Part shown: positions 1 through 64,000 of the stretch, in pieces | Position numbering within the stretch: the first letter of the stretch is position 1 | Layout of the letters: every line of letters starts with the position of its first letter | NCBI GenBank assembly: GCA_035289105.1 | Contig: DATDYF010000037.1 | Span: 6,418-70,417 of the forward strand | Origin: Candidatus Nanoarchaeia archaeon | Lineage (GTDB): Archaea > Nanobdellota > Nanobdellia > Woesearchaeales > JACQSR01 | Direction: 5' to 3' | DNA: 64,000 nt | Notes under the pieces: model-generated | What the model was told of the DNA's origin: nothing | The model's database searches: none | What the model saw: only the letters and a program-made list of their open reading frames with translations | Program-made: the position numbers and the translations under genes

Positions 1-1
1 C

Positions 2-889
2 GTCTCGGTTGTTGTAATAGACAGCTATGGGGCAACTGACAGCCAGATACTAACAATTACAGTATTGGAATCAGGAAATCATGACCCAGTGCTTAATCCA
101 ATTGCAAATATAACTGTCACAGAGGGCGAGACTGCAATAATACAGCCAAGCGGCTCTGATTCAGACGGAGATTCGCTGACATTTAGCTATACATCGCCAT
201 TCAACTCTCAGGGAAGATGGTCTACAGATTACACAGACGCAGGGGGATATATGACAATCGTGAGTGTAACGGACGGCAAGGGTGGATTTGACAGCCAGGA
301 AGTGTTCGTTACCGTCCTTGAGTCTGGAAACCATGCTCCAACATTGGAGGTTGACGACATAGACGGCTTTGCTGGTGACTTAATAGAAGTAAACCCTGCT
401 GTAAGCGACCCAGATGGAGATTCTGTTACAGTAACAATTTCAGAGCCTGTAGGAAATGATGGCGTGTGGCAGACTGCTGATGGAGATGAGGGCCAATACA
501 CTGTTATAGTTACTGCTTCAGACGGCCAGCTTCAGGTAAGCAGGACAATCACAATTACACTCGAAGAGAAGAAGCTGAACAGGCTGCACATAAGCAGGAT
601 TAAGTTCAGCAGCGAGATTGTAAGGCCCGGAGAGCCTCTTGATGTCTACGTAACTGTAGAGAACGACGGAAGCATAACAGAGAAAGACCTCCGAGTTTCA
701 TTGTTGATGCCGGACATCGGGGAATGGGCAAAATCAAGAAGCTTTGACCTTAAGCCCGGAAGGGAAGCAACACAGAAAGTTACGGTTGAAATTCCGCCTG
801 ACATTGAACAGGGAGAATACGATGTCAGGGTAGTCATAAGCAACGACCGAAACAGAAGGGTTAAGGTAAGGCCGGTAGTTATCGAGTAA
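2..889 (+). CDS. Cell-surface protein, C-terminal portion (5' end upstream of window). Tandem cadherin/Ig-like repeats plus a CARDB-like domain.
   Basis: The reading frame is open from the first bases of the window. Repeated modules 'SGSDSDGDS..TDGKGGFDSQEVFVTV' and 'SDPDGDSVTV..ASDGQLQVSRTITITL' are present. The C-terminal 'DVYVTVENDGS..YDVRVVISNDRNRRV' resembles the CARDB adhesion fold. Confidence 0.55.
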   Translation, partial: VSVVVIDSYGATDSQILTITVLESGNHDPVLNPIANITVTEGETAIIQPSGSDSDGDSLTFSYTSPFNSQGRWSTDYTDAGGYMTIVSVTDGKGGFDSQEVFVTVLESGNHAPTLEVDDIDGFAGDLIEVNPAVSDPDGDSVTVTISEPVGNDGVWQTADGDEGQYTVIVTASDGQLQVSRTITITLEEKKLNRLHISRIKFSSEIVRPGEPLDVYVTVENDGSITEKDLRVSLLMPDIGEWAKSRSFDLKPGREATQKVTVEIPPDIEQGEYDVRVVISNDRNRRVKVRPVVIE

Positions 890-891
890 GG

Positions 892-899
892 TTTATATA
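892..899 (+). promoter_or_regulatory. TATA box (tttatata) about 24 nt upstream of the polB ATG. Implies a leaderless transcript.
   Basis: AT-rich octamer at the spacing expected for archaeal promoters. Confidence 0.35.
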
Positions 900-922
900 G
901 AATACCCCTTATTCTCTACCCA

Positions 923-3355
923 ATGGTAAGGATACGCTTTTTTCCCTTCGATGTAACATACAGGATTGTGGACGACAAGGCAGTAATACACCTGTACGGC
1001 CGAACTGCAGATGGAAATGACATCTGCATTATTGACGACAATTTCAGGCCATATTTTTATGTTTTTTCTGGAGATTTGGAGAAGGCAAAGTTAAAAATCG
1101 AGCAATTGAAGGTTGAGCGGGAGAGGATTGTAGCATTTGTTACCGGCTCCGAAATTGTTAAAAAGAGATATATGGGAAAGGATGTTAAGGCTCTAAAGGT
1201 TTACACAAATATTCCGGGAGCTGTTCCAATCATTAAAGATACTGTAAGGCAATGGAGTTTTATCGACTCTGTTCATGAATACGACATTCTTTTTGGGCGC
1301 AGGTATCTCATTGACAAGGGGATAATCCCTTTTTTATCCTATGAAGTTGAGGGTGACTTTGCTGCGGTTAAGTCGAAAGTGCCTGTTTTCAGGGCTGAGA
1401 GCATAGAGCAGCGCAGCGAGGATGTTCTTGAGGGGCCAAGGATTCTTTCATTCGACATAGAAACGTATTACAGCGAACGCGAGATAATGCCTGAGAAATT
1501 CCCGATTATCATGCTTGCATTTTACGGCCAGAATTTTAGGAAAGTCTTCACATGGAAAAGGTTTAGCACATCCGACGATAGCATAGAATTTGTTGAATCG
1601 GAAGCCGAGCTGCTTGAAAAGTTCAGGGAAACTATAGAGCATTACAAGCCCGAAATCATCACAGGATACTTTTCCGATGGATTTGATTTCCCGTACATTG
1701 AAAGCCGGGCTAGAAAATACAAGATAAAGCTGGATTTGGGTTTGGATTACAGCGAGCTTAGAATTAACAGAAAAGGGGATGTAGATGCAAAGATAACTGG
1801 AATCAACCACGTTGATGTATTCCGGTACATTCAGCGTATTATGGGGAGGTCTTTGGAGACAGACTCTTACAGCCTTGATGCCGTTTCATTCGAGCTTCTT
1901 GGCGAGAAAAAGCTGGATGTTAATCTCGACGAGATGTCGAAGGCTTGGGACGAGGGCAGCCAAGAGATAGAGAAATACTGCCGCTACAATCTTCATGATG
2001 CAAAGCTAACCTATGAGCTATGCAACAAGCTTCTGCCGAATATGGTAGAGCTTGTCAAAATAATTGGGCTCCCAATCGACGATGTCATCAGGATGGGCTT
2101 TTCTCAGCTTGTTGAATTGTATCTTTTAAGGCAGGCACCCAGGTTCAACGAGATTGCTCCAAACAGGCCGGAGCACGAGGATATAAACAGGCGCAGGGAA
2201 GACACATACAAGGGGGCATTTGTGTTTGAGCCAAAGCCGGGCTTATACAAAAATATTGCGGTGTTTGATTTCAGAAGCCTTTATCCAAGCATAATAAGCT
2301 CCCACAACATTTCATCTGCTACTTTGAATTGCAGTTGCTGCGGGGATGAGAAAGTTCCGTTGGAGGGGAAAGAATACTGGTTTTGCAGGAAGGAAAAGGG
2401 TTTCCTGCCATCGGTAATTGGCGACCTTATCGAGCACAGGGTGCGGATAAAAGAAATGGTAAGAAAGCAGAAAGATGTGCTCCTCACGGCAAGGGAGAAT
2501 GTGCTTAAATTGCTGGCAAACTCGTTTTACGGCTACTTTGGGTTTTTCGGAGCTCGATGGTATTCACTCGAGTCTGCACAGTCAACAACTGCATATGGCA
2601 GATTTTATATACATAAGGTAATTGACAAAGCAGAAAAGGAGGGCTTTACGGTTTTGTATTCTGACACAGATTCGATATTTTTGCTTCTCGACAGGAAAAC
2701 AAAAGTTGACGCAGAAAAATTCATGGAGTCTATAAACCTCGAGCTTCCGGGGCTGATGGAGCTTGAATATGAAGGTTTATATCCTTCCGGAATATTTGTG
2801 CCGACAAAGGAAGGGACCGCGGGCGCAAAAAAGAAATATGCGATGATTTCTGAGAATGGAATTTTGAAAATCCGCGGGTTCGAGACGGTAAGGAGAAACT
2901 GGAGCCTTGTTGCAAAGGAGCTTCAGGAAAATGTGCTAAGGGTCATTCTTCAGGAAGGAGATATAGATAAGGCATACAATCTGGCAAAGCAGACGATAAG
3001 AGATTTGCGGGAGAAGAAAATTGCCATGGAGAAAGTCATCATCAAAACGCAAATAACAAAGGAAGTTGGGAGCTACGAGGCAATAGGGCCCCATGTCGCA
3101 ATTGCACAAAGGCTTGAGATGCAGGGCAAGAAGGTTGAGCCGGGCTCCATAATTAGTTACATAGTTACTGAATATGGAGCTAAAATTAGGGACAAGGCGA
3201 AGCTTCCAGAGGAGGTTAAAGAAGGAGAATATGATGCTGAGTATTATATTAATAATCAGGTGATACCGGCCATTGAGAAGATTTTTGAGGTTCTTGGGTA
3301 TTCAAAGGGGGCCATTGAGGGCAGGGAACAGGGCACCTTGGGAAGATTTTTTTAA
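923..3355 (+). CDS. polB: Family B DNA polymerase (archaeal PolB)
   Basis: Exo I motif FDIET. Motif A DFRSLYPSII. Motif B KLLANSFYGYFG. Motif C LYSDTDS. Length 810 aa. Confidence 0.93.
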   Translation: MVRIRFFPFDVTYRIVDDKAVIHLYGRTADGNDICIIDDNFRPYFYVFSGDLEKAKLKIEQLKVERERIVAFVTGSEIVKKRYMGKDVKALKVYTNIPGAVPIIKDTVRQWSFIDSVHEYDILFGRRYLIDKGIIPFLSYEVEGDFAAVKSKVPVFRAESIEQRSEDVLEGPRILSFDIETYYSEREIMPEKFPIIMLAFYGQNFRKVFTWKRFSTSDDSIEFVESEAELLEKFRETIEHYKPEIITGYFSDGFDFPYIESRARKYKIKLDLGLDYSELRINRKGDVDAKITGINHVDVFRYIQRIMGRSLETDSYSLDAVSFELLGEKKLDVNLDEMSKAWDEGSQEIEKYCRYNLHDAKLTYELCNKLLPNMVELVKIIGLPIDDVIRMGFSQLVELYLLRQAPRFNEIAPNRPEHEDINRRREDTYKGAFVFEPKPGLYKNIAVFDFRSLYPSIISSHNISSATLNCSCCGDEKVPLEGKEYWFCRKEKGFLPSVIGDLIEHRVRIKEMVRKQKDVLLTARENVLKLLANSFYGYFGFFGARWYSLESAQSTTAYGRFYIHKVIDKAEKEGFTVLYSDTDSIFLLLDRKTKVDAEKFMESINLELPGLMELEYEGLYPSGIFVPTKEGTAGAKKKYAMISENGILKIRGFETVRRNWSLVAKELQENVLRVILQEGDIDKAYNLAKQTIRDLREKKIAMEKVIIKTQITKEVGSYEAIGPHVAIAQRLEMQGKKVEPGSIISYIVTEYGAKIRDKAKLPEEVKEGEYDAEYYINNQVIPAIEKIFEVLGYSKGAIEGREQGTLGRFF

Positions 3356-3396
3356 GGCAAGCTTAATAAATCAAATATCTACCTCCTTATCTGAAT

Positions 3397-3602
3397 GTGC
3401 CTGTAGCGCAGCCTGGATTTAATACAGAAAGCGCGGCTGCCTCCTAATGAACGCAGAGTTCAAAAGAAAGCAGCAGGTCCGGGGTTCGAACGCAAGGGAC
3501 TGCACCCTTCGCACACCTGCAGTCAAGTGGCATCTACGATGCCACGAACTTTTGGTGATGAGAGAAATATGCAATCCCTTAACGAAAGTCCTCGCAGGCA
3601 CG
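3397..3602 (+). tRNA. tRNA-Arg(CCU) with multiple introns. Includes a canonical 37/38-region intron (about 22 nt) and a non-canonical T-loop (59/60) intron of about 98 nt. The D-loop region is unusually long.
   Basis: Acceptor stem GTGCCTG/CAGGCAC (7 bp perfect). U8 A9 present, D-stem GCGC with 'AGCCTGG' D-loop. Anticodon stem GCTGC (3436-40) pairs with GCAGC (3470-74). Loop is C-U-CCU-A. Variable loop AGGTC. T-stem CGGGG/CCTCG with TTCGAA...T loop split by the intron at 3491-3588. Discriminator G, then TTTTTTT (3603-3609). Confidence 0.55.
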
Positions 3603-3649
3603 TTTTTTTCTCCCAAACAATTAAAAACCAGAACATATTCCCCTTCTTT

Positions 3650-3985
3650 ATGGAAGAGAAGAAATCAGATATTTTAATCGCGCTTCATAGGATTTTTGAG
3701 GGAAAGCCGGATGCTTACTTAAGTACGAAAGAGGCGGGTATTCACTTATACATTTTTCCTTATAGACATGAGGTAGTTGTTGGAGGGGTAAAAATAGACC
3801 TTCAAGAGACGTTCCAGTTAAATGATAATTATGCATTTGTTGTTATGGGCGGTGATAAAATGATTATGGGGGGGCATCTGGAGATGGACCCAACTAACAT
3901 CGAAGGGTACGCAAAAAGAGTAGAAGCGGAGTTATTGGGGGAAGGATTTAACGGAATTGAAGTAATTCTGCAAAAACCGGATTGA
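3650..3985 (+). CDS. Hypothetical protein (112 aa)
   Basis: Start moved to an internal ATG because the upstream part of ORF 3527.. overlaps the tRNA intron. No recognisable family. Confidence 0.45.
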   Translation: MEEKKSDILIALHRIFEGKPDAYLSTKEAGIHLYIFPYRHEVVVGGVKIDLQETFQLNDNYAFVVMGGDKMIMGGHLEMDPTNIEGYAKRVEAELLGEGFNGIEVILQKPD

Positions 3986-3989
3986 AATT

Positions 3990-4784
3990 CTATGCAATTC
4001 CCTTCAGCAAAAACCCAACCAGATAAGCAACTCCTGCCGCAAGTCCGCCTACAATCAGCATCTCCAATCCCGATTTCCACCATTCTATGTGCGTTACGTA
4101 AGAGCGGAATGCCCCGACAATGAATAAGACAATGAAAGTTAAGATTATTGAGGTAATGAAAGCGTAAGCAAGGAAAGAAGGGAATGCTATTGACAGGACA
4201 AAGGGAAGCAAAGGGGTAAAGCCTGCAATAACAAATGCAAAAAAGGTTGAAGATGCGCTCTTGATGGGAGTTTTTGTCTCTTCGATTAATCCAAGCTCCT
4301 CGCTCATCATTGTGTCCAGCCAGACCTTCTTGTTTGAGGTGATGATTTTAACAAGCCTGTCTAAGTTCTTTCCCTTGAATCCTTTCTTGGCATAGACTCC
4401 GCGGATTTCCGCTATTTCGCCTTTGGGGTAATTTTCAACCTCCCATTCTTCCCTGCTTCTTTCCCTCTTGTAGAAATCAGACTCTGATTTTGTGCTTAGG
4501 TAATTTCCAATCGCCATTGATATGCCGTCGCCAAAGAGGTTTGCAAATCCCAAAATGAGAACAATTGCAGATGAGAGAGAAGCGCCTGCCACTCCAGAAA
4601 CAACTGCAAAAGTAGTAATAATGCCATCTAACGCCCCATAAACCAAATCCCCAATATATCTGCCGCCTCTCCTGTGCTCCTCGAGATGCCTTTTAATTGC
4701 GGCTTCTGTATGCGCAGATTTTGCCTCCCGGATATCCTTCTTCAGAAACGCCTCTCTTGCCTTTTCAAGCCTTTCGGTGAGCAT
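3990..4784 (-). CDS. VIT1/CCC1-family iron/manganese transporter
   Basis: Motif 'GALDGIITTFAVVSG'. C-terminal polytopic TM region. Length 264 aa. Confidence 0.85.
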   Translation of the reverse strand: MLTERLEKAREAFLKKDIREAKSAHTEAAIKRHLEEHRRGGRYIGDLVYGALDGIITTFAVVSGVAGASLSSAIVLILGFANLFGDGISMAIGNYLSTKSESDFYKRERSREEWEVENYPKGEIAEIRGVYAKKGFKGKNLDRLVKIITSNKKVWLDTMMSEELGLIEETKTPIKSASSTFFAFVIAGFTPLLPFVLSIAFPSFLAYAFITSIILTFIVLFIVGAFRSYVTHIEWWKSGLEMLIVGGLAAGVAYLVGFLLKGIA

Positions 4785-4827
4785 GGAGTATTATCTATTT
4801 TAGTGTATTTAAAGGTTAACTAAGAAA

Positions 4828-5238
4828 TCAGGAAATCATCATAACAGGTTTTCTCTTGGGCCTAATCTGCTCCCACGGAAACAAAAGGCTGGCTTCATAG
4901 TCTTTTAGGTGTTGAGCAAGCCTCCTATGGTAATTCTCCAAAGCTCCAAGCAATTCTATAATCGGACCTTCTGTAATTTCTAAGCCAATAAAATTGTTTT
5001 CCCACCTATTTATCCCAAACTCGTCTGCTTTGCAAATGATACCTTCCAGTTCCGTTTCAATCTCATCCGGAACGGGTATCCCCCAGTATTTAATGTCTCC
5101 TAACGGGGATCTCAATCCAAAGCGGTCGATATGCTGAAAATCAAAAGCTTCGACTTTTCCACCATGGAGGTATTTTTCTCTTATCCCCTTAAAATCCTGC
5201 GCCAGTTTTAATGCTCCAGCAACGTAATCAGCTACCAT
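4828..5238 (-). CDS. Hypothetical protein
   Basis: 136-aa ORF with no recognisable motif. Confidence 0.45.
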   Translation of the reverse strand: MVADYVAGALKLAQDFKGIREKYLHGGKVEAFDFQHIDRFGLRSPLGDIKYWGIPVPDEIETELEGIICKADEFGINRWENNFIGLEITEGPIIELLGALENYHRRLAQHLKDYEASLLFPWEQIRPKRKPVMMIS

Positions 5239-5366
5239 GTAAATGGGGAATGATTTTAGGTTTATAATCTTTTTGGTAAATTTTATTTATTTTCTTTTAT
5301 CACAGCCTGTGCTGCCAGTGGCAGAACAACAACCTATTTAAAATCAAGCTTATAGCAGAGTATATT

Positions 5367-5735
5367 GTGAAGGATATAACTTACCCAACAGTCGAGAGAA
5401 TAATCGAGTATAACTATCTTGCGCTTACATTAATCAAGGTGAAAAGAGCGGATGAACCGAAGGTGCTGGACAGGGGGAAACTGATTGATGTTTTAGCTCG
5501 ATGCCAGGATGCCGAAGGCGATATTTATGATAAGGCCGTGTGCTTGCTGACGGGGCTTGTGCAAAAACACCCTTTTGCAAGCGGAAATCGAAGGACTGCG
5601 TTCATTGCAGCGAAGGGTTTTTTGGTGGGCAATGGCGCCCCATTTCGAATCAAGGATGAGCCAAAAATGGCGAAAGTGCTGCTTGGCATCAGAGAGGGTT
5701 ATTATTCCAATAATGAGGTTAAGGAGTTGGCTTAA
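5367..5735 (+). CDS. Fic/Doc-family toxin (death-on-curing-like)
   Basis: Fic/Doc motif 'HPFASGNRRTAF' matching HxFx(D/S)GNxR. GTG start. 122 aa. Confidence 0.8.
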   Translation: MKDITYPTVERIIEYNYLALTLIKVKRADEPKVLDRGKLIDVLARCQDAEGDIYDKAVCLLTGLVQKHPFASGNRRTAFIAAKGFLVGNGAPFRIKDEPKMAKVLLGIREGYYSNNEVKELA

Positions 5736-5737
5736 AA

Positions 5738-5860
5738 ATGGTAAAATCAGAGAGTTTAAGCGATAGGGAAAGACTGGAGATTTTGTCTGAAGAGTTGGAG
5801 AAGTTCGAGAATTTAATCAGGGGTCACAGGAAACTTCTTAAAGCAATAGGCGAACTTTAG
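5738..5860 (+). CDS. Small ORF (40 aa) directly downstream of doc. Possible antitoxin-like partner.
   Basis: ATG 3 nt after the doc stop. Encodes MVKSESLSDRERLEILSEELEKFENLIRGHRKLLKAIGEL. Overlaps the ppdK 3' end by 4 nt. Below the 60-aa ORF-track cutoff. Confidence 0.3.
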   Translation: MVKSESLSDRERLEILSEELEKFENLIRGHRKLLKAIGEL

Positions 5861-8472
5861 AGCCCCTTCAGCACAGCCTGGGCAGCAGCAAGCCTAGCTA
5901 TTGGCACACGATAAGGAGAACAGCTTACATAGTCCAACCCTATTTCGTGGCAGAATTCAACGCTGTTTGGGTCTCCGCCGTGCTCTCCGCAGATTCCGAA
6001 TTCCATAGGCTTTACCTTTCTTGCCTTCTCGACGCAGAGCTTCATCAGTGAGCCAATGCCAAACCTGTCAATTTCCTGGAACGGGTCTTTTTCAAAGATT
6101 CCTGCCTCGATGTATTTTGGGATAAACTTGCCTGCATCATCCCTTGAAAAGCCATAAGTAGTTTGTGTGAGGTCGTTAGTTCCGAAAGACATAAATTCAA
6201 CATGAGGAGCAATTTCATCTGCCGTAACGCATGCCCTTGGCAGCTCTATCATTGTGCCAATCTTGTAATGGACCTTTACGCCTGACTGCTTGATTAGCTT
6301 TTCTGCCGTATTTACAATAATGTCCTTTAGGATTTCAATTTCCTTTGAGTTTGCAACAACCGGGATTTCAATCTCCGGCAAGGCTTTCTTTCCTGATTTA
6401 TTGACATCAATTGCGGCCTCTATTATTGCAGTTGTCTGCATCTCGGCAATTTCAGGGTAAACTAATGCCAATCTGCATCCCCTGAAGCCAAGCATAGGGT
6501 TGAATTCAAACAGGTTTGCGATGGTTGACTTTAATTTTTCCACCGGAACTTTCATTTCCCTTGCCAGTTCGTTTATTTCCTTCTCTTCCTTTGGCAGGAA
6601 TTCGTGAAGTGGGGGGTCAAGCAGCCTAATCGTAACAGGCAATCCACTCATCACCTTGAAAATTCCTATAAAATCTGATTTCTGGTAAGGCAAAATCTTT
6701 GCAAGTGCCTTTTTCCTTCCGGCCTCATCATCCGCAAGAATCATCTCCCTTACTGCTTTAATCCTTTCACCCTCGAAGAACATGTGCTCCGTCCTTGTAA
6801 GCCCGATTCCTTCAGCACCGAATTTTAATGCAACTTCAGCGTCTTTGGGCGTATCAGCATTTGTCCTTACCTTTAATTTTCTCTTTTCATCTGCCCATTT
6901 CATTAAGGTCTGGAAGTAGCCTGAGATTTCAGGATCCTTGACTGGAACTTGTCCCAGATAAACCTCTCCTTCGGAGCCATCAAGGGTAATCCAATCAAGC
7001 TCGTTAACTTTAACTCCATTTGCCATGAAGTATTTTTCCTTTTCATTGATTGCAATATCTCCGCATCCTGCAACACAGCATTTTCCCATTCCTCTTGCTA
7101 CAACTGCTGCATGAGATGTCATTCCTCCTCTCGCGGTTAAAATCCCCTGTGCTGCATTCATTCCCTCTATGTCTTCTGGGGAAGTTTCAGTTCTTACAAG
7201 AATTATTTTATTGCCTTCATTTGCCAATTCCTTAGCCCTTTCTGCTGTGAATGCGACCTGACCAACTGCTCCTCCCGGGGATGCAGGAAGGCCTTTTCCG
7301 ATTATCTTTGCCTTTGATTTTGCAATCGGGTCGAGCTGCTTATGCAATAACTGGTTTAATTGATTTGGGTCAACGCGAAGCAACGCAGTATCCCTGTCTA
7401 TCAATCCTTCCTTATCCATCTCGACTGCAATCCTTATGGCAGCCAATGCAGTCCTTTTTCCAGTTCTCGTCTGGAGCATGAATAATTTCCCTTCCTGGAT
7501 TGTGAATTCTATGTCCTGCATATCTTTGTAATGGTGCTCAAGTCTCTTGTAGATAGATTCAAGCTTCTTGTAGGCTTCCGGCATCTTTTCCTTAAGCTTT
7601 GAGATTGGCTCCGGAGTTCTTATTCCTGCAACTACATCCTCACCCTGGGCATTGATGAGGAATTCGCCATAAAATTTGTTCTCGCCAGTTGAAGGGTCTC
7701 TGGTAAATGCGACTCCTGTAGCTGAAGTGTTTCCCATGTTGCCGAAAACCATAGTTTGAACGTTAACTGCGGTGCCGAGCAGCCCTTTAATGTCATGGAT
7801 TCTTCTGTATGCAACTGCGCGCTTTCCCATCCAAGAATTGAAGACAGCGTCAATTGCCATCTGAAGCTGTTTTTTCGGGTCGTCGGGGAATGAAGTTCCT
7901 GTATGCTTTTTGATTATTTTTTTGTATTCCTCAACAACTTTTTTAAGGTCGGAAGCGTCAAGCTCTGTATCATAAGCAACCCCTTTTGTTTCCTTGATTT
8001 TATCCAGAACCTCCTCAAAGTGCTTATGCTCAACCCCCATGACAACATCGCCGAACATATTGATGAATCTCCTGTAGGAATCGTAAGCGAAGCGCTCATT
8101 GCCTGTTTTTTTTATTAAACCCCGGATTGTTTCATCATTTAATCCTAAATTTAGAACAGTGTCCATCATGCCCGGCATTGAAACCTTTGCTCCTGAACGA
8201 ACGGAAACAAGCAAAGGGTTTTCCTCGTCGCCAAAACCTGCCTTCATGTCCTTTTCAAGGCGCTCTAGATTTTTATGAACTTGATCGAGAACCTCTTTTG
8301 GATAAGTCTTGTTGTTTTTATTGTAAATGTCACAAACCTCAGTTGTTATTACAAATCCAGACGGCACCGGTATCCCTAAAGAAACCATCTCTGCCAGATT
8401 CGCCCCTTTGCCGCCAAGCAAGTCCTTCATCTGGCCATTGCCTTCGTCGAAATAATAGACATACTTTTTCAT
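5857..8472 (-). CDS. ppdK: Pyruvate, phosphate dikinase
   Basis: N-terminus 'YVYYFDEGNGQMKDLLGGKGANLAEM'. Central phospho-His region 'GGMTSHAAVVARGMGK'. C-terminal PEP-utilising barrel 'CGEHGGDP'. 871 aa. Confidence 0.93.
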   Translation of the reverse strand: MKKYVYYFDEGNGQMKDLLGGKGANLAEMVSLGIPVPSGFVITTEVCDIYNKNNKTYPKEVLDQVHKNLERLEKDMKAGFGDEENPLLVSVRSGAKVSMPGMMDTVLNLGLNDETIRGLIKKTGNERFAYDSYRRFINMFGDVVMGVEHKHFEEVLDKIKETKGVAYDTELDASDLKKVVEEYKKIIKKHTGTSFPDDPKKQLQMAIDAVFNSWMGKRAVAYRRIHDIKGLLGTAVNVQTMVFGNMGNTSATGVAFTRDPSTGENKFYGEFLINAQGEDVVAGIRTPEPISKLKEKMPEAYKKLESIYKRLEHHYKDMQDIEFTIQEGKLFMLQTRTGKRTALAAIRIAVEMDKEGLIDRDTALLRVDPNQLNQLLHKQLDPIAKSKAKIIGKGLPASPGGAVGQVAFTAERAKELANEGNKIILVRTETSPEDIEGMNAAQGILTARGGMTSHAAVVARGMGKCCVAGCGDIAINEKEKYFMANGVKVNELDWITLDGSEGEVYLGQVPVKDPEISGYFQTLMKWADEKRKLKVRTNADTPKDAEVALKFGAEGIGLTRTEHMFFEGERIKAVREMILADDEAGRKKALAKILPYQKSDFIGIFKVMSGLPVTIRLLDPPLHEFLPKEEKEINELAREMKVPVEKLKSTIANLFEFNPMLGFRGCRLALVYPEIAEMQTTAIIEAAIDVNKSGKKALPEIEIPVVANSKEIEILKDIIVNTAEKLIKQSGVKVHYKIGTMIELPRACVTADEIAPHVEFMSFGTNDLTQTTYGFSRDDAGKFIPKYIEAGIFEKDPFQEIDRFGIGSLMKLCVEKARKVKPMEFGICGEHGGDPNSVEFCHEIGLDYVSCSPYRVPIARLAAAQAVLKGL

Positions 8473-8495
8473 TTTGACATTGGAGAAGGGGGGTG

Positions 8496-8503
8496 TTTAT
8501 AAA
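8496..8503 (-). promoter_or_regulatory. TATA box (tttataaa) about 25 nt upstream of the ppdK start
   Basis: Position relative to the ATG at 8472. Confidence 0.35.
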
Positions 8504-8514
8504 TGTTAACCTAC

Positions 8515-8592
8515 TTATTTAGAATACTTCTTCACCAATTCCATCGCAGTTTTGCCGTCAATTTTTTCCTTGGAACTGCATTAGCAAGGATG
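8515..8592 (-). pseudogene. Diverged copy of the gatE 3' end (encodes ..IDGKTAMELVKKYSK*). att-like remnant.
   Basis: Runs of identity to the gatE 3' end at 10362-10440 with about 70 percent identity over about 70 nt. Begins with the shared agaatacttcttcac. Confidence 0.6.
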
Positions 8593-8597
8593 GACAA

Positions 8598-8768
8598 TTA
8601 CCCCAATGTTTTCAAGTCCTCTTCCAGGTCTTTAATGGAGTATTCAGATTTGAAGCCCTGCTCGACCAGATATGATTGCATTTCCCAAACAGTTAAGTTG
8701 GCAATCTTTGCGGCTTTGCTTAGTGAAATCTTTCCCGCAATATAATCGTCCTTTGCTTTCTTCTTCAT
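8598..8768 (-). CDS. UPF0175-family small protein (antitoxin-like partner of PIN/DUF3368 toxins). No adjacent toxin, so orphan.
   Basis: 56-aa ORF MKKKAKDDYIAGKISLSKAAKIANLTVWEMQSYLVEQG.. with the UPF0175-like 'LSxAAxxAxxxxxEF' pattern. Below the ORF-track cutoff. Confidence 0.5.
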   Translation of the reverse strand: MKKKAKDDYIAGKISLSKAAKIANLTVWEMQSYLVEQGFKSEYSIKDLEEDLKTLG

Positions 8769-8983
8769 GAAATCGCCATATCCAAGGCTTAACAGCTTTC
8801 TATACTCGCGGACAAGATTAATTGAGCGATTGTTGTCCGCTCGTAATAAGCAAAGAGCATTGTTTATTGCTCAATTGTTTACACTCTTTGCTATAAGCAT
8901 GGTGAACCTGTCAAGGGTTTCCTCTCTGCTTAATTTAAATGTTTCGGTTGAGAGTGTTGAATTTCTTAGAAGGCGGTTCCGAC

Positions 8984-9035
8984 TCAGGAAGGATACCTCT
9001 TCACCAATTCCATCGCCTTTCTGCCGTTGGAATGG
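8984..9035 (-). pseudogene. Second diverged gatE 3'-end fragment (encodes ..NGRKAMELVKRYPS*)
   Basis: Shares 'cttcaccaattccatcgcc' with the 8521 fragment and 'ccatcgcctt' with the gatE 3' end at 10390-10399. Confidence 0.55.
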
Positions 9036-9097
9036 AAAGATTTATAAATTCTATGATTATTCTAATTAACACAGATTTAAATGTAGGTTAAACTGAA

Positions 9098-10357
9098 ATG
9101 ACACAGATTAAGGATGCCCTGAGGGAGTTTAATCCCTGGTGGGAAGGCAAGTTTAAGGTTGAGTTCAAGGAGAGAGAAATACTTTCCAAAATGGAGAAAT
9201 TCCTCAAGCTGCCCCAAATTATTGCGCTAACCGGATTAAGGAGGGTTGGAAAGACTACCCTTATGCTGAAGATTGGAGAAGAGTTCGTAAACAAGGGCCT
9301 TGAGCCAAGGAGGGTACTGTACTTTTCCTTTGATGAATTTAGAAAAACAGGCCTAAGGGAGGTTATTCAGGCATATGAAGAGATGATGGAAGCAAATGTC
9401 AGGGACGGCAAATTTTTGTTATTGCTGGATGAGGTTCAGAAACTGGATGGATGGGAGGACCAAATTAAAGGCATTTATGACTTGTACGGCAAAGGAATGA
9501 AAATCATCATATCCGGTTCGGAATCACTTTTCATCAAGAGAAAAACGAATGAAACTCTTGCGGGCAGGATATTCTCATTTAAGGTTGGTCTCCTGACGTT
9601 TAGGGAGTTCCTAATCTTTCGGGGGGCCAGATTAGAGCCAGTAGGGCTCTACGAGAGAGAGCTAAATAGGCTCCTAGAAGATTACATCATTACCCTCGGA
9701 CTCCCGGAATTAGTCCATGTTAGGGATAAGGAGATTATAAAAAAATATGTCAAGGAGGGCATTATAGACAAAGTTGTTTACAGGGATATGCAGCAGATGT
9801 TTAGAATAAAAGACATATCAAAAATAGATTCTATTCTAAATATGCTTCTTGAAGAACCGGGCCAGCTGTGGGATCTTTCTGAACTTGCAAGCGAGCTTGG
9901 AATATCACGGCAAACACTTTCCACATACCTAACTTACCTTGAGGAGTCCTTTCTTGTTAAAAAGCTATACAACTACTCAAAAAACAGGAGAAAGGTTGAA
10001 AGGAAACTAAAAAAATATTATCCAACCATAATCTCGCCTGACCTCTTATTCAGGGATGACAGCTTTTCCAAATCAAAGGTGTTTGAATGGCTGATTGTCA
10101 TGCAACTCGACCCTGATTTCTTCTGGAGGGACACATTCAAGAACGAAGTTGATATAGTCATGTTTGACAAAGAAAAAGCCATGCCGGTTGAGGTAAAATA
10201 CGGAAAAATAGAACATGGGGGGCTTTTGGCATTTGCGAAGAAGTTCAGTGTAAGTGAGGGAAAAATTGTCTCCAGGAGTTCAGAGGAAAAAAGGAAAGTC
10301 AATGGCATGGTTGTTAATGTAGTCCCGGCAGTTAAATTCTTACTTAGAAAAACCTGA
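9098..10357 (+). CDS. AAA+ superfamily ATPase (COG1373 / AAA_14-DUF4143 type)
   Basis: N-terminus 'NPWW' with Walker A 'GLRRVGKTT'. Walker B 'LLLDEVQ'. C-terminal DUF4143-like region. 419 aa. Confidence 0.8.
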   Translation: MTQIKDALREFNPWWEGKFKVEFKEREILSKMEKFLKLPQIIALTGLRRVGKTTLMLKIGEEFVNKGLEPRRVLYFSFDEFRKTGLREVIQAYEEMMEANVRDGKFLLLLDEVQKLDGWEDQIKGIYDLYGKGMKIIISGSESLFIKRKTNETLAGRIFSFKVGLLTFREFLIFRGARLEPVGLYERELNRLLEDYIITLGLPELVHVRDKEIIKKYVKEGIIDKVVYRDMQQMFRIKDISKIDSILNMLLEEPGQLWDLSELASELGISRQTLSTYLTYLEESFLVKKLYNYSKNRRKVERKLKKYYPTIISPDLLFRDDSFSKSKVFEWLIVMQLDPDFFWRDTFKNEVDIVMFDKEKAMPVEVKYGKIEHGGLLAFAKKFSVSEGKIVSRSSEEKRKVNGMVVNVVPAVKFLLRKT

Positions 10358-10361
10358 CACG

Positions 10362-11789
10362 TCATCCAGAATACTTCTTCACAACCTCCATCGCCTTCTT
10401 TCCGTCAATCTTTCCCCTGAATTTCTGCATTACAATGCCCATTAATGCGCCCTGGGATGCGCCTTTGTTTTCATCGCAGATTTTCTTTATTTCTTTCTCT
10501 ATGTCTTCTCCTGATTCCTTTGCGTATCTGCCAATGTCGAATTCTCCTTTGGCATAATCGATAAGAACATCAAATACAACGTCTTTTGAGATTTTTCCCT
10601 CATTGAGGTAGGAGAAAATTTCTTCGTATTCTTTGTCAGCAAGGCGGTTTATCTCAATTTCAAATTTCCTCTTTATTTCCTTCGGGGCAGAGATTAATGT
10701 CTCAACGATAAATGCAGGCTTTACATTCTTGTTCTTTTTTGCGATAGAGGCAAACAAGGCGAGCTTTCCAGACTTTGCAAGCAACTGCGCAAGGTCTTTT
10801 CTTATGCCAAATTCCTTCTCTATATTTTCAGCGGATTCTGCCAATGAAACGGGCTTTTCAACTTCAATCATTTCCTTTGTTACCTGAATTGGAGGAATGT
10901 CTGTTTCCGGGTACATTCGAGCAGCACCAGGCATCGGCCTCAAGAAAGATGTTGTGAAATCCGGCTCTGCCTTCCTCACTTCGTTTTGAATGCTCTTTTT
11001 TTCCCTGAGCAGTTTCTGCTGCCTCTCAACCTCAAAATCGATAACCTTTGGAATCGACCTTAAATCCTGAAATCCCTTTATTTCTGTTCTTGCGCCGCCT
11101 TTTATTGAGATATTCACGTCCTGCCTTATTGTTCCAAGGCCGCGCTTTACATTTGGGACAGAACGCAAGATCATGCCAATTGCCGATGCTGTTTCCTTTG
11201 CGTGCTCCGGGTCGACAATATCAGTTTCTGTTGCAATTTCCAGCAGAGGAATTCCAAGCCTGTCCAAGCGGTATTTTGTGAAATCTTTTGCATCCTCGAT
11301 TTTTTTAGCCGCCTCTTCTTCTAAGCATAACGATGCCACCCTCACATTGCCTTTTGATGTTTTAATATACCCATTTCTTCCGACAAGCGCAGTCCTTTGA
11401 AATGCGGATGTGTTTGAGCCGTCTATTACTATTTTTCTCATGAAGTGTATTTCATCCTCAACTTTGCAGTTCAGAAGCTTAGCGATTACCAATGCCGTGC
11501 GCAATGCCTCGGGGTTAACATTATGGGGAGGCTCTTCGTCAAACTCCACAAGGCAGGTATCTTCAGAATGGGAGTCATAAACAAATCCCTTGCCTTTTTT
11601 CATTTCATACAGTGCTGCAACATCAATTTCGCCTGTTTCTCCAGCGGACGCCCTGAGATAGCGCTCGAAACGAGTGTTAGCCTCTCTGGAGCTGTTAAGT
11701 GTATTGCAATTGCAGAATAACTTTTTTCCTTCAAGTTGCTGGTGAATTTCAAGGCCGCAACGGAAGCCGAGCTCTTTGTAGTCTTTCAT
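10362..11789 (-). CDS. gatE: Glu-tRNA(Gln) amidotransferase subunit E, compact form
   Basis: 'GLEIHQQL..KLFCNC' N-terminus. YqeY-like tail 'IDGKKAMEVVKKYSG'. Translationally coupled to gatD by a 4-nt overlap. Only 475 aa, shorter than the typical 620 aa. Confidence 0.72.
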   Translation of the reverse strand: MKDYKELGFRCGLEIHQQLEGKKLFCNCNTLNSSREANTRFERYLRASAGETGEIDVAALYEMKKGKGFVYDSHSEDTCLVEFDEEPPHNVNPEALRTALVIAKLLNCKVEDEIHFMRKIVIDGSNTSAFQRTALVGRNGYIKTSKGNVRVASLCLEEEAAKKIEDAKDFTKYRLDRLGIPLLEIATETDIVDPEHAKETASAIGMILRSVPNVKRGLGTIRQDVNISIKGGARTEIKGFQDLRSIPKVIDFEVERQQKLLREKKSIQNEVRKAEPDFTTSFLRPMPGAARMYPETDIPPIQVTKEMIEVEKPVSLAESAENIEKEFGIRKDLAQLLAKSGKLALFASIAKKNKNVKPAFIVETLISAPKEIKRKFEIEINRLADKEYEEIFSYLNEGKISKDVVFDVLIDYAKGEFDIGRYAKESGEDIEKEIKKICDENKGASQGALMGIVMQKFRGKIDGKKAMEVVKKYSG

Positions 11790-13036
11790 TCCGCACTTCT
11801 ATCTGAGATTTCTCCCCTAAGATTTTCTGCCATCAATGACGCCGCCTCTTTTTTCTTGTAATTCCCCAGAAGCCAGGCAAGCTTGATGAATGCCGTTTCA
11901 GGGAGCGTGTCTTCGCAGTATATCACGCCAGCATTAGCCAACTTCACGGCATTTGAATAAACATGCGAGTGGGTTCTGCCGTATATGCATTGGGAAGTCA
12001 TCGCAACCAAAGTGCCTGATTTTATTAAATCAATTATTCCTTCCATTATAGGCTTATTGACTTCAAGCCCAACCGGAGCGTGGCCCAGCCCTGTGCCCTC
12101 TATTACTAATCCTTTGTAGCCCTGATAGACATCAAACTGCTCCCTTTTCATGTTTGTGTGTATCTTGATTAATGCAATCTTGTCCTCCATCTTTGGATTT
12201 ATCCGCCATGCCTCAGCAGACCTTTTTTTATGCTCCCTTAGAAACTCTATCTTTCTTGTTTTGTAGTTTATCCTTGCAATGGGAATGTCGTTTACGGCCT
12301 TGAATGCGTCCCTTCTTGAGGCATGCATTTTCCTGGTCTTTGTTGGGGGCAAAATAACACAATTATTATCATCCATATTTTCATGCATGCAAATTGCAAT
12401 GCCGGCAAAATCTGTCTTTGCGACAAACTCTGCTGCGCAGATAAGATTCATTGCAGCATCCGAAGAGCCACGGTCAGAAGAGCGCTGGGCTCCGACTAAA
12501 ATTACAGGTATTGGGATTTCACACATAAATGCAAGGGCTGCTGCTGAATACCCCAAAGTATCCGTGCCATGGGTTATTATTATGCCGTCAACATTCTTTT
12601 TCAGCTCTTCCTCAACAGCATGCGCCATCTTCTGGTAATGCTCAAAGCGCATGTCATCAGACCACATCTGCGCAATAAGCTTGGAGTCCACGTTTGCAAT
12701 ATCCTTCAGCTCCGGAAACATGGAAATTATCTCTTCCGGGCTGAACCTCGCAATTACTGCGCCTGTTTCATAGTCCACCTTAGATGCAATTGTGCCGCCT
12801 GTATGGAGGATTGTTATGCTCTTTTTCGACTTTTCTCTTGCAATATGCCTTGCCTTCTCTTCAGAAACAGCTAAATGCTTTGACAGCAAGGAAATCTTCT
12901 TGATTCTGTCCTTTGATATGCCGATGTTGTAGCCGGATTTGAGCTTAAGGACAACGTTGCCCTCGCTTGGCATAAGTGTGCCTTCGATAGTTTCATCTGA
13001 TGTTTCAACCAACACCCTGTCTCCAGCCTCATGCAT
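11786..13036 (-). CDS. gatD: Glu-tRNA(Gln) amidotransferase subunit D (asparaginase-like)
   Basis: Asparaginase motif 'HTGGTIAS' and 'ITHGTDT'. 416 aa. Operon with gatE. Confidence 0.85.
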   Translation of the reverse strand: MHEAGDRVLVETSDETIEGTLMPSEGNVVLKLKSGYNIGISKDRIKKISLLSKHLAVSEEKARHIAREKSKKSITILHTGGTIASKVDYETGAVIARFSPEEIISMFPELKDIANVDSKLIAQMWSDDMRFEHYQKMAHAVEEELKKNVDGIIITHGTDTLGYSAAALAFMCEIPIPVILVGAQRSSDRGSSDAAMNLICAAEFVAKTDFAGIAICMHENMDDNNCVILPPTKTRKMHASRRDAFKAVNDIPIARINYKTRKIEFLREHKKRSAEAWRINPKMEDKIALIKIHTNMKREQFDVYQGYKGLVIEGTGLGHAPVGLEVNKPIMEGIIDLIKSGTLVAMTSQCIYGRTHSHVYSNAVKLANAGVIYCEDTLPETAFIKLAWLLGNYKKKEAASLMAENLRGEISDRSAE

Positions 13037-13384
13037 GGTTTTACCGCATGGCTGTGTTTATATAAATGTTTTGTCATTTGTCCTCAAACTCTGATGACGG
13101 ATCAGCAAAGTTTATCAGTTCCAGGCGTTCAAGCCAGTCTTCATTCTTTTTGTTCATTTTAATCACCTCGTTAAAATTTCCTAGAAACTTAGAGTTTCAG
13201 TGTGGAACAATATTTGGTCAGTGAGCAGACTATCAACAACAAGAAGCGGTATGAATCACAATCTTATTATCTGCCATGGAATAGGGTAATGTATATCTGG
13301 TATATAAACATTTGTATAGTGAAGTATTATAAGTAATGAAGGCAAGTATCGATAAATAATTTAAAGTTAGTGTAGGTTATCGTA

Positions 13385-14008
13385 TTGATGGGAGAAAAAT
13401 ACAAAAAGACTAAGGAAAATTATGATAAGGGGATAGATTGGCATATCCAAAAGAGCCTTTCTTATAGCTGGGTTACTCAAATCGATAGGTTTGTCAAGAA
13501 ATTGAAGGGGAATAGGGTATTAGATGCAGGTTGTGGTGGTGGAAGGGACATTAAAGAATTTATTAAGAGGGGCATAAAAGTTGACGGCATTGATTATTCC
13601 AGGGAAACAATTAAAAGGTGCAGAAAGGTGTTCCCTCAAGTGAAATTCTATGTTGGCGATTTAAGAAAGATGAATTTACCAAACAGAGAATACGATGGTG
13701 TTTGGGCATGCGCTTCCATCTTAAATCTTAAGAAAAAAGACATCCCTAAAGCCCTGTCTGAATTTAAGAGGGTCTTAAAGAAAGGTGGCAAATTGTTTGT
13801 TTCTGTTAAGGGGGGAAAAGGAGAAAGGCTGATAAGAGACCAGGCAGGAGAGAGATTCTTTAGTTTTTTCTCAAGCGGTGAAATAAAGGGGTTATTAGAA
13901 AAATCGGGCTTTAAGGTCGCTTATCTTGAAATTATTTCTGATGCCAAATTAAAAATGTTTGACCCCCTTAAGCCAAATTGGATATGCTTATATGCGGAGA
14001 GTTCTTAG
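13385..14008 (+). CDS. Class I SAM-dependent methyltransferase
   Basis: Motif I 'VLDAGCGGGRD'. 207 aa. Confidence 0.75.
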   Translation: MMGEKYKKTKENYDKGIDWHIQKSLSYSWVTQIDRFVKKLKGNRVLDAGCGGGRDIKEFIKRGIKVDGIDYSRETIKRCRKVFPQVKFYVGDLRKMNLPNREYDGVWACASILNLKKKDIPKALSEFKRVLKKGGKLFVSVKGGKGERLIRDQAGERFFSFFSSGEIKGLLEKSGFKVAYLEIISDAKLKMFDPLKPNWICLYAESS

Positions 14009-14011
14009 ATT

Positions 14012-15142
14012 ATGGTTTCGGTTAACAAATATTACTCATATACTGTAGGCAATCTCCCCATAGGATGCAGGCATTGCGTTAGAGGCGAAAAGCTTGTGCT
14101 TTTTGTAACCGGAAAATGCCCGAGAAGGTGCTATTTCTGCCCTGTTTCGGACAAGAAGTTCGGGCAGGATTTTGTGTTTGCGAATGAAAGGATTGCAGAA
14201 TCAGAAGGGGATGTATTGCTTGAAGCCGAGCTGATGAACGCAAAAGGCGCTGGAATTACAGGTGGAGACCCCCTGATGAGGATTGAGAGGACATTGTCTT
14301 TAATAAAGAGGCTGAAGAAGAAATACGGCAGAAAATTCCATATCCACCTTTATACGTCATTAAACCTTGTTTCCGGGGATTCATTAAAACAACTGCATAA
14401 TGCCGGACTGGATGAGATAAGGTTTCATCTTGACCTTGATTCGGATAGACTATGGCAAAGAATTCTGCTGGCAAAAAAATTTGACTGGGATGTGGGGGTA
14501 GAGCTTCCGATTGTTCCCGGCAAGGAAAAAGAGCTGAAAAGGGTTATTGATTTTATACATGATAAGGCTGATTTTTTAAACCTTAATGAGCTTGAGGTTG
14601 CAGACAACAGGCAGTCAAATCTTCTTGAAATGGGATTTATCCCAAAGGACAGATTAAGCTATGCAGTCAAGGATTCCCTGCAACTTGGGCTGAAGCTGTT
14701 AAGGTATGCAAAGAAATATGATATGAAAGTCCATCTCTGCACCGCCAAATTAAAGGATGCTGTCCAGCTGAGCAGGAGAATAAAAAGGGAATCGAAGGGT
14801 GTAAGAAGGAAGTTTGACATTGTGGACAGGGAAGGGATTCTGACAAGGGGCGCATTGTACCTGAAAGAGCTTTGCCCTGGGTTTGATTACAGGAAAAGGC
14901 TGGAGAGCATAAACAAGAAAAGACTTATCGGAAAATTAAAACCGAAACTGCAGGGCATTAAGAAAAGGCTGGGACTGAAGGATTCGGAAATACATTTGGA
15001 CGAGATAAAGCCAAGGATCTTATTATCATCAAAAAATGCAAAAAAACACAAAAGCTATCTCATGAAGCTTGGGCTTCTTCCCGCAATTGTGAAAGAATAC
15101 CCTACAGCAGACCAGCTTGAGGTCGAGGTTGAGTTTTTGTGA
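14012..15142 (+). CDS. Radical SAM domain protein
   Basis: CxxxCxxC cluster motif 'CPRRCYFC'. 376 aa. Confidence 0.75.
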   Translation: MVSVNKYYSYTVGNLPIGCRHCVRGEKLVLFVTGKCPRRCYFCPVSDKKFGQDFVFANERIAESEGDVLLEAELMNAKGAGITGGDPLMRIERTLSLIKRLKKKYGRKFHIHLYTSLNLVSGDSLKQLHNAGLDEIRFHLDLDSDRLWQRILLAKKFDWDVGVELPIVPGKEKELKRVIDFIHDKADFLNLNELEVADNRQSNLLEMGFIPKDRLSYAVKDSLQLGLKLLRYAKKYDMKVHLCTAKLKDAVQLSRRIKRESKGVRRKFDIVDREGILTRGALYLKELCPGFDYRKRLESINKKRLIGKLKPKLQGIKKRLGLKDSEIHLDEIKPRILLSSKNAKKHKSYLMKLGLLPAIVKEYPTADQLEVEVEFL

Positions 15143-15175
15143 AGCTTTTTAAGCCCAAATAAATCCGCTTATTTC

Positions 15176-16393
15176 ATGCCTGAGAATAAATCATGGGTGA
15201 ATGTGCTTCTGCTTGAGAATATTCATCCTGCCGCAATTGCTTTGTTCAGGAAAGAAGGCTACAAAATAGAAGTGGTTTCGAAAAGCCTGGACGAGGAAGA
15301 ATTAAGCAGAAGGATAAAGGATGTTTCGGTATTAGGCATAAGGTCAAAGACAGAGATTACAAAGAAAATTCTTGAGAATGCCAATAACCTCATGGCGATA
15401 GGGGCATTCTGCATAGGCACAAACCAGCTAGATTTGGATAGCTGCTCGAAAAAAGGGGTGGCTGTGTTTAATGCGCCCTACAGCAACACCAGAAGCGTCG
15501 TTGAGCTTGCAATTTCAGAGATTATAATGCTGATGAGGGGGGCCTTTGACAAAAGTGTTAAACTTCATCACGGCGTTTGGGACAAGTCAGCAGAGAACTG
15601 CCATGAAATTCGGGGAAAAAAGCTGGGGATAATCGGTTACGGCAATATTGGCACACAACTTTCAGTTCTTGCAGAATCGCTTGGCATGGAGGTTTATTAT
15701 TATGATGTTGTCGAGAAGCTTGCATTGGGAAACGCAAAGAAATGCAGCTCGATGCATGAGTTGATGAAGAAGGCGGATATTGTTACCGTGCATGTGGACG
15801 GGAGGAAAAGCAACACCAATCTGATTGGGGAAAAAGAATTCAAGCTGATGAAAGATGGCGTTATATTCCTTAATCTGAGCAGGGGCTTTGTGGTCGACAT
15901 TAAATCTCTTGCAAAACACATTAGGGACGGAAAGGTTGCAGGGGCTGCAATTGACGTTTTTCCCCATGAGCCGAAGAGCAATTCTGAGATTTTTGAATCC
16001 GAGCTGAGAGGGCTGCCAAACGTAATCCTGACGCCGCACATCGGCGGAAGCACGGAAGAGGCGCAGCACAACATAGGGGATTTTGTCGCATCAAAGGCAA
16101 TAGATTTTTTGAATAACGGGAATACTGTGTTGAGCGTCAATTTTCCCAACATACAGCTCCCGATGCTTCAGGACGCCCACCGCCTGATTCACATCCACGA
16201 TAATGTTCCCGGGGTTCTTTCCGAGATTAACGGGATGCTTGCGAAGAACAACATCAACATTCTCGGGCAATACCTTAAAACAAACGAGCAGATAGGCTAT
16301 GTCATAACCGATGTCAGCAAGGAATACGACAAAAAGGTGATCCACGACCTCAAAAATGTCAAGCACACAATAAAGTTCAGAGTTCTCTATTAA
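15176..16393 (+). CDS. serA: D-3-phosphoglycerate dehydrogenase
   Basis: 2-hydroxyacid DH NAD-binding motif 'GIIGYGNIGTQ'. Catalytic 'TPHIGGST'. C-terminal ACT-like extension. 405 aa. Confidence 0.82.
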   Translation: MPENKSWVNVLLLENIHPAAIALFRKEGYKIEVVSKSLDEEELSRRIKDVSVLGIRSKTEITKKILENANNLMAIGAFCIGTNQLDLDSCSKKGVAVFNAPYSNTRSVVELAISEIIMLMRGAFDKSVKLHHGVWDKSAENCHEIRGKKLGIIGYGNIGTQLSVLAESLGMEVYYYDVVEKLALGNAKKCSSMHELMKKADIVTVHVDGRKSNTNLIGEKEFKLMKDGVIFLNLSRGFVVDIKSLAKHIRDGKVAGAAIDVFPHEPKSNSEIFESELRGLPNVILTPHIGGSTEEAQHNIGDFVASKAIDFLNNGNTVLSVNFPNIQLPMLQDAHRLIHIHDNVPGVLSEINGMLAKNNINILGQYLKTNEQIGYVITDVSKEYDKKVIHDLKNVKHTIKFRVLY

Positions 16394-16394
16394 G

Positions 16395-17468
16395 ATGAAA
16401 AAGATATTTTTCACTCCAGGGCCAACTCAGCTTTATGATTTTGTCCCGGAAATGATTGAGGATGCCATTAGGAAAAATATTCCTTCACTCTCCCACCGAG
16501 GAAAAGAATTTGAGGAGATATTCAGGCATACTACTTCCTCCATAAAGCATTTGCTAGGCATCCCTGACAATTTTCACATTTTCTTCCTAAGCTCAGGCAC
16601 CGAGGCAATGGAAAGGGTGATTGAAAACTGCGCGGAGAAATGCAGCTTCCATTTTGTTAACGGGGCATTTTCGGAGAGGTTTTACCAGACTGCATTGGAG
16701 TTGAGAAAATCAGCAGTAAAAATTGAAGCCAAAGCTGGAAAGGGATTTGATTTTTTGAGTGTAAAGATACCTGATGAAACAGAGCTAATCTGCTTTACGC
16801 ATAATGAAACCAGCACAGGCGTTGCTATAAATATGGATGGTGTTTATAGGATTAAAAGAAAAAACCCTGAAAAGATTATTGCAGTTGATATTGTATCCTC
16901 TGCTCCTTACGTTAATATCGATTATTCCCTCATTGACTGCGCTTTTTTTTCTGTTCAGAAGGGATTTGGGATGCCTGCCGGATTAGGCGTTATTATTGTG
17001 AATGGCAGATGTATTGATAAATCCAGATGCTTAATGGAAAAAGGATGCAATATCGGGAGCTACCACAGTTTTGTTTCCCTTCTAAAGCACGCAGAGAAAA
17101 ACCAGACTCCGGAGACGCCGAACGTTCTTGGAATTTACCTGCTTGGCAAGGTTTGTGATGAGCTGAATAAGATTGGCATTGAAAAGACAAGGAAGGAAAC
17201 AGAAAAAAAGGCGGAAATGGTTTATGATTTCTTTGACAACCATCCAAAATACAAGCCTTTTGTTGAAGACGAACATCTGAGGTCAAAGACTGTGATTGCA
17301 ATAAGCACCGCAAACAGCAGCGAAGTTATAAAAACCCTTTCCAAGCAAGGTTTTATTGTGGGCTCTGGATACAAAGATTTCAAGGAAAAGCAGATAAGGA
17401 TTGCGAATTTTCCGATGCACAAGATTGAGGATGTTAATGGGTTGCTAAAGGTTCTTGGTACAATTTAG
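16395..17468 (+). CDS. serC: Class V aminotransferase, phosphoserine aminotransferase-like
   Basis: 'FTPGPT' N-terminus typical of SerC/AGXT family. Starts 2 nt after the serA stop. Confidence 0.68.
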   Translation: MKKIFFTPGPTQLYDFVPEMIEDAIRKNIPSLSHRGKEFEEIFRHTTSSIKHLLGIPDNFHIFFLSSGTEAMERVIENCAEKCSFHFVNGAFSERFYQTALELRKSAVKIEAKAGKGFDFLSVKIPDETELICFTHNETSTGVAINMDGVYRIKRKNPEKIIAVDIVSSAPYVNIDYSLIDCAFFSVQKGFGMPAGLGVIIVNGRCIDKSRCLMEKGCNIGSYHSFVSLLKHAEKNQTPETPNVLGIYLLGKVCDELNKIGIEKTRKETEKKAEMVYDFFDNHPKYKPFVEDEHLRSKTVIAISTANSSEVIKTLSKQGFIVGSGYKDFKEKQIRIANFPMHKIEDVNGLLKVLGTI

Positions 17469-17802
17469 AATATAAACTCAGCTTTGCGAAGCAAACATAA
17501 TCACGGGTGTCTCCATACTCTGCATCGGGGAAATAAGGCCCATCCGAAACCTCGACAGACCTGAAATCTTCAAACCTCCTAATTAAGTTTATATACGCCC
17601 TTAATGCCTTCAGATGAGATATGTAAGATTCCCTCAAATCTTCATGCTCTCCCGGATTAAACGAAAGCATATGCAAAACGCTAAGAAGGTCGCTTGTTAT
17701 CCCCTTAAAATTCGACTTTCCATCTACCCTATACTCTGCTTGTATCCGCTTTACAAGGTTTAAGTATCTCTTGTTCATTTTCTCAAGGATTTCATGCTGC
17801 AT
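17434..17802 (-). CDS. Hypothetical protein
   Basis: 122-aa ORF convergent with serC. No motif recognised. Confidence 0.4.
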   Translation of the reverse strand: MQHEILEKMNKRYLNLVKRIQAEYRVDGKSNFKGITSDLLSVLHMLSFNPGEHEDLRESYISHLKALRAYINLIRRFEDFRSVEVSDGPYFPDAEYGDTRDYVCFAKLSLYSKLYQEPLATH

Positions 17803-18316
17803 TTCTTGCCCTTCTTATTCTTTGATAATGCTGCCTGATTCTGTTTGCCGCGCCGCCCACAGCGCCCATGAGAAATCCTGTTGAGCGCGTTTCATGAATG
17901 TTTGTCCATTTGTTTGCAGCGTAAGTGTGAAATGAATTATAGCCATTTTTTACGGTATTTAGGAAATGGTTTCCGCCATTATATTCAACAATCTTGTCTG
18001 CCAAATCCCAGCCGACAACAGCAGCGACTGCAACCTGAATAATGCTTCTCATTGTTTCGCTTTGAACGACTTGGTTATTCTGCGCCTGCCTTCCAGCATA
18101 AACCCCTGCTACAACTGGAGCTGCCATTTCAACCATAGATTCCAACTCAGAAGATTTAGCACCAACTATTTCGGCAGCAACCCTCATGCCACCATACATC
18201 ATAGCGGTATTTGCAACAGCCCTTACCCTTGCATTATTTTGATACTGGCCTCTGCAGTATTCTGCTCCCCTTACCGCATAATCAACGCCGTGGGCAATTA
18301 ATTCTAGTATTGGCAT
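17792..18316 (-). CDS. Hypothetical protein
   Basis: 174-aa ORF. Ala/Gly-rich. No family recognised. Confidence 0.42.
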   Translation of the reverse strand: MPILELIAHGVDYAVRGAEYCRGQYQNNARVRAVANTAMMYGGMRVAAEIVGAKSSELESMVEMAAPVVAGVYAGRQAQNNQVVQSETMRSIIQVAVAAVVGWDLADKIVEYNGGNHFLNTVKNGYNSFHTYAANKWTNIHETRSTGFLMGAVGGAANRIRQHYQRIRRARNAA

Positions 18317-18426
18317 ATCTCAGGAGAAGAAGTTGCAGTTTTTAAATCTTTATATTTTAACTTCTTTATAGTGGTTACAATATATTTTAAGCATAAAGAA
18401 TAAAATTAACAAAAGAGGTGATTTGG

Positions 18427-18699
18427 ATGAAAATAACACTCAACAAGAACCAGTCCGGATTGACCCTGGGTATATTGTTCGGAGCAGGGCATTTGCTTTG
18501 GGCCATTGGCGTAGGGGCCGGCGTTGCGCAGGGTTTAGTAAACTACTGGCACAATGTTCACTTTTTGACAGACATGCACACCCTAGGGGGATTCAGTTTA
18601 GCTACATTGGCGATTGGCACAATAGGCGCGTTCATCTCAGGCTGTATAATCGGCTGGATTTTTGGGGCGCTGTGGAACTGGGTTGGGAAGAAGGTTTAG
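18427..18699 (+). CDS. Small Gly-rich integral membrane protein
   Basis: Two predicted TM helices (GILFGAGHLLWAIGVGAGVA.. and LATLAIGTIGAFISGCIIGWIFGALW). SD-like 'aagaggtga' upstream. Confidence 0.45.
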   Translation: MKITLNKNQSGLTLGILFGAGHLLWAIGVGAGVAQGLVNYWHNVHFLTDMHTLGGFSLATLAIGTIGAFISGCIIGWIFGALWNWVGKKV

Positions 18700-18758
18700 G
18701 GTCAGGATACAGAATTAAAAGAAGCAATCGTAAATTAAGTAAATAATTGCAAGTAAAA

Positions 18759-21185
18759 TCATCCAAAATAATTAGGCAGTTCCTTTTCCATCTGCTTTGC
18801 CTTTGCGGCTGAGAAATGGTCTCGGATGTCTTGGTATACTTTCTCGATTTCCTTGTCAACAGATGGCCTTACTTTATCTAATGACCTTTCGAAATGCTTT
18901 TTCTGGACTTCCTTGGCGTTTATGTTTTCCCTCAATGCGATTATTGCCGCTTCCCTGCAAACTGCTTCTATGTCAGCTCCGACGTAACCCTCTGTATTTT
19001 CTGCGAGGTAATATAAGAATTTATCAGGTCCGCTCAGTTCTTTTATTGGTCTCTTTTTCTTTGTACTAGATACTGCCCTTTCTGAGACCGGTTCATCTGC
19101 TGCCATTTTACTTAGAATATTATTTAAGATACCTTCATTGATTTGAGGTTTATAGTCTTCCGGTAGGCTATTAAAATCGATGGGCATCCCTTTAATGTGT
19201 ACCCTAAATATTTCCATCCGGGTATTAATGTCAGGCGCAGGCGTCAGTATAATCCTGTCAAATCTCCCGGGCCTCAATAATGCAGGGTCAACTATGTCAG
19301 GCCTGTTTGTTGCCGCAATTATAACAACATCGTGCATTTCCTCGAGACCATCAATTTCCGTAAGAAGCTGGTTGACAACTCTTTCTGTAACATGGGAGTC
19401 AGATGCTATTCCCCTTCTTGGCGCCAATGAGTCTATTTCATCAAAGAAGATTATGCATGGTGATACCTGCCTTGCTTTTTTGAACACTTCCCTAACTGCT
19501 TTTTCCGATTCTCCAACCCATTTTGACAACAATTCTGGCCCCTTAACCAAAATAAAGTTTGCCTCTGATTCATTTGCAACCGCTTTTGCCAATAATGTCT
19601 TTCCTGTTCCGGGAGCTCCATACAGCAAAATTCCCTTTGGCGGCCTCACACCCAGCCTCTTGAAAGCCTCTGGATTCTTTAGCGGCCATTCAACTGCCTC
19701 CTTTAATTCCTGCTTTACATCCTCAAGGCCCCCAATATCATTCCATTTGATGTTTGGAATTTCAACAAGCACTTCGCGCAATGCAGAGGGCCTTACAACT
19801 TTTAATGCGTCCATGAAATCACGCTGGGTTATCTTTAGCTTTTCAAGCAATTCTGCAGATATAGGCTCATCTTCCTTCAGCTTAAGCTCCGAGTAATTGT
19901 TCCTTAGCACAATCATTGCAGATTCCTTGGCCAGAGCTGACAAATCAGCACCAACAAATCCATGAGTGATTGCCGCTAAGTCCTTAAGGTTTACAGTTTT
20001 TGTAAGGGGCATGTTTCTAGTGTGAATCTTCAGTATGTTTAGCCTGCCCTCCTTGTCCGGAACGCCTATCTCAATTTCCCTGTCAAATCTTCCCGGCCTT
20101 CTTAATGCAGGGTCTAGTATGTTTGGCTGGTTGGTTGCTGCAATAACAACTACTTTTCCTCTTGACTGCAATCCATCCATTGATGCAAGAAGCTGCGCAA
20201 CAACGCGCCTTTCAACCTCGCCCCTTGTATCTTCACGCTTTGAGGCTATCGCATCTATCTCGTCAATGAAAATTATCGATGGGGCATTCTTCTGTGCTTC
20301 CTCGAATTTTTTCCTAATGTTTTCTTCAGACTGACCATAATATTTACTCATTACTTCGGGACCATTTATCAGCAAGAAATGCGAATTCGTCTCGGAAGAT
20401 ACAGCTTTTGCCAGCAATGTTTTTCCTGTTCCGGGCGGCCCGTGCAGTAAAACGCCTTTTGGAGCTTCAATTCCCAAACGCTCAAATATCTCTGGATGCT
20501 TTAATGGCAGCTCAACCATCTCGCGAATCTTCTTGATTTCTTCCTGCAGGCCGCCAATGTCTTCATAAGAAACTTCAGGAACAGCCTCTTCCTTGATTTC
20601 AACCGCCTCCGGGTTGAAGATAACTTCTGTCTGGTTTGTTATTATGGCTGCCTGTTTCGGGTTGGTGTCAGAAACAACAAACTTAATGTCGCCAAATCCG
20701 AATCCCATTAGGTTTTCATCAAAAAGGTTGAAGACATCGTCAAAGAAAGGCGATTCTGACATCGTGGTTCTTCGCCTTTTTGCCCCGCCCAACGAGATTA
20801 TGTCCCCTTTTACAACAGCCCTGCCAAGCAATCCCTGCTTGAAAAGCTCAGGAGATGCCCTTATGACAATGCCCTTTCTTGCAGGGGCTATGACTACACG
20901 CTTGCATTCCTTTACATCCGCCTTTTTTACGGTGACGACCTCGCCAATTCCTGTCGTTGCATTCTTCCTTATGATGCCGTCCATCCTTACAATGCGCAAG
21001 CCTATATCTCCGGGGTATGCACGGTCCGCGATTGCAACCGTAGAACGCTCCCCTTTTATGTCAACTATATCGCCGGGGTGGATGCTTATCTCATTCATCA
21101 GGGCTGAATCTATCCTGACTATGCCCTTGTTTACGTCATCCTGTATTGCTTCTGCTACCTTTAGTTTTATGTCTTTAATCACCAT
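18759..21185 (-). CDS. cdc48: CDC48/VCP-type AAA+ ATPase (two AAA domains)
   Basis: Two Walker A '[14 protein letters not shown]' sites, two Walker B 'IIFIDEID'/'IIFFDEID' sites, N-terminal CDC48 double-psi barrel region. 808 aa. Confidence 0.93.
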
Positions 21186-21277
21186 TTTCTCGGCTAGAGA
21201 GACCCGAATACCACTTTTAAAGGTTTCGAATCGGTAACCGATAACCTTAAATATCAGTCGATATTATATATTATCAA

Positions 21278-21817
21278 ATGAAAAGAAGAAATATCAACAT
21301 CAAGGAAAAAATAAAAGCGCATTTTTATCTTTACCCCACTGCTAAGCTTAGGGTAAGGCAGATAGAGAAAGAACTTAAGCTCCCTTTGCCTTCAGTTATT
21401 CGCTATGTGAAAGAATTAACCGATGAGGGATTCCTGAAAAAGTCAAGAATAGGCAATGTCGTCTTTTATTCTGCTGACAGAACTGCAAAAGCATTCCTTT
21501 TGGAGAAAAGATTGTTTAATATTAAGTCGTTGCATAACTCTGGCTTGGTTGATTTCTTAGTTGAGGAGCTTAGCAATCCCGCAGTAGTACTCTTCGGATC
21601 ATATTCTAAAGGGGAAGATATAGAAAGTAGCGATATTGACTTATATGTAGAGACCCCATCTAAAAAAGAGGTTAATCTTGAAGAATTTGAGAAGGTATTA
21701 AAAAGAAAGATAGAGGTTTTGGTCTACAAATCAATTGACGAAATAAAAAACAAGGATTTAACAAATAACATAATAAACGGGATTATGGTAAATGGTTTTG
21801 TTGAGGCAATAAAATGA
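21278..21817 (+). CDS. Minimal nucleotidyltransferase (MNT) with N-terminal wHTH
   Basis: Motif 'GSYSKGEDIESSDIDLYV'. Stop overlaps the start of the downstream HEPN gene. Confidence 0.8.
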   Translation: MKRRNINIKEKIKAHFYLYPTAKLRVRQIEKELKLPLPSVIRYVKELTDEGFLKKSRIGNVVFYSADRTAKAFLLEKRLFNIKSLHNSGLVDFLVEELSNPAVVLFGSYSKGEDIESSDIDLYVETPSKKEVNLEEFEKVLKRKIEVLVYKSIDEIKNKDLTNNIINGIMVNGFVEAIK

Positions 21818-22236
21818 AAGAGTCAACGTGGGATGAATGTTTGTCAGAAAACTCCGCCACCCCTTCAACCAGGGACCGAAAAAAAGCCGAATCTCTTCTG
21901 AGAACCTCGGAAGGAAGGGTTAGGTTTTTTGAAATGCAAAGCATCGAGCCGGGAACTGCGAATTATGTTTTTGAAGGGTTGTACAGCTCAGTGCTTGAAA
22001 TGCTGCATGCATTTCTCATTAATGAGGGCTATAAAGTATCGAACCGCATATGTTTGGGATATTACTTAAGGGACAAGTTAAAAAGAGATGATTTATTTAG
22101 GGCTTTTGATGATTTAAGGTACAAGAGAAACTCCCTTGTTTATTACGGCAGGGAAATGGACTTTGAAACGGCAAAACAAGCGATACAAAATTGCAAAAAA
22201 ATGATAAGGGAAGTTAAAGCTTTTGTGAAAATATGA
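21814..22236 (+). CDS. HEPN domain protein (partner of MNT)
   Basis: Translationally coupled to the NTase. 'RYKRNSLVYYG' region homologous to the HEPN at 40916-41368. Confidence 0.7.
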   Translation: MKESTWDECLSENSATPSTRDRKKAESLLRTSEGRVRFFEMQSIEPGTANYVFEGLYSSVLEMLHAFLINEGYKVSNRICLGYYLRDKLKRDDLFRAFDDLRYKRNSLVYYGREMDFETAKQAIQNCKKMIREVKAFVKI

Positions 22237-22284
22237 ATGCTTGGTGCTGCTTTTCATTCCCAATTTCGAGGCTTAACAAGCCTA

Positions 22285-22400
22285 TTATCCCCGAATCATA
22301 GATTTTTTCCAGGTTATGTGCCATTTTTTTGCGAGAAAATTTGGTTTTTCTAGGTTAGGCGTAATTTCAACAATATGTTTCTTAAGAAAGGACAACTATT
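22285..22400 (-). pseudogene. Frameshifted remnant of a third MNT-type nucleotidyltransferase
   Basis: About 100 nt (22285-22385) is about 85 percent identical to 41597-41698 inside the intact NTase gene. The reverse translation 'KKHIVEITPNLEKPNFLAKK' then shifts frame at an A-run and stops. Confidence 0.5.
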
Positions 22401-22460
22401 GCTCATTTATTTTTGCCCGTGAGTATAGGATGAATTGTTAGGACCTTAAAAATGTCAGAA

Positions 22461-22608
22461 TTTTCCACTAGTCTGGGACTAGTGGCAAGCATTGCTTCAT
22501 CATAATTCGAGAGCTGAAAATTCTGAGCATGCTCAAGAACCACCGGTCTTGCAAGGGAGTAATTGCGTTCGCAACATTCCACCGGTCTATGACCGGTGGT
22601 TCTTGACA
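22461..22608. mobile_element. MITE/PATE-like palindromic element, copy 1. Hairpin CCACTAGTC-tgg-GACTAGTGG at the left. Internal box CAAGAACCACCGGTC. Hairpin CCACCGGTC-tat-GACCGGTGG plus GGTTCTTGACA at the right.
   Basis: Same architecture and near-identical right end as the approximately 140-bp insertion at 53812-53953 that disrupts relE. Confidence 0.42.
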
Positions 22609-22661
22609 GAAGTGCAGATTCTGCCACAAATCTTTTTAAACAATCAACGAACAAACTAAGC

Positions 22662-23312
22662 ATGGCCGTTGCACTTTTTGATGTTGATGATACAATAGTA
22701 GATGGGGCTTGTGCAATTATTTATGCCAAATATCTATATAAAAAGAAGGCATTAAACTTGAGTTTTTTGGTAAAAGTCCATTTATACCTTTTGTACTATA
22801 TGCTTTTAGCCAGGCTCAACAGGCTTAATATAAAAAAGATTGAAGAAAAATGGTTTAAAGAACTAAGCAGCAAAATATCTGTTGATGAGGCATTGCATTT
22901 AGGCAGGCAATGTTTTGAAGAAGAAATAAAACCAAAGATATACAGGGAAGTCTTGCCCATAATAAAAAAGCATGCTGAACGCGGAGATAGGATAGTTCTT
23001 ATTTCCAATAGTCCAAAGTTCCTAATTGAGCAGCTGGCTAATCACTTGAATATCAAGGAATTTTATGGAACAGATTTTGTATGTGAAAATAATAGGTTCA
23101 AATCAATAAAACAGCCATATTGCTTTGGGGAAGGGAAGGCTAAAATTATAAAAAAATCAAGTTTAGATTTGAAAAATAGCTATGCATACTCTGACAGCAT
23201 TCATGACCTGCCGCTTCTTGAAATGATTAAATATCCCAATGTCGTAAATCCAGACAGGAGATTGAGGAATATAGCTTTAAAAAGGGAGTGGCCTATCCAC
23301 AATTTCAGGTGA
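22662..23312 (+). CDS. HAD-IB family hydrolase
   Basis: Motif I 'ALFDVDDTI'. Motif IV 'SDSIHDLPLLE'. Start placed at the internal ATG after the palindromic element. Confidence 0.72.
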   Translation: MAVALFDVDDTIVDGACAIIYAKYLYKKKALNLSFLVKVHLYLLYYMLLARLNRLNIKKIEEKWFKELSSKISVDEALHLGRQCFEEEIKPKIYREVLPIIKKHAERGDRIVLISNSPKFLIEQLANHLNIKEFYGTDFVCENNRFKSIKQPYCFGEGKAKIIKKSSLDLKNSYAYSDSIHDLPLLEMIKYPNVVNPDRRLRNIALKREWPIHNFR

Positions 23313-23380
23313 AAGTAAGAGAGCCATCGGAAAAATAGATAAAGGGGCAAATAAAGAAATTAAACACCCTCTAAAATCTC

Positions 23381-24868
23381 CTATAGCAAATAAACCAAAA
23401 CGAAGCCAGCAATAACCAAGGCTATAAACAAACAAGTTTGAGGCTTTTTAAATTTCCAAAGAAACCATGGGAGCCCATGCTTAAAGGAAAATTGTATAAA
23501 ACTTAATGTGCTCGGCACAAAAGCTTTATTGAGATGCATTCTTGCTAATTTCAAAAGATTGTAGGTCTTACTATATAATTTTACATACAATTTTTCGAAT
23601 TTCTTCTTAGGCAGCTTTGTTGGTAGGATAATATTCACGTTATTATAGAGATCATAATTCTTGGTTGTGATTTTGTTTTTTTGTTCTTGATAAAGATCCG
23701 AACCAGGTAATGGGGTGAGTATAGAAAACATTGGATAAAATAAGTGACTATTTTCTTTGTCGAGTTTTTTAACATAATTTAGTAAGGCTTTGAAATCGTT
23801 TTCTTCAAACTCAGGAAGAATAATAAATGATCCAAAAGTTATGATCCCATTATCCGCAAGAATTTTTGTTGCTTTCTCATTATTTTCAATAGTGTTTCTT
23901 TTATTCATCTTGTTGAGAGCTTCAGAACTGATGGCTTCAAAGCCAACAAACACTTCCAAAAGTCCTATTTCCCTCCATTTTCTAATAAGGTCAGGATTTC
24001 TGGCTATCGTATCTGATCTGGCGATAAAATAATATTTCTTTTGTATCCCTTTTTCTTTTATAAGCTGATATATTTTTTCTGCTCTTGTTGTATTTTCAAG
24101 AAAATTATTATCGCAAAAGACTATATATTTTTCAGGCATTTGTTCCAGTTCATTGACGACTTTCTCGGGGCTTTTCACTCTGTATTTTTGCTGGCTAAAT
24201 TTCCATACCGAACAAAAATTACAGTTATAGGGACAACCCCTTGTCGTATCAATGGTGCCAACTGAACGCCAATAGAAACTACTGTATTTTTTTCTATACT
24301 TGTCAACTAGGTGTCGTGCAGGTGCTTTTAACTCTTCCAATGGCATTAAGTCTCTGACCGGGTTATGGATTTCTTTGCCATCCTTCACAAAAGAAATATT
24401 TTTTACTTGTGACACCTCCCCTCCTTTAACCAATACACCAACAAGTTCTTGAAACGCTAACTCACCATCGCCTCTAACAACAAAATCAACTTCAGATTCG
24501 CTTAAGAACTCATGAGCAAGGAAGGTTGCTACGTGGCCTCCTACAACCACTTTTATTCCACTATCAAATTTCTTTATTTCTGTAATTAGATCTTTAATTA
24601 AATTCACATTAGTGGTATAATTGCAGCTTGTTCCAATAATCTCTGGTTTGAATTTTTTGATTGCTTTTGTGAGATTTCCATCAATTCTCATATCGAGAAT
24701 ATCAACTTCATGACCATGATCTAAGAGATAAGCAGCGAGATACTCTAAACCCAAAGGTTCAAGAACATTTGACTCATCAAATCCAGGAACTAAACTTTTT
24801 TTAGAAGTTACGCAATCCGGCTGCACAAGTAGGACTCTCAAAATAACACCTCTTAATATGCAGCTCAA
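23381..24868 (-). CDS. B12-binding domain radical SAM protein
   Basis: N-terminal cobalamin-binding fold (VLLVQPD..LGLEYLAAYL). Radical SAM 'GCPYNCNFC'. 495 aa. Confidence 0.83.
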   Translation of the reverse strand: MSCILRGVILRVLLVQPDCVTSKKSLVPGFDESNVLEPLGLEYLAAYLLDHGHEVDILDMRIDGNLTKAIKKFKPEIIGTSCNYTTNVNLIKDLITEIKKFDSGIKVVVGGHVATFLAHEFLSESEVDFVVRGDGELAFQELVGVLVKGGEVSQVKNISFVKDGKEIHNPVRDLMPLEELKAPARHLVDKYRKKYSSFYWRSVGTIDTTRGCPYNCNFCSVWKFSQQKYRVKSPEKVVNELEQMPEKYIVFCDNNFLENTTRAEKIYQLIKEKGIQKKYYFIARSDTIARNPDLIRKWREIGLLEVFVGFEAISSEALNKMNKRNTIENNEKATKILADNGIITFGSFIILPEFEENDFKALLNYVKKLDKENSHLFYPMFSILTPLPGSDLYQEQKNKITTKNYDLYNNVNIILPTKLPKKKFEKLYVKLYSKTYNLLKLARMHLNKAFVPSTLSFIQFSFKHGLPWFLWKFKKPQTCLFIALVIAGFVLVYLL

Positions 24869-25017
24869 CTACCCTTTATATATTTTTCCCTGTGAGGAGT
24901 TTTAGGATTTAATATCTATTACGGTTCGGAGATGCTGGATAAAACCGAAATCTTTATATAGAAAAAAATTGATAGCGGTATTTTAACGGCCCAATTAGGG
25001 ATAAAAAGGGGAGAATA

Positions 25018-25158
25018 ATGAAAAAAGTGTGTTCCGTCCTACTGATTTCTGTTCTTATGATTCTCTCTGCGCTGGCCGTCACTGCGAAAGACTGTGAATG
25101 TGATACTGTTGTTACAAATATTGCAATACCCTCCGATCTAATTTCAAAAAGACACTAA
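25018..25158 (+). CDS. Small secreted ORF (46 aa) paralogous to the N-terminus of the giant protein. Possibly a 5' cassette or gene remnant.
   Basis: Signal peptide then 'AKDCECDTVVTNIAIPSDLI', compared with giant protein 'IKDCECGDTVVADYTFSSDLV'. SD 'aaaggggag' precedes the ATG. TATA 'ctttatata' about 60 nt upstream. Confidence 0.4.
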   Translation: MKKVCSVLLISVLMILSALAVTAKDCECDTVVTNIAIPSDLISKRH

Positions 25159-25161
25159 AAA

Positions 25162-25437
25162 ATGGCACGAAAAAACGATTATGACTGGATAAAAATAGTT
25201 GCCTTGTTCATATCGGTTGTTGTGGTGCTAATCATAGCAATAAGCATACGGAATGGGCTAACATCGGATAATATACTTTCAGGGGCAATTACCTTTAAGG
25301 GGCCCAACCCCCATTTATATACTGGACCTAATCCTTTCGGGGAACCTGTTGATATGGAAGCAGCTGTTGCTAGTTATTGTGGCAAAGGTATCTTAGATGC
25401 GGCCCTTGAGGCAAATATTTGTGGAGTGCCACAATGA
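25162..25437 (+). CDS. Small membrane-anchored protein (91 aa). Overlaps the start of the giant gene.
   Basis: Starts 'MARK' within 'aaaatggcacgaaaaa'. The same start context 'aaaatggcacggaaaa' recurs at the giant gene. One TM helix. Confidence 0.42.
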   Translation: MARKNDYDWIKIVALFISVVVVLIIAISIRNGLTSDNILSGAITFKGPNPHLYTGPNPFGEPVDMEAAVASYCGKGILDAALEANICGVPQ

Positions 25438-28400
25438 AAATGGCACGGAAAATAAGGATTTTGTTGCTCGTTTCTTTGATTACCATCATTTCGGCATTTA
25501 GCGCATCAGCAGCAGACTGCGGAAATGGCATCAAGGATTGCGAATGCGGGGATACTGTTGTAGCAGATTATACGTTTAGCTCTGACCTTGTCTGCGACGG
25601 CTCTTCAGGCCCTGTTAGCGGCCTTGTTGTGGGGAGCGATGTGCAGTTGAGCTGTGCTCCTGATGTTAAGATTGAGTGTGCTCCTGGAGTCAAGGATGGA
25701 GGGTCTTGCGAAACTGGAATTTCTATTTCTGCCAGCAACGATATAAGCATAACAGGCTGCACAATCATCGGATGGGATCGCGGAGTAAGGATAGGCAGCG
25801 GCTCTAGCAACATCAATATTACCCTAAACAAAATCTTGCACAACATTCAAGGCATTTTGGTTACGGGAGCCGGAAATAACATCACAATCAGTTATAACAC
25901 TGTATCAGGAAATGGGGTTGAATCTTCCCCTGGGGAAGGAGGGGTTTTGGGAAATTGCGGCGATGGAATAGACAATGATGCAGACACACAAGTGGATTGC
26001 GCGGACAGCGAATGCTCTTTTGATGTCCTGTGCGGAGGGCCTGGGCAGGGATACTTCGGCGGCAGCATCATGGTCTTGACTGTCCACGGCCAGGACAATA
26101 TCCAAATCATCGGGAACACAATTAACGACACTTTTGTATTCGAAAACAGGGGCGCCATTCATATCGGAGGCAGTAATGGCAATATTTCCAATCTTGTAAT
26201 CAGCAACAACACTATATATAATGTTCCCCTCTTCCCGGGAATATCTTTCTCCTTTGTCGGGATTATCAATTTGACGATAAGCAACAACTCGTTAACCAAT
26301 GTCGGAATAGGACTTGGATTTGGTTTTGCTGCGCCAGTTGAAAATGGCATCATCTCGGGAAACAGCGTGACCTGTTCAGGATTGAGTGCTACTCTTGGAG
26401 ATATCGGCATGATGGTAGCGGGAACAGCGGATGTCACCGGTAATATGGTTAATGACTGCGACATAGGCATATTTGCTACATTCGCAGGTCTTGCCCCGGG
26501 ATTTGTGCCCTCTCCAATATCCATTGACGCAAACACAGTAACTTCAAATTTCGGCACTGGAATCTGCACAGACATAGCCTTTGCCACTCTTGAAAACAAC
26601 GTGATATCCAATGGCATTATTGGAATTGCAGACCTCCTTGAGGAGTTTGACCCCGGCAACTGGCAGTCTGGAATAACAATACTCTTTAACTCTTATGCCG
26701 CTGTCCAGAAGGAAATATGCCGGGTTAGATCGCCTCTTGTTGGAGGATGCTTGCAGTTTGCAGAAGACGCATTGGCCGGAACGGTTAATCTGGATGCTTT
26801 GTGCGGTACAGGAGAGCCGCCGTTCTTTTGCCCTATTCAATTTAATTTCATTGTTGGCGGGCAGTTGTATGATGCTCCGGGAGGGGTTGTATATGTTTTC
26901 AAAGAATCAGAAGCCCAGGCTTGCGGCATAGACACCAGCGACGGTGTCCAGGATTATGAGTCGGGTTTGCCTTTCGGCTGTCAGGCTATAACTCAGACTT
27001 GGACTTGCAATGGAATTGCTGGTGGAACATGCAGCATAACGTTAGGTGATCCAGGGCCGGCAGGATATGTTGCGATTGCTTTCGATCATCCTCCAGGCTC
27101 ACAACCGCCGCCTAGTGTAGCTGGTGCTGCCGTATTCGGCGAATCATTATGCGGGGGCCAAGTTGATATCAATGAATTTGGCGGGGAAACCAACTGCGGA
27201 GACGGCATAGACAACGACAATGATGGAAGAATTGATTGCCAGGATGGTGATTGCCAGGGGTCTCCAAGTTGCCCAGGCTGTGTAGTTACCATGAACTGGG
27301 TTGACGAAAACCAACAGCCAGTTAATGCGCCATATGGGAATATTTTATTGCTTTCCTACGATGAAATTAACAATGATTGCGGTATCGACCTCAGTCAGGG
27401 AGTTACTACGGACATCTTCCAGGTATTCGGAAACCCATGTATTACCCAGGTACAAATTTGCGGATTATTCAGCGGAGAATCATTGTCAGACGGGCAATGC
27501 GTCAGCCAGGTTAACATAGCCGCTGGCGACCAAATTGTTGCAGTTGCAATTGGCTCTTTTGGCGCTGAGGAAATCCAGAGTGTGCAGGATTCATGCGAAA
27601 ACGGCTTGGATGATGACGGCAATAACCTTGTAGATTGTGCTGACCCGGCTTGCGCCCCTGCAAGGAATTGCGGACCTTCAAACTCCTTGGTTGGAGGGGG
27701 AATATTTGGGCCACAGGCATGCGGAGGCTCAGCAACAATCGGTCCCCTTGGAGGTCCAGAAGGGTGCCCTCTCACGTTTACTGCATTTGGTGAAAACAAC
27801 AACCCAGTTCCTGACGGTTCGTATATATTTACCTTGGAAACAGCTGTTATTAGCACCATTCCCTACGAATCACCTCAAGGATCGGGCAATTTTATCCTGA
27901 TAGATCCTTCAGATGGCATCGACTTTGATGAATGGTTTGGATTGCTCATCGCAGCTCAAAATGGGCCTCCGCCTGGATTAGACGGTGGGTGTATCTCGCC
28001 CCAAGGCCAGCCAATCCCAACCAGTGGCGGAACCTGTCAGGGAAGTTTAGGGGAACTTTTCCCCGGGAATCCTAATGCACCACACACCGTGGTTGTGCTC
28101 TACGATGACTTTATGAATCCAACACAAATAATTTCACAGAACTATAACTTCCTTACTTGTGGTGGACAGGTTATTATTGGAGAAAGCGGTCCTGAAGTTG
28201 GCGATTGTACAATTACCTATAGCTTTGTCGATGGCCAATCGCAGCCTATCGATGCTCCGAATGGAGGGGTTGTCATATTTAGCCAGAACGCGCTGCAGGC
28301 ATGCGTTGGTACATTTCCGCCCCCGGAGCCAGGAGAAGAGGATTGCAATGCTATCTTTAATCCGTCAGATGGGGTCATGGGCGGTGAAATTAGATGCGCC

Positions 28401-31400
28401 TTTACCTGCCCCGGTGCAAATGTAGGTACCTGTCCCATTAATCTATTTCAGGGAACTCCTGGAATTCCAGGTGGAAGCTGTACCTCCACTATTCTTGGTT
28501 CAGCAAGTCCCGATTACATGATAGCAATTGCTTTGGATACATTTAGTGGGCCGCCTAGCCTTTTTGGCACAGCAACCTTTACAGATGCTGAGTGCGGAAC
28601 AGAGATAATTCCTGGCCAGGTTACGATAGTGGCCGTAGGCGGACCCCCTCCAGGTGCGCTTCAGGTGCTTGTCCTGGAAGGTTCAAACCCCCCAGTAAGC
28701 CCGCCAGGTGCAATAGTCCTTGCCTTTGACGCCACTCAGCTTGAGGCCTTTTTGGGAACTGCTGTTCCTTATGATTTGTCTCCCACGCAGATGCAGAATT
28801 TATTTGCAGATTTAGACCTTGGGCCGGGAGCCGGACAATCTGGCTTTATAGGCGGATGTTTCGGCGAACAGGGGCCTTCACCAACAGGTGCAAATGGCAT
28901 GTGTGATTTGTCATTATTCTTCGGAGATCCAACAGGCCCTGTTGTTGTATTGGCATTCTTGAATTTAGATTTTCAGGCGCCAGATCCTAATTTTATTAAG
29001 ACAAGAGGAGTATACATCGATGGGCCGCCGCCCTCTCCAATCACCATCATCTTCCCCGCCCTTAACCTTTTTGTAGAGAGCGTTACTGCTGCCTCGCCAA
29101 TGGTCTCAGTTACTGCAGGGGCAACAGATGACACAATTGCATACCTTACCCTTTTCGATGGAAGTCCATTCGCCGGTGCAATCCGTATTGAAACAAGGGC
29201 AGTTGCCTTAAGGGTAAATGCTCCAATAACGGAAGTATTTGAAGTGCCGGACAGCCCCTCCACAACCGGAGGAAGCCTTCATGCATTCTTTGCGCAGGTT
29301 TCACCGATTAACGACCTCTTCCCGCAGGATAATGTAAAAGCAGAGGTAAGGCCAAGCATCCTGGCATCTGTAACTAGCAGCAGCAGCACAAAATCCAACT
29401 CTGTCCGTGATTTCTCCTTCACAACAAGTGTTGATGATTACGTTCCTTCCGCAGCCGATTCATTGGTTATCATCGTTCCTGATTTCGGCAAGAGCAAAGC
29501 AGATTATAGCGCCATTGCAGAAAAGCTTGCGCAATCAGAAAAACGGGTATTTGTCATTGACCCTGTTGGGTATAAGGGAACAACCAGTACGGTAACCACC
29601 AGCGACCCCCTCTTCAAAGGGAACAACCTCCGAAAATGGAAAGAGAAGGACCGATTATTGCCTATTTCTGCACAGTTGTGCGCTCTTATTCCTCAATTGA
29701 AGGCCGAAACTGGCCTTGCCAGTGCAACAATCATCGGGGATGGCATGGGCGGGGCAATAGTTAACACCCCGGAATTGGTCTGTTCAGCGCAGGCAAATGC
29801 TTTGGTTTCTACGGGGGCTTACTGCAAGCCGGTCACTTTCAGCGAAGGCGGCCCAAAATCCGCTGTTCCGTATTTCAATCTTAAGGACGGAAAAACCCCA
29901 TGTGAACTGCCCCCTTCATCAGTGCCCTCTTTGGTTTTGCAAGGTGATGAAGAGAAGCCGCAGGGGGATTTGTGGTTCTTCAAGTTCAAGAACAAGAAGC
30001 CAGTTACCTACGGCCTTATCCAGGGCGCCCAAGATTCATTCATAACAAACAGTTTCGCCGGAACACCGGAGTTTGATAATGCAGAGATATACATCAAATC
30101 CTTTATCGAAAAGGAGACAGGCGGTGCATATACTCAGTTGGAGAACGACCTTAACTTGAGGCCGGAGCTTGTCCATCTTTTATTGGAAGATGTCAGGGCA
30201 AATGATGATGCGGTAAAGCCCAAAGACACTCTTGTTTCCAATGATGGCTTCAATCTTTTCGCCATTGAAAGCGCAGACTTAAGCAGCACCCCCACAGGAT
30301 GGGCTGTTGGCTCTGTTGTGGATATCGAAGATGTCAAGGACGACTTTGCCAACTTCATGACCAACGCCCTGAAAATCAGCGCAGGCGAAGCAACTCAAAA
30401 GGTATTTGTTAAGGGAAGCTTTGAAAATCCCGATTCAGGCCAGCTTGTTTTGAACTACAAGGTTCTTGCCCCAAGCACCAACCCGGTTGACAGCTCCGCA
30501 AAACTAAGGCTGGACTTCAAAGACATGCAAGGCAACTCGCTTGCCTGCATTGAATTCCATTCCACAAACCTTCCGGTAAGTTCCACATGCAGCTTTGCCA
30601 TTGCGGTCTCCTCAGGAAACGACGGCAGGATACAGGAGATAAGCAACATCCCAGTCTCCGAGATACTAAAGTCTGTTGGGGCCTTCACAACCAAGATATT
30701 CTCAGTTGACATCGAAATCAGTTCTGACAGTCCCTTTTATTATGATGATGTCGAACTCCTGCTTGAAGAAGATGTTTTGGAGGTGAATGAAGCAGACTTT
30801 TTGGATTTAACTTCTCACACAGCCACCTTCACATCGCCAATTATAAACATAAATGCGGGAGAGCAATTAACATCCATCCTGCCCCTGTTCGTGGCAGAAG
30901 ATGGCGCATCAATTACCGCTGATGTTCTTGATGAATTTGATATTCCCATAATTTCAGGAATTGAGCTTAATTCTGCAGCTAATCTTATGGCATTCCACGA
31001 AACGCTCAAGGGGCTGGATTCATTAAAAGTGCGGTTCAACCTTGATCCGGGAGTTACGCTGTACAAATACTATGTTGTTGCCAAGCCTGTTGATGTGTTT
31101 GATACAAACATTAATGGGGTGGAGGTAAACTCGCTCTTGCTTGACGAGCAGGGCTCCCATTCCGATTACAGCGTTGCATTTAACCTGAACAACCCTGGTG
31201 ACTTTGACTTAATTTCAGCCGGGGAAACATTAAGCTCCGATGCCATCTCATTCGGTGTTGGTGAAATCTACAATCGCGTGGTAAAAACGGATAATTCAAT
31301 CACAAGGAGCGATGCTAATAATGGAATCACTGAAACCGATGTTAGTAGCTCATCAGGCACTGTTGATTCATTTATAACCTTGTTTGATTCGAGTGTCGAT

Positions 31401-34400
31401 ACGATAACCCAGGATATTAACTTTGGGGCTGGGTGCCATGTTGAGGTGGATGATGTCGTAATGACATCGGCTTTCACAACCAACAAGCTTATAGATATTG
31501 TATGCCCTAATGAAGAATTTACACTGACGCCCTTTTACGGCGCTTCAAATATAGAGTTGAATGAAGTAAAGGTAGACCCTGTCGATGCTACAAAAGACAC
31601 TGTAGGGGATTTGGACAAGCTGGAGGTAAGGGATGACAGCGCACTTACGAAAACAGCCGGAGAGTCTGTTCTTGAGGAAGGATATGACTTTTCCTTGCTC
31701 CAGGACTTCCTGCAAAATGACATTTATCAGTTCCTCCTGGATAACGGAATAAACGATTCGCTTACCCAGTTTTTCAAAAATCAGCTGGATAAGTCAGCAG
31801 ATGGTGTACTCAAGAGAGACCAGGTTTTAGAAACTGCATTCCTTGGCTTGTTGGGCGGGGATAATAATTTCTCAACAATAATGGATACTGAAGTGCAGTT
31901 CACGGCTACAGGCATCAGGCTTATCACAAGGACACAGGGAAATTCAATATTGTCCAGAACCATTGGCATTTCAAGCTCATTAAACTCAGACAGGTTTTCA
32001 ATAAAGGGGCCTGGATTGGCAGAAGGCAAATGCACCTCAACAAGGGCAATCGTCCTGGAATCTAGCCTGATTACGCCTAAAGGCCTTTCTGTCTCGGATT
32101 GCGTTGATATTTTTGTAAGGGGAGAATCAAAGGACCTGGCACAGGACGTTAACAGCATTGACCAGCTTGCAAAAGAAGCCGTTAGCCCAAGGCTTGATAA
32201 GGAAATGGTTGATACTGTGCTTGATTCAGCCAAAGATAACGTAACGCCCAGGCGCGGCGTTATCTCAATAGGCGGCAGCTTTGACATGAGGGATTCAACA
32301 ATATCCGCCTTGGATGACTTGGGCTTTATTGGAATCTCTGTTGCCGGAAACAGCTTTGTTGAAAACTCTGAAGTTTTGGACTTCCAATACTTTCAAAGTT
32401 CAGCGGGATGCAATTTCATTGGCTCAGTATTTGAAAGCAGCGCAATTGACCTTCTTGAGGAGGAAAATAGGAATGCGGCAGAGAACAGAAACAGCGAACA
32501 GCTGGACTTCGCCAGGCAATTCCACGGCGTTTCATGCTCAAGTGTTGATACCGGGCCTGCCAATGCCTTGGACCAAAGCCCCTCAGGCAATTATAAGCCT
32601 TCAGATGTTGCCACAAGCAGCGTAGCTGAGGCCACGCTGAAGATATTTGAGATGGACGACCCTTGTGTTTTGAGTGTGGCAGAGGGAGGCAGTGTTTGCG
32701 ATAAAGTCCTTGCTGACTTGAATGCAAGGGATGTGCCGATAACCATAAGGTCATTTGGCGAGGCAGCAGACCAGCTTAACTTGGCAGATATTGCATTTAA
32801 CCAGGATCTTACTAATATCAAGGTGTCCGAAATTGGAAAAATCCCAAGTTCATTATCCTCCATTACATTCAAGGGCATACCATTAGACCAGATTATGGCA
32901 ACAGACATTCTTGACGAAATAAACAACAATCAAAAAATTGACGAGGTTAACGCCATAAGGACTAATATAGAAAACACAGGGATAGACAATAACGCTGATG
33001 AATTGCTGACGGAGGGCGAGGAGATAGCGCAGCCCGGCCTGCTCGATGCAAATTTAGCTCCAGTCTCGTACAGCGGCTTAATGGTTGAAACACCGGTAGA
33101 AGACCTTGATGTTTGCCTGTTAAGCCTGCCTGACGGAACCGGCATATGCGATGTCCGCATAGACCAGGACACCATAATTGAGGATTTGGGCATAACCTTG
33201 TGCGGCCTGAAAAGAAATGGAGTCAGCATATGCAATATTATAACTGATGACCTGAATGATAACCCCACTTTAGATACAGTGGGATATGAGGCAGAGTACC
33301 AGGTTTCAAAGAACGGCGATGTTGACGTATCAGAGCTTTCATTGGGGGATTTGGCTATCGGCGACAGGGGCGATTCTGTGCCGTTTACTGCATTGGACAC
33401 CTCAATCAATAATGTAAAGTTCTGTGACCTCCAGCTTGAAGGGGTCTCCGTTTGCAATGTAGTTGCAGGCAAAACAGCTGTGGAGCAGGCAACTGACTTT
33501 ACAGGATTGGATGCCTTCGACATTATTCAGAAGCTGGAAAATATTCCCGACATCAGGGAATCTGATTACACTGGCTCCTTTGATTACCTTATGGAGAATC
33601 TTAACTTCTGCGCAAATTATGCTGGTTATATTGACGCTGAATTAAGGAAAGAGAATAATCTCGATTACCTGAGGGTTGATAAGTCATTTAAGTTCGGAAA
33701 TGTGGCCAAGCTCCACATCGATGGCATGTGCAGTGTTCAGTTGGACCAAACAAGCCTGTGCGATTTGGAAGGAAACGATGTATACGGGCCCGTCATACAA
33801 AATTCAGCGGCCATAAGCGATTCCTGCAATAATGCTGCTGGAGACTTTGGGTCATGCGTAACAAACCTCAAGGAGCTTAATTCATGCCAGCTGACAATAG
33901 GCGGAGTTTCGGTATGCAGCGTGGAGGTTTCAAAAGGGCTCATTAACGACCAAACTGTTTATGCCGGATTTAACATAACCAAGCTGCAAATTAATGGGCT
34001 TTGCGCGCTGGCTTACAAGGGAATAAGCATTTGCGACACTTCAATAGATAAGGTGTTCAACTTTACAGAATCCCAGGGCACGCTTGAAGCAGCTACCGGC
34101 GAAGAATTGATATCTGCGTGCGACCTGACCTTTAACGGCATTAACCTGTGTTCTGGCCATCAATTTGATGATGAGTTCTGCGACCAGGCAAAAATAGACG
34201 GCGTAAGCGTATGCAACAGCAGATGGGACAACAGGCTTGTTGATGATGAACTAATCACCGAAGCTGCGCAGGGCCAGGTATTTAATGATGCCCGAGATGG
34301 AGGAACATTCGGCGATGAGCAAAAACAAAGGCTTCTAAGGCCGAGCGTTTGCGACTTGGAGATAAATGGCACCACATTGTGCGATGCCGTTGCTCTAGTA

Positions 34401-37400
34401 ACATTTACCAACACAGTGCTGCCTGGCGAATCACCTGCAGACTTTGTATTGGACCACACCGTACTTGAGTTTGTTAGTATGGATGAAACCAAGGTTAACC
34501 TTCTATTGATAGAGCTCGGGGAGAAATGCAATGAGCTGTTTATCAATGTAACTGATATCATCAACAAAACAATACCTAACATAGAGCATAAGGGAGTTCC
34601 GCTGTCAGAAATGACTTTATGCGATGATGTTGAAATCAATGGCTTAAGCCTGTGCGATGCCAATTTAGTATTGATAAACGATAGCGACATCCTTGATGTG
34701 GTGCTAAATGGGGATGTTGTAGGCCAGATGGATTTAAGGGCCCTCCTCACAAACCTCGTCTTTGCCTTAACTTATGATGTAGGTGGAGAAACATTCAATG
34801 ATGCGACTGGAACAATAGGGGACATATTGGACCTGAGGGAAGTAAGGCTTGGCTCTTCCAACCTTCTCGATAACGTGCTCCTTTCTTCCAATTCCATAAG
34901 GAATAGCGAAGTTGATGTGCTGACAAGGCTATTTATGGATTACTCAATAGGCACCCTCTCGAAACCGCAAAGGACTCTAACATTCGACAATAAGAAGGCA
35001 ATTGAAGTGTTGGATATAACATTAAACTCTTATGACCAATTCAACCTGGATTGCGCTATAGCGAAGGAGATTCAGAGCAAGGTAGATTTGGAGGGCACTG
35101 AAATTGATTCTCCGATAAGCAAGGTTGAGTTGTGCGATGTGTTTGGCATTCCTACACCCTTAAGCAATGCGCAATTTGGAATCAGCTCCTACTCACCGCC
35201 TATTGGAAGTCTTAAGGAGGGCAGCCTAACGGTTAATCTTAACAGCGTAGAGTTTAGCGATTTCACTCTTGAAACGCTGTATAACCTTACTGAGTTCGAT
35301 TCAGAAACATGTGATATTCACAACAATGAATTTACGGATGCAGCTGTATCAATCAATTGCGAATTAAGCGCAACGGGAAATAACTTCTTTGGCAAGGACC
35401 TTAGCGATGGCGGTGACTTAATCCTTGGGTCGCCTGGCGCATTAGTAGTAGCTGTACCGGATGATGACGATAAAGTTGAAATATCCGGAAACAGGTTTAA
35501 TTTCAACCACATGGGAGGCCCTGGATTGGTGGGCGCAGCAGAAGTTGATGTATCTAAAAACGATTTCGTGGACCCATTGTTTAACGCACAATACATAACT
35601 GATTCCAGGAATTATCTGGAGCAGTTCATTGTAAAAGAGAACCTCGACACTGTAGATATAAACGACAACGTGCTTGTTGATAGAGTTGAAAGCAGGATAA
35701 GCAGGGATGAAGCCAAGGAGCTCGCTAATACCGCTGACAAATACAATCTTGTTGACGACAGGTATGCGGATTTAGCTTCGGATAGGTCAGAAATAGCAGA
35801 GCTTAATAGGGCATTAAGCCAGCTTAATGATATAGACATTGAAAGCATCCAGCTGACAAATGAAATTGCCGATATGTTTGGCATAGATATATCGAGAGTT
35901 GAAACATTGCTTAATAGGGAATTAACACCGATAGATATTTCAAACCTCGATGTGGATAACACCCTAAATATAGAGAGGAATTACTACAGGGGCTTTAACA
36001 GTGTTAGGGCATATTTGCCCGAGCTAATAATCCCGGGAAATCTCAACTTTGCTACAGAGACCTCAGTGTTTATTTATCCAAAGAAGCGCGTATCCTTCGT
36101 TGGCAACGCCATCGTTGACAATCCGCCTATAAAAATAAAATCAAAAGAGGCGATTGACATCTCTAAGGTATTATTGCTGAATAACTTCAGGGCTGGCTGT
36201 GAAATTGATGATGCAGCCGGCATGAGAAACTGCGCCGATGTTGAGTTATCAACCATGGCGGAACCGCCAGAGATTTCAGGTGCAACCGCTGCGTCATTGG
36301 ATAGGGATGAGGATACTGTGCCTAACCATGTTGACAACTGCCCATTCACCCCAAATACTGGCCAGGAAGACACGGACTTTGACACTTTAGGGGATATGTG
36401 CGATAACTGCGATGATTTCAACCCTGACCAGTTTGACAGGGACCTTGATGGGATTGGAGATGTATGTGATAATGATAGGGATGGCGACGGCATTGCCAAT
36501 CCGGCAGATGCCTGCCCAAATGCCTTCGATCCGGGCAATTCAGCGGAAATATGCAGTGGTTGTGTTGATTTGGATGCAGATACATTCTACGCCTTTGATG
36601 CGGATGAATGCACTGGGGGCAATGACTGTGATGACAGCAACGCAGCAGCAAACATCTTTAGATTGGAGGCATGCAATAATCTGGATGACAATTGTAACGG
36701 CCAAACTGACGAATCCGTGCTCCAGAGATGCGGTGCTAGCGATGTAGGAGAATGTACTTTTGGAGTTGAAGCTTGCTCAGCAGGAAGCTACATTGGATGC
36801 ACTGCAATATTGCCCACTGCAGAGGTTTGCGATGGCTTGGATAATGATTGCGATGCAATAGTGGATGAAGGGATTGCTCCACAGCAGTGCGAAGTTACTG
36901 ATGCTGGAGAATGCAGATTTGGATTAAGGAGCTGTGAAGGAGGCGCATTCAGTTCTTGTGTGGGCAACATTGATCCAGTAGCAGAGATATGCGATAGCCT
37001 TGACAATGATTGTGATGGGCAAGCAGATGAAAGCGCTGCAGGCGGAGACCTTACAGAGGTTTGTGGCACAGATGTAGGCGCATGCCAAACTGGCGTGAGA
37101 ACGTGCTCTGCAGGAGGATTTGGAGTATGTGTGGGAGAAATTGCTCCCGTAGGGGAGACATCCTTGGCCTGCAACAACATAGATGATAACTGCAATGGAG
37201 TAATAGACGATGGTTATGATAGGGATGATGATGGCTTTACGAGCTGTGATACGCCAAAACCAGACTGCAACGACAACGATCGGTCAATTAATCCGGATGC
37301 GCCTGAAAGATGCAACGATGGCATAGACAACAACTGTGATGGCAAAGTAGACTTTGGCGATACAGTTAACTGCCCTGCTGCCGATAAGGTATCTGTTGAG

Positions 37401-38453
37401 CTGCACACAATAGACCAGGCAAAAACTAATTATTGCGGTGCAGGAAGGGGCAGCTGCAAGGAGCCGATACAAGGTGCTAGGGTAAAAGTCTTTGACAGGG
37501 ATAACGCTGACTTCCAGAGCGCGTTCACCAAGAATCCAAGCGGCACTTTATACGATGTGGTCTATGAGTCTGACATTGGCTTGATTGGCAGCTGCATTAC
37601 TGACAGCAGCGGCAGTTGCCTTGCAGTGGAGCAAGGTGCTGGCACTTACCTAGTTATAATCAAATATGTAGACGAGGAAACAAACTCAAATATATATGTA
37701 GGCAGGCCAAAGTCCCCATCTGACTTCGTTGATGTGAATGGCGACGGCAAAAGGGATATGGCAACAAAAGAAATACAAATAATTAAAGTCCTCGAAAAGG
37801 GCGGCAGGATTACCTTTAGGGGAGGAAGCAAAATCGTTGTTACAGGCTCAGAATTAGTGGTTATTTCAGCTGATAATGTGATTTGGATGAATGACAGGGA
37901 AGTTTATCCGTTCATATTCACTTCAGATGCTGACTGGACTGTGGATGTCTGCATGCAAATACCTGCGGGCTACCGAATAGAAGGTGTGCTGGATGAGAAT
38001 GGAAACGTAGTAACTACGGCAAATTGCGCGCAAACGTTTGTATCCGGCGAGGCTAAAGTAGTTATTTTCTCAGTAGTTGAAGTAGGCAGTCCGGAGCCTA
38101 ATTTCGGATTCACATTAACTACAAAGCATAATGGAAAAACTCAAACGGCAAAGGGGACAATAAATGGCATAAGGCAAAAAACGAAAACCCAATTGCAAAA
38201 GCAAATATCAACTAAAGTTAAGGCAGCTAAACAGGAAATAGCTAATCGCCAAGCAAAAAGCCAAACAAAAGAGACAGCTTCTCCACTAACCTCCAGAGCA
38301 GTAATCTCCAGGGCAGCAATGAGTTCAGCAACAGCATCAGAGCCTGTTGCGCCAAATGGAAATCTGACTTTCATATTCGCAATTTCTTCTATAGCCCTGC
38401 TTGTGTTATTGCTGGCAGTTATATATATCTACAAGGAAAGGGCAGCAAGATAA
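25419..38453 (+). CDS. Giant secreted cell-surface protein (4344 aa). Contains signal peptide, parallel beta-helix, three CGDGIDND Cys motifs, C-x9-C repeat array, TSP3-like Ca-binding repeats, MopE-like Cys-rich repeats, CarboxypepD_reg-like domain and a C-terminal TM anchor.
   Basis: Single uninterrupted 13035-nt ORF. N-terminal 'KIRILLLVSLITIISAFSASA'. PbH1-like 'ISNNTIYNV/ISNNSLTNV/ISGNSVT'. 'NCGDGIDNDNDGRIDCQDGDC' appears three times. 'DTDFDTLGDMCDNCDDFNPDQFDRDLDGIGDVCDNDRDGDG'. 'CDGLDNDCDAIVDE/CDSLDNDCDGQADE'. 'GARVKVFD..TDSSGSC..GTYLVI'. C-terminus '..LTFIFAISSIALLVLLLAVIYIYKERAAR'. Confidence 0.9.
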   Translation: MWSATMKMARKIRILLLVSLITIISAFSASAADCGNGIKDCECGDTVVADYTFSSDLVCDGSSGPVSGLVVGSDVQLSCAPDVKIECAPGVKDGGSCETGISISASNDISITGCTIIGWDRGVRIGSGSSNINITLNKILHNIQGILVTGAGNNITISYNTVSGNGVESSPGEGGVLGNCGDGIDNDADTQVDCADSECSFDVLCGGPGQGYFGGSIMVLTVHGQDNIQIIGNTINDTFVFENRGAIHIGGSNGNISNLVISNNTIYNVPLFPGISFSFVGIINLTISNNSLTNVGIGLGFGFAAPVENGIISGNSVTCSGLSATLGDIGMMVAGTADVTGNMVNDCDIGIFATFAGLAPGFVPSPISIDANTVTSNFGTGICTDIAFATLENNVISNGIIGIADLLEEFDPGNWQSGITILFNSYAAVQKEICRVRSPLVGGCLQFAEDALAGTVNLDALCGTGEPPFFCPIQFNFIVGGQLYDAPGGVVYVFKESEAQACGIDTSDGVQDYESGLPFGCQAITQTWTCNGIAGGTCSITLGDPGPAGYVAIAFDHPPGSQPPPSVAGAAVFGESLCGGQVDINEFGGETNCGDGIDNDNDGRIDCQDGDCQGSPSCPGCVVTMNWVDENQQPVNAPYGNILLLSYDEINNDCGIDLSQGVTTDIFQVFGNPCITQVQICGLFSGESLSDGQCVSQVNIAAGDQIVAVAIGSFGAEEIQSVQDSCENGLDDDGNNLVDCADPACAPARNCGPSNSLVGGGIFGPQACGGSATIGPLGGPEGCPLTFTAFGENNNPVPDGSYIFTLETAVISTIPYESPQGSGNFILIDPSDGIDFDEWFGLLIAAQNGPPPGLDGGCISPQGQPIPTSGGTCQGSLGELFPGNPNAPHTVVVLYDDFMNPTQIISQNYNFLTCGGQVIIGESGPEVGDCTITYSFVDGQSQPIDAPNGGVVIFSQNALQACVGTFPPPEPGEEDCNAIFNPSDGVMGGEIRCAFTCPGANVGTCPINLFQGTPGIPGGSCTSTILGSASPDYMIAIALDTFSGPPSLFGTATFTDAECGTEIIPGQVTIVAVGGPPPGALQVLVLEGSNPPVSPPGAIVLAFDATQLEAFLGTAVPYDLSPTQMQNLFADLDLGPGAGQSGFIGGCFGEQGPSPTGANGMCDLSLFFGDPTGPVVVLAFLNLDFQAPDPNFIKTRGVYIDGPPPSPITIIFPALNLFVESVTAASPMVSVTAGATDDTIAYLTLFDGSPFAGAIRIETRAVALRVNAPITEVFEVPDSPSTTGGSLHAFFAQVSPINDLFPQDNVKAEVRPSILASVTSSSSTKSNSVRDFSFTTSVDDYVPSAADSLVIIVPDFGKSKADYSAIAEKLAQSEKRVFVIDPVGYKGTTSTVTTSDPLFKGNNLRKWKEKDRLLPISAQLCALIPQLKAETGLASATIIGDGMGGAIVNTPELVCSAQANALVSTGAYCKPVTFSEGGPKSAVPYFNLKDGKTPCELPPSSVPSLVLQGDEEKPQGDLWFFKFKNKKPVTYGLIQGAQDSFITNSFAGTPEFDNAEIYIKSFIEKETGGAYTQLENDLNLRPELVHLLLEDVRANDDAVKPKDTLVSNDGFNLFAIESADLSSTPTGWAVGSVVDIEDVKDDFANFMTNALKISAGEATQKVFVKGSFENPDSGQLVLNYKVLAPSTNPVDSSAKLRLDFKDMQGNSLACIEFHSTNLPVSSTCSFAIAVSSGNDGRIQEISNIPVSEILKSVGAFTTKIFSVDIEISSDSPFYYDDVELLLEEDVLEVNEADFLDLTSHTATFTSPIININAGEQLTSILPLFVAEDGASITADVLDEFDIPIISGIELNSAANLMAFHETLKGLDSLKVRFNLDPGVTLYKYYVVAKPVDVFDTNINGVEVNSLLLDEQGSHSDYSVAFNLNNPGDFDLISAGETLSSDAISFGVGEIYNRVVKTDNSITRSDANNGITETDVSSSSGTVDSFITLFDSSVDTITQDINFGAGCHVEVDDVVMTSAFTTNKLIDIVCPNEEFTLTPFYGASNIELNEVKVDPVDATKDTVGDLDKLEVRDDSALTKTAGESVLEEGYDFSLLQDFLQNDIYQFLLDNGINDSLTQFFKNQLDKSADGVLKRDQVLETAFLGLLGGDNNFSTIMDTEVQFTATGIRLITRTQGNSILSRTIGISSSLNSDRFSIKGPGLAEGKCTSTRAIVLESSLITPKGLSVSDCVDIFVRGESKDLAQDVNSIDQLAKEAVSPRLDKEMVDTVLDSAKDNVTPRRGVISIGGSFDMRDSTISALDDLGFIGISVAGNSFVENSEVLDFQYFQSSAGCNFIGSVFESSAIDLLEEENRNAAENRNSEQLDFARQFHGVSCSSVDTGPANALDQSPSGNYKPSDVATSSVAEATLKIFEMDDPCVLSVAEGGSVCDKVLADLNARDVPITIRSFGEAADQLNLADIAFNQDLTNIKVSEIGKIPSSLSSITFKGIPLDQIMATDILDEINNNQKIDEVNAIRTNIENTGIDNNADELLTEGEEIAQPGLLDANLAPVSYSGLMVETPVEDLDVCLLSLPDGTGICDVRIDQDTIIEDLGITLCGLKRNGVSICNIITDDLNDNPTLDTVGYEAEYQVSKNGDVDVSELSLGDLAIGDRGDSVPFTALDTSINNVKFCDLQLEGVSVCNVVAGKTAVEQATDFTGLDAFDIIQKLENIPDIRESDYTGSFDYLMENLNFCANYAGYIDAELRKENNLDYLRVDKSFKFGNVAKLHIDGMCSVQLDQTSLCDLEGNDVYGPVIQNSAAISDSCNNAAGDFGSCVTNLKELNSCQLTIGGVSVCSVEVSKGLINDQTVYAGFNITKLQINGLCALAYKGISICDTSIDKVFNFTESQGTLEAATGEELISACDLTFNGINLCSGHQFDDEFCDQAKIDGVSVCNSRWDNRLVDDELITEAAQGQVFNDARDGGTFGDEQKQRLLRPSVCDLEINGTTLCDAVALVTFTNTVLPGESPADFVLDHTVLEFVSMDETKVNLLLIELGEKCNELFINVTDIINKTIPNIEHKGVPLSEMTLCDDVEINGLSLCDANLVLINDSDILDVVLNGDVVGQMDLRALLTNLVFALTYDVGGETFNDATGTIGDILDLREVRLGSSNLLDNVLLSSNSIRNSEVDVLTRLFMDYSIGTLSKPQRTLTFDNKKAIEVLDITLNSYDQFNLDCAIAKEIQSKVDLEGTEIDSPISKVELCDVFGIPTPLSNAQFGISSYSPPIGSLKEGSLTVNLNSVEFSDFTLETLYNLTEFDSETCDIHNNEFTDAAVSINCELSATGNNFFGKDLSDGGDLILGSPGALVVAVPDDDDKVEISGNRFNFNHMGGPGLVGAAEVDVSKNDFVDPLFNAQYITDSRNYLEQFIVKENLDTVDINDNVLVDRVESRISRDEAKELANTADKYNLVDDRYADLASDRSEIAELNRALSQLNDIDIESIQLTNEIADMFGIDISRVETLLNRELTPIDISNLDVDNTLNIERNYYRGFNSVRAYLPELIIPGNLNFATETSVFIYPKKRVSFVGNAIVDNPPIKIKSKEAIDISKVLLLNNFRAGCEIDDAAGMRNCADVELSTMAEPPEISGATAASLDRDEDTVPNHVDNCPFTPNTGQEDTDFDTLGDMCDNCDDFNPDQFDRDLDGIGDVCDNDRDGDGIANPADACPNAFDPGNSAEICSGCVDLDADTFYAFDADECTGGNDCDDSNAAANIFRLEACNNLDDNCNGQTDESVLQRCGASDVGECTFGVEACSAGSYIGCTAILPTAEVCDGLDNDCDAIVDEGIAPQQCEVTDAGECRFGLRSCEGGAFSSCVGNIDPVAEICDSLDNDCDGQADESAAGGDLTEVCGTDVGACQTGVRTCSAGGFGVCVGEIAPVGETSLACNNIDDNCNGVIDDGYDRDDDGFTSCDTPKPDCNDNDRSINPDAPERCNDGIDNNCDGKVDFGDTVNCPAADKVSVELHTIDQAKTNYCGAGRGSCKEPIQGARVKVFDRDNADFQSAFTKNPSGTLYDVVYESDIGLIGSCITDSSGSCLAVEQGAGTYLVIIKYVDEETNSNIYVGRPKSPSDFVDVNGDGKRDMATKEIQIIKVLEKGGRITFRGGSKIVVTGSELVVISADNVIWMNDREVYPFIFTSDADWTVDVCMQIPAGYRIEGVLDENGNVVTTANCAQTFVSGEAKVVIFSVVEVGSPEPNFGFTLTTKHNGKTQTAKGTINGIRQKTKTQLQKQISTKVKAAKQEIANRQAKSQTKETASPLTSRAVISRAAMSSATASEPVAPNGNLTFIFAISSIALLVLLLAVIYIYKERAAR
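33108..34670 (+). repeat. Array of about 11 degenerate C-x9-C repeats (consensus C-D-L-x-h-x-G-h-S-h-C-D/N) inside the giant protein
   Basis: VCLLSLPDGTGICD, LCGLKRNGVSICN, FCDLQLEGVSVCN, MCSVQLDQTSLCD, SCQLTIGGVSVCS, LCALAYKGISICD, ACDLTFNGINLCS, FCDQAKIDGVSVCN, VCDLEINGTTLCD, LCDDVEINGLSLCD. Confidence 0.6.
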
Positions 38454-38488
38454 GCATTTTATGCAGCACAATCGATGAATAACAACCC

Positions 38489-38497
38489 TTTTAAATA
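38489..38497 (+). promoter_or_regulatory. TATA box (ttttaaata) about 25 nt upstream of the MMPL gene ATG
   Basis: Supports ATG 38519 rather than TTG 38504 as a leaderless start. Confidence 0.35.
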
Positions 38498-38518
38498 CGC
38501 AGATTGAGACTCTTAGCA

Positions 38519-40897
38519 ATGCTGGAGAGATACGTCAGATTTGTTGAGAAGCATGCAAAATTATTGCTTTTCTTAGTCTTTCTTGTAACTTTGTTCTTCA
38601 TTTTCAGCCTTAAGGATTTGTCTTTTGACTCGGGTTCTGAAAGATTTGTGCCGCCTGACGTTCTGGAAAAACATAAGGAAATCATGGATGCATTCAACAT
38701 GAGCAGCAGGCCTTTCTATGTGTTGGTTACAGGAAAAAACATAAGTGTGCTCTCACTAGAAGCACTAAAAGAGGAATATACTCTTTCAAAAGCATTGGAA
38801 TCCGAATTTGGCATTAAAATAATTAACATTGCCTACTTATTCGACTTTCTTTTAAGGCAGGAAAAAAACGAGACCCTGCTCCAGCAGGAAAGCTGGGTAA
38901 ATGTGAGCCAGACTTTTAAGAGCGCTTTGGACGAAGTCAGAAGCATCAAGCCCTTAAAGCAGCAATTCAAGGAATTCTCATATCAGCTTTTGTCAAACGA
39001 CCTGGATAAAAGGGAGCTATTTTCTCCTGCAATTCTAAGAAGAACCCTCTCTGCAAACAAAACATTGTTCATTGTGTTGCCTGAAGAAGTTTATGATGAG
39101 AAAGAGATGCTGCAATTGAGCCTGAATATGCGGGATTTTCTCTCTGGCAAAAGCTTTGATTATATTGATGCAAAGGCATTCTCAGATCTGTACCTTATTT
39201 ACGAATCAGACTCGTATATGCGGAACGAAGCCTTTTACCTCGGAATCTTAATGTTTCTGATAATCGCTTTTATTTTGTTTCTCTACCTCAGGCGTATTTC
39301 TTATGTCATGATTCCGTTGATTATCATAGGGGTCTCTCTGGTTTGGACTTTTGGCACTGCAGCCTTTTTAGGAATAGAGCTTACGTTTCTTGGGACTCTT
39401 ATCGCCCCTGTATTAATTGGAGCCGGAGTGGATTACTCTGTGCACTTTATTAGAAGGTATACCGAAGAAAGGAAAACAAAGGAAAGCACTCAGGCATTTA
39501 GCATTACTCTGGCGCACACCGGAAAAGCCACATTCATGACCGCCGTTATAACAGCTATTTCTTTTGGGTCAAACTTTTTCTCCACACTTCCTCCGCTGAA
39601 AGATTTTGGCATAATTACCGCTGTTGGAATTCTATATGCGTTTATTTTAACCATAGTTCTTCAGCAAGCGCTAATGAGCCTTGTCGAAAGGCCAAAAGAG
39701 CTTGTGTTTGCAGCAAGGGAAAATCCGTGGTCAAAGAATATTCTAAAATTTACCTTGGAGCATTATAAGGGAATATTGCTTGTTACTGTTTTAATTAGCC
39801 TTGTCAGCGGATATTATGCCCTGCAGATAAACAGCTATTTTGACTTTGAAGCTTCGATATCGCAGGAAATTGAATCAAGGAAAACAATCAAGGATATTCG
39901 GGATAATTTTCCCTTCGAATTGCAGATTGGGGCGCTGGTGAGAAATGCAGACGACCCTTTTCTCTTTGAGAAAATTTACAGTTTTGAAGAAGAAATGAAA
40001 AAAAGCCCTTATGTAATCCAAATAGATGGCAGCATAAAAACAGACAACATAAGGAGGGCACTGAAGATGGTATTTGGCTATAACGAAAGCCTTGCTGAAA
40101 AATTCGAATTTAACCTGGAAGGAATCCCCACAACTGTAAATCGGACTCTCGTCCTGGATTTATATCAAGATATTTATTCCAGCAATACAGCAATTAACCC
40201 CCTTTTCAACCTAAGCACCTCTAATTTAATCCATACAGTCCTGCAAAGAACAGATTCCGATAATTACAGCACAGTTATTGTAGCGAAAATGGTGATTCCA
40301 AATACGGAGGCCTTAGAAAAGGGGGTGAGTAATTTTACAAATTCCCTGGATATAGCAAAAATACAGGTGGAGGATTTTTTTGGCTGGGCTTATTATGCAT
40401 TTACAATTGATGAAAACATTGCTGAAAGCAACCAAAAATCAGTGTTTTTCTCAATCCTGACCATATTCGTGGTTCTTCTGCCAGTTTACAGAAAAGTTAG
40501 AGAAATAGTGTACCTTATGCTGCCAATCTTGATTACCATACTCTGGACCATAGGGGCATTGTCAATCCTGGGCATTGCCTTAAACCCTGCAAATGCGATG
40601 GTGGCAGTAATGATAATTGGGTTGGGCTTGGATTATAACATCCACATAGTTGAAAGATACAAAGAAGAAAGGCAGAAATTTTCAAAACTGGAAGCGTTGG
40701 AAAACACGTTAAGCCAATCCGGCTCGGCAATATTTTTTTCTGCCTTGACAACGGTTGCCGCATTTGCAGTAATAGCCATCTCCAGAATCCCAATAACAAG
40801 GGAGTTCGGCCTAATACTCCTGATAGCAATAACCGCTGGCTTTTTGTTCAGCTCCATAATCACGCCTATTTTGCTGTATAGGTGGGATCTGGAATAG
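38519..40897 (+). CDS. RND-superfamily / MMPL-type exporter with two 6-TM bundles and sterol-sensing-like domain
   Basis: Duplicated 'GAGVDYSVHFIRRYTEER' and 'GLGLDYNIHIVERYKEER' motifs following TM bundles. Large periplasmic-type loops. About 790 aa. Confidence 0.82.
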   Translation: MLERYVRFVEKHAKLLLFLVFLVTLFFIFSLKDLSFDSGSERFVPPDVLEKHKEIMDAFNMSSRPFYVLVTGKNISVLSLEALKEEYTLSKALESEFGIKIINIAYLFDFLLRQEKNETLLQQESWVNVSQTFKSALDEVRSIKPLKQQFKEFSYQLLSNDLDKRELFSPAILRRTLSANKTLFIVLPEEVYDEKEMLQLSLNMRDFLSGKSFDYIDAKAFSDLYLIYESDSYMRNEAFYLGILMFLIIAFILFLYLRRISYVMIPLIIIGVSLVWTFGTAAFLGIELTFLGTLIAPVLIGAGVDYSVHFIRRYTEERKTKESTQAFSITLAHTGKATFMTAVITAISFGSNFFSTLPPLKDFGIITAVGILYAFILTIVLQQALMSLVERPKELVFAARENPWSKNILKFTLEHYKGILLVTVLISLVSGYYALQINSYFDFEASISQEIESRKTIKDIRDNFPFELQIGALVRNADDPFLFEKIYSFEEEMKKSPYVIQIDGSIKTDNIRRALKMVFGYNESLAEKFEFNLEGIPTTVNRTLVLDLYQDIYSSNTAINPLFNLSTSNLIHTVLQRTDSDNYSTVIVAKMVIPNTEALEKGVSNFTNSLDIAKIQVEDFFGWAYYAFTIDENIAESNQKSVFFSILTIFVVLLPVYRKVREIVYLMLPILITILWTIGALSILGIALNPANAMVAVMIIGLGLDYNIHIVERYKEERQKFSKLEALENTLSQSGSAIFFSALTTVAAFAVIAISRIPITREFGLILLIAITAGFLFSSIITPILLYRWDLE

Positions 40898-40915
40898 TGC
40901 TGTTTTGTCAAAGAA

Positions 40916-41368
40916 TCAGGGAGACAATCCTTTTTCCTTTATTATTCTATCAATCTTTTTGATGATGCCGTTATGGAAATCCAATATTTCCTTGGCTTCC
41001 TCGACGCTGACGGTTTGGCCGTAATACTTTGAGCCGTTTCTTTTGTATCTGAACCTATCGAGCGTTTCCAGCATTTGTATATTAAAATTGAATTTTGCAA
41101 GATAGGCAAACGAAGCCTGATGGGAGTAGGATTTATAACCTTCTATTGCTAAAACTGCGTCTGCAAAATCCCTAAGCGCGTCATAGACATTCTCAAAGAC
41201 GATTTTTGGGTAGTTCTGGGTCAACAGTGACTTCGAGTCCTTGATTCTGCTATTCATATCCCTAACAAGTGATTTTGCTAAAGCTAAATCGGGCGCTGCC
41301 TTTTTTACTTCGCCAATCTCAAGGTAATAGTCAAAAGGTTTCATAATCAAGGTAACCAAACAGTACAA
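40916..41368 (-). CDS. HEPN domain protein (partner of MNT)
   Basis: 'FRYKRNGSKYYGQ' paralogous to 21814-22236. Overlaps the upstream NTase gene by 38 nt. Confidence 0.7.
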   Translation of the reverse strand: MYCLVTLIMKPFDYYLEIGEVKKAAPDLALAKSLVRDMNSRIKDSKSLLTQNYPKIVFENVYDALRDFADAVLAIEGYKSYSHQASFAYLAKFNFNIQMLETLDRFRYKRNGSKYYGQTVSVEEAKEILDFHNGIIKKIDRIIKEKGLSP

Positions 41369-41861
41369 CCCCGTTTATTAGGTTGGTATAGAGCTCTTTT
41401 GGAATCTTTCCGTTCTGAACCAGCAGGATATGAATGCCCCTATTTAACATTTTCTCAAATATTTTCGTACTAACCGAATATTTTTCGGAAGTTACTACTG
41501 CAATATCTATGTCGCTTTTCAAGACATCCTCTCCTCGAGAGTAACTTCCAAATAGGATTATGGCTTTCGGGTTGTAGTGCTTTCTCAAAAAGTCTATTAC
41601 CCCGGAATCATAGACTTTTTCCAAGTTATGCAACCTTTTTTTTGCGAGAAAATGCGGGTTTTCTAGGTTTGGCGTAATTTCCACAATATGCTTCTTAACT
41701 TCCCTTTTAACCAGGCTTTCCTTTTCCAGCTCCTCAAGGGCATTAAGGACGCTGTTAGGGTTTACATGGATTTCCCTTGCAAGCTCCCTTATATAGAATT
41801 TCCTGGAGGGATTGTCAAAAATCCTTGAGATTATTTTCTGTTTTACATTCATTTTATACAA
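41331..41861 (-). CDS. Minimal nucleotidyltransferase (MNT) with wHTH
   Basis: Motif 'GSYSRGEDVLKSDIDIAVV'. Paralog of 21278-21817. Confidence 0.8.
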   Translation of the reverse strand: MYKMNVKQKIISRIFDNPSRKFYIRELAREIHVNPNSVLNALEELEKESLVKREVKKHIVEITPNLENPHFLAKKRLHNLEKVYDSGVIDFLRKHYNPKAIILFGSYSRGEDVLKSDIDIAVVTSEKYSVSTKIFEKMLNRGIHILLVQNGKIPKELYTNLINGVVLFGYLDYETF

Positions 41862-41899
41862 TTGTATAATATTTTATACAATTGTATATTTAAATGTTT

Positions 41900-42490
41900 C
41901 TATTTCCCAAACCTGAACACATAATAAGTCATAAGGCCAAGATGGGCTTTTTTCTTGCTTGCCTGCTTGAATTTGAAGCCTGCTGACTCGACCATTTTCT
42001 TCCATTCATTGTAAGTTTGGAAAGTAAAGTAAAGATGTGGCTTCTGCTTCCAGAAATTATGCGCAATGTCATTCAGGCTTAGCATAATTCTTCCCAGTCC
42101 TGTCACATATGTCTCCTCTGAAAGAATAAATTCTCCTCCGCCTTTTGTCACGCGATAGATTTCGTTTAATTGAGATGGAACGTCATTGTTGTGGTGCAAT
42201 GCGCCAATTGCAAAGACATAATCGAAAACGTTGTCATGGAAGGGCAATTTTAAGACGTCGCCCTGAACAAAATCAGAGTTGTTTTGGGTAATTATCCTAT
42301 CAATCCCTACAATTTTGGCATCAGGATTTCTTTCTGAGATAACCTCTCCAACTCTTAAATCACCACACCCAAAATCAAGTATTAGCCCTGAAACATCACC
42401 CGGAAAAACATCAGACGCCCTTCTGTCTGCTTTACTTTCCCTTATGCGGAGATAAAAGGGGTTTGAAGCTACTAAACTGTACAGGCTCAT
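41900..42490 (-). CDS. Class I SAM-dependent methyltransferase
   Basis: Motif I 'ILDFGCGDL'. 'AIGALHH' motif. 196 aa. Confidence 0.72.
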   Translation of the reverse strand: MSLYSLVASNPFYLRIRESKADRRASDVFPGDVSGLILDFGCGDLRVGEVISERNPDAKIVGIDRIITQNNSDFVQGDVLKLPFHDNVFDYVFAIGALHHNNDVPSQLNEIYRVTKGGGEFILSEETYVTGLGRIMLSLNDIAHNFWKQKPHLYFTFQTYNEWKKMVESAGFKFKQASKKKAHLGLMTYYVFRFGK

Positions 42491-42521
42491 TAGAAAAGGT
42501 AATTGAAATTAAGCTAAAAAG

Positions 42522-42944
42522 CTATTCCTTCGGCGCTTCCGGCCTTATCTTGGGCAACGGTATTGGCGGAGGCAGATTTACATCCTGGCTTAGGATTAAT
42601 GCCTGAACATTGCATTTTGTAAGAACCGTGTTAAGAATTTCCGTCATTATCTCCTTAGGCACTCTCTTGTCTTTCTTCCAGCCCTCCATTATTTCTTTGG
42701 AGCGCTTAGGGTCGGACATGAACATTGTTGAGCCGCCAAGCATAATGCTTCCAATCTCGGGGTCGTATTTTGAGGTGAATTCAAAAGAAAATTTCAGCGT
42801 ATTCTGCTTTTCCTTTCCAAATGTGACATCCTGCGGCTCTATGTTCACAATGGAAACATTGTTGCTTATGTTAATCTTTCCGCCCTTTCCGATATCCGAT
42901 TTAGTGACATTGATTTTGTTGAATCCAAACCCGACTACTGCCAT
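42522..42944 (-). CDS. Hypothetical protein
   Basis: 140-aa ORF with no recognised family. Confidence 0.45.
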   Translation of the reverse strand: MAVVGFGFNKINVTKSDIGKGGKINISNNVSIVNIEPQDVTFGKEKQNTLKFSFEFTSKYDPEIGSIMLGGSTMFMSDPKRSKEIMEGWKKDKRVPKEIMTEILNTVLTKCNVQALILSQDVNLPPPIPLPKIRPEAPKE

Positions 42945-43009
42945 GAAACCACCTCTGATGCAGGTAATTAGCGTTGTTTAAAAAGATTTGTGTGGTAGGA
43001 TGCAAGAGC

Positions 43010-43264
43010 TTATTTCATTTCAATATTCAAAACACTCCTATTTGCCTCACTTTGGACTACCTTCTCAAAGTCCGAAAATTCTACAGTTGTTGCGAGAAAA
43101 ACCCTGCCAAATAAGTCAGTGTTAGCATACTTATAGGCGCAACTCTCATTACCATTTTCAGCATGAGCATATTTTCGTTGGCCATTCACGATAACCAGAG
43201 CAACTTTGCCATGAGTTATTGGATCATCGCAATATTCGCAAGGGTGATACATTTTTTCTGCCAT
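43010..43264 (-). CDS. Small Cys-containing (zinc-ribbon-like) hypothetical protein
   Basis: 'HPCEYCDD' ... 'ESCAYKY'. 84 aa. Confidence 0.4.
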   Translation of the reverse strand: MAEKMYHPCEYCDDPITHGKVALVIVNGQRKYAHAENGNESCAYKYANTDLFGRVFLATTVEFSDFEKVVQSEANRSVLNIEMK

Positions 43265-43314
43265 TTTTTGTGTGTTGCCAAGCCTTCTTTTTAAAGATTT
43301 CGTTATTCATTAAT

Positions 43315-43863
43315 TTAAAACTTGTATATGCATTTCACAACAGCCTCCCCATTCCTCTTAAGGCTGGAACTTATAGCTAAAAATTCAAGAGTCGGGGCAG
43401 AAGCACACTCCGAAGGCTCGCCACGTTTTGCACAATACATAACGGAAGATAGCTTCATAGCACCTTGCGAGATGACCTTATATTCACGAAACCCTTTAAC
43501 CACATCTTCTATCCCTTTTGCAATCTCCTCATCAATTGTAAAAGAAAGAACTTCAAATTCACCTCCTCCTTTTGTAACCATGTGCCATAGCATATCTCTT
43601 AATACAGGTTCACACATGTCCAAATCGTCTAAGTTTGCCAAGCCCGAGTAATTTTTGGCCTTTTCACCGACAAGAACTCCAAAATATGGGGGGAGTATCT
43701 TTGTGAATAGCTTACCATACTTATCATGGTCGTTTATTACAGCGTAGCACCTTGGCGGAATTACCAAAGCCCCGCGAAAAGTCCACAAATCTTTTTGATA
43801 CGGGACCTCAATTAACTTAAGACCACCACTTTGATTCGCTTCTAAATTTACAGTATCTTCCAT
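43315..43863 (-). CDS. Hypothetical protein
   Basis: 182-aa ORF with no recognised family. Confidence 0.45.
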   Translation of the reverse strand: MEDTVNLEANQSGGLKLIEVPYQKDLWTFRGALVIPPRCYAVINDHDKYGKLFTKILPPYFGVLVGEKAKNYSGLANLDDLDMCEPVLRDMLWHMVTKGGGEFEVLSFTIDEEIAKGIEDVVKGFREYKVISQGAMKLSSVMYCAKRGEPSECASAPTLEFLAISSSLKRNGEAVVKCIYKF

Positions 43864-43972
43864 TCAGTGAGGTGGCGACTTAGTGTTTATAAACATTCCC
43901 TCAAGATTGTGTTTCGGAAATATGCATTGTTCGGAATAATGTATTTAAATAAACTTAAATCTCATACCCCCC

Positions 43973-46243
43973 ATGGAGCCCGCACGCAGCCTAAAAAACG
44001 TGGAATTGGAGGATATTCGCAGAAGGCTAAGCTATATGGGCGATGACCCGGAAACTATCGAAGACAAGATAAGGGAAGCGGAAAGAGCGGAAACATTGTA
44101 TAATGAGGCTTTTAGGTTAAGGCACGGGGAGAACGGCTTAAGTATTGGTAAAATAAGCAAAAGGTTAAACGTTTCATATGGAACAGTTTGGGGCTGGTTG
44201 TATGGCGGAGCGAAACCTGCCGGATTAAAGGGGGTAACCCCAACTTTCAATATTCCTCAAGGCAAATCTGCGGAGTTTGCATATGTCTTGGGGGTATACG
44301 CTGCTGTTGCCCAATGCGGAAAGGATTGCGGATATTTTAAGAGCAAAAAAAGCGGAGGTTTTTTGGTGCACAGCAAAACTGAGGCGCACCTGCACCCTTT
44401 AAAGGAGTCTCTTGAATCCATATTAAACAGCAAGGCGGATATTAAAGAAGAACAAAGGAAGGGTGGCAATTATAGGTTTCTGCGTTTCCCTTATGAGCTC
44501 CGGAGATATTTGAGCTTTATGTCCGATAAAAACCAGAATGTTATATGGGAACACCTTTTTTCGGATGAAGAAAAGATTTCTTTTATTAACGGATTTTTGG
44601 ATTACCGTGGAGAATTTCGCGAAAAACCCGCCCCATTTGTATTAATAGAAAAGCAGAATGGTTATTCTTTAATTGAGGATATTGGCCTGCTCTTTTCATC
44701 GCTTGGCATAATACCCTCCATTCATTATAAAACGATGCTTTGCATCCTGGATAGTGGCGATATTCATAAGCTGGTTAAATACAGGCCAGCCGATGCAAGG
44801 GCTCAAAAGTTAGGGGACATCACCCCTGCACCAACCCCGGAACAAGATGCTATCGGGGTTTTCTCAAGATTTCAAGAGCTCCATGGAGCTAATGGCAAGA
44901 TGCCTTTGTATAGGATTGCAAAATTACTGGACGTCAATTATAGCACTATAGCAAACTGGAACAAGGGTGCCCTGCCACATAGGGTCCGCAATTATCGAAG
45001 ATTATTGGAAATAAGAAAAAGTAGGGGGGATGTTGATGTAATTGGCTTTGTTTATAGGAATATCAAACAGGATTCAGAATTTGCAAGGGATGTGGCATTA
45101 AGAAGAAGCCATAATGAAGTACTCAACAGCTACAATCAGATTCTAAGGGATGCTGAGCCAAGGGCCCACCCAGAACTGATATATTTAGGGGGTGAAAAAT
45201 TGAAGAAGGCAATAACTCAATTAAAACGGCAAAAAGCAGTTGCCAAAATAGAAGCAGTACAAGAAGATAAAGTTGATAAAACCGAAGCAAGGCGCTATGA
45301 AGGTGGAGCAGATGAAACCCAGGGCAGGCTAAAACTCATAAGAGAAGCTCACCAAAAGTACTTGTTAAATAAAGCATCCCGGGAGCAGTCCCAAGTTTCA
45401 TTAGGCCCGCCCTTAAAAAGCGATGAAATACTTGCATATGCTAAAGTTATTGCAGGGGATGGGTTAAGGGTTTCTTCAAACGGGGGAGATAGGCTTAACG
45501 AAGTCATAAACACATACATCCGTTCCAATGATTATTTTACTCCAAACGAGGCTTATTTGTTTGTGTCAGAATTGTTATGCATTAGGACAAGGAATGGTAG
45601 CCATAAAGACATAAAAACAGGCATGAAATCGCTAGAGGCAGTAATGAACAGGAAAGAATTTGATAGTTATTTTTATCGCAACGGAAATGGAGTGTACTAT
45701 GAGAAACTTGCAAAAGGGGAAATATTGTCAAAACTTTCAGGGCTTCTCTCAAATTCAGATAATGGTTCAAAAATATATGGCATTAACAATCCAAATTCCG
45801 ATTATACATTCGCTGAGGGGGGAATAGAACTTTTTGCTGATGACGAATCAGATGGCGCATCTTTATTGGGCGCTGCCGATGGAAAAGACAAATTAGCCGA
45901 TGCCAATGTTAGGCAGGAAGATAGGGGAAATCGAAAATTATACTGGGCAGCAATACGGGAAAAAGACGAGGGACCGCCAGGAAATAACGAATTTTATGCC
46001 ACTCCCGGAGAGGAGGCGAAAGGAATTAATAAACTGTTAGGCCATCTTCTAATGTACGCTGTAAGAGAACTGGATGGAGATAACTTAACTAAAAGGGAAG
46101 ATGCACGTGAATGGTTTGAGAGTACTGATGAAAAATTTCTTTTTTCGTTCTTGAATATTTGCGATTACCTAGACCTTAACCCTGATTACGTTAAGAAGCA
46201 AATATATAGCCCTTCGAGGGGAAACCTCCGTTTTGTAGATTAG
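43973..46243 (+). CDS. Large hypothetical protein with HTH motifs and degenerate LAGLIDADG-like dodecapeptide pair
   Basis: 'AEFAYVLGVYAAVAQCG' and 'KISFINGFLDYRGEF' resemble the two LAGLIDADG motifs. HTH-like 'LSIGKISKRLNVSYGTVWGW' and 'LYRIAKLLDVNYSTIANW'. 756 aa. Confidence 0.55.
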   Translation: MEPARSLKNVELEDIRRRLSYMGDDPETIEDKIREAERAETLYNEAFRLRHGENGLSIGKISKRLNVSYGTVWGWLYGGAKPAGLKGVTPTFNIPQGKSAEFAYVLGVYAAVAQCGKDCGYFKSKKSGGFLVHSKTEAHLHPLKESLESILNSKADIKEEQRKGGNYRFLRFPYELRRYLSFMSDKNQNVIWEHLFSDEEKISFINGFLDYRGEFREKPAPFVLIEKQNGYSLIEDIGLLFSSLGIIPSIHYKTMLCILDSGDIHKLVKYRPADARAQKLGDITPAPTPEQDAIGVFSRFQELHGANGKMPLYRIAKLLDVNYSTIANWNKGALPHRVRNYRRLLEIRKSRGDVDVIGFVYRNIKQDSEFARDVALRRSHNEVLNSYNQILRDAEPRAHPELIYLGGEKLKKAITQLKRQKAVAKIEAVQEDKVDKTEARRYEGGADETQGRLKLIREAHQKYLLNKASREQSQVSLGPPLKSDEILAYAKVIAGDGLRVSSNGGDRLNEVINTYIRSNDYFTPNEAYLFVSELLCIRTRNGSHKDIKTGMKSLEAVMNRKEFDSYFYRNGNGVYYEKLAKGEILSKLSGLLSNSDNGSKIYGINNPNSDYTFAEGGIELFADDESDGASLLGAADGKDKLADANVRQEDRGNRKLYWAAIREKDEGPPGNNEFYATPGEEAKGINKLLGHLLMYAVRELDGDNLTKREDAREWFESTDEKFLFSFLNICDYLDLNPDYVKKQIYSPSRGNLRFVD

Positions 46244-46295
46244 AAGGTTTTTCCAGGCAAACATTAAAAAATACGCTTTATTACTCCATCTTCCC

Positions 46296-46448
46296 ATGAA
46301 ATACAAACTCGTCTGCTTTGATGTTGACGGCACGCTAATAGACGGAGTTGAATTCAGCTGGACTCATCTACATAATTACTTCAATGTCGATATTAAAGAT
46401 TTGCGAATCGCCATAAATCGAATTAAGTCTAAATCTTTATATACTTAA
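46296..46448 (+). pseudogene. Duplicated 5' fragment (50 codons) of the HAD hydrolase gene at 47299
   Basis: 46292-46400 is about 90 percent identical to 47295-47403, including the 5 nt upstream of the ATG. Encodes MKYKLVCFDVDGTLIDGVEFSWTHLHNYF.. then diverges and stops. Confidence 0.5.
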
Positions 46449-46496
46449 AACTACTACCTAACAGTAAGGAAATCCTTTTGGAAATCCCATGTCAAA

Positions 46497-47267
46497 ATGA
46501 TTGATTCTGCAAGAAAACATCTGGAAGAGGGCATTTCTAGAATTATTAATACTGATTCCATTGACAAAAAAATCGAAGATACTGCATCGTTATATGTCGA
46601 ATGCTTTGAAATGGAATTAGAGAAAATCAAGAAATTCGGGCAGCAGGAGAGGGTCTCTTATATTACCGGGCTAAGAAATGGGAGGCTTCAGGGCACAGAC
46701 AAAGGATTAAGGGAGGCTAGAAAAAGGACAAATGAAAAAGTTTCTTCTTTGCTTAATGCGCTGTACGATGGTGCAAAAAATATGGAAGAGGAACCGAAGC
46801 GAGAGATTTATGCACCAGTCAATAAAATAAGGGGGATGCTGATGCTGCGCGAATCCATCACAGGAGGGAAGGAAAGCCCTATTGAGAAAGACCTGGAGAA
46901 ACGCATTCCTGAGATTTCGGTAAAATCACAGGGAAAACATGCCGATGTCAGATACCTCACTGATTTGTACACAGCGTGCTATTCAGACTGCTTTGGCAAT
47001 GCAATAGAAAGCATCAGGGCCATGGCTGAAGTAAACCAAAAAGCCGTTTATGACATAGGCGAATCATTCGGCCGGGTACAATATTTCTTCAAAGAGAGGA
47101 ATAGTGCAATGCTAAGCTTATCTGAACAGATAAAACAATTGCTCACCGAAGTTGATGTCGCAGTCAGAAACCTTCAGCCTGAACAAAAACAAAAAATTTA
47201 CATGGCGACAAACAGCATCAGGCTAGCCCTAAGCCCTGATAAATATTGGCCGGTAAGCAGACAATAA
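46497..47267 (+). CDS. Hypothetical protein (cargo between the duplicated HAD 5' ends)
   Basis: 256-aa ORF with no recognised family. Confidence 0.5.
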   Translation: MIDSARKHLEEGISRIINTDSIDKKIEDTASLYVECFEMELEKIKKFGQQERVSYITGLRNGRLQGTDKGLREARKRTNEKVSSLLNALYDGAKNMEEEPKREIYAPVNKIRGMLMLRESITGGKESPIEKDLEKRIPEISVKSQGKHADVRYLTDLYTACYSDCFGNAIESIRAMAEVNQKAVYDIGESFGRVQYFFKERNSAMLSLSEQIKQLLTEVDVAVRNLQPEQKQKIYMATNSIRLALSPDKYWPVSRQ

Positions 47268-47298
47268 GGCTTAAAAGCCAAACGCCTATTCATTTCCC

Positions 47299-47952
47299 AT
47301 GAAATACAAACTCGTCTGCTTTGATGTTGACGGCACGCTAATAGGCGGAGTTGAATTCAGCTGGACCCACCTCCATAATTATTTTAGGGTTGATTTGAGG
47401 GAACGTGAAGACTGGAAGGAAAGATTCTATAAGGGGAAGATAACCTACCTTGAGTGGGCACTGCATGACATAGGAATGTGGATTGAGAAGGGAGCAAAGA
47501 AGGGGGATTTTCTAAAGGCAATCTCTGTATTCAGTTTAATGCCTGGCGCCAGGGAGACTCTTACCGAGCTGAAGAAAAAAGGCGTAAAGCTTGCAATTAT
47601 ATCCGGCTCTCTTGACTTTATCTTGGAGCATTTCATACCAGACTACAAAGAGATATTTGATGATGTTTTCATAAGCAGGCTTATTTTCGGAAAAGACGGC
47701 AAAATAAAAGAGGTCAAGGCAACGCAGTATGACCAGGACAGGAAGGCAGACGCTTTAAGGCTTGTTGCAAAGAAGCATGGCTTTTCATTGAAGGAATGCG
47801 CATTTGTGGGCGACCATGAGAATGACATCGAGATAATGAAAATTGTGGGCAAGGGAATTGCGTTTGACTGCAAATCAGATGAGCTGAGAAAGATAGCGGA
47901 TGTTGTTGTTAAGAAGAAGGATTTGAGGGAGGTGCTGAAGCATTTGAGCTAA
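47299..47952 (+). CDS. HAD-IB hydrolase, phosphoserine phosphatase-like
   Basis: Motif I 'CFDVDGTL'. 'GDHENDIEIM' motif IV. 217 aa. Confidence 0.7.
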   Translation: MKYKLVCFDVDGTLIGGVEFSWTHLHNYFRVDLREREDWKERFYKGKITYLEWALHDIGMWIEKGAKKGDFLKAISVFSLMPGARETLTELKKKGVKLAIISGSLDFILEHFIPDYKEIFDDVFISRLIFGKDGKIKEVKATQYDQDRKADALRLVAKKHGFSLKECAFVGDHENDIEIMKIVGKGIAFDCKSDELRKIADVVVKKKDLREVLKHLS

Positions 47953-48007
47953 ATTCGTGTATGATTTTTTGGAAAAATTTATATAAACTAACTGTTATGC
48001 GGGTTTT

Positions 48008-48514
48008 ATGCTGAAAGTTATATTTGACACAAACATTTATGGGTTCTTGCTTAAAGAGGTGGATGCTACTGAGATTGAAAGAAAAATAAGCCAGGATAAG
48101 GAATTTGTTGTATATGGCTATCCATTGATAAGGAAGGAGATTCGAGACATACCAAAAGTCACTAAGCTCAGCAAAAAGACTAGAATTCTTTTGTTGGGCC
48201 TTTACGACAGAATAACTGGCAACCATTTTCTTGAACATTCCATAAGGATTACCAGTCTAGCTAGAAAATACTACGATTACTACAGAAAACTTGGGGGAGT
48301 CTATGGGTGGGATACATCTGTTCGAGTTGATTTTATGATAGTTGCATGTGCAAGTTTTCATGGGCTTGATATTGTATACTCTGCAGATAGCAAAACACTT
48401 CTTGGAAAGCATGCTTTGAAAGCTTATAAGCACATAAACCTAAGGGAGAATTGCAGAACACCCAATTTTCTGGAATATGAAGACCTGCTTGGAAAACTCA
48501 GAAGCCTAGTTTAA
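48008..48514 (+). CDS. PIN domain protein (VapC-like nuclease)
   Basis: 'VIFDTNIY' N-terminal acidic motif. Later conserved D residues. 168 aa. Confidence 0.65.
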   Translation: MLKVIFDTNIYGFLLKEVDATEIERKISQDKEFVVYGYPLIRKEIRDIPKVTKLSKKTRILLLGLYDRITGNHFLEHSIRITSLARKYYDYYRKLGGVYGWDTSVRVDFMIVACASFHGLDIVYSADSKTLLGKHALKAYKHINLRENCRTPNFLEYEDLLGKLRSLV

Positions 48515-48749
48515 TTTATGAACAGAAGTTGATGCTTTAATGAACCTGTTGATTTCCCTAACAAAATCCGGGTCTTTCTGGGCCTCCATTATAGCATCCA
48601 ACAATTCTTTCTGCGTCATACGGGGTATAGAAGATATGCCCCTATTTAAAATTTTGCCTGCTAAGGATAGATTTGAGGGAGGTGCTTGGGCACTTGGGCT
48701 GATGGGTTCGCAAAGATTTAAATGCAACCCCTATTGAAAAAGGTAAGGG

Positions 48750-49106
48750 ATGACAAACAAAATCATAAAAACCATTCAAATTATAAGGGATGCAATTCTT
48801 GTTCTCTTTTGCACCCTCGCAGTTTTTGTAATACCAACCACTACAAAAGGTGCACCTATGGGAGATGCTCAAAAAATGATAGTTATCCTATTTGGAGCCA
48901 TAGCCTTTCTTCTGCTTTTGGATTTAATCTTTGCCATAATCAAGAAAGCATTTTGGTTTCAGAAAACAATTAACGGCTTAACACTCATCCCCATGTTTAT
49001 TATAACTGGATTTGGGATTGGCGGGGGAAACATAGCGGTGATTGTCATTGGGTCGCTGTTTATGTTGCTTAGCATTGTAATGCTAATCGGAGTTAAAAAA
49101 CAGTAA
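48750..49106 (+). CDS. Hypothetical integral membrane protein
   Basis: Three or four hydrophobic helices. 118 aa. Confidence 0.5.
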   Translation: MTNKIIKTIQIIRDAILVLFCTLAVFVIPTTTKGAPMGDAQKMIVILFGAIAFLLLLDLIFAIIKKAFWFQKTINGLTLIPMFIITGFGIGGGNIAVIVIGSLFMLLSIVMLIGVKKQ

Positions 49107-49139
49107 ATATTTTAAAGCCAGTTTCGCTACCCTTCAATC

Positions 49140-49715
49140 ATGGAAATAGCAAATTTACAGCAAAGGGTAAGGGAAAACTTCTACCTCAGCGGAACCAGGA
49201 TTGCAGGAGTAATGGAAGGGCGGGAGCCGTACGAATGCAAAGTCAAGAACGCTTGCTCTGAAATCGAGATTGAAGGGGATTTGGCACTGCACCACCGGCT
49301 TTCCATCGGACCCGACCACGTTCTTGTCTGCAAGACACCTCTTCCTGCAGAGGTTTTAAATGGCATTAATGGGCTCCTGTATAGCCAAGCAGGCAATCTT
49401 ACAAATCAAGGGATAGAAGAGCTTAAGGCCATGGCTGGACTTACTGCAACTACTTATATTCTAATTTATCAAACTTCGCAAAGGACAAGCATAGTAATGT
49501 CTTATTCGCCTGTCACAAGGGCGCATAAAAATCTCGAAAAGGTTGCAGGATTCAAAAGCTACGAAGCCGTTTCAGTCCATCCGGTTGAAAGGAAAAAGGA
49601 GGACGATGATGTGCTCCGCGCCCTTATCGATTCCGTAGCTTCAAAGCCATTTTTTTCCGTGGCAAAAGAAGTTAAAAAAAGAAAAGGAATTCTAGAAAAG
49701 CGTCTTGGGGATTAA
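49140..49715 (+). CDS. Hypothetical protein
   Basis: 191-aa ORF with no recognised family. Confidence 0.45.
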   Translation: MEIANLQQRVRENFYLSGTRIAGVMEGREPYECKVKNACSEIEIEGDLALHHRLSIGPDHVLVCKTPLPAEVLNGINGLLYSQAGNLTNQGIEELKAMAGLTATTYILIYQTSQRTSIVMSYSPVTRAHKNLEKVAGFKSYEAVSVHPVERKKEDDDVLRALIDSVASKPFFSVAKEVKKRKGILEKRLGD

Positions 49716-49745
49716 CTTTAAATAATGGGCTGCTAATCCATTCAT

Positions 49746-50489
49746 ATGGCATTTTTAATAGATGTTCACTGCCATCTTGACCTTTGCGAAGATATAGATA
49801 GTGCTGTGGAAAGGGCAAAGGAAGCTGGAGTTTGCGCAATTATAGCAAACGGAACTAATCCTGAAAGCAATCTGAGAGTTCTTGAGCTTGCGAAGAAGTA
49901 TGATATTGTCAAGGCAGCTTTGGGTATTTATCCCTTGGAAGGTCTGGAGTTAAGCGAGAATGCATTTGATGATTTGCTGAAGTTTATAGAAAAGCACAAA
50001 GACCAGATTATTGCCCTTGGAGAGGTTGGGGTCGATTACCACACCATAAAAGACAAAAACGAAGAGCAAAAGGAGAATTTCCTCAAGATAATACGGCTTT
50101 CAGAGAAGATAAAAAAGCCCATGATAGTTCACAGCAGAAAGGCAGAATCAGATGTTTTGGATATCCTTGAGAGCTCAAACGTGAAGAAGGCTGTAATGCA
50201 CTGCTTTAATGGCAACATGAAGCTTGTCAAGAGGGCTGAAGATTTGGGGTATTATTTTTCCATACCAACAAATATTGTCTCTCTAAAGCATTTTCAGGAG
50301 GTTGTTGAGAGGGTGCAGATGGAAAGGATACTTACAGAAACTGATGCTCCATGGCTTTCCCCATTTAAGGGCGGGAAGAATGAGCCTGCTTTCGTGGCGG
50401 AAAGCATAAAAAAGATTGCAGAGACCAAGAAAATGACCCATGAAGAGATTGCAAACGTAGTGTACATGAATTATCAGAGGGTGTTCTAG
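49746..50489 (+). CDS. tatD: TatD-family metal-dependent hydrolase
   Basis: 'IDVHCHLD' and 'HCFNG' motifs. 247 aa. Confidence 0.88.
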   Translation: MAFLIDVHCHLDLCEDIDSAVERAKEAGVCAIIANGTNPESNLRVLELAKKYDIVKAALGIYPLEGLELSENAFDDLLKFIEKHKDQIIALGEVGVDYHTIKDKNEEQKENFLKIIRLSEKIKKPMIVHSRKAESDVLDILESSNVKKAVMHCFNGNMKLVKRAEDLGYYFSIPTNIVSLKHFQEVVERVQMERILTETDAPWLSPFKGGKNEPAFVAESIKKIAETKKMTHEEIANVVYMNYQRVF

Positions 50490-50492
50490 GGC

Positions 50493-50517
50493 AGCTCCGG
50501 AAATCTTCCGGTTTTTT
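50493..50517 (+). terminator. Conserved hairpin AGCTCCGGAAATCTTCCGG (CCGGAA-atc-TTCCGG) plus T6, copy 1
   Basis: Begins 4 nt after the tatD stop. The same 17-mer recurs at 53375 and 54146. Confidence 0.5.
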
Positions 50518-50556
50518 CTGGGAAGAGTTTATATTTATGAAAGTATAACCAACCTT

Positions 50557-51057
50557 ATGAGCGAAATGATCTATGTTTTGATGGATACAGACACGTACAT
50601 TGAGAGCTGTCTAAGCTCAGGCAATCCTTATAAGTTCAAGCATACCCAAGAAACCACTTTTGGAAAGCGTATTGACTTAGGCCTTTGGAAGGAAAAAACT
50701 TTTAGAGAGTTATTTGAGTATCTAACTGATCCAGCCCCCGATACTCTAAACCCTAGAGGTTATAGCGACCTAGAGTCTAAATGCATATTGGAGGTAAAAA
50801 GAAAGGTAGAAGATCTCCTTTCACACAGGGATGATGATTACTTCTTTCCGTTCTGTTTCTATTTTTCCCATATAAAAGAAACAGAAAAGGGGATACAATA
50901 TTTCCACCATTGCGTGGAATTTGACGATAAAGTCAAGAAGTATTTTCCTGATGTTTTAGTCTCTAAGGATTTCGAGGTGGAAGAAAAGGGCGGAGGCCTA
51001 TCACGTGTAAATGCAAAATACGCCAGGCTGGGACTGACACTGAAAATTCTAGGGTAA
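50557..51057 (+). CDS. Hypothetical protein
   Basis: 166-aa ORF with no recognised family. Confidence 0.45.
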   Translation: MSEMIYVLMDTDTYIESCLSSGNPYKFKHTQETTFGKRIDLGLWKEKTFRELFEYLTDPAPDTLNPRGYSDLESKCILEVKRKVEDLLSHRDDDYFFPFCFYFSHIKETEKGIQYFHHCVEFDDKVKKYFPDVLVSKDFEVEEKGGGLSRVNAKYARLGLTLKILG

Positions 51058-51082
51058 ATGAGATTAGGCCATTTGTTTTCTT

Positions 51083-51898
51083 ATGTTCAAAACAAATGAA
51101 ACATTTAAATACGCTCATTGCTGTAATCTGTATATGGACCCCATTATTGAAAAAATTAAACGAGATCCAAAAGAGAGAGATATAATATGCTCGTCTATCG
51201 AAACTTGGAGAAATCATTGGTTCAAGTGCTCGCATGAAGAATCCCTCAAAGGGATAGACGGAAAAGTATACCAAGCGCATAATTGGATTTATGGGCGGGA
51301 AGTTAGGGTTTTTCGAATGGCCGAGGTTGATAAAAAGGTGGTTTCTTTTGTTGCTGCAGGAATTCAGGATTTAATCGGCCAGATAGGGTTGGGTTTCTCG
51401 GTTGCGGACTATGGCGTTGAAAGAAATGCGACTGAAGAGGTCATGCAGGCTATTCAGCCAGATGGCAGGGTCAGTGCTAGTAAACTGGGACAAATCTTAA
51501 TTGCGGAAAGGTTCAGAAACCCGCAATATGGGGGAAGGCCTCATGCAGATGTAATAATAACCGACAGGTATTTGGTAAAGGAAACTGAAACGGACGACTG
51601 GGGCCAAAGCCAATTCAGATACGGTTACATAGTTCTTGGGCTTGCTGGAGATAGGCAAAAAGGGCTTGAATTCATCAGGCGTCTTGCAAAACATGAATCA
51701 GGGCACCTATTTAAGGGAGGGCATTACCAACATCATAATGAGCCACCCCTGACTATTCCAGGTTATAGGGACGTTTCGGATTGCAATATGTTATGGCGAG
51801 CCTCAACCGAATATACCTGTGAGAGGTGCGCTGATGCTATAACCTATTTTTGGAGAGGGCTTGAGGCAAAAACTGGAGAAAAATTTTTTAAGAAATAA
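51083..51898 (+). CDS. Archaemetzincin-like zinc metalloprotease (M54-like)
   Basis: 'HESGHLFKGGHYQHH' (HExxHxxGxxH). Downstream Cys4 'SDCNM..YTCERCAD'. Confidence 0.6.
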   Translation: MFKTNETFKYAHCCNLYMDPIIEKIKRDPKERDIICSSIETWRNHWFKCSHEESLKGIDGKVYQAHNWIYGREVRVFRMAEVDKKVVSFVAAGIQDLIGQIGLGFSVADYGVERNATEEVMQAIQPDGRVSASKLGQILIAERFRNPQYGGRPHADVIITDRYLVKETETDDWGQSQFRYGYIVLGLAGDRQKGLEFIRRLAKHESGHLFKGGHYQHHNEPPLTIPGYRDVSDCNMLWRASTEYTCERCADAITYFWRGLEAKTGEKFFKK

Positions 51899-51913
51899 AT
51901 TATAGAAGAAATT

Positions 51914-52834
51914 TCACTTTACCTTGTTCAAAATCTCCCTGAGCACACCCGCAGAATTGTGCAATGCCGCCTGCTCTTCTTCGCTTAAGGGGAGCTGTAT
52001 CCTTCTTTGGATTCCGCCTTTGCCAATTGCGCAGGGAACGCTCATGCATAAGTCTCCTTCATCATAGTAGTTTTCTATAAAGGTTGAGACCGGAAATACC
52101 CTTTTCTCGTCATGAAGGATTGACTGGACAATTTCTGCGATTACGAGGGCAATTGCAAAATAGGTTGCTCCCTTTCTGGAAATTATCTCATATGCAGCAT
52201 TCTTTGTTTTCTTGAAGTCATCATCCAGCTTTGCCTTGTCATACGCCCAAGTATCTTTGATGTTTAACCCTGCTATCGTAGCTCCGCTTAAGACCGGGAA
52301 TTCCGAATCACCATGCTCACCAAGTATATATGCATGAACACTCTGGGGGCTGACATTGAAATGCTCTGCAAGGTAATACCTATATCTAGCAGTGTCAAGT
52401 GTTGTTCCAGTTCCAAAAACTCTTTCGCGCGGAAAACCTGAATACTTCAATGCAAGGTAAGTCATTATATCAACAGGGTTTGAAACAATAAGAAATATGC
52501 TGTTTGGTGAGGATTTTGCAATCTTAGGTATCATATCATTGAAAATCCCAGAATTTTTTGATACCAAATCAAGCCTCGTTTCGCCTGGATTCTGGTGGGC
52601 ACCAGCAGTTATTACCACTATTTCAGCGCCTGCACAGATGTCATAGGAATCTCCGAATGTTATTTTTACGCCAGGACTGAACTGCAGGCCGTGCTCCAAA
52701 TCCATGGCATGCCCTTCTGCCTTTTCCCTGTGGGGGTCGAATATGGCAATTTCAGAGGCAGTTCTTTTTATGAACAGTGCATAGGCAGTAGTGGAGCCTA
52801 CAAAGCCCGAACCTATGATAGCTACCTTTGACAT
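51914..52834 (-). CDS. mdh: L-lactate/malate dehydrogenase
   Basis: 'KVAIIGSGFVGSTTAY' Rossmann motif. 'GEHGDS' catalytic region. 306 aa. Confidence 0.88.
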   Translation of the reverse strand: MSKVAIIGSGFVGSTTAYALFIKRTASEIAIFDPHREKAEGHAMDLEHGLQFSPGVKITFGDSYDICAGAEIVVITAGAHQNPGETRLDLVSKNSGIFNDMIPKIAKSSPNSIFLIVSNPVDIMTYLALKYSGFPRERVFGTGTTLDTARYRYYLAEHFNVSPQSVHAYILGEHGDSEFPVLSGATIAGLNIKDTWAYDKAKLDDDFKKTKNAAYEIISRKGATYFAIALVIAEIVQSILHDEKRVFPVSTFIENYYDEGDLCMSVPCAIGKGGIQRRIQLPLSEEEQAALHNSAGVLREILNKVK

Positions 52835-52947
52835 TTTTCCTCTTTTTCTGGATTTATAGCTGCTTGTTTTTAAATCTCTTTTGGTTCCGGAAATTCTCTG
52901 GTTTTTCTCGGGTAAAATATATAAAGAGCATTTTTAACCTAACTGCC

Positions 52948-53376
52948 ATGTTAAGCGGCAAAGAGTCAGAGGTGCTTTTGTACCTCCGGGAGGATGCAAG
53001 AAAAAGCCTTGCGGAGATATCAAGGGAGTCTGGAATTCCTGTAGCAACGGTGCATGGCATTGTCAGGAGGCTGAAAAAGAGGGGAATCATAATCAAATAT
53101 GCGTCTCTCATGGATTTTCAAAGGATTGGATATAGCTTAAGGGTAATGATGGCTATAAAGACTGATAGAAAAGCTGAGGTAATGCGGCATTTGTCAAGGC
53201 ACCCAAATGTAAACTCGCTTTCCAAGGCTGCTTCCGGGTGCGATTTCTGCATTGATGCCGTTTTCAGGCATTGCGGGGAGCTGGAACTATTCAAGGAAGG
53301 GCTTCAGAAGTTCAATATAACCTATATCGGAGAGCATAACATGGTTGAGGAGATAAAGGCAGAATCCTCTGTTTAG
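52948..53376 (+). CDS. Lrp/AsnC-family transcriptional regulator
   Basis: HTH 'ARKSLAEISRESGIPVATVHGIVRRLKKRGII' plus RAM domain. Start set at an internal ATG. Confidence 0.78.
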   Translation: MLSGKESEVLLYLREDARKSLAEISRESGIPVATVHGIVRRLKKRGIIIKYASLMDFQRIGYSLRVMMAIKTDRKAEVMRHLSRHPNVNSLSKAASGCDFCIDAVFRHCGELELFKEGLQKFNITYIGEHNMVEEIKAESSV

Positions 53377-53393
53377 CTCCGGAAATCTTCCGG
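53375..53393 (+). terminator. Conserved hairpin AGCTCCGGAAATCTTCCGG, copy 2 (overlaps the TAG stop of the Lrp gene)
   Basis: 17-mer identical to copy 1. Confidence 0.45.
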
Positions 53394-53464
53394 AATTTAT
53401 GGGTTAAGGTTTTTTAAGGGGAGAAGTTTTCATTTCAGCCATGGAAAAGCCTTATACATACCTA

Positions 53465-53482
53465 AGTATACTCTTGTATACT
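53465..53482 (+). promoter_or_regulatory. Palindrome AGTATAC-tctt-GTATACT upstream of the relB-like antitoxin. Candidate autoregulatory operator.
   Basis: Perfect 7-bp inverted repeat 13 nt before the SD 'gaggtgag'. Confidence 0.3.
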
Positions 53483-53494
53483 GAGGTGAGCAAT

Positions 53495-53734
53495 ATGGCT
53501 GCAACTACGATTAAAATTTACGAAGAAACAAAACACGACTTGGACGAGTTTAGGGAATACAAAAACGAAAGTTACGACGAGGTCATTAAAAAAATCGTTT
53601 ACATCGCAAAGGCCTCAAAAAAAGAGCCTAAGCTGAGCAAAGAAGCCATGGAATCCATAGAAAAGGCCCGGGCAAGAATAAGGGCAGGCAGATTTATTAC
53701 CGAAGAGGAAGCCAGGAAGAGGCTTGGATTTTAA
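53495..53734 (+). CDS. RelB/ribbon-helix-helix-type antitoxin
   Basis: 79-aa ORF MAATTIKIYEETKHDL.. with C-terminus 'ARARIRAGRFITEEEARKRLGF'. Its stop overlaps the ATG of the relE fragment (TAATG). Confidence 0.55.
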   Translation: MAATTIKIYEETKHDLDEFREYKNESYDEVIKKIVYIAKASKKEPKLSKEAMESIEKARARIRAGRFITEEEARKRLGF

Positions 53735-54133
53735 TGTACGCGGTGTTTTTTGATGATAAGGCAATCGAATTTCTCGAAAAACTACCTAAAGAGTTAAGCA
53801 AAAGGATTTATACAATGAAATACCACCATTCTATCTGAATGGCGGTATGAGTTGTGCTCAAAAACCACCAGCTAAGGAATGGCGGTATTTCAAGTGTCAA
53901 AAACTCCGTATCGCTATATAATCATGCCACCAGTCTATTGACTGGTGGTTTTTGACAAGAAGACAGTTTCAGCCAAAGAGAATCCTTTTCATTTTTTTGA
54001 GCGGCTTGAAGGGCGGGGTGATTACAAGCTAAGAGTCGGAGACTACCGGGTAATAGCAGATATCAATCAAAAGGAAAGGATAATTGCAGTAACCCTTATA
54101 GGCCACAGGAAAAATATCTATCAGAAACTTTGA
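53734..54133 (+). pseudogene. relE: RelE/ParE-family toxin gene split by an approximately 140-bp insertion
   Basis: N-terminal fragment (53734-53838) 'MYAVFFDDKAIEFLEKLPKELSKRIY'. C-terminal fragment (53945-54133, different frame) 'ENPFHFFERLEGRGDYKLRVGDYRVIADINQKERIIAVTLIGHRKNIY'. Confidence 0.65.
53812..53953. mobile_element. MITE/PATE-like palindromic element, copy 2, inserted in relE. Hairpin TACCACCATTC-tatct-GAATGGCGGTA at the left. Internal box TCAAAAACCACCAG. Hairpin CCACCAGTC-tatt-GACTGGTGG at the right.
   Basis: Splits the relE ORF with a frame change. Shares hairpin and box consensus and the GGTTyTTGACA end with copy 1 at 22461-22608. Exact termini are uncertain. Confidence 0.45.
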
Positions 54134-54145
54134 GTTGAATTTTGT

Positions 54146-54167
54146 CTCCGGAAATCTTCCGGTTTTT
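54146..54167 (+). terminator. Conserved hairpin CTCCGGAAATCTTCCGG plus T5, copy 3
   Basis: Begins 13 nt after the relE fragment stop. Confidence 0.45.
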
Positions 54168-54202
54168 GAGGGGAAACGCTTATTAAAAGATTTTTCCTTC
54201 CT

Positions 54203-54796
54203 TTGTGCATGGATGAAGTGCCCTATATAGGAAAGCAGAAACGCGATTACAGGTTAGGCAAAGGACTGCTGATTGGTGGAACTGCACTGGCAATTATTGG
54301 CGCAATTGCTTACCATGACCTCAAGAAGGGCTATGACAGCGAAAATGCAGGCAGTTCTTCTGTTATCATAAGGGAAGCCCATGAATACAGGGAAAAGAGT
54401 CTTGACGAAAGGTTGAGGGACGCCCTGAACGAGCTTAACAGCAATCCAGAGGGCATGGAAAGGAATTATGGACTGCTTGCAGAAACCGTGGAGGGAAGAT
54501 TGGAGGGCCATCCTGAATATGCAAATAGGCTGATTGTTTCCTCTCTTTCTGTTTTAAAGGACAATATCAGCCCGGAAGCATATGTAGCGATGTTCGAAGA
54601 GATAAAAAAGAAGGTAGAGGAGAACCCCGAATTGATGGACCATTTCGGTGAGAACGCAAATTCGTACATGGAGAAAAAAATCACCGATAAGCTTTATGGG
54701 AAGATGGGAAATGCCCTGCGTGACAGTGCAACAAGGCTAAAAGAAAAGGGAAGGAATCTGCTTGATGCCCTAACCAAGCCTAGGGAGGCAAAGTAA
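54203..54796 (+). CDS. Hypothetical membrane-anchored protein
   Basis: N-terminal TM 'LLIGGTALAIIGAIAY' followed by a helical soluble domain. 197 aa. Confidence 0.45.
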   Translation: MCMDEVPYIGKQKRDYRLGKGLLIGGTALAIIGAIAYHDLKKGYDSENAGSSSVIIREAHEYREKSLDERLRDALNELNSNPEGMERNYGLLAETVEGRLEGHPEYANRLIVSSLSVLKDNISPEAYVAMFEEIKKKVEENPELMDHFGENANSYMEKKITDKLYGKMGNALRDSATRLKEKGRNLLDALTKPREAK

Positions 54797-54797
54797 A

Positions 54798-55073
54798 ATG
54801 TGCTGGGTTTATGTTAAGCGGTTTGTCTTCTATGGCGGGATTGCCGCAATAATCGCTGCGCCCATTGCTTACAAATACGGCTACAATAACGGCAAATTAG
54901 ACTGCACAGTTGCGCAGTTTAATGAATCGAAACTGGAAAAAGTCGCTGACAACCAGTTCGGGGTTACAAATCCGGATGACAATAGGAGATATACCATTGA
55001 TTTTCACAACAAGACCATAATTCCAAATCAGAAGAAACTTGAGGACATTTTCAGGAAGCAAGAGGTCAAATGA
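54798..55073 (+). CDS. Hypothetical small membrane-anchored protein
   Basis: 91-aa ORF with an N-terminal TM. Starts 2 nt after the upstream stop. Confidence 0.42.
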   Translation: MCWVYVKRFVFYGGIAAIIAAPIAYKYGYNNGKLDCTVAQFNESKLEKVADNQFGVTNPDDNRRYTIDFHNKTIIPNQKKLEDIFRKQEVK

Positions 55074-55099
55074 GGCAATGACAACCATTAACTGGGGGG

Positions 55100-56185
55100 A
55101 TGAAAATGGAAGATCCAATAATAAAAAGGATAAAAGAAGAAGGGAGAAGTAAAAGGGCAAAAGCACCAGAGCAAAGAACTTTGACTGGAAGCATAGACCA
55201 GATTTTTTTGCCGGCAAGGGAAAATTCAGGCCAGTTGCAGAAGTTATACATGATTGGCAATCCGATCCATACGCTGAACCCCGATCAAACACCTTACGGA
55301 AGGCCCGGGCTGAAGGAGCTTGAGATTGCTGTGGAGAGGGTGAATGAGGGGCAAAAACAGCTGGAGGTCATAAAAAAGATAGAACGCTCTGAACTCTACA
55401 AGGGCATGATAACACTTTCTGACGGCCTCTTGGGGTTATTTGGAAGAAGGCCTGATAGGTTTAATGACATCTATGGGCTGTTTGAGCACCAGCAGCATAA
55501 TGTCAGGGACTTAAATCACATACTGGCAGCCATGGGGCGCTCTTACGATGAGAATGTAAAGAATACAAGGGCAGACCTAGACGGCCTTTTGGTTAAGACT
55601 CAAAGGGAGATAGAAAGAAGAAAAGTTATGGAGCAGGATGAAATTCCTCCAGAGATTAGAAGATATGACAATGCCATTTCAGCCCTTAAGGACAAAGACA
55701 GGTACAAAGACCCCTCAAGTTATTTTAGCGCTTTGCAAGAGGTTATTGATGCAAAAAGGGTGAGCAGGCAGAAAAGGTTTGAGTTCATCACCACCTCGAT
55801 GGGTGAAGAGCATCATTCTCTGCAGATAGACAAATTAATGATGCAGGAGGAGCTGTTTGAGACGATGCTTTACAGGGTTATGGAAATGGCGTTCAAGACC
55901 GAGCTTTATCAGGAAACCCTTGACCGCGACATTCCGCTCTGGAGATCTACGAGAGACCTCTTCGAGGCGGTTAAGGCAGTAAGCGGCTCCATGCTAATCC
56001 TTGAGAGCTACAACAGGGACCTTAACGAGACATACCTGAGGGCAATATCTGAGATTACAAGAATGGTTGATGGCCACAGAGGCGCAAGGCTCATAGAAAG
56101 CGCAAACCAAGACATGAGAAGGATGATAACTGATGTGAATGCAAGCTTTTACAGGAATGCTTCGCAATATGAGCAGAGAAAGTGA
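55100..56185 (+). CDS. Hypothetical protein
   Basis: 361-aa charged helical protein with no recognised family. Confidence 0.5.
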   Translation: MKMEDPIIKRIKEEGRSKRAKAPEQRTLTGSIDQIFLPARENSGQLQKLYMIGNPIHTLNPDQTPYGRPGLKELEIAVERVNEGQKQLEVIKKIERSELYKGMITLSDGLLGLFGRRPDRFNDIYGLFEHQQHNVRDLNHILAAMGRSYDENVKNTRADLDGLLVKTQREIERRKVMEQDEIPPEIRRYDNAISALKDKDRYKDPSSYFSALQEVIDAKRVSRQKRFEFITTSMGEEHHSLQIDKLMMQEELFETMLYRVMEMAFKTELYQETLDRDIPLWRSTRDLFEAVKAVSGSMLILESYNRDLNETYLRAISEITRMVDGHRGARLIESANQDMRRMITDVNASFYRNASQYEQRK

Positions 56186-56910
56186 TTGACTTAATTGTTC
56201 AAAAGCTAAAGTCCAGAGGGGCGTCAAGAAACCATAATCTTAACAGCCTTATATTGCAATCGCTGAAGGCCCAGAGAAGTCCAAGGCCGGAGTTTGACGT
56301 CAGCAGGTCAATAATTTATTCATTAAAACAGCAATTTAGGCCGCCATACAATTATCCGGCTTTTCCTGCGGAAACCGCATCTCTCGCCCAAGAACTTCAG
56401 CAGGATGCAATCAGGGAGCCCTTGCTCGATGTCAGCCAGATTGTTCCCAGCTATAACGTAATTGTGAATGACGAAAGTTTGCAGAATCCATTCATCATAA
56501 GCTCCTCGCTTGTTGAAATAATCAGGGAACACACTAACAACTATCAGTCCCAAGAGGATAAAGCTAAAGCGATATATGATTGGATGGAAGACAACATCGA
56601 GTATGGAAGGGACGGAAGATACGGATACAAGAACTCCAAAGAGACATTGGAAACGAAGGAAGGAATTTGCGGTGAAATGGCATTCCTCTACATTACGATG
56701 GCAAGGTGCTGCTCGCTCAGAAGCTCGTTTGTGGATGTGGAGGTGGATTTTAAGGGAAAAAGGGTTGAACACGGCTGTGCTATTGTGGATGCAGGCTACA
56801 GAGACGTCCTTGCCGACCCTGCATACCATCAATTTGACATTCAGCATAGGAGGTTCAGGGTGCTAAGCGACAGGGAAGTTCTCGAGATGTTCAATGAGTG
56901 GAGGGGGTAA
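56182..56910 (+). CDS. Transglutaminase-like cysteine protease superfamily protein
   Basis: Cys 'GICGEMAFLY', His 'HGCAIV', Asp 'DPAY' triad spacing typical of the TGase-like core. 4-nt overlap with the upstream gene. Confidence 0.65.
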   Translation: MIDLIVQKLKSRGASRNHNLNSLILQSLKAQRSPRPEFDVSRSIIYSLKQQFRPPYNYPAFPAETASLAQELQQDAIREPLLDVSQIVPSYNVIVNDESLQNPFIISSSLVEIIREHTNNYQSQEDKAKAIYDWMEDNIEYGRDGRYGYKNSKETLETKEGICGEMAFLYITMARCCSLRSSFVDVEVDFKGKRVEHGCAIVDAGYRDVLADPAYHQFDIQHRRFRVLSDREVLEMFNEWRG

Positions 56911-56930
56911 TGCTGCAAAGGGTAAATGCA

Positions 56931-57971
56931 TTAGCCTTTAGACGATTCAATAAACCCATCAATAAGCCCAAACAGCTTTGAGTTGTCTTCCCTCTTAAAC
57001 TTTCTCAAATTTTTTCTGTAGCTCTCCAGGTTTTGCAAAAACGCAGCTAAATCCCCCATTCCAATCTTTTCCCCCGATATGCCGTAACCCAGCTTCTCGA
57101 CATAATAGCCATTGATTATCTGCTCAAACTGGTTTCCGATAACATTGCAGAATATCGGCTTCCCAAGGTAAATTGCCTCGCTTATCAATGTAAACCCGCC
57201 GTTTGTGATTACCGCCTTGCAGCTTGCAAAATCCCTGTAAAAATTCTTTTCATCAATCTGCTTGAATCTAATGTTCCCCTCTGTTGGACGTTCGCCAAGC
57301 CCGTAAACAACAAACTTTTCATCAATGCCTTTCAGCGCAGGCAGGAGTTCAATATTGCTCTGAGAAGTCTGGTAAACAAGCACGTGGCTTCCATATTTGG
57401 TCCTTAGGGCCCTTATATCATCGCGAAGTATCGGTGGCACGAAAAAAAGGTTTTTTGTTGTTATTTTGTTGAAGAAAAAGGTTGTTGCAATGTATATATC
57501 CACCCTTGGGGCAAAAAATTTAACCGCTCTCTTGGTAAAATTGAAAAACCACTTATGCCGCTTTTCTACTTCAATATTTGTGCCTATTAATGCATGCTGG
57601 TTGTCAATGCTTATTGTGGGAATTCTAAATATATTCGCCCAGTAGGTTATGCTCCCCTCAAAATCCGAAATTGCAATATCCGGCCTGTCCTTTATCATGT
57701 AATATGCAATCTTTGAGTTGTATAAGCTCATAAATGGAGTATGCAAAAAACCTAAAAGGAGGGAAAGAAAATGATTTGCCCTGTTGCGCAGGTAAATAAA
57801 ATGGTAATACTGAAGATGATGCAAATCGTATTTTCCTTTAAAAAACTTATAGGCCTTTCCTCCTGCAAAAACCCTGACATCGTGCTTCTTCGACAGATGC
57901 TCCAAAATAGGCTTGCTCCTGATTGCATGCCCCATCCCCTCTCCGTTAATCCCGTAAAAAATCTTTGCCAT
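56931..57971 (-). CDS. Glycosyltransferase (GT1/GT28, MGT/UDP-glucuronosyltransferase-like)
   Basis: N-terminal 'GINGEGMGHAIRSKPI'. C-terminal nucleotide-sugar binding region 'ITNGGFTLISEAI'. 346 aa. Confidence 0.78.
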   Translation of the reverse strand: MAKIFYGINGEGMGHAIRSKPILEHLSKKHDVRVFAGGKAYKFFKGKYDLHHLQYYHFIYLRNRANHFLSLLLGFLHTPFMSLYNSKIAYYMIKDRPDIAISDFEGSITYWANIFRIPTISIDNQHALIGTNIEVEKRHKWFFNFTKRAVKFFAPRVDIYIATTFFFNKITTKNLFFVPPILRDDIRALRTKYGSHVLVYQTSQSNIELLPALKGIDEKFVVYGLGERPTEGNIRFKQIDEKNFYRDFASCKAVITNGGFTLISEAIYLGKPIFCNVIGNQFEQIINGYYVEKLGYGISGEKIGMGDLAAFLQNLESYRKNLRKFKREDNSKLFGLIDGFIESSKG

Positions 57972-57974
57972 GTT

Positions 57975-58631
57975 TCAAAACTTGAGAAAGTTCATTGTCT
58001 TTGCAACGTCTTTCGAGTCAACAACAAATAATGTGTCAGTCCAGCAGGATAAAAGCTCTATGATGTTAACATTGTTCTCCGAAAAAAGGGAAGTTAAGAA
58101 AGCCATCGTGCCCGGCGTGTTTTCAATCTCTTTAGTCGTTTTTATTGTAATAAGTGCAAGATTCTTAGTTTCTTTAATGATGTGCGAAATAAAAAAGTTT
58201 TTCACAAGCTCGCTGTACTTCTCCTGTATGAGGAGCGTATAATTATTTGAACCTTCTATAAGATAGAACTTATCCCTTTCCTTCATCACTTTTGACTGCA
58301 ACGTGCCGACTTTCTCAAATCCTATCTCCTTGTCGAGAACATACACAATTATCCTGTTTTTAATCTCAAGCTCGGATTTTGACAAAAGGTCGCGTATTTT
58401 GTTTTCATGCGAAATCTCTTTCTCCAGCTTCTGGCTTAACCTCCGTGCAGCCACAAGGATAGCTTCCACAGAAGTCTTTTTCTCAATCTTCAGCTCCTTT
58501 GAAATCAGCCTTGCAAGAGAGGAGTAATTAATCAGCCCCTTCTTCAGGCAGCTTTTAACATCGTGGTGCTCCATTACGTACTTGTTCGTCAGCTCTGCTG
58601 TTGTTTCTGCCATGGAGGGAGGTATTAACAA
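57975..58631 (-). CDS. Hypothetical regulatory protein, possibly with ACT-like C-terminal domain
   Basis: 218-aa ORF. Weak resemblance to COG2150-type ACT regulators. Confidence 0.4.
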   Translation of the reverse strand: MLIPPSMAETTAELTNKYVMEHHDVKSCLKKGLINYSSLARLISKELKIEKKTSVEAILVAARRLSQKLEKEISHENKIRDLLSKSELEIKNRIIVYVLDKEIGFEKVGTLQSKVMKERDKFYLIEGSNNYTLLIQEKYSELVKNFFISHIIKETKNLALITIKTTKEIENTPGTMAFLTSLFSENNVNIIELLSCWTDTLFVVDSKDVAKTMNFLKF

Positions 58632-58694
58632 AGAATATATAAATATTACTAAAATGTCCTAAAAAAGACAGATATGTTTAAATGTATTATGATA

Positions 58695-58852
58695 TGCACC
58701 GGCTGGGACTTTCGACATATGAGCGATTTGGGGGATACGAGCGAAGCGAAGTATCCTCCGATTCTCTTTGCTCATTTCTCGGATACGAGAAATGTTTCGA
58801 ACCCAGGCCAAAAGCTTGGAAGGCTTCTATCCTACCGCTAGACTACCGGTGC
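58695..58852 (-). tRNA. tRNA-Gly(UCC) with an 87-nt non-canonical intron in the T-loop (59/60)
   Basis: Minus-strand read is GCACCGG-TA-GTCT-AGCGGTA-GGAT-A-GAAGC-CTTCCAA-GCTTT-TGGC-CTGGG-TTCGAA-[intron 58709-58795]-T-CCCAG-CCGGTGC-A. Acceptor and T stems are perfect. U33 and A37 are present. Anticodon is UCC. Confidence 0.65.
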
Positions 58853-59110
58853 ATGAAGGGAAAGAAAAAGGGGCGATTTAAAAAGCAATCGATTTTAACT
58901 AACTTAGACAACTATTTACTCTAAACTATATACTCTAGAATAGATTTATTTATACGCCTCTTTCTTTACTGAAAGGATGCATGGGAAGAAAAAGGATTTT
59001 AACCGAAACAGACGAGCAAGTCAAAGAAACGCTGGAAAGGATTGACGAGTTAATCGAAAGAAACAAGAGATTACCCCTTCTATTTTGATTTTTTACAGAA
59101 ACAAGGCAGA

Positions 59111-60133
59111 CTACATTAAAAAACTCCTCAAATTCCCCAAAAACCTCCCAAAATCCTCTGCCTTGACATTGGCTCCGCATGCATTCTCATGCCCTCCCCC
59201 ATAGCCCTCTATTCCAACAAGCGATTTCTGGAGAGCATTAAGTATCGGCTTGCTGCTTCTCAGGCTCATTCTTATTTCGCCGCTCTTCTCCCTTCCGACG
59301 ATAACAATTTTTTTGGGATATCTGTACAGCAACTCATTCGACAATTCGCTGGTAAAGCTCCATTTGTCCGCCTGATAGGTAAAGACAATAAATTTGTCCT
59401 TTCCAGCCTTCTTTTTCGCTTCCTGAAGCAGATCTTCATATTTCTTTTCAATATCTTCATATCTATTCTTTAAGAACTTAGACTGTGCGGTATTCGCCTC
59501 CAAAATCTCCTCAGGCCCGGAAATCCTTGAAAGCACTTTCACAGAGACCATGACATCTTTTGTTGGCCCCTTCAGAAGAAAAGAAAATATCCTTGCTATC
59601 CTCCCAATTTTAGTGTCGAACAATGCCTTTCCCGGACTAATCTTTCCAATTTTGAAATCTGGATATTCTTTGTTAAATTCCACAATAAAGTTAGGTATAT
59701 GCCAGTCCCCTACTGTTCCTACAGCCCCAATCCACGCATCCTGCTTTACTGCATTATAGCAAATGCTTGATGTCGGGTCATTCGAAGCAGGGCTTTTAAT
59801 CATGGGATTGATGCATGTTACCCTATTCAGCTCAATAGGCTGATGATGGTCAATCCATACAATTGGGACATTTACCCTCTCAACAAACTCCTCAAGCACA
59901 ACTGCAACATCCAGAACAAACACCTTGTCAGGCCCGTATTCCTCCACTCTCTCGGCAAATTTCGCATCAAGCCTCGGCACAGTCTTGACTACAATTCCCC
60001 TTCCCTCTTTTTTATATCTGTAAAGCAACAGGAAAGAGCACAGCCCGTCAGGATCATCGTCAAAGAAAAATAAGGGCTTTGAGCATTCATCAAGCTCTTT
60101 TCTTATTCTCTCATAATCCTTCTCTGTCAGCAT
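59111..60133 (-). CDS. DHH-family phosphoesterase (NrnA/RecJ-like)
   Basis: 'FFFDDDPDGLCS' (DHH motif I-II region). 'WIDHHQP' motif. 340 aa. Confidence 0.78.
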   Translation of the reverse strand: MLTEKDYERIRKELDECSKPLFFFDDDPDGLCSFLLLYRYKKEGRGIVVKTVPRLDAKFAERVEEYGPDKVFVLDVAVVLEEFVERVNVPIVWIDHHQPIELNRVTCINPMIKSPASNDPTSSICYNAVKQDAWIGAVGTVGDWHIPNFIVEFNKEYPDFKIGKISPGKALFDTKIGRIARIFSFLLKGPTKDVMVSVKVLSRISGPEEILEANTAQSKFLKNRYEDIEKKYEDLLQEAKKKAGKDKFIVFTYQADKWSFTSELSNELLYRYPKKIVIVGREKSGEIRMSLRSSKPILNALQKSLVGIEGYGGGHENACGANVKAEDFGRFLGNLRSFLM

Positions 60134-60134
60134 T

Positions 60135-60392
60135 TTAGATTTCGTCTTTTCCTGTCTGGAGGTTCTTTATGTGGATGGCATTCACTGGGCATGATTTGGC
60201 AGCCTCAAGGTTCTTCTCAAAGTCCTTTTCCTCAATAACTATTGTCTGGATTTTATTGCCATTCTCCCTTGCCCCGCCTATGATGTCCACTTTGCTGTCA
60301 TCCACAAGCTTCCAGAAGTCCTCGGCGCAAGCAACACAGCTTGCAGCCCCAATGCAGGTTTCCCTGCCAAGGGTAATTTTGTATTTTGCCAT
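60135..60392 (-). CDS. fdx: Ferredoxin (single 4Fe-4S cluster type)
   Basis: 'CIGAASCVACAED' ... 'CPVNAI'. 85 aa. Start abuts the stop of the upstream DHH gene. Confidence 0.72.
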   Translation of the reverse strand: MAKYKITLGRETCIGAASCVACAEDFWKLVDDSKVDIIGGARENGNKIQTIVIEEKDFEKNLEAAKSCPVNAIHIKNLQTGKDEI

Positions 60393-60517
60393 TAAACCCC
60401 CAAAAGAAACGCCCCTTTTTAAATATTCTTCTCCCTTTTAAAACCCTTTTAAGGCAATTTGTAACCACCTTTAAATAGTGAAAAAACGAAAGGTTTAAAT
60501 ACCCTAATTACCTTATT

Positions 60518-61699
60518 TTGCCTATGGCCAAGAGGGCAAAGGATAAGGGGGGTTTGGAAGGATTAGTAGCTGGAATAGACAGGGCTAAGCGGGCTTTTGA
60601 GCCAGGTCTCGATAAATTCCTTCTCTGGGGAACGGCTAACGCAGGCGTTGTTTATGGCGCTGCTGAACTTATCGACAGATCCGACCTTTCGGATTCCACC
60701 AACGCTCTTATCATGATGGGCACGGGATTCTTGATTGGAGCAGGTAATTATATTGCGCTCAAATCCAAAAGGACATCACTATTAAGAAAGGTTTTAGGCA
60801 GGGCCAACTCCGCTCTGGATAAAATCAGGCCTTTGTCTTGGATAAAGACTGGAGTTTTTGCCGCTTTATTGTATCATTGTGGTTCTCATTTGGGCCCCTA
60901 CGTTAGTGAGGTTGCTGAAGACATCAATTCAAGAATAAATAGGCAGGCGCATGTTGAGATGGTCAGCAGGTTGCCAACAAGTCAGCCTGGAAAAGGAAGG
61001 CCAGATGTGTACAACAACTTAGATTACAATTCTCTTATCGAGTATGATTTTAGCAGAGTAAAGCTTGCCGATAAGAATTCAACCATCGGGAGAATTCAGA
61101 GAACTTTGAGATGGTTGCCAATATCTAGAGCCGTCGAACAAAAATATGGGATCCCTAAAGATGTGTTGGCTGGCATGATAATGCAAGAGAGCTATGGCGA
61201 CCCTGTCCAGCCTAATGCGGGCAACGACGGAGGCCTAGGTGTCGTTCATATACAGGGAAATGTCGCGAAGATATACGGACTGGATATTCATGGAGATTCA
61301 CACAAGCCAAACGACCCAAGCCACGGCAAGCAGCTAAAAAAAATGTTGGAGCAATGCCGTTACGATCCTAGCCGCATCCAGAAATATGATGAAAGGGGGC
61401 ATTTGATAAAAGTGCTGGATGCAGCCGCACGCATAGTTGCAGAGGGAGCATCAAAACACGGCAACTGGACCTATGGCGTTGAATACTATCGCGGTCCCGG
61501 TCATGTTGGAAAAAATACTGGCTGGAGATATTATCATGCAGTTGAAAAATGGAGGAAAGCCATAAACAACCCAAAAAGCTTGGGCATGGCTGTTGCAGAT
61601 TTCGAGAAGAGAAATGGATATGCTTTGGACGATTATGTGGCTAAATGGAATGCCATGAACAATAATTGGGGGCTAGCAACCTATAAAGGTTCAGGTTAA
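60518..61699 (+). CDS. Lytic transglycosylase (SLT/lysozyme-like) domain protein
   Basis: SLT-like 'AGMIMQESYGDPVQPNAGNDGGLGVVHIQ'. N-terminal hydrophobic segment. 393 aa. Confidence 0.58.
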   Translation: MPMAKRAKDKGGLEGLVAGIDRAKRAFEPGLDKFLLWGTANAGVVYGAAELIDRSDLSDSTNALIMMGTGFLIGAGNYIALKSKRTSLLRKVLGRANSALDKIRPLSWIKTGVFAALLYHCGSHLGPYVSEVAEDINSRINRQAHVEMVSRLPTSQPGKGRPDVYNNLDYNSLIEYDFSRVKLADKNSTIGRIQRTLRWLPISRAVEQKYGIPKDVLAGMIMQESYGDPVQPNAGNDGGLGVVHIQGNVAKIYGLDIHGDSHKPNDPSHGKQLKKMLEQCRYDPSRIQKYDERGHLIKVLDAAARIVAEGASKHGNWTYGVEYYRGPGHVGKNTGWRYYHAVEKWRKAINNPKSLGMAVADFEKRNGYALDDYVAKWNAMNNNWGLATYKGSG

Positions 61700-61700
61700 T

Positions 61701-63554
61701 ATGAACAGCACAATAAGCCAAGGATTGGGAGAGCCTATTCATAGAATGCCTTTTCCTAGCCAAAGCTATATTGCAGGCCAACCACGCAGAATGTACTTAG
61801 GCACTGCAGGGTTGGGCAGCAAAGAGTCTGGCAATCAAAGTTTGGAAAGAATTGCCCTAGTAGCAGCTGCTTCGCTTTTGCCGCCTGCTGCATTTGCGCA
61901 GGAAGTAGCTGTTGTTGAGAATATCCCTGACGATCATGCCTCGATAAGTGGACAGGAAAGCCTTATCGAAAGAATGATAGAAAAAGCAGAGATAAGCGTG
62001 GCAGAAAAAAACCTTCTCGTAAATCTCCGCGAGCCATACATGTCCGTAATGAAGAGGGTCCATAATACCTCGGACGCTATGGAGGTATTGGCAGTCATGA
62101 TGGCCGATTCTAACATAAATTTTGCAACTGAAGAGCGAAAAGACTTCATAGCAATGTTAAGGGGCTATTACAAGGAAAAAGGCGAGAAACTTCTTGATAC
62201 ATACCACCAATTCAAGAAAGATTTGAATTTTTCACCGCTTCAGACTTTCATAGCAGCAGATACAGAAATCCACGGCCACAATGAAAACACCCTTTCGAGG
62301 TCAAAAAATTTCGACTCCACCCTTATTCAATTAGGAAAAATAGAATCCAAGTTTGAAATGCTCTATCGTGGAATCTCAGAGCCGAAGATGACCATTACAC
62401 AGGAAGAGGAAAGCGTCGCCACAGTTAAACCCAGTTATTTCTATATTCAGGTTGCAGCGTATGACGAAAATAAGGCGGAAGATGGGCTTAAACTCCTTCA
62501 TAAGGGAGTTTACAATGGCACCCTTAAATCAAAAAGCCAGATTTACAAGAATGGAGACAATAAGGTTGTTTCCCTAATTGGGCCTTTCATAAAAACAGAC
62601 GAAAAAACAGAAGATAGTGACCTTGCAAAGGCGGTTGAAGAAATATTCAAGTCTGACGAAAAACTGGGCATTGAAACTCTCTGGGTTGTTGAATTCTCCC
62701 CGGATGGAGACCCCCAAAAAAAACACTGGAGATTAAGGTTTGACAGGAAAGATTACCAAGAATCCGAAAATGATGTCTCCGAAAAGCCCGAAACTAAAAA
62801 TCCTGTAGTGTATAAAGACGCTTTAACATGGCAGGAACTTGAAAAACGCGCTATGCAGGAAAAAGCTCAAGACGGAAGGACTATTTTGGACGTAGTTATC
62901 GAAAAATCAAACAAGCACGAGATTGACCCTCTTTTAGTATTATCTTTAATTCAGGTGGAATCAGGATTCAACTATAATGCCACGGGGTACAAATTAAGGA
63001 AAGTTGGCGCTTCAAAATCAGGAAAGCCAATTTTTGCTTATGTTGTTGATGAAAAAGGGGATAGGATTAAGACAGCAATGGGTTACATGCAGATAACACC
63101 CGATACGCTTTATGAGACTTTAGGCATAAAATATGACGGTAGCCTCAAGGCAGAAAAAAAGGTCCGCTCAATTGAGACAAATATCGAAGCAGGGATAATG
63201 TCTTTAAGGTCTATGTACAATAAAATACCGGTAATTGCAGGCGTTACTTCGAAGGGTCTGCTTTTGCATAACGAGCATGGAAATCATTCACCTGACGATA
63301 TTGAAAAAATAGCAATTGCCGCCTACAACTGCGGTGCAGGAAATACAAAAAGAAGAACAGGCGTCTATGGCGCCATCTACAGGGCGCATGCTGAAACAGG
63401 AATAAACCCGAAATTAGGAAAAACATTAAAGGTAAAAACAGATGATATTCTTAACAATTTGCCTCCAGAATCAAAGAGGCACGTGGATAAGGTATTTGCA
63501 CAATACGAACTTCTAAAGGAAACCGCACCTAATAAATACCTCACATCCCGTTAA
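61701..63554 (+). CDS. Lytic transglycosylase (SLT) domain protein
   Basis: 'LSLIQVESGFN' and 'MGYMQITPDTL' and 'AAYNCGAGN' are the three SLT motifs. Starts 2 nt after the upstream gene. 617 aa. Confidence 0.68.
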   Translation: MNSTISQGLGEPIHRMPFPSQSYIAGQPRRMYLGTAGLGSKESGNQSLERIALVAAASLLPPAAFAQEVAVVENIPDDHASISGQESLIERMIEKAEISVAEKNLLVNLREPYMSVMKRVHNTSDAMEVLAVMMADSNINFATEERKDFIAMLRGYYKEKGEKLLDTYHQFKKDLNFSPLQTFIAADTEIHGHNENTLSRSKNFDSTLIQLGKIESKFEMLYRGISEPKMTITQEEESVATVKPSYFYIQVAAYDENKAEDGLKLLHKGVYNGTLKSKSQIYKNGDNKVVSLIGPFIKTDEKTEDSDLAKAVEEIFKSDEKLGIETLWVVEFSPDGDPQKKHWRLRFDRKDYQESENDVSEKPETKNPVVYKDALTWQELEKRAMQEKAQDGRTILDVVIEKSNKHEIDPLLVLSLIQVESGFNYNATGYKLRKVGASKSGKPIFAYVVDEKGDRIKTAMGYMQITPDTLYETLGIKYDGSLKAEKKVRSIETNIEAGIMSLRSMYNKIPVIAGVTSKGLLLHNEHGNHSPDDIEKIAIAAYNCGAGNTKRRTGVYGAIYRAHAETGINPKLGKTLKVKTDDILNNLPPESKRHVDKVFAQYELLKETAPNKYLTSR

Positions 63555-63590
63555 CAACATTTTAATACCCGGAATCTTTACCTTCATTAA

Positions 63591-64000
63591 TGCCCGCCTG
63601 CCTTATCTGCAAGTCTGAAGTTCCTCATTATCTTGAAGACAGGAGGCTTTGCCAAAAGCACGCAAAGCAGGAGAATGTGCTGAATCTGAAAAATCAATTA
63701 TCCGACAAGGATTTCCATTCATCCTCGGGCTCTGTGTTTGTGGGGAGATTCAACTATCCGAACATCAATGTCGGCATCCTTGCGCCTCCAGTCCTTTCAG
63801 AAAACAACTGGCTTCACGATGCTCCGGATTACTGGTCTTCCCGTAATTTTACTATCTCGAGCATTGTTGACTTGCGCTCATCCCTATTAAATAACCGCTT
63901 TCAGTCAAATGTCCTTGATGCAAGAAAATCATCTAAACTACTCTCCCTCTCCCAGGAAATTTCCATGGTGGAAAAGCCTGCAGAAATTGAAGTCAGCTTG
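63591..64000 (+). CDS. Hypothetical protein with N-terminal zinc-ribbon (CxxC..C..H). 3' end beyond the window.
   Basis: ATG at 63591. Frame stays open to the window end. 'MPACLICKSEVPHYLEDRRLCQKH'. Missing from the ORF track because it has no stop. Confidence 0.45.

What the first reader, a model, noticed from the sequence alone, without database searches (positions are those of the whole stretch)
3397..3602. tRNA-Arg(CCU) with up to three introns, including a 98-nt intron in the T-loop
The gene folds as a tRNA only if an approximately 22-nt intron is removed near 37/38 and a 98-nt intron is removed between T-loop positions 59 and 60. The D-loop region is also about 10 nt too long. T-loop introns and multiply-interrupted tRNAs are rare, known mainly from Thermoproteales and a few DPANN lineages. 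The gene ends in G73 plus a T7 tract. Standard tRNA finders would miss it, and the ORF track mis-assigns the interval to three spurious ORFs.
Basis: seen in the sequence. Interest (0 to 1): 0.7.

Follow-up and report, generated by a model that had tools for sequence, protein, structure and literature searches.

The report
Three-intron tRNA-Arg gene in a Woesearchaeon
This is a real but heavily interrupted arginine tRNA gene from a tiny DPANN archaeon; it extends a known archaeal oddity to a lineage where such hidden genes make tRNA sets look incomplete.

Summary
Window 3397-3602 (+) encodes tRNA-Arg(CCU) in four exon pieces. The interruptions are an 11-nt D-loop insert (3419-3429), a 22-nt intron at 37/38 (3447-3468) and a 98-nt intron at T-loop 59/60 (3491-3588).

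After in-silico splicing the product is 75 nt and ARAGORN calls it tRNA-Arg(cct). Unspliced, ARAGORN and Rfam miss it.

The organism is a Woesearchaeota/Nanoarchaeia (DPANN) archaeon. Orthologous genes in relatives settle the case:
- Exons are 97% identical to the closest relative; introns are about 65% identical.
- All 105 stem cells pair, and 9 pairs carry compensatory changes.
- The bulge-helix-bulge (BHB) central helix at 59/60 covaries: TTCG/CGAA versus TTCA/TGAA, TTCA/TGGG and TTCA/TGGA.
- Intron content differs between relatives. One lacks the D insert. Another has a 65-nt D-loop intron and no T-loop intron.

The same 59/60 intron also interrupts the window's tRNA-Gly(UCC). A tRNA-Lys in a relative carries the same D-loop, 37/38 and 59/60 trio.

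The weak points are the 37/38 intron, whose BHB is relaxed, and the 11-nt D insert, which is only probably spliced.

Introns at 20/21 and 59/60, and three-intron tRNAs, are already described in archaea. This is a new member of a known kind.

The parts
3363..3370 (+). TATA-like box TTAATAAA, centred about 30 nt upstream of tRNA position 1
   Evidence: The block aag(c/t)ttaataaat is conserved at the same distance upstream of the orthologous genes in L001 and L034. Other relatives have their own A/T box at about -30. Its role as an archaeal promoter is inferred.
3397..3418 (+). Exon 1: acceptor 5' strand, U8 A9, D stem 5' strand, D loop AGCCTGGAT (positions 1-20a)
   Evidence: Identical to L001 and L034 except C17/T.
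3419..3429 (+). 11-nt D-loop insert TTAATACAGAA, a probable mini-intron at 20a/21
   Evidence: Absent from the orthologue in L001. Of all registers that leave an 8-11-nt D loop, this one has the best BHB-like geometry: CTGG/ACAG 3/4, 3' AA|A, 5' site inside the hairpin loop. It restores AGCCTGGATA, the D loop of the homologues. The MFE fold shows CUG/CAG flanked by 3x3 unpaired nt. Splicing is not shown.
3430..3446 (+). Exon 2: A21, D stem 3' strand, G26, anticodon stem 5' strand, C32 U33 C34 C35 U36 A37
3447..3468 (+). 22-nt intron at the canonical 37/38 position (equivalently 3448-3469, because A flanks both ends)
   Evidence: Outer helix is the 5-bp anticodon stem. 3' bulge AA|A, 5' TA|A. 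Inner hairpin TGAAC/GTTCA is kept as TGGGC/GCTCA in L001. Central helix CTCC/AAAG is only 2/4. L007 and L016 have a perfect CTCC/GGAG BHB at the same site.
3469..3490 (+). Exon 3: A38, anticodon stem 3' strand, variable loop AGGTC, T stem 5' strand, T loop TTCGAA (54-59)
3491..3588 (+). 98-nt intron at T-loop position 59/60
   Evidence: T stem (5 bp) stacks on central helix TTCG 3485-3488 / CGAA 3583-3586 (4/4). 3-nt 3' bulge AG|T at 3587-3589. The 5' site AA|C lies in a 5x2 internal loop. Inner helix AAGGGA 3494-3499 / TCCCTT 3575-3580. Orthologues covary: TTCA/TGAA, TTCA/TGGG, TTCA/TGGA. About 65% identical to the L001 intron, against 97% for exons.
3589..3602 (+). Exon 4: U60, T stem 3' strand, acceptor 3' strand, discriminator G73. 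No encoded CCA.
3603..3609 (+). T7 tract, a likely archaeal transcription terminator
   Evidence: T-rich tracts follow the orthologues too. Function is inferred.
58695..58852 (-). Second gene of the same kind: tRNA-Gly(UCC) with an 87-nt 59/60 intron (58709-58795)
   Evidence: Own scan. BHB has TTCG/CGAA 4/4, 3' bulge AG|T and outer helix 5 bp. The spliced 71-mer is called tRNA-Gly(tcc). ARAGORN's 58781-58852 call and the sub-threshold Rfam hit (24.8 bits against a 29-bit cut-off) borrow intron bases for the 3' half.

Best explanation
Window 3397-3602 is a functional, single-copy-type tRNA-Arg(CCU) gene of a Woesearchaeota/Nanoarchaeia (DPANN) archaeon, and its coding sequence is interrupted three times.

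The inferred pathway is as follows:
- The gene is transcribed from the conserved TATA box at about -30 and terminates at the T7 tract.
- The archaeal tRNA-splicing endonuclease (EndA) cuts at bulge-helix-bulge-type structures that each intron forms with neighbouring exon bases.
- At 59/60, T-loop bases 54-57 pair with the last intron bases before the 3' bulge, stacked on the T stem.
- At 37/38, anticodon-loop bases meet an AAG-NA|A motif above a small hairpin.
- In the D loop, the conserved CCUGG bases pair with CAG of the insert.
- An RtcB-type ligase joins the exon pieces. RNase P and RNase Z trim the ends, and CCA is added, because none is encoded.
- The product is a canonical 75-nt tRNA.

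What is shown: the exon/intron anatomy, the structures, their conservation and covariation, and intron presence or absence among relatives.

What is inferred: actual cleavage and ligation, the enzyme type, and above all removal of the 11-nt D-loop insert. I put about 0.6 on that insert being spliced. Confidence in the 37/38 and 59/60 introns is about 0.9.
For: Spliced product:
- It is 75 nt and ARAGORN calls it tRNA-Arg(cct).
- From the sequence it carries U8, A14, G15-C48, G18 G19, A20, A21, G26, U33, G53-C61, T54-A58 and G73.

Orthologues:
- Syntenic genes lie downstream of PolB in L001 (80% PolB identity) and L034 (74%). More distant copies are L007, L016 and L019.
- On the spliced alignment, 105 of 105 stem cells pair, 9 pairs have changes on both sides, and 0 of 500 shuffles reach this.
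- Exons differ at 2 of 75 positions from L001, while introns are about 65% identical with indels that are not multiples of 3.

The 59/60 BHB:
- 4/4 central helix, 5-bp outer helix and a 3-nt 3' bulge in window Arg, L001, L007, L016, window Gly, L037 Asp and L037 Lys.
- 45 of 45 cells pair, with a G-C to A-U covariation.
- The unconstrained MFE reproduces the structure, z = -4.77.

D-loop introns in the lineage:
- Proper 4/4 helices occur in L034 (65 nt, GCCT/AGGT) and L037 Lys (32 nt, CCTG/CAGG).
- The best register for the window's 11-mer restores the consensus D loop AGCCTGGATA.

Other support:
- The same sequence is on five other assemblies.
- A conserved TATA box and T tracts are present.
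- 20/21 and 59/60 are listed among known archaeal non-canonical intron positions, intron lengths of 11-129 nt are reported (PMC4090602), and up to three introns per archaeal tRNA are known (PMC8450103).
Against: - There are no expression or splice-junction data.
- The 37/38 intron has only 2 of 4 central-helix pairs (C34 and C35 face A) in the window, L001 and L034.
- The 5' site of the 59/60 intron lies in a 5x2 internal loop, not a clean 3-nt bulge.
- The D insert has a 3/4 helix, a 3x3 internal loop instead of a bulge, and its 5' site in a hairpin loop. The fold of that arm alone is not significant (z = -1.56). My rough estimate is that this geometry arises by chance in that one register about 2-4% of the time.
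- No EndA or RtcB gene lies in the 64-kb window, so the enzyme's specificity class cannot be checked.
- AGG codons could in principle be read by tRNA-Arg(UCU), so the gene is not necessarily essential.
Confidence: 0.82

Rival explanations
1. It is a two-intron tRNA whose 11-nt D-loop insert is not removed. The mature tRNA would carry an enlarged D loop (21 nt), tolerated because the insert sits in the solvent-exposed variable part of the loop (after position 20a).
For: The BHB-like geometry of the insert is weak: 3/4 helix, internal loop instead of a bulge, arm fold z = -1.56. G18, G19, A20 and A21 are all kept outside the insert.
Against: ARAGORN cannot fold the product as tRNA-Arg when the insert is kept. 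None of the homologues has a D loop longer than 10 nt after splicing. Relatives have bona fide BHB introns at this very site. Introns as short as 11 nt are reported for archaea (PMC4090602).
Confidence: 0.1
2. It is a decaying gene. The D-loop insert, a remnant of a longer L034-type intron after internal deletion, can no longer be spliced. The tRNA-Arg(CCU) is on its way to loss, and AGG is read by tRNA-Arg(UCU).
For: The BHBs of the D insert and the 37/38 intron are relaxed. The CCU isoacceptor is dispensable in principle when a UCU isoacceptor exists; L019 shows that relatives have one.
Against: All 21 stem pairs and all conserved tertiary nucleotides are intact. Promoter box and terminator are intact and conserved. 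The sequence is identical in six assemblies from different samples. The 2/4 anticodon-intron helix is shared with L001 and L034, so it is an old, maintained state and not fresh decay.
Confidence: 0.07
3. It is not a tRNA: the interval is protein-coding (one of the three overlapping ORFs), another structured ncRNA, or a group I intron-containing gene.
For: ORFs of 65, 76 and 152 aa overlap the interval. The region is strongly structured.
Against: Indels between the window and L001 or L034 (11 nt, 22 vs 23 vs 20 nt, 98 vs 94 nt) break every reading frame. Public gene calls start the downstream gene at window 3650, and that product has no Pfam family. Rfam gives only chance-level hits here (E = 5.5 and 9.4) and no group I match. 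98 nt is far too short for a group I core (my own knowledge).
Confidence: 0.01

Closest known systems
Multi-intron tRNA genes of Thermoproteales (for example Pyrobaculum islandicum tRNA-Pro(UGG) with introns at 25/26, 37/38 and 56/57; P. calidifontis tRNA-Glu)
   Same: Up to three BHB-type introns in one tRNA gene. One sits at 37/38 and the others in the D and T arms. Splice sites use exon bases as one strand of the central helix. Relaxed hBH/HBh' forms occur (PMC4090602, PMC4390854, PMC8450103).
   Different: The lineage differs (DPANN Woesearchaeota, not Crenarchaeota). The positions are a recurrent trio of D loop 19-21, 37/38 and 59/60. The T-loop intron is long (98 nt) and structured. There is no sign of the intron-sequence families that mark intron transposition in Thermoproteales: the Arg and Gly 59/60 introns are unrelated apart from the junctions.
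Disrupted tRNA genes of DPANN archaea (ARMAN-2 / Micrarchaeum with epsilon2 EndA; DPANN alpha4 EndA with the L3 loop; Kaneta et al. 2018)
   Same: Same superphylum. That paper links DPANN EndA inserts to more tRNA gene disruption. It also says incomplete tRNA sets in DPANN point to unidentified disrupted genes (PMC5829648).
   Different: That survey held one Woesearchaeota genome, and the text held here does not describe individual genes. The EndA of the present organism is not in the window and could not be typed.
Canonical archaeal 37/38 BHB intron (strict hBHBh')
   Same: Position, 3-nt bulges TA|A and AA|A, outer 5-bp anticodon stem and an inner hairpin. L007 and L016 orthologues have the strict form, CTCC/GGAG.
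   Different: In the window, L001 and L034 the central helix has only C32-G and U33-A. Anticodon bases C34 and C35 face A or U.
tRNA-Trp intron carrying a box C/D guide RNA (Euryarchaeota)
   Same: A long, structured tRNA intron. A C-box-like GTGATGA lies at 3556-3562.
   Different: No D box (CTGA) lies downstream or across the circular junction. The C-box-like motif is not conserved in L001. The intron is in the T loop, not the anticodon loop.

Membership tests
tRNA (cloverleaf, isoacceptor Arg-CCU) | 7-bp acceptor, 4-bp D, 5-bp anticodon and 5-bp T stems, with a 7-nt anticodon loop and a 7-nt T loop after removal of inserts | tested here: met
   ARAGORN calls the spliced 75-mer tRNA-Arg(cct). 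21 of 21 pairs are standard in all five homologues.
tRNA (cloverleaf, isoacceptor Arg-CCU) | Conserved and tertiary nucleotides: U8, A14, G18 G19, A21, U33, G53-C61, T54 Psi55 C56, A58, R15-Y48 | tested here: met
   Read directly from the spliced sequence. All are present. A20 and G73, typical of Arg acceptors by my own knowledge, are also present.
tRNA (cloverleaf, isoacceptor Arg-CCU) | Score above threshold with a tRNA covariance model (Rfam RF00005 or tRNAscan-SE archaeal model) on the mature sequence | not testable with these tools
On genomic DNA there is no hit. tRNAscan-SE is not available.
tRNA (cloverleaf, isoacceptor Arg-CCU) | Expression, aminoacylation with arginine | not testable with these tools
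   No RNA data. Only a conserved TATA box and a T tract are seen.
Archaeal BHB intron: T-loop 59/60 intron (3491-3588) | 4-bp central helix between exon bases just 5' of the 5' site and intron bases just 5' of the 3' site | tested here: met
   TTCG/CGAA 4/4. It covaries in relatives, and 45 of 45 cells pair.
Archaeal BHB intron: T-loop 59/60 intron (3491-3588) | Two 3-nt bulges on opposite strands, each flanked by a helix (hBHBh') | tested here: inconclusive
   The 3' bulge AG|T next to the 5-bp T stem is canonical. The 5' site lies in a 5x2 internal loop before a 6-bp inner helix, which makes this a relaxed hBH-type form.
Archaeal BHB intron: 37/38 intron (3447-3468) | 4-bp central helix that includes the first two anticodon bases | tested here: not met
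   CTCC/AAAG gives 2 of 4 pairs. Bulges, outer stem and inner hairpin are present. It qualifies only as a relaxed motif. The strict form is seen in L007 and L016.
Archaeal BHB intron: D-loop insert (3419-3429) | Central helix plus bulges positioned so that excision restores a normal D loop | tested here: inconclusive
   CTGG/ACAG 3/4, 3' AA|A opposite AGC (3x3 loop), 5' site in the hairpin loop. Excision gives the consensus AGCCTGGATA. The arm fold has z = -1.56.
Archaeal BHB intron (all three) | Cleavage by the tRNA-splicing endonuclease EndA and ligation by RtcB; a broad-specificity EndA encoded in the genome | not testable with these tools
   No tRNA_int_endo or RtcB domain was found among about 50 window ORFs. 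The rest of the genome is not available.
Three-intron archaeal tRNA genes | Three separate inserts at positions already documented for archaeal introns | tested here: met
   About 20/21, 37/38 and 59/60 are all listed in PMC4090602. L037 tRNA-Lys has the same trio with 4/4, 3/4 and 4/4 helices.
Group I intron in a tRNA gene | Catalytic core P3-P9, usually more than 200 nt; match to Rfam Intron_gpI | tested here: not met
   No Rfam match even at E <= 10. The insert is 98 nt.
Box C/D sRNA nested in a tRNA intron | C box RUGAUGA and D box CUGA forming a k-turn, conserved in relatives | tested here: not met
   Only GTGATGA at 3556-3562. No CTGA lies downstream or across the circle junction. The motif is absent from L001.

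The most novel reading that the evidence does not exclude
Woesearchaeales may carry a lineage-wide, so far undescribed expansion of tRNA introns at a fixed trio of sites: D loop 19-21, 37/38 and T loop 59/60. Turnover would be fast even between close relatives, and it would include an 11-nt bulge-helix-loop mini-intron at the lower size limit. This would explain 'missing' tRNAs in DPANN MAGs and implies an EndA with unusually relaxed specificity. The conserved, structured 98-nt 59/60 intron might additionally persist as a functional circular RNA.
Probability: 0.35. Interest if true: 0.6.

Novelty: new member of a known kind. Interest (0 to 1): 0.45.

Why it matters
Standard finders miss this gene entirely, and they mis-call the window's second tRNA (tRNA-Gly). 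DPANN genomes are often reported to lack tRNAs, and that apparent lack feeds arguments about host dependence and genome completeness. Hidden multi-intron genes like this one are a concrete explanation, and one already suspected in the literature (PMC5829648).

The set of close relatives with different intron content also gives a clean natural series for studying intron gain, loss and shrinkage:
- D insert of 0, 11 or 65 nt.
- T-loop intron present or absent.
- Central-helix covariation that also changes the mature T loop at position 57.

The same series can be used to test how relaxed a DPANN splicing endonuclease can be.

Tried and rejected
- ARAGORN with intron mode, run on the genomic interval, found nothing.
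- Rfam at gathering and E-value thresholds gave no tRNA hit at 3397-3602, only chance-level ncS025 and snoZ40 matches.
- The metagenome scan with the middle exon returned mostly bacterial tRNA-Ala and other unrelated tRNAs. Only L007, L016 and L019 were useful.
- PolB synteny beyond about 74% identity is lost. L035, L036 and L037 have no tRNA-Arg directly downstream of PolB, although L037 yielded other intron-bearing tRNAs.
- A loose BHB scan (4/4 helix, outer helix >= 2 bp) gives many spurious sites. Only those with a 5-bp outer helix are meaningful.
- Alternative splice registers for the anticodon-loop insert either break the anticodon stem or change the anticodon (for example to CCA). None gives a better BHB (own reasoning).
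- I looked for a box C/D RNA in the 98-nt intron. There is no D box and the C-box-like motif is not conserved.
- I looked for sequence relatedness between the Arg and Gly 59/60 introns, which would suggest intron transposition. There is none beyond the junction bases.
- I looked for EndA and RtcB in the window. Neither is present.
- The supplement of PMC5829648 is not held.

Full report
**What is in the sequence**

Window 3397-3602 (+) lies in the 294-nt gap between the stop of a family-B DNA polymerase gene (923-3355) and the next called gene, which starts at 3650. Reading the DNA gives these parts:
- Acceptor GTGCCTG 3397-3403 / CAGGCAC 3595-3601.
- U8 A9.
- D stem GCGC 3406-3409 / GCGC 3431-3434 around a 21-nt loop.
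- G26.
- Anticodon stem GCTGC 3436-3440 / GCAGC 3470-3474 around CTCCTA + 22 nt + A.
- Variable loop AGGTC.
- T stem CGGGG 3480-3484 / CCTCG 3590-3594 around TTCGAA + 98 nt + T.
- G73 at 3602, then T7 at 3603-3609.

ARAGORN finds nothing here. Rfam finds nothing either, even at E <= 10. Three ORFs of 65, 76 and 152 aa overlap the interval.

**Organism**

The flanking PolB is 80% identical to that of a Woesearchaeota MAG (JACQSR010000031, locus L001). NCBI names the identical protein 'Candidatus Nanoarchaeia archaeon'. GatD/GatE, CDC48 and PPDK in the window fit an archaeon. The exact 206-nt tRNA sequence is present on five other independently assembled contigs (L028-L032). A sixth, shorter contig (L033) carries its first 152 nt and then ends. 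It is therefore not an assembly error.

**Is it a tRNA?**

Removing 3419-3429, 3447-3468 and 3491-3588 gives a 75-nt sequence that ARAGORN calls tRNA-Arg(cct). By direct reading it has U8, A14, G15-C48, G18 G19, A20, A21, G26, U33, G53-C61, T54-A58 and G73.

The unconstrained MFE fold of the unspliced 206 nt already contains the acceptor, D, anticodon and T stems (-77.8 kcal/mol, z = -4.77, 0 of 200 shuffles).

Homologous genes were recovered in three ways:
- By synteny downstream of PolB: L001 at 4548-4739, and L034 at 3650-3809 (GCA_023255615.1, PolB 74% identical).
- By a metagenome scan with the middle exon: L007 and L016 (CCU) and L019 (UCU).

After splicing, all of these are 75 nt and are called tRNA-Arg. 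On the five distinct spliced sequences, 105 of 105 stem cells form standard pairs. Nine pairs carry changes on both sides, for example anticodon stem GCTGC/GCAGC versus GAGCA/TGCTC in L034. None of 500 shuffles, and no slid register, comes close.

Against L001, exons differ at 2 of 75 positions. The introns are about 65% identical, with indels that are not multiples of three. That pattern is what a tRNA gene with introns predicts, and it rules out a coding reading.

A block aag(c/t)ttaataaat is conserved about 30 nt upstream in the window, L001 and L034. T tracts follow each of these three genes. Both observations fit an archaeal promoter and terminator, though that role is inferred.

**The T-loop intron (3491-3588, position 59/60)**

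I used the archaeal rule as restated in PMC4090602: a 4-bp central helix flanked by two 3-nt bulges, with the exon bases just upstream of the 5' site forming one strand of the helix. Under that rule:
- T54-R57 (TTCG, 3485-3488) pair 4/4 with CGAA (3583-3586).
- This helix stacks directly on the 5-bp T stem.
- The 3' site lies in a clean 3-nt bulge, AG|T (3587-3589).
- The 5' site AA|C lies in a 5x2 internal loop, followed by a 6-bp inner helix AAGGGA/TCCCTT.

This is a relaxed hBH-type motif, not a perfect hBHBh'. The same architecture is found in six other genes:

| Gene | Central helix |
|---|---|
| L001 Arg | TTCA/TGAA |
| L007 Arg | TTCA/TGGG |
| L016 Arg | TTCA/TGGA |
| Window tRNA-Gly | TTCG/CGAA |
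| L037 Asp | TTCA/TGAA |
| L037 Lys | TTCG/CGAA |

In the five-row junction alignment (the L037 genes are not included) all 45 cells pair. The R57 pair switches G-C to A-U on both sides. That covariation links a mature T-loop base to an intron base, which only makes sense if the helix is functional.

L034 has no T-loop intron and a normal TTCGAAT loop. The insert is therefore dispensable for the tRNA itself, as expected of an intron.

**The 37/38 intron (3447-3468)**

Present:
- The anticodon stem as a 5-bp outer helix.
- 3-nt bulges TA|A and AA|A.
- An inner hairpin TGAAC/GTTCA, preserved as TGGGC/GCTCA in L001 and TGAAC/GTTCA in L034.

Weak: the central helix CTCC/AAAG has only two pairs, and C34 and C35 face A. 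The same weak helix occurs in L001 and L034, so it is a maintained state. L007 and L016 have the strict CTCC/GGAG form at the same site. Position and intron status are therefore secure, but strict BHB membership is not met.

**The D-loop insert (3419-3429)**

The homologues' spliced D loops are AGCYTGGAYA (10 nt). The window has 21 nt. L001, the closest relative, has no insert at all (AGCTTGGATA).

L034 has a 65-nt intron after AGCCTGG with a 4/4 helix GCCT/AGGT, bulges GG|C and AA|A, and a 3-bp inner helix. L037 tRNA-Lys has a 32-nt D-loop intron with CCTG/CAGG 4/4. So this lineage does place BHB introns here, using the conserved GCCUGG of the D loop as the exon strand.

For the window I enumerated every register that leaves an 8-11-nt loop. 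The best one removes TTAATACAGAA. It has helix CTGG/ACAG at 3/4, a 3' AA|A next to the D stem but opposite AGC, and a 5' site inside the hairpin loop. It restores exactly AGCCTGGATA.

That agreement is suggestive but statistically weak:
- My estimate is about 2-4% by chance for that single register.
- The arm fold has z = -1.56.

An intron length of 11 nt is the lower bound reported for archaeal tRNA introns (PMC4090602). I rate splicing of this insert at about 0.6. The alternatives are a tolerated enlarged D loop or incipient gene decay.

**Wider pattern (found in passing)**

A simple acceptor plus T-arm scan showed that the window's only ARAGORN tRNA, Gly(UCC) at 58781-58852 (-), is really 58695-58852. 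It carries an 87-nt 59/60 intron (58709-58795). ARAGORN and the sub-threshold Rfam hit (24.8 bits, below the 29-bit cut-off) had used intron bases as the 3' half.

The same scan on relatives' loci found two more genes in L037 (Woesearchaeota GCA_019322485.1):
- A tRNA-Asp(GUC) with a 32-nt 59/60 intron.
- A tRNA-Lys(UUU) with three introns, in the D loop at 20/21, at 37/38 and at 59/60.

So the trio of sites recurs in different isoacceptors of this order. The Arg and Gly 59/60 introns share nothing beyond the junction bases, so there is no sign of recent intron transposition.

**Comparison with what is known**

- Non-canonical archaeal tRNA introns at 20/21 and 59/60 are listed in PMC4090602.
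- Up to three introns per gene are known, chiefly in Thermoproteales (PMC4390854, PMC8450103).
- Kaneta et al. 2018 (PMC5829648) tie DPANN EndA loop inserts to increased tRNA gene disruption. They note that incomplete tRNA sets in DPANN imply undetected disrupted genes. Their survey included one Woesearchaeota genome.

The finding is therefore a new, well-supported member of a known kind, in a lineage where individual cases are barely documented. No EndA or RtcB gene is in the window, so the enzyme class could not be tested.

**Rejected alternatives**

- Group I intron: no Rfam match, and the insert is only 98 nt.
- Box C/D guide in the 98-nt intron: GTGATGA at 3556-3562 has no D box and is not conserved in L001.
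- Protein coding: frame-breaking indels between relatives.
- Another ncRNA: only chance-level Rfam hits.

**Verdict**

- Confidence is about 0.9 that this is a genuine tRNA-Arg(CCU) gene with introns at 37/38 and 59/60.
- Confidence is about 0.6 that the 11-nt D-loop insert is a third, minimal intron.
- Interest is moderate. It is not surprising to a specialist in archaeal tRNA. It is useful for DPANN tRNA annotation, and as a natural series for intron gain and loss and for EndA specificity.

Noticed in passing
window 58695-58852 (-): The tRNA-Gly(UCC) that ARAGORN reports as 58781-58852 is really a 158-nt gene with an 87-nt T-loop 59/60 intron (58709-58795; TTCG/CGAA, AG|T). The spliced 71-mer is a clean tRNA-Gly. 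The automatic call and the 24.8-bit Rfam hit use intron bases as a false 3' half.
   Followed up: yes
L037 4623-4729 and 4761-4922 (Woesearchaeota GCA_019322485.1, JAHWIK010000022): Two adjacent tRNA genes that ARAGORN misses. One is tRNA-Asp(GUC) with a 32-nt 59/60 intron. The other is tRNA-Lys(UUU) with three introns: D loop 20/21 at 32 nt, 37/38 at 21 nt, and 59/60 at 35 nt.
   Followed up: yes
L034 3650-3809 and L001 4548-4739: Intron presence or absence varies between close relatives of the same tRNA-Arg gene. The D-loop intron is 65 nt (L034), 11 nt (window) or 0 nt (L001). The T-loop intron is absent in L034 and present in the window and L001. This suggests rapid intron gain, loss or shrinkage.
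   Followed up: partly
window 53734-54132 (+), and 22575-22612: A RelE/ParE-like toxin ORF is split into two reading frames (MYAVFFDDKAIEFLEKLPKELSKRIYT... / ...ENPFHFFERLEGRGDYKLRVGDYRVIADINQKERIIAVTLIGHRKNIYQKL). The break is a hairpin-rich insert of about 150 nt (about 53815-53960). A 40-nt stretch that is 85% identical lies at 22575-22612. It could be a small mobile repeat or another kind of insert.
   Followed up: partly
window 3556-3562: A C-box-like GTGATGA lies inside the 98-nt T-loop intron. No D box accompanies it and the motif is not conserved in L001. Other parts of the intron (helices GACTGC/GCAGTC and GTGGCAT/ATGCCAC) are conserved with compensatory changes between the window and L001.
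   Followed up: partly
window 25419-38453 (+): A single ORF of 4344 aa with higher G+C (about 0.49 against about 0.42 around it). It was not analysed. The gene truncated at the window start (65-889), upstream of PolB, is a large Ig/cadherin-like repeat surface protein.
   Followed up: no
anticodon-loop introns of window Arg, L001, L034, L019 and L037 Lys: The 37/38 introns of different tRNAs in this lineage end in a shared motif, (A/T)AAG-NA|A, whatever the anticodon. As a result the central helix is only 2/4 or 3/4 paired. This hints at a lineage-specific relaxed recognition rule.
   Followed up: partly

Follow-up and report, generated by a model that had tools for sequence, protein, structure and literature searches.

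Two displaced gatE 3' ends downstream of the intact gatE gene in a groundwater Woesearchaeote

The window (the whole stretch of DNA that was analysed, 64 kb of one contig from a groundwater Woesearchaeota) contains an intact gatE gene and, downstream of it, two displaced copies of the gatE 3' end, each separated from the next by a single cargo gene (Table 1). Read from gatE, the order is: working terminus N, ATPase insert, displaced end B, UPF0175 insert, displaced end A, ppdK promoter. Almost certainly gatE and ppdK were once adjacent, and two separate insertions entered the last 45–80 nt of gatE, each with its own in-frame terminus; this reading is adopted because the relatives L111–L113 have an empty site, copy A lies beside the ppdK promoter, A and B both retain MELVKKYS, and the homology ends at the stop codon. 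With each insertion the previous gatE terminus would have been moved downstream, to decay there; the incoming DNA would have carried an in-frame gatE-type terminus, and the essential gatE therefore stayed whole.

Table 1. Features at and around the displaced gene ends; positions are those of the window.
Feature	Position	Strand	Remarks
displaced ppdK end	5283..5315	-	AAQAVIKENK, then stop; L003 counterpart AAQAVLKANK, then stop
cargo of the ppdK scar	5367..5860	+	Fic/Doc toxin gene 5367–5735 (Pfam Fic) and 40-aa ORF 5738–5860
ppdK	5857..8472	-	Pfam; terminus ..AAQAVLKGL, then stop; own 3' end with similar scar
ppdK promoter and leader	8473..8514	-	aacatttataaac; colinear with L003 from 8507 onward
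displaced gatE end A	8515..8592	-	..KEKIDGKTAMELVKKYSK, then stop; frame-shifted
cargo 1, UPF0175 antitoxin-like gene	8598..8768	-	56 aa, short, orphan; Pfam E 4.6e-11
spacer of insert 1, non-coding	8769..8983	.	9-nt inverted arms 8849–8857 and 8884–8892
displaced gatE end B	8984..9035	-	..NGRKAMELVKRYPS, then stop; secure homology 8984–9028 only (45 nt)
A/T-rich stretch 5' of ATPase gene	9036..9097	+	TATA-like runs; inner edge of insert 2
cargo 2, AAA_14 + wHTH + DUF4143 (PD-(D/E)XK) ATPase	9098..10357	+	Pfam AAA_14 1.2e-30, DUF4143 1.8e-20
working gatE terminus N	10362..10440	-	..GKIDGKKAMEVVKKYSG, then stop
gatE	10362..11789	-	intact, 475 aa; NCBIfam GatE equivalog NF003107 559 bits (cutoff 456); Pfam GatB_N + GatB_Yqey
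gatD	11786..13036	-	4-nt overlap with gatE start; Pfam GatD_N, Asparaginase, Asparaginase_C
displaced HAD phosphatase 5' fragment	46291..46391	+	-5 to +96 of the gene, 101 nt
HAD phosphatase gene	47299..47952	+	substitute 3' end ..DLREVLKHLS, then stop
inserted 168-aa ORF 3' of HAD gene	48008..48514		
displaced HAD 3' end	48670..48702	+	DLREVLGHLG, then stop; peptide identical to relative's native end

The gatE gene has not been shortened: GatE of relatives is 470–497 aa long, and the full length of 475 aa is present here. The three copies of its 3' end reported in a first-pass annotation were recovered at the same places by repeat search (family D1, ungapped: reference 8521–8572; 10368–10419 at 81%; 8990–9041 at 65%) and by a BLASTN search of 20 kb with the gatE end as query (copy A: 52 nt, 81%, E 5e-10; copy B: 38 nt, 79%, E 3e-5). 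The extents given there were reproduced for A, of which the gapped alignment spans ~78 nt, and for the native end; for B the stretch 8984–9028 is secure and 9029–9035 is doubtful. A 21-mer of copy A, searched at up to 3 mismatches, has exactly three sites in the sequence (8527, 8996, 10374) and none in 100 shuffles. Each copy ends in its own in-frame stop codon, as had been claimed; translated ends: A, ..AMELVKKYSK; B, ..AMELVKRYPS; native, ..AMEVVKKYSG. As annotated, A and B have a sequence in common, the 18-mer cttcaccaattccatcgc, to which the native end shows 3 mismatches. With its 2-nt deletion and a stop codon further upstream, copy A is a pseudogene fragment. The stretches of DNA that follow the copies bear no relation to each other and thus form no tandem unit. 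The displaced fragments account for the odd intergenic spacing and for short spurious ORFs, among them 8767–9069 (overlapping B) and 8503–8745 (overlapping A), both on the other strand.

Compared with the native gatE end of the relative L003, B is 89.5% identical over 38 nt and A 83% over 71 nt (BLASTN). Both retain the clade ending MELVKKYS, found also in L003, L007 and P0017; the working end departs from it and reads MEVVKKYSG. Compared pairwise, N, A, B and the L003 end form a star with the L003 end in the middle, and no derived change is common to N and A or to N and B. End A appears to be the original chromosomal terminus of gatE, and N a substitute end that would have come with the ATPase insert.

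An uninterrupted ppdK–gatE junction, which the first-pass annotation had proposed to look for in related genomes, was found in L111–L113 (gatE, 148 nt, then ppdK); in a relative with 64% identical GatE, ppdK follows gatE directly. Extra fragments in relatives that lack the cargo, named in the first-pass annotation as a possible refutation, were not seen: L003, L004, L007 and L111, all without this cargo, carry none. The ppdK promoter block conserved in L003 begins 8 nt from copy A. Every relative has another neighbour downstream of gatE, so suitable donors plausibly exist. Patches of 87–96.5% identity to the L003 lineage, within a background of 72–81%, point to recent DNA exchange with that lineage.

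The Pfam matches bear out the earlier assignment of one cargo gene to each interval. The ATPase gene is convergent with gatE (stop codons 4 nt apart), and its product is a full-length match to the PADLOC system PDC-S01 (PDLC04787, E 3.9e-62, residues 22–417), a family reported to be common in archaea (PMC12988326); on this sequence match it is a candidate defence gene. Homologs with 60–65% identity occur in Woesearchaeota, Aenigmarchaeota, Methanoperedens and Aminicenantes. The A/T-rich stretch 5' of the gene may, to judge from its composition, serve as promoter. The UPF0175 (PF03683) match scores 42.7 bits (cutoff 27.9) and is limited to profile positions 29–75; no toxin partner ORF adjoins the gene. 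L003 has, at the corresponding site, a truncated copy with 92% identity to the segment 8672–8786 (the first 32 UPF0175 codons and the 18 nt before them). The UPF0175 insertion would have come first, probably before this lineage and that of L003 diverged, as the remnant of the gene in L003 suggests; the ATPase insertion would be later and confined to the present lineage. In the spacer of insert 1 no ATPase remnant was found with a profile HMM, and no Rfam match was obtained.

Similar scars were found at other gene ends. At the 3' end of ppdK the displaced end is colinear with the L003 ppdK end, intergenic region and next gene; the Fic/Doc gene and the 40-aa ORF, which overlaps the ppdK stop codon, are absent from L003, where ppdK and the next gene are 44 nt apart. 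The HAD phosphatase gene is scarred at both ends. The displaced 5' fragment matches the gene's working 5' end at 91% and L115 at 88%, and a 256-aa ORF (46497–47267) separates it from the working gene; the displaced 3' end is colinear with the empty site of a relative, and the 168-aa ORF in between has no Pfam or PHROG match. For the ppdK and HAD 3' insertions, base-exact empty sites are present in an 89% relative. The joint at HAD reads AAGGAT[AGAT]TTGAGG here and AAGGATTTGAGG in the relative; the gatE joints are too diverged to be read. All six mismatches of the HAD repeat fall within the stop-proximal 16 of its 33 nt (p ~0.007). In total the window holds five events in 64 kb, at three genes and four different gene ends; three further cases were found in other Woesearchaeota (L028, L034, L093), with a perfect 31-nt direct repeat in L093. 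The nine comparable inserts range from 46 nt to 1.9 kb, two being only ~50 nt long. Cargo genes adjoin the new gene end or overlap it by 4 nt, like natural neighbours in a compact genome.

Mobile-element machinery was sought in several ways. Integrase families gave no match among ~45 of the 61 ORFs of the window, in agreement with the first-pass annotation, and no recombinase gene or integrase fragment is present in the nine inserts; no integrase family occurs among the precomputed Pfam matches listed for genes at the relatives' loci. Five scans of viral contigs returned neither an attP-bearing relative nor an integrase. No end motif common to the inserts was found, no inverted repeats at their ends, and no transposase or Cas1 genes; a casposon, transposon or insertion sequence was rejected on the lack of terminal inverted repeats and of transposase and Cas1, and on the gatE repeats, which are imperfect and 45–78 nt long. 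The att-like motif that had been expected beside other copies of the DUF4143 ATPase was not seen: at the other ATPase loci examined there is no gatE-like or other flanking repeat, and the neighbours differ. None of the cassettes was seen as a circle or at a second place in the genome, and no donor genome was found in which gatE ends in MEVVKKYSG and is followed by this ATPase (closest ATPase homolog 65%). Of the tandem integration with substitute termini put forward in the first-pass annotation, the structure is upheld by the empty site, the promoter and MELVKKYS; the integrative element as agent is not borne out, no integrase having been found.

As agent, terminal displacement by homology-anchored recombination, with no dedicated mobile element, is tentatively favoured at slightly less than an even chance. 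DNA would arrive from a related Woesearchaeote whose gatE already had the cargo gene as its tight downstream neighbour. The conserved body of gatE would let this DNA pair with the recipient; the far end of the incoming DNA would join illegitimately inside the last few dozen bases of the recipient gatE, so that the donor gene end and its neighbour would be inserted and the recipient stub would remain. Selection would retain only those events that leave gatE and the ppdK promoter both functional, and toxin-antitoxin or defence cargo would resist later deletion. An integrase-free agent is preferred because nine inserts lack a recombinase, no end motif is common to them, and inserts of ~50 nt are hard to view as decayed elements; with the scar recurring at unrelated genes with tiny inserts, classic integrative elements are no likelier than a route that needs no integrase. 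The new gatE ends are in frame and like those of relatives, with the cargo within 4 nt. The preference is weakened because no donor genome was found, because archaeal site-specific integration predicts the same scar (PMC6563490), and because the search covered 64 kb and an integrase may lie elsewhere in the genome. The gatE copies, at 38–78 nt, are too short for placing crossovers or for statistical testing of donor-derived tracts.

Site-specific integration, the next most likely agent and not far behind displacement, would require two small elements, each with an attP mimicking the last 45–80 nt of gatE, to be inserted one after the other by a tyrosine-type integrase; the integrase genes would have been deleted later, or the elements would be non-autonomous and mobilised in trans. 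A scar of regenerated target plus displaced fragment is what is used for mapping genomic islands (PMC4383910); of 68 integrated elements in Thaumarchaeota, 14 lie in the 3'-distal part of a protein gene, repeated use of a single site is known to give tandem arrays, and the att sites of crenarchaea measure 29–69 bp (PMC6563490). Defence and toxin-antitoxin genes are usual cargo of mobile elements, the short orphan UPF0175 gene suggests decay of insert 1, and the perfect repeat in L093 is in keeping with an att site; the clustered mismatches of the HAD repeat fit a crossover inside an att-like core, although conserved DLREVL codons could also explain them. Against such elements stand the negative integrase searches in inserts, scanned ORFs and relatives' loci, the viral scans without an attP-bearing relative, the other ATPase loci without flanking repeats, and the existence of ~50-nt inserts; moreover, five events per 64 kb in a small genome would each have to be trimmed to 1–2 genes with both att copies kept, and with three genes and four different ends a single trans-acting integrase would be insufficient. 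Campbell-type insertion would need no recombinase gene: a small circle with one copy of the gatE end, perhaps a cassette excised from a relative via its own flanking repeats, would enter by homologous recombination across 40–80 bp, giving the same product as displacement or an integrase. Flanked cassettes could in this way pass from one lineage into the orthologous site of a related one, and UPF0175 is 92% identical between this and the L003 lineages against a background of 77–80%; homologous exchange between the two lineages is in evidence. The origin of the first flanked copy and the ~50-nt inserts are left unexplained, however, no circle or second cassette copy was seen, and the route is improbable.

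Local duplication, in which the copies were made in place (by long target-site duplication, slippage or unequal crossing-over) and then diverged, with the cargo arriving independently, would account for direct repeats in the same orientation. It is disfavoured, and very improbable, since the ancestral sequence survives in the dead copies and it is the copy under selection that has diverged, and N is no nearer to A or B than to the gene end of another species; in addition, at the HAD 3' end and at ppdK the displaced copy is colinear with the empty site of the relative and the deviating end is the working one, and unrelated sequence follows each gatE copy. Chance similarity, low-complexity sequence or mis-assembly is as good as refuted. 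The genome is A/T-rich and weak matches of this kind are common (22 of 65 loci have some match at E<0.01), but the E-values of A and B, the shuffles and the conserved reading frame and stop codon speak against chance or the mere low-complexity similarity named in the first-pass annotation as a possible refutation; six further contigs, from JGI, ENA and Logan samples, carry the region 8400–10500 at 99.95–100% identity (in one of them the coverage begins at 8998), and the same DNA from separate samples is therefore no assembly artefact.

The locus documents, in its sequence, how defence and toxin-antitoxin genes are still gained by a reduced archaeal genome in which few mobile elements can be recognised, and displaced gene-end fragments can be used for genome-wide detection and time ordering of such events. 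It is conceivable, but unlikely as a general rule, that DPANN archaea with streamlined genomes routinely gain such genes by end displacement without mobile-element machinery: DNA of a related lineage would anchor in a conserved housekeeping gene, displace its end and drag in the neighbouring gene. If so, fossil gene ends would form an ordered, datable record of acquisitions.

Among known systems, Islander-type islands and thaumarchaeal integrated elements (PMC4383910, PMC6563490) likewise regenerate the target from the insert, leave the displaced 3' fragment at the far end, and build tandem arrays by repeated use of a site; repeats of 30–80 nt are within the archaeal att range. Unlike them, the present loci have no recombinase, inserts of 0.05–1.9 kb instead of several kb or more, and four gene ends used in 64 kb, one case being a 5' end with a 101-nt repeat. 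The tandem casposons of the aEF-2 gene (PMC6563490, PMC4779613) likewise occupy the 3' end of an essential, translation-related archaeal gene; the terminal inverted repeats, short target-site duplications, Cas1 and PolB of casposons are all missing here. Integron cassette arrays share the single-gene additions next to a promoter that push older ones downstream, and commonly carry toxin-antitoxin genes, whereas IntI, attI, attC and a common end motif are missing here and the repeats are copies of a host gene end. As in defence hotspots between core genes, the content between gatE and ppdK differs with the lineage and includes a candidate defence cargo (PDC-S01); unlike them, the site keeps a physical record of successive insertions as displaced gene ends. 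In C-terminal displacement arrays of Rhs, CDI and T6SS loci (PMC5361080), as here, DNA anchored in a conserved body replaces the 3' end, the old end and its neighbour are moved downstream, and ordered orphan ends accumulate with no integrase; homology-facilitated illegitimate recombination is the proposed route for the T6SS and Rhs loci (PMC5361080). There the displaced ends are different toxins, diversity is selected and the host is a proteobacterium; here the gene is a housekeeping gene of a DPANN archaeon, the new end is equivalent to the old one and the gain is the neighbouring cargo gene. Should the integrase-free route be correct, the range of terminal displacement, so far described for bacterial polymorphic toxin loci, would be widened to include housekeeping genes and archaea.

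A scar, i.e., a copy of a gene end stranded beyond an insert while the gene itself carries a substitute (working) terminus, was found in five events within 64 kb: two at gatE, one at ppdK, and one each at the 3' and the 5' end of a HAD phosphatase gene. This recurrence across the window is the most informative result; the interest of the case, which is moderate, rests on several housekeeping genes of a DPANN genome and not on the gatE locus alone.

Genes, displaced ends and other features of the window
Feature	Position	Strand	Remark
Displaced ppdK end	5283-5315		AAQAVIKENK, stop
ppdK insert	5367-5860		Fic/Doc toxin gene, 40-aa ORF
ppdK	5857-8472	minus	
Copy A of gatE end	8515-8592		
UPF0175 gene	8598-8768	minus	56 aa; between gatE and ppdK
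High-identity patch	8672-8786		first 32 UPF0175 codons and 18 nt upstream
Copy B of gatE end	8984-9028/9035		
AAA_14/DUF4143 ATPase gene	9098-10357	plus	between gatE and ppdK
gatE	10362-11789	minus	
gatD	11786-13036	minus	
113-nt fragment	22272-22384		
High-identity patch	40926-41918		
756-aa ORF	43973-46243		
Displaced HAD 5' fragment	46291-46391		-5 to +96, 101 nt
HAD phosphatase gene	47299-47952		
Displaced HAD 3' end	48670-48702		33 nt; DLREVLGHLG, stop
487-nt block	48670-49156		
191-aa ORF	49140-49715		complete in the window

The gatE locus belongs to a groundwater Woesearchaeota/Nanoarchaeia genome (GatE, HLC65257.1). The working gatE terminus (N) and copies B and A formed one family in the repeat search, supported by BLASTN (A against the gatE end: 52 nt, 81%, E 5e-10; B: 38 nt, 79%, E 3e-5) and by a 21-mer that matched at the three sites only (0 of 100 shuffles matched). 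Each copy is closed by an in-frame stop (A, MELVKKYSK; B, MELVKRYPS; N, MEVVKKYSG), as the first-pass annotation had read them; copy A has an internal stop and a 2-nt deletion and is therefore dead. Past the stop codons the similarity is lost and the DNA is unrelated: local alignments were not significant in the two comparisons involving B (p 0.79 and 0.76), and N against A gave a single marginal 17-nt match (p 0.036) at 26-120 nt from the stops. The stretch 8400-10500 recurs at 99.95-100% identity in six further contigs (JGI, ENA and Logan samples; one covers from 8998 only), so an assembly artefact was excluded as the source of the copies. An Rfam search of 8300-10600 returned no known RNA family, and the inserts showed no compositional anomaly (GC 0.37-0.44; flanks, 0.42-0.46). 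Separately, GatE in the window and across its clade has 470-497 aa against profiles of 622-630 positions, and the profile match is split into two stretches in the window protein and its homologs, which suggests that Woesearchaeota of this clade may be without the usual GatE insertion domain.

The order gatE, ppdK is kept in a subclade with a different interval in each lineage: DUF6036 nucleotidyltransferase, wHTH gene and truncated UPF0175 in relative L003 (GatE identity 89%); two small ORFs of no known family in L007 (74%); pseudouridine synthase in L004 (58%); PLP-dependent enzyme in L032 (about 52%); saccharopine dehydrogenase and ExoIII-family nuclease in L034 (about 51%). In L111-L113 (64%) the interval has no gene and consists of 148 nt with the ppdK TATA box, i.e., it is the uninterrupted junction for which the first-pass annotation had suggested a comparison of relatives. 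Extra gatE-end copies were found in none of these relatives. Colinearity with the L003 ppdK promoter starts 8 nt from the copy A stop codon, and copy A therefore marks the position of the original gatE end. It is thus very probable that the end of gatE received two insertions in tandem, each bringing a substitute terminus, and this part of the first-pass proposal is upheld by the empty junction and by the place of copy A beside the ppdK promoter.

The ending AMELVKKYS/G is native in L003, L007 and protein P0017 and is likewise that of copies A and B; AMEVVKKYSG occurs at the working terminus of the window only. Mismatches over positions -45 to -7 were: A-L003, 3; N-L003, 4; B-L003, 5; A-B, 6; N-A, 7; N-B, 9. 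The pattern is star-like, has the L003 sequence at its centre and would fit an outside origin of the working gatE end; duplication of the gatE end in place is argued against by it, N and the supposed duplicates having no change in common. A metagenome scan with the GatE alignment gave, among the matches listed, relatives of at most 58% identity over the full gene and no close strain without the ATPase. In L007, a reverse-transcriptase fragment (RVT_1, 1061-1585) lies immediately upstream of gatE, and ppdK (4011-7877; 1288 aa in total) is interrupted by an intein-like stretch that matches LAGLIDADG_3 faintly.

At ppdK, the working end reads AAQAVLKGL; the displaced end is colinear with the corresponding stretch of L003, namely the end of ppdK (AAQAVLKANK), the intergenic region and the next gene. 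L003 is the empty site, with 44 nt from ppdK to the next gene and neither of the two ORFs of the insert. The HAD phosphatase gene ends in DLREVLKHLS; its displaced 3' end encodes the same peptide as the native end of the relative and is colinear with the empty site in L115, a locus of the L003 lineage, and the insert holds a 168-aa ORF of no known family and a small ORF. The displaced 5' fragment is 91% identical to the working 5' end and is separated from the working gene by a 256-aa ORF. Directly upstream of this fragment is the 756-aa ORF, which matched HTH_23 and HTH_38 and in which LAGLIDADG-like motifs were made out by eye; it gave no other family match and no relative among solved structures. 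The 113-nt fragment shares 87% identity with a part of the CDC48-adjacent nucleotidyltransferase gene in L115 and lies just past a different wHTH-nucleotidyltransferase gene and the next ORF, also beside CDC48; it looks like a remnant of a replaced toxin-antitoxin-like cassette.

Similar scars were found in other Woesearchaeota. The gatE end in L028 (3332-3429) and the end of a 762-aa ORF in L034 (5322-5400) are repeated 46 and 50 nt downstream, respectively; each second copy has its own stop codon, and each spacer, of about 50 nt, a short hairpin. In L093, a perfect 31-nt direct repeat (5278-5308, 7241-7270), made up of the last bases of a gene for a giant surface protein (LVKMIIDVFE, stop), flanks an M23 peptidase gene neighbouring a PDC-S01 ATPase homolog, not the ATPase; the displaced copy and the 3' end of the ATPase gene overlap. 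Among 497 ORFs scanned as a control, stop-proximal repeats this strong were rare. A supposed 5.8-kb element at gatE in L061 was rejected as a chance match within an amidase gene; the L043 match was A/T-rich.

The ATPase matches PDC-S01 (E 3.9e-62), a PADLOC family of candidate single-gene defence systems in which ATPase and PD-(D/E)XK domains are fused; the family is common in archaea and has undergone several cross-domain transfers (PMC12988326; PMC3424549). Homologs of 60-65% identity (Woesearchaeota, Aenigmarchaeota, Methanoperedens, Aminicenantes) are solo genes in unrelated contexts. The att-like motif that the first-pass annotation had suggested looking for beside other copies did not appear: no repeat flanks the homologs at the loci compared, and a mobile ATPase gene with its own flanking repeats was rejected, three long-contig loci having no convincing ones. 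A remnant of a second ATPase 3' end after copy B (VESVEFLRRR against VPAVKFLLRK) was likewise rejected, being unsupported by a profile HMM of 120 homologs. Four Logan contigs of different samples (L094-L097) all end 12 nt past the stop of the PDC-S01 homolog P0144, which suggests that strains vary at the junction or that a repeat lies there. The UPF0175 gene, a short one lacking a toxin partner, covers the C-terminal two-thirds of the profile only; the patch at its start shares 92% identity with the truncated copy in L003, where flanking genes reach 77-80%.

This patch is one of several, 87-96.5% identical to the L003 lineage amid a background of 72-81%; that at 40926-41918 has 87.5%. The 487-nt block, which comprises the displaced HAD end, a gene for a 118-aa membrane protein and intergenic DNA, matches L115 4622-5108 at 96.5% identity, with flanking genes at 72-79%. 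Its two limits coincide exactly with inserts (indels) specific to one lineage or the other, which points to a probable recent recombination between the window and L003/L115 lineages. It follows that incoming DNA from related lineages does recombine. In L115 the 191-aa ORF is reduced to its first six codons (ATGGAAATAGCAGATTTTTAG; 49140-49156 against L115 5092-5112), the rest having likely been deleted in the L115 lineage.

Of the 61 non-overlapping ORFs of the window, about 45 were scanned (Pfam, NCBIfam, PHROGs) and none gave an integrase, which agrees with the first reading; the inserts have none, and no integrase family was present in the precomputed Pfam lists for genes of the relatives' loci. 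Viral contigs, searched for an attP-bearing virus or plasmid by two DNA-pattern scans and three with proteins, gave a chance microvirus hit (L006) only, and an attC- or TIR-like motif common to the cassette ends was rejected, the 12 insert ends having nothing in common past TATA-like A/T runs. Inserts measure 46 nt to 1.9 kb; cargo genes adjoin the new gene end or overlap it by 4 nt.

Classic integrative elements at gatE, as first proposed, are thus not supported, no recombinase being present in the ORFs scanned or in the inserts. That decayed integrase-borne elements left the scars is possible, if rather doubtful: in the HAD repeat, of 33 nt, the 6 mismatches are all confined to the 16 nt nearest the stop (p about 0.007), a clustering that leans toward an att-like core and that codon conservation could also yield, and against site-specific integration stand the missing recombinase, the tiny inserts, the many events and the varied targets. 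For the same reasons homology-anchored terminal displacement is tentatively favoured and may have acted at gatE; Campbell-type recombination of a small circle, a third option, is improbable. Mapping of crossovers from hybrid patterns in a comparison of N, B and A with L003 was rejected, since the copies are too short, and their distances star-like, for it to separate displacement from integration. Both processes predict the scar and both have counterparts elsewhere: archaeal elements integrate at the 3' ends of protein genes, tandem arrays included (PMC6563490; PMC4383910), and for T6SS and Rhs loci a homology-anchored terminal displacement has been put forward (PMC5361080).

Follow-up and report, generated by a model that had tools for sequence, protein, structure and literature searches.

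A locus in the window, by which we mean the whole 64,000-nt stretch of DNA analysed here, raises the question of what a giant surface protein does for the cell that makes it, and whether the transporter encoded directly downstream serves that protein. The DNA comes from a DPANN-type archaeon from groundwater, listed at NCBI as 'Candidatus Nanoarchaeia archaeon', for which a symbiotic lifestyle is presumed because of its lineage. In DPANN archaea with small genomes, a large share of the coding capacity goes into a small number of huge surface proteins with a presumed role in host contact.

Gene order and integrity of the locus

The first-pass annotation had described two short leader-like ORFs, a giant gene and, 65 nt further downstream, an MMPL/RND exporter gene with its own TATA box. 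The ORF coordinates bear out this order, with the transporter ATG at 38519, and a TATA-like element is indeed present ahead of it. The genes and putative promoter elements are the following:

24953..24960, + strand: TATA-like TTTATATA, ~58 nt 5' of ORF1, read directly from the sequence
25018..25158, + strand: ORF1, 46 aa, with a signal-peptide-like segment (hydropathy) and a DCEC-DTVV motif
25162..25437, + strand: ORF2, 91 aa, with an N-terminal TM segment (aa 6-35) and a two-Cys tail (HLC65270.1)
25434..38453, + strand: giant gene, 4,339 aa, ~460 kDa, pI ~4.05, net charge ~-390
38489-38497, + strand: TATA-like TTTTAAATA, ~26 nt before the MMPL ATG, read from the sequence
38519..40897, + strand: MMPL/RND transporter, 792 aa (HLC65272.1), with ~12 TM segments and two large outside loops (hydropathy)

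The giant ORF runs uninterrupted from 25419 to 38453 on the + strand, which gives 4,344 codons when counted from a TTG. Translation probably begins at the ATG at 25434, with a GGAG 9 nt ahead of it, for a product of 4,339 aa; the gene is already in NCBI as HLC65271.1, 'MopE-related protein', with a start at 25440 (4,337 aa). Six public contigs (four assemblies and two sequencing runs) overlap the window at 28519-50898 with 99.8-100% identity. Five of them extend into the giant gene and are collinear over aa ~1029-4339, the 5' end is covered by other public contigs, and none of the contigs covering the gene shows an indel or stop inside it. The integrity of the reading frame, proposed earlier as a check, thus holds across independent assemblies, whose distinct differences within the gene are 10 synonymous and 3 non-synonymous. 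Only one copy of the gene exists, and its DNA sequence is not repetitive. Its GC3 equals that of the housekeeping genes, which argues for a resident gene and against recent import.

Judging by its sequence, TTTATATA is the likely promoter of a unit comprising ORF1, ORF2 and the giant gene. ORF1 is preceded by an SD-like AGGGGAG at 25007-25013, and its exact peptide is called in Logan/ENA assemblies, though not by NCBI. Both short ORFs are present, yet ORF1 is no leader in its own right. It matches residues 2-53 at the start of the giant with 38% identity over 52 aa (E 4e-8; tblastn, small comparison) as a truncated homologue, and may be what decay or truncation has left of a copy of the giant's leader. 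ORF2, annotated at NCBI as hypothetical protein VJI46_04060, gave no family match in HMM scans. The stop of ORF2 and the ATG of the giant overlap in the sequence ATGA, and ORF2 would be a small membrane protein, perhaps translationally coupled to the giant. At the edge of the window, the partial ORF 2-889 had been described as carrying a CARDB domain; CARDB narrowly misses its cut-off there (21.8 bits against 22.7), and NPCBM_assoc and Big_9 score above their cut-offs there.

Topology and modules of the giant protein

Signal peptide and TM segments of the giant were judged by hydropathy only. This revealed an N-terminal signal-like segment (aa 3-29, maximum 2.29) and a C-terminal TM segment (aa 4307-4335, 2.91), with one weak beta-helix strand as the only further hydrophobic segment. 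The segments at both ends bear out a secreted protein with a C-terminal TM anchor. Since this single TM segment is followed by only six cytoplasmic residues, ~4,280 residues would lie outside the cell. No CTERM model for an archaeosortase-type sorting signal was found in the last 100 and 350 residues (NCBIfam, E<=1). The ectodomain has a pI of ~4 and contains 136 cysteines, and N-x-S/T sequons are depleted (18 vs 40 +/- 6 expected), an uncommon feature in an archaeal surface protein. From the N- to the C-terminus, the chain comprises:

25434..25514, + strand: signal peptide, MKMARKIRILLLVSLITIISAFSASA followed by AD, cleavage site inferred from an ASA motif
25515..26798, + strand: right-handed beta-helix head, aa ~28-455 (Pfam Beta_helix, NosD)
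25953..26039, + strand: acidic double-disulfide (teneurin C-rich-like) module 1, aa 174-202 (NF033662, self-similarity)
26823..29003, + strand: five divergent Cys-containing modules of ~110-150 aa each, aa ~464-1190 (internal repeats)
27183-27272, + strand: C-rich module 2, aa 584-613, between the Cys-containing modules
27594-27704, + strand: C-rich module 3, aa 721-757, between the Cys-containing modules
29031..36290, + strand: orphan core, aa 1200-3619, matching no family, homologue or structure
29454..29831, + strand: weak alpha/beta-hydrolase-like stretch, aa 1341-1466 (Pfam, below cut-off)
32664..34655, + strand: 11 disulfide-hairpin motifs, aa 2411-3074, irregularly spaced at 20-150 aa
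36294..36533, + strand: thrombospondin type-3 calcium-binding repeats, aa ~3621-3700 (Pfam TSP_3)
36540..37403, + strand: five MopE-type Cys/Asp motifs, aa ~3703-3990 (Pfam Cu-binding_MopE)
37461..38144, + strand: membrane-proximal beta-rich region, aa 4010-4237
38145..38351, + strand: basic K/Q/T/S-rich linker, aa 4238-4306, pI ~11
38352..38450, + strand: C-terminal TM helix, aa 4307-4333, and basic tail KERAAR (6 residues) (hydropathy)

Most of the modules named in the first-pass annotation were recovered above curated cut-offs. Residues 1-480 match Beta_helix (PF13229) with 47.4 bits against 25.9 and NosD (PF05048) with 41.1 against 23.6. The CGDGIDND motif corresponds to the NCBIfam model acid_disulf_rpt (NF033662; 51.6 bits, cut-off 41) and occurs in three stretches, the first of which is inserted in the beta-helix. 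C-rich module 2 ('ETNCGDGIDNDNDGRIDCQDGDCQGSPSC') shares 62% identity over 29 aa with the C-rich domain of teneurin-4 (PDB 7plp), which contains three bound Ca2+ and three disulfides (PMC9058538). The TSP3-like calcium sites score 39.9 bits in the whole protein and 50.5 in the segment (PF02412, cut-off 25) and match the COMP structure 3fby with an E value of 1.4e-27. The five MopE-like Cys-rich stretches score 56.1 and 81.8 bits, respectively (PF11617, cut-off 27), and match the MopE structure 2vov at E 0.002. As the TSP3 and MopE modules make up <10% of the protein, the name 'MopE-related protein' fits only a minor part of it. The five Cys-containing modules at aa ~464-1190 are presumed to be beta-sandwiches.

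The CarboxypepD_reg-like domain of the earlier description did not reappear: neither aa 3990-4339 nor the rest of the giant gave a match at E<=1. HMM scans of the giant likewise gave no match to RTX (HemolysinCabind), ResIII, AAA, RHS/YD or NHL, and ten overlapping segments contained no Laminin_G or Ig family at E<=1.

The orphan core and the question of an enzyme

The ~2,400-residue core (aa 1200-3599, 55% of the protein) has no relatives in any searched database, in line with the proposed novelty of the central part. Its content of hydrophobic residues (32-33%) is similar to that of the folded head; two AF2 models within it had pLDDT values of 31.6 and 29.9 and were unusable. The claimed novel Cys-pair array proved non-random: residues 2400-3620 contain 15 C-x9-10-C pairs, compared to 1.27 +/- 1.09 in 2,000 shuffles (maximum 7). 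The hairpin motif reads C-D-L-x-h-(x)-[NDE]-G-[VTI]-S-[VLI]-C-[DNS] and has a 12th copy at aa 3589-3600. A profile search detected no further copies in the window, the paralogue loci or the PDB.

Because 55% of the protein is without an assignable fold, an enzymatic or toxin domain could hide in the core. The beta-helix superfamily is rich in carbohydrate-active enzymes, e.g., lyases and glycosidases. The Beta_helix/NosD repeats and the hydrolase-like signal at aa 1341-1466 (Hydrolase_4 and Abhydrolase_1, both at E ~0.005 and thus a hint only) could accordingly be taken to mean that the giant is not an adhesin but a cell-tethered polymer-harvesting enzyme, with a lyase or hydrolase head and maybe a hydrolase-like domain in the core. 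We consider this unlikely. HMM scans of the giant detected no glycoside-hydrolase, lyase or peptidase family at any threshold, and the hydrolase-like stretch has no PDB match and no nucleophile serine, as GDGMG replaces the expected GxSxG. Moreover, a nutritional enzyme would hardly need a stalk of >4,000 aa.

A short paralogue with the same ends

The sole homologue of the giant in the searched databases is P0075/P0078, a protein of 1,297 aa from the same MAG (same-MAG locus tags, same samples), present at NCBI as the partial entries HLC65968.1 and HLC64899.1. P0075 is 47% identical to aa 3-614 of the giant, which cover the signal peptide, the beta-helix head and the first module, whereas the Cys-containing modules of the two proteins share 27% identity. 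Such better conservation of the head relative to the stalk modules is as expected for a functional end. The paralogue also possesses Cys-containing modules with a C-rich linker (with a Big_1 match below threshold in the modules of P0075), a C-terminal TM anchor, and a membrane-proximal domain: residues 4136-4237 of the giant are homologous to its C-terminal domain (29% identity, E 4e-9; BLASTP). It lacks the C-rich insertion in the head, where the alignment with P0075 shows a gap, and has no counterpart of the orphan core with its Cys-hairpin array or of the TSP3 and MopE modules. Roughly 2,900 residues between the shared ends of the giant are absent. The paralogue locus contains neither an MMPL gene nor ORF1/ORF2.

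The adjacent MMPL gene

The assignment of the downstream gene to the MMPL/RND family is sound, with two stretches matching PF03176 at 135.6 bits (cut-off 20.5). The closest model is HAE3 (TIGR00921), at 267 bits and below its cut-off of 351.9. The protein resembles HAE3/MMPL RND transporters such as HpnN and MmpL3 in its MMPL domain pair, sterol-sensing-like TM bundles and 12-TM, two-loop layout, but differs from HpnN and MmpL3 in scoring far below both equivalog cut-offs.

The first-pass annotation had suggested that this exporter could supply lipid or glycan for the anchoring or modification of the giant; adjacency is all that joins the two. In a wider form of this idea, giant and MMPL would constitute one module. 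Lipid or glycan for anchoring or modifying the fibre would come from the transporter, or else the RND protein would move lipids of a host that the fibre has tethered, and an HpnR-like rSAM protein would complete the lipid theme. In every assembly, giant and MMPL share a strand and are separated by 65 nt. The MMPL protein resembles the hopanoid transporter HpnN and sterol-sensing domains at scores below threshold, and a divergently oriented B12 radical-SAM gene upstream of the locus (23381-24868) has HpnR as its best NCBIfam match. However, as all assemblies represent one population (99.8-100% identical), the adjacency carries no comparative weight. The scores for HpnR (266 bits, cut-off 650) and HpnN (168 bits, cut-off 752) are far under the cut-offs, the GC3 of the rSAM gene is very different (0.30 vs 0.44), and the plain TM anchor of the giant requires no lipid attachment. 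The expected synteny of the pair in relatives was not found either. The paralogue locus is without an MMPL gene, and upstream of P0002, the nearest MMPL relative anywhere (28% identity), the 413 bases up to the contig end contain no gene on the same strand, which leaves room for a large gene beyond that end. Finally, the MMPL gene has a TATA-like element of its own, and TTTTAAATA, to judge from its sequence and position, would be compatible with a separate, leaderless transcript. We therefore regard a single giant-MMPL module as improbable. The MMPL protein would most likely be an independent RND transporter for lipids or hydrophobes with its own promoter, and caution is in order before function is read into its place beside the giant gene.

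Relation to known surface proteins

Giant Sec-exported, C-terminally anchored, acidic surface proteins have been linked to host contact in other DPANN archaea (PMC6642349; PMC10266531), and the giant described here is a further member of this known class. Like the SPEARE proteins of Nanohaloarchaeota (SVXNc_0300, BNXNv_0298; PMC6642349; PMC10266531), it comes from a DPANN archaeon, comprises thousands of residues with a Sec signal and a pI of ~4, lies almost wholly outside the cell with a TM segment near the C-terminus, and carries adhesion-type modules, and host contact is the proposed role of these proteins. There is no detectable sequence homology between the two. SPEARE-type proteins have a conserved cytoplasmic domain (annotated as restriction endonuclease or VirB4/TraG-like ATPase), whereas six residues follow the TM segment of the giant, and they contain laminin-G and Ig-like domains, neither of which was detected in the giant.

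Teneurins, like the giant, combine a C-rich module with a separate domain that follows it, which is a TTR/carboxypeptidase-like domain in teneurins (PMC6297184) and a presumed beta-rich one in the giant. Unlike teneurins, the giant contains the C-rich module three times, once inside the beta-helix, and has no EGF repeats, NHL propeller, YD shell, FN-plug or toxin domain. MopE of Methylococcus capsulatus and COMP/TSP share with it calcium- or metal-binding, disulfide-rich extracellular repeats. A type-I-secreted RTX giant adhesin of the LapA/SiiE type was rejected on account of the missing RTX repeats, the N-terminal Sec signal and a neighbour that is an RND and not an ABC transporter.

A probable membrane-anchored fibre

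Taken together, we think that the giant is probably a type-I membrane-anchored fibre that is exported by Sec and displays a ligand-binding beta-helix head on a calcium- and disulfide-stiffened stalk, with the MMPL protein acting independently. Export would need the Sec pathway alone. Stiffened by Ca2+ and disulfides, the chain would form a long stalk, with a length of the order of 100 nm, that would hold the conserved head away from the cell. The head would be the ligand-binding end, most likely for a glycan or surface polymer of a partner cell, and the long and short paralogues may provide two different reaches. An adhesin-like function of the giant with a role in host attachment is a reasonable inference.

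The extreme acidity, the many Ca2+-binding modules, the very large size and the membrane anchor would also suit a structural or protective coat, mucin-like or S-layer-associated, that binds calcium and has no specific partner; such a protective, mucin-like role has reportedly been proposed for halomucin. The gene is, however, single-copy with non-repetitive DNA, and the distinct, better-conserved head shared with the short paralogue speaks for a specific binding end and against a bulk coat, which makes this explanation very unlikely. Highly speculative, with only a slight chance of being right, is a scenario in which the core is a new extracellular fold class forming an extensible calcium- and disulfide-locked spacer, the paralogues serve two-reach host capture, and the giant is coupled to the HpnR-like rSAM and HpnN-like RND proteins for uptake or remodelling of host lipids by a lipid-dependent DPANN cell. 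An assembly chimera or decaying pseudogene can practically be dismissed: many public contigs break in or near the gene and its own database entry was not among the protein search returns, but an open frame of 13,035 nt is beyond chance, and the five independent collinear contigs, those at the 5' end and the excess of synonymous differences all speak against it.

The putative membrane-anchored fibre presents a new architecture built from reused modules, namely a beta-helix head, teneurin-type C-rich calcium modules, TSP3 and MopE, together with a lineage-specific share that amounts to 55% of the chain. The resemblance between the archaeal CGDGIDND module and the C-rich domain of metazoan teneurins is one more observation bearing on the prokaryotic origin of teneurin parts. 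Screens for ligands can be aimed at the head (aa 28-614), a well-delimited target, and the long and short paralogues with the same ends constitute a natural experiment on stalk length.

Integrity of the Giant Gene

The gene for the giant surface protein lies in the following arrangement (window coordinates):

25018-25158: ORF1, 46 aa
25162-25437: ORF2, 91 aa; its stop codon overlaps the ATG of the giant gene as ATGA
25434-38453 (+): giant gene, 4,339 aa (database entry P0080/HLC65271.1)
38519-40897 (+): MMPL/RND transporter gene

As the first-pass annotation had proposed, the giant ORF is real and uninterrupted, forming a single open frame on the + strand (25419-38453; 4,344 codons when counted from TTG). 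The most plausible start codon is the ATG at 25434, which has a GGAG 9 nt upstream and gives a 4,339-aa product beginning with MKMARKIRILLL. In the NCBI annotation of the identical sequence the start is placed two codons downstream, yielding HLC65271.1, a "MopE-related protein" of 4,337 aa encoded on an 84,928-bp contig from a MAG named Candidatus Nanoarchaeia archaeon. The protein is already deposited yet uncharacterized.

Positions 28519-50898 are overlapped by six public contigs (four assemblies, two sequencing runs) at 99.8-100% identity, five of which extend into the giant gene, and further contigs span 11278-25921. Inside the giant gene, 10 synonymous and 3 non-synonymous distinct differences separate the contigs. 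None of the overlapping contigs carries an indel or stop within the gene, and therefore no frameshift appears upon resequencing. Tandem DNA repeats and DGR-type variation were searched for in the giant gene and not found. The gene neighborhood is that of an ordinary archaeal chromosome, with genes for CDC48, GatD/GatE, a family-B DNA polymerase, pyruvate phosphate dikinase, malate/lactate dehydrogenase, and enzymes of the serine pathway.

A frameshifted 115-nt nucleotidyltransferase fragment (22272-22385) is 85% identical to a stretch of the full wHTH-nucleotidyltransferase gene copy (41584-41698). Both are in direct orientation, 19.3 kb apart with the fragment upstream, and enclose HAD, radical-SAM, ORF1, ORF2, giant, MMPL, and HEPN-like genes. 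We set aside a mobile island as explanation for this block, since it contains no integrase, none of 7 public contigs represents an empty-site variant, and the GC3 of the giant gene is native. Pairs of wHTH-nucleotidyltransferase and HEPN-like genes of the toxin-antitoxin type are located at 21278-22236 (+) and 40916-41861 (-); they are mutually divergent (35 and 30% identity) and point toward one another from either side of the block with the giant gene.

Elsewhere in the window, the partial gene at 2-889 (+) is the 3' end of a further gene for a protein of secreted type, in which two Ig-like Big_9 domains and one NEW3/CARDB-like domain were recognized and which has no terminal TM anchor. It had earlier been read as a second adhesin-like protein with a CARDB domain; the CARDB score is slightly below the cut-off. 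At 61701-63554 (+), a lytic transglycosylase (SLT) domain (Pfam, E 1.2e-13) is present in a 617-aa product, which would be a peptidoglycan-cleaving enzyme in an archaeal genome and hints at interaction with bacteria. The 756-aa product of 43973-46243 (+) matches only HTH_23 at its N-terminus and is otherwise without family; most strain-level SNPs downstream of the MMPL gene fall in this gene, and another SNP cluster lies at 42789-42936. ARAGORN detected a tRNA-Gly(TCC) at 58781-58852 (-), whereas Rfam at gathering thresholds returned no RNA family window-wide.

Topology and Domain Composition

Hydropathy analysis revealed only two TM-grade segments in the giant, aa 3-29, a signal peptide ending in ...SAFSASA|AD, and aa 4307-4335, the C-terminal TM anchor that had been proposed, which is followed by just six residues (KERAAR). 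Anchoring by an archaeosortase was rejected because no sorting signal of this type was detected. Together, these features point to a type I membrane protein with a predicted ~4,280 extracellular residues. The computed mass is ~460 kDa, with a pI of ~4.05, a net charge of ~-390, and 136 cysteines.

Anatomy of the giant surface protein, from N- to C-terminus

aa ~28-455: right-handed beta-helix (Beta_helix 47.4 bits, NosD 41.1 bits)
aa 174-202, 584-613, and 721-757 (nt 25953-26039, 27183-27272, and 27594-27704): three "CGDGIDND" modules (NCBIfam NF033662)
aa ~464-1190: five divergent Cys-containing modules of 110-150 aa each
aa 1200-3619: core, no family match at E<=1
aa ~3621-3700: thrombospondin type-3 (TSP3) repeats (COMP match, E 1.4e-27)
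aa ~3703-3990: five MopE motifs (81.8 bits)
aa 4010-4237: membrane-proximal beta-rich region
aa 4238-4306: basic K/Q/T/S-rich linker, pI ~11, followed by the anchor

The beta-helix, the TSP3-like calcium sites, and the MopE-like Cys-rich motifs reported from the sequence were thus all recovered by profile matches, as were the three CGDGIDND motifs, which reach 51.6 bits with NF033662 ("acidic double-disulfide repeat," acid_disulf_rpt; cut-off 41). A CarboxypepD_reg-like domain, also claimed, found no support, as HMM searches gave no match at any threshold offered; the call probably arose from a "TDssGsC...GtY" pattern, which resembles the domain at the motif level only. N-x-S/T sequons are strongly depleted in the ectodomain (18 observed vs. 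40 +/- 5.8 expected from shuffles) and entirely missing from aa 450-1200 and aa 3620-4010. Archaeal surface proteins do not usually show such depletion.

The Orphan Core

The giant has an unusually large orphan core. This core is certainly coding, and its population differences comprise two synonymous and two non-synonymous changes without stop or frameshift. It is probably also folded; hydrophobic residues make up 32-33% of the core, similar to the folded head. The array of novel Cys-pair repeats described earlier is real, with 15 C-x9-10-C pairs compared to 1.27 +/- 1.09 in shuffled sequence, but it is not tandem. Twelve copies of a previously undescribed disulfide-hairpin motif, C-D-L-x-h-(x)-[NDE]-G-[VTI]-S-[VLI]-C-[DNS], are spaced irregularly, 20-150 aa apart, and show no repetition at the DNA level. 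A sub-threshold alpha/beta-hydrolase-like stretch (aa 1341-1466) would, if real, be inactive because GDGMG stands in place of GxSxG.

Searches with aa 1200-2399 against a word-indexed database of 5.8 billion proteins and with aa 2400-3599 against 1.84 billion representatives (full HMMER) gave no match, and in neither case was the giant's own P0080 entry returned. Despite being part of the collection, P0080/HLC65271.1 was never retrieved by the homology tools, so negatives for very long proteins call for caution: such proteins may not have been indexed, and the empty core result is weaker than it appears. Contig scans were seeded with exact 8-residue peptides, the alignment-based ones also accepting a small number of alternative residues, were confirmed by tblastn, and thus address close relatives only; across GTDB genomes, JGI metagenomes, and IMG/VR they recovered only the giant gene and one paralogue. 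Phage and plasmid collections yielded no tblastn match, and PDB sequence searches with the core, the hydrolase-like stretch, and the hairpin profile returned nothing meaningful. Single-sequence AlphaFold2 models reached mean pLDDT values of 31.6 (aa 1200-2399) and 29.9 (aa 2400-3599) and were unusable for fold assignment.

A Short Paralogue and Two Upstream ORFs

The only homologue of the giant that we found is P0075/P0078, a complete protein of 1,297 aa that shares 47% identity over aa 3-614 of the giant and ~27% over the modules beyond. Its C-terminal domain aligns with aa 4136-4237 (29% identity, E 4e-9), and a TM anchor terminates the protein. P0075/P0078 is best read as a paralogue within one genome because its NCBI copies carry the same locus-tag prefix (VJI46_) as ORF2 and it occurs in the same samples as the giant, on contigs with similar G+C content. 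It represents a short form of the giant: the head (the beta-helix N-terminal part) and the foot are shared, whereas the C-rich head insertion, the orphan core, and the block of TSP3 and MopE modules are missing. Its locus contains no ORF1, no ORF2, and no MMPL neighbor.

ORF1 aligns to residues 2-53 of the giant with 38% identity, comprising a signal peptide and then KDCEC-DTVV vs. KDCECGDTVV in the giant, and the differences fall at replacement and synonymous sites alike. It is a truncated homologue of the giant's leader and N-cap, and may be either a small peptide that is secreted or what is left of an old 5' duplication. In ORF2, a TM segment at the N-terminus is followed by a 60-residue tail with two cysteines, and no family match was found for it. 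The ATGA overlap suggests that ORF2 and the giant are translationally coupled.

The MMPL Neighbor

The MMPL gene starts with an ATG at 38519, 65 nt beyond the giant's stop, and a TATA-like TTTTAAATA (38489-38497) lies ~26 nt ahead of it, in agreement with the spacing and separate TATA box first described. Its product is an MMPL-domain RND protein (135.6 bits) with HAE3 as best model, albeit below its cut-off (267 vs. 351.9); HpnN, SecDF, and sterol-sensing domains gave lower-scoring hits.

The adjacency is real, and a true coupling between the giant and the MMPL protein is one rival view of the locus. However, the MMPL gene is absent beside the paralogue and all contigs showing the adjacency come from one population; hence there is no comparative evidence for a functional pair. 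For the closest relative of the MMPL protein among 5.8 billion proteins (28% identity), the contig ends 413 bases upstream; no gene on the same strand lies in that interval, but a large one farther up is possible. The exporter link drawn by the first-pass annotation is therefore unsupported, and the giant would need only Sec and its TM helix.

The divergent B12-binding radical-SAM gene at 23381-24868 (-) has HpnR (hopanoid C-3 methylase) as best NCBIfam match (266 bits vs. a cut-off of 650). Its GC3 of 0.30 is unusually low and unlike that of its neighbors, and it lies inside a low-GC patch (22-24.9 kb, GC 0.346). A lipid theme across this gene and MMPL is conceivable, with HpnR-type scores far below threshold.

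A Possible Stalked Adhesin and Its Relatives

Giant, acidic surface proteins that are Sec-exported and C-terminally anchored occur in other DPANN archaea (PMC6642349, PMC10266531). The protein described here is a member of the giant DPANN surface proteins and fits their general picture in export, anchor, and acidity, but it falls outside the SPEARE family, the giant membrane-anchored surface proteins of Nanohaloarchaeota: the cytoplasmic ATPase/nuclease-like domain of that family is missing, as are its laminin-G and Ig domains, and no shared sequence is detectable.

Our analysis establishes the topology, module content, and acidity of the giant, and a head and foot in common with the short paralogue. 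An adhesin role is plausible. With calcium bound to its C-rich, TSP3, and MopE modules, and with its many disulfides, the giant could form a stiff, extended stalk that would hold the conserved beta-helix head at a great distance from the cell. As the best-conserved part of the protein, this head may be the binding end, and the giant and its short paralogue would then provide two reaches. Alternatively, the beta-helix head may carry an enzyme, or the giant may serve as an envelope coat.

The second CGDGIDND copy and the C-rich domain of human teneurin-4 (PDB 7plp) share 62% identity across 29 residues. In the teneurin domain, acidic residues bind three Ca2+ and three disulfides are formed (PMC9058538); according to the authors of that structure, it resembles no known fold. 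The archaeal modules follow the pattern "CGDGIDNDxDGxxDCxDxDC," and in teneurins and the giant alike a C-rich module stands before a separate further domain. This likeness suggests a prokaryotic pool for the C-rich part of teneurins.
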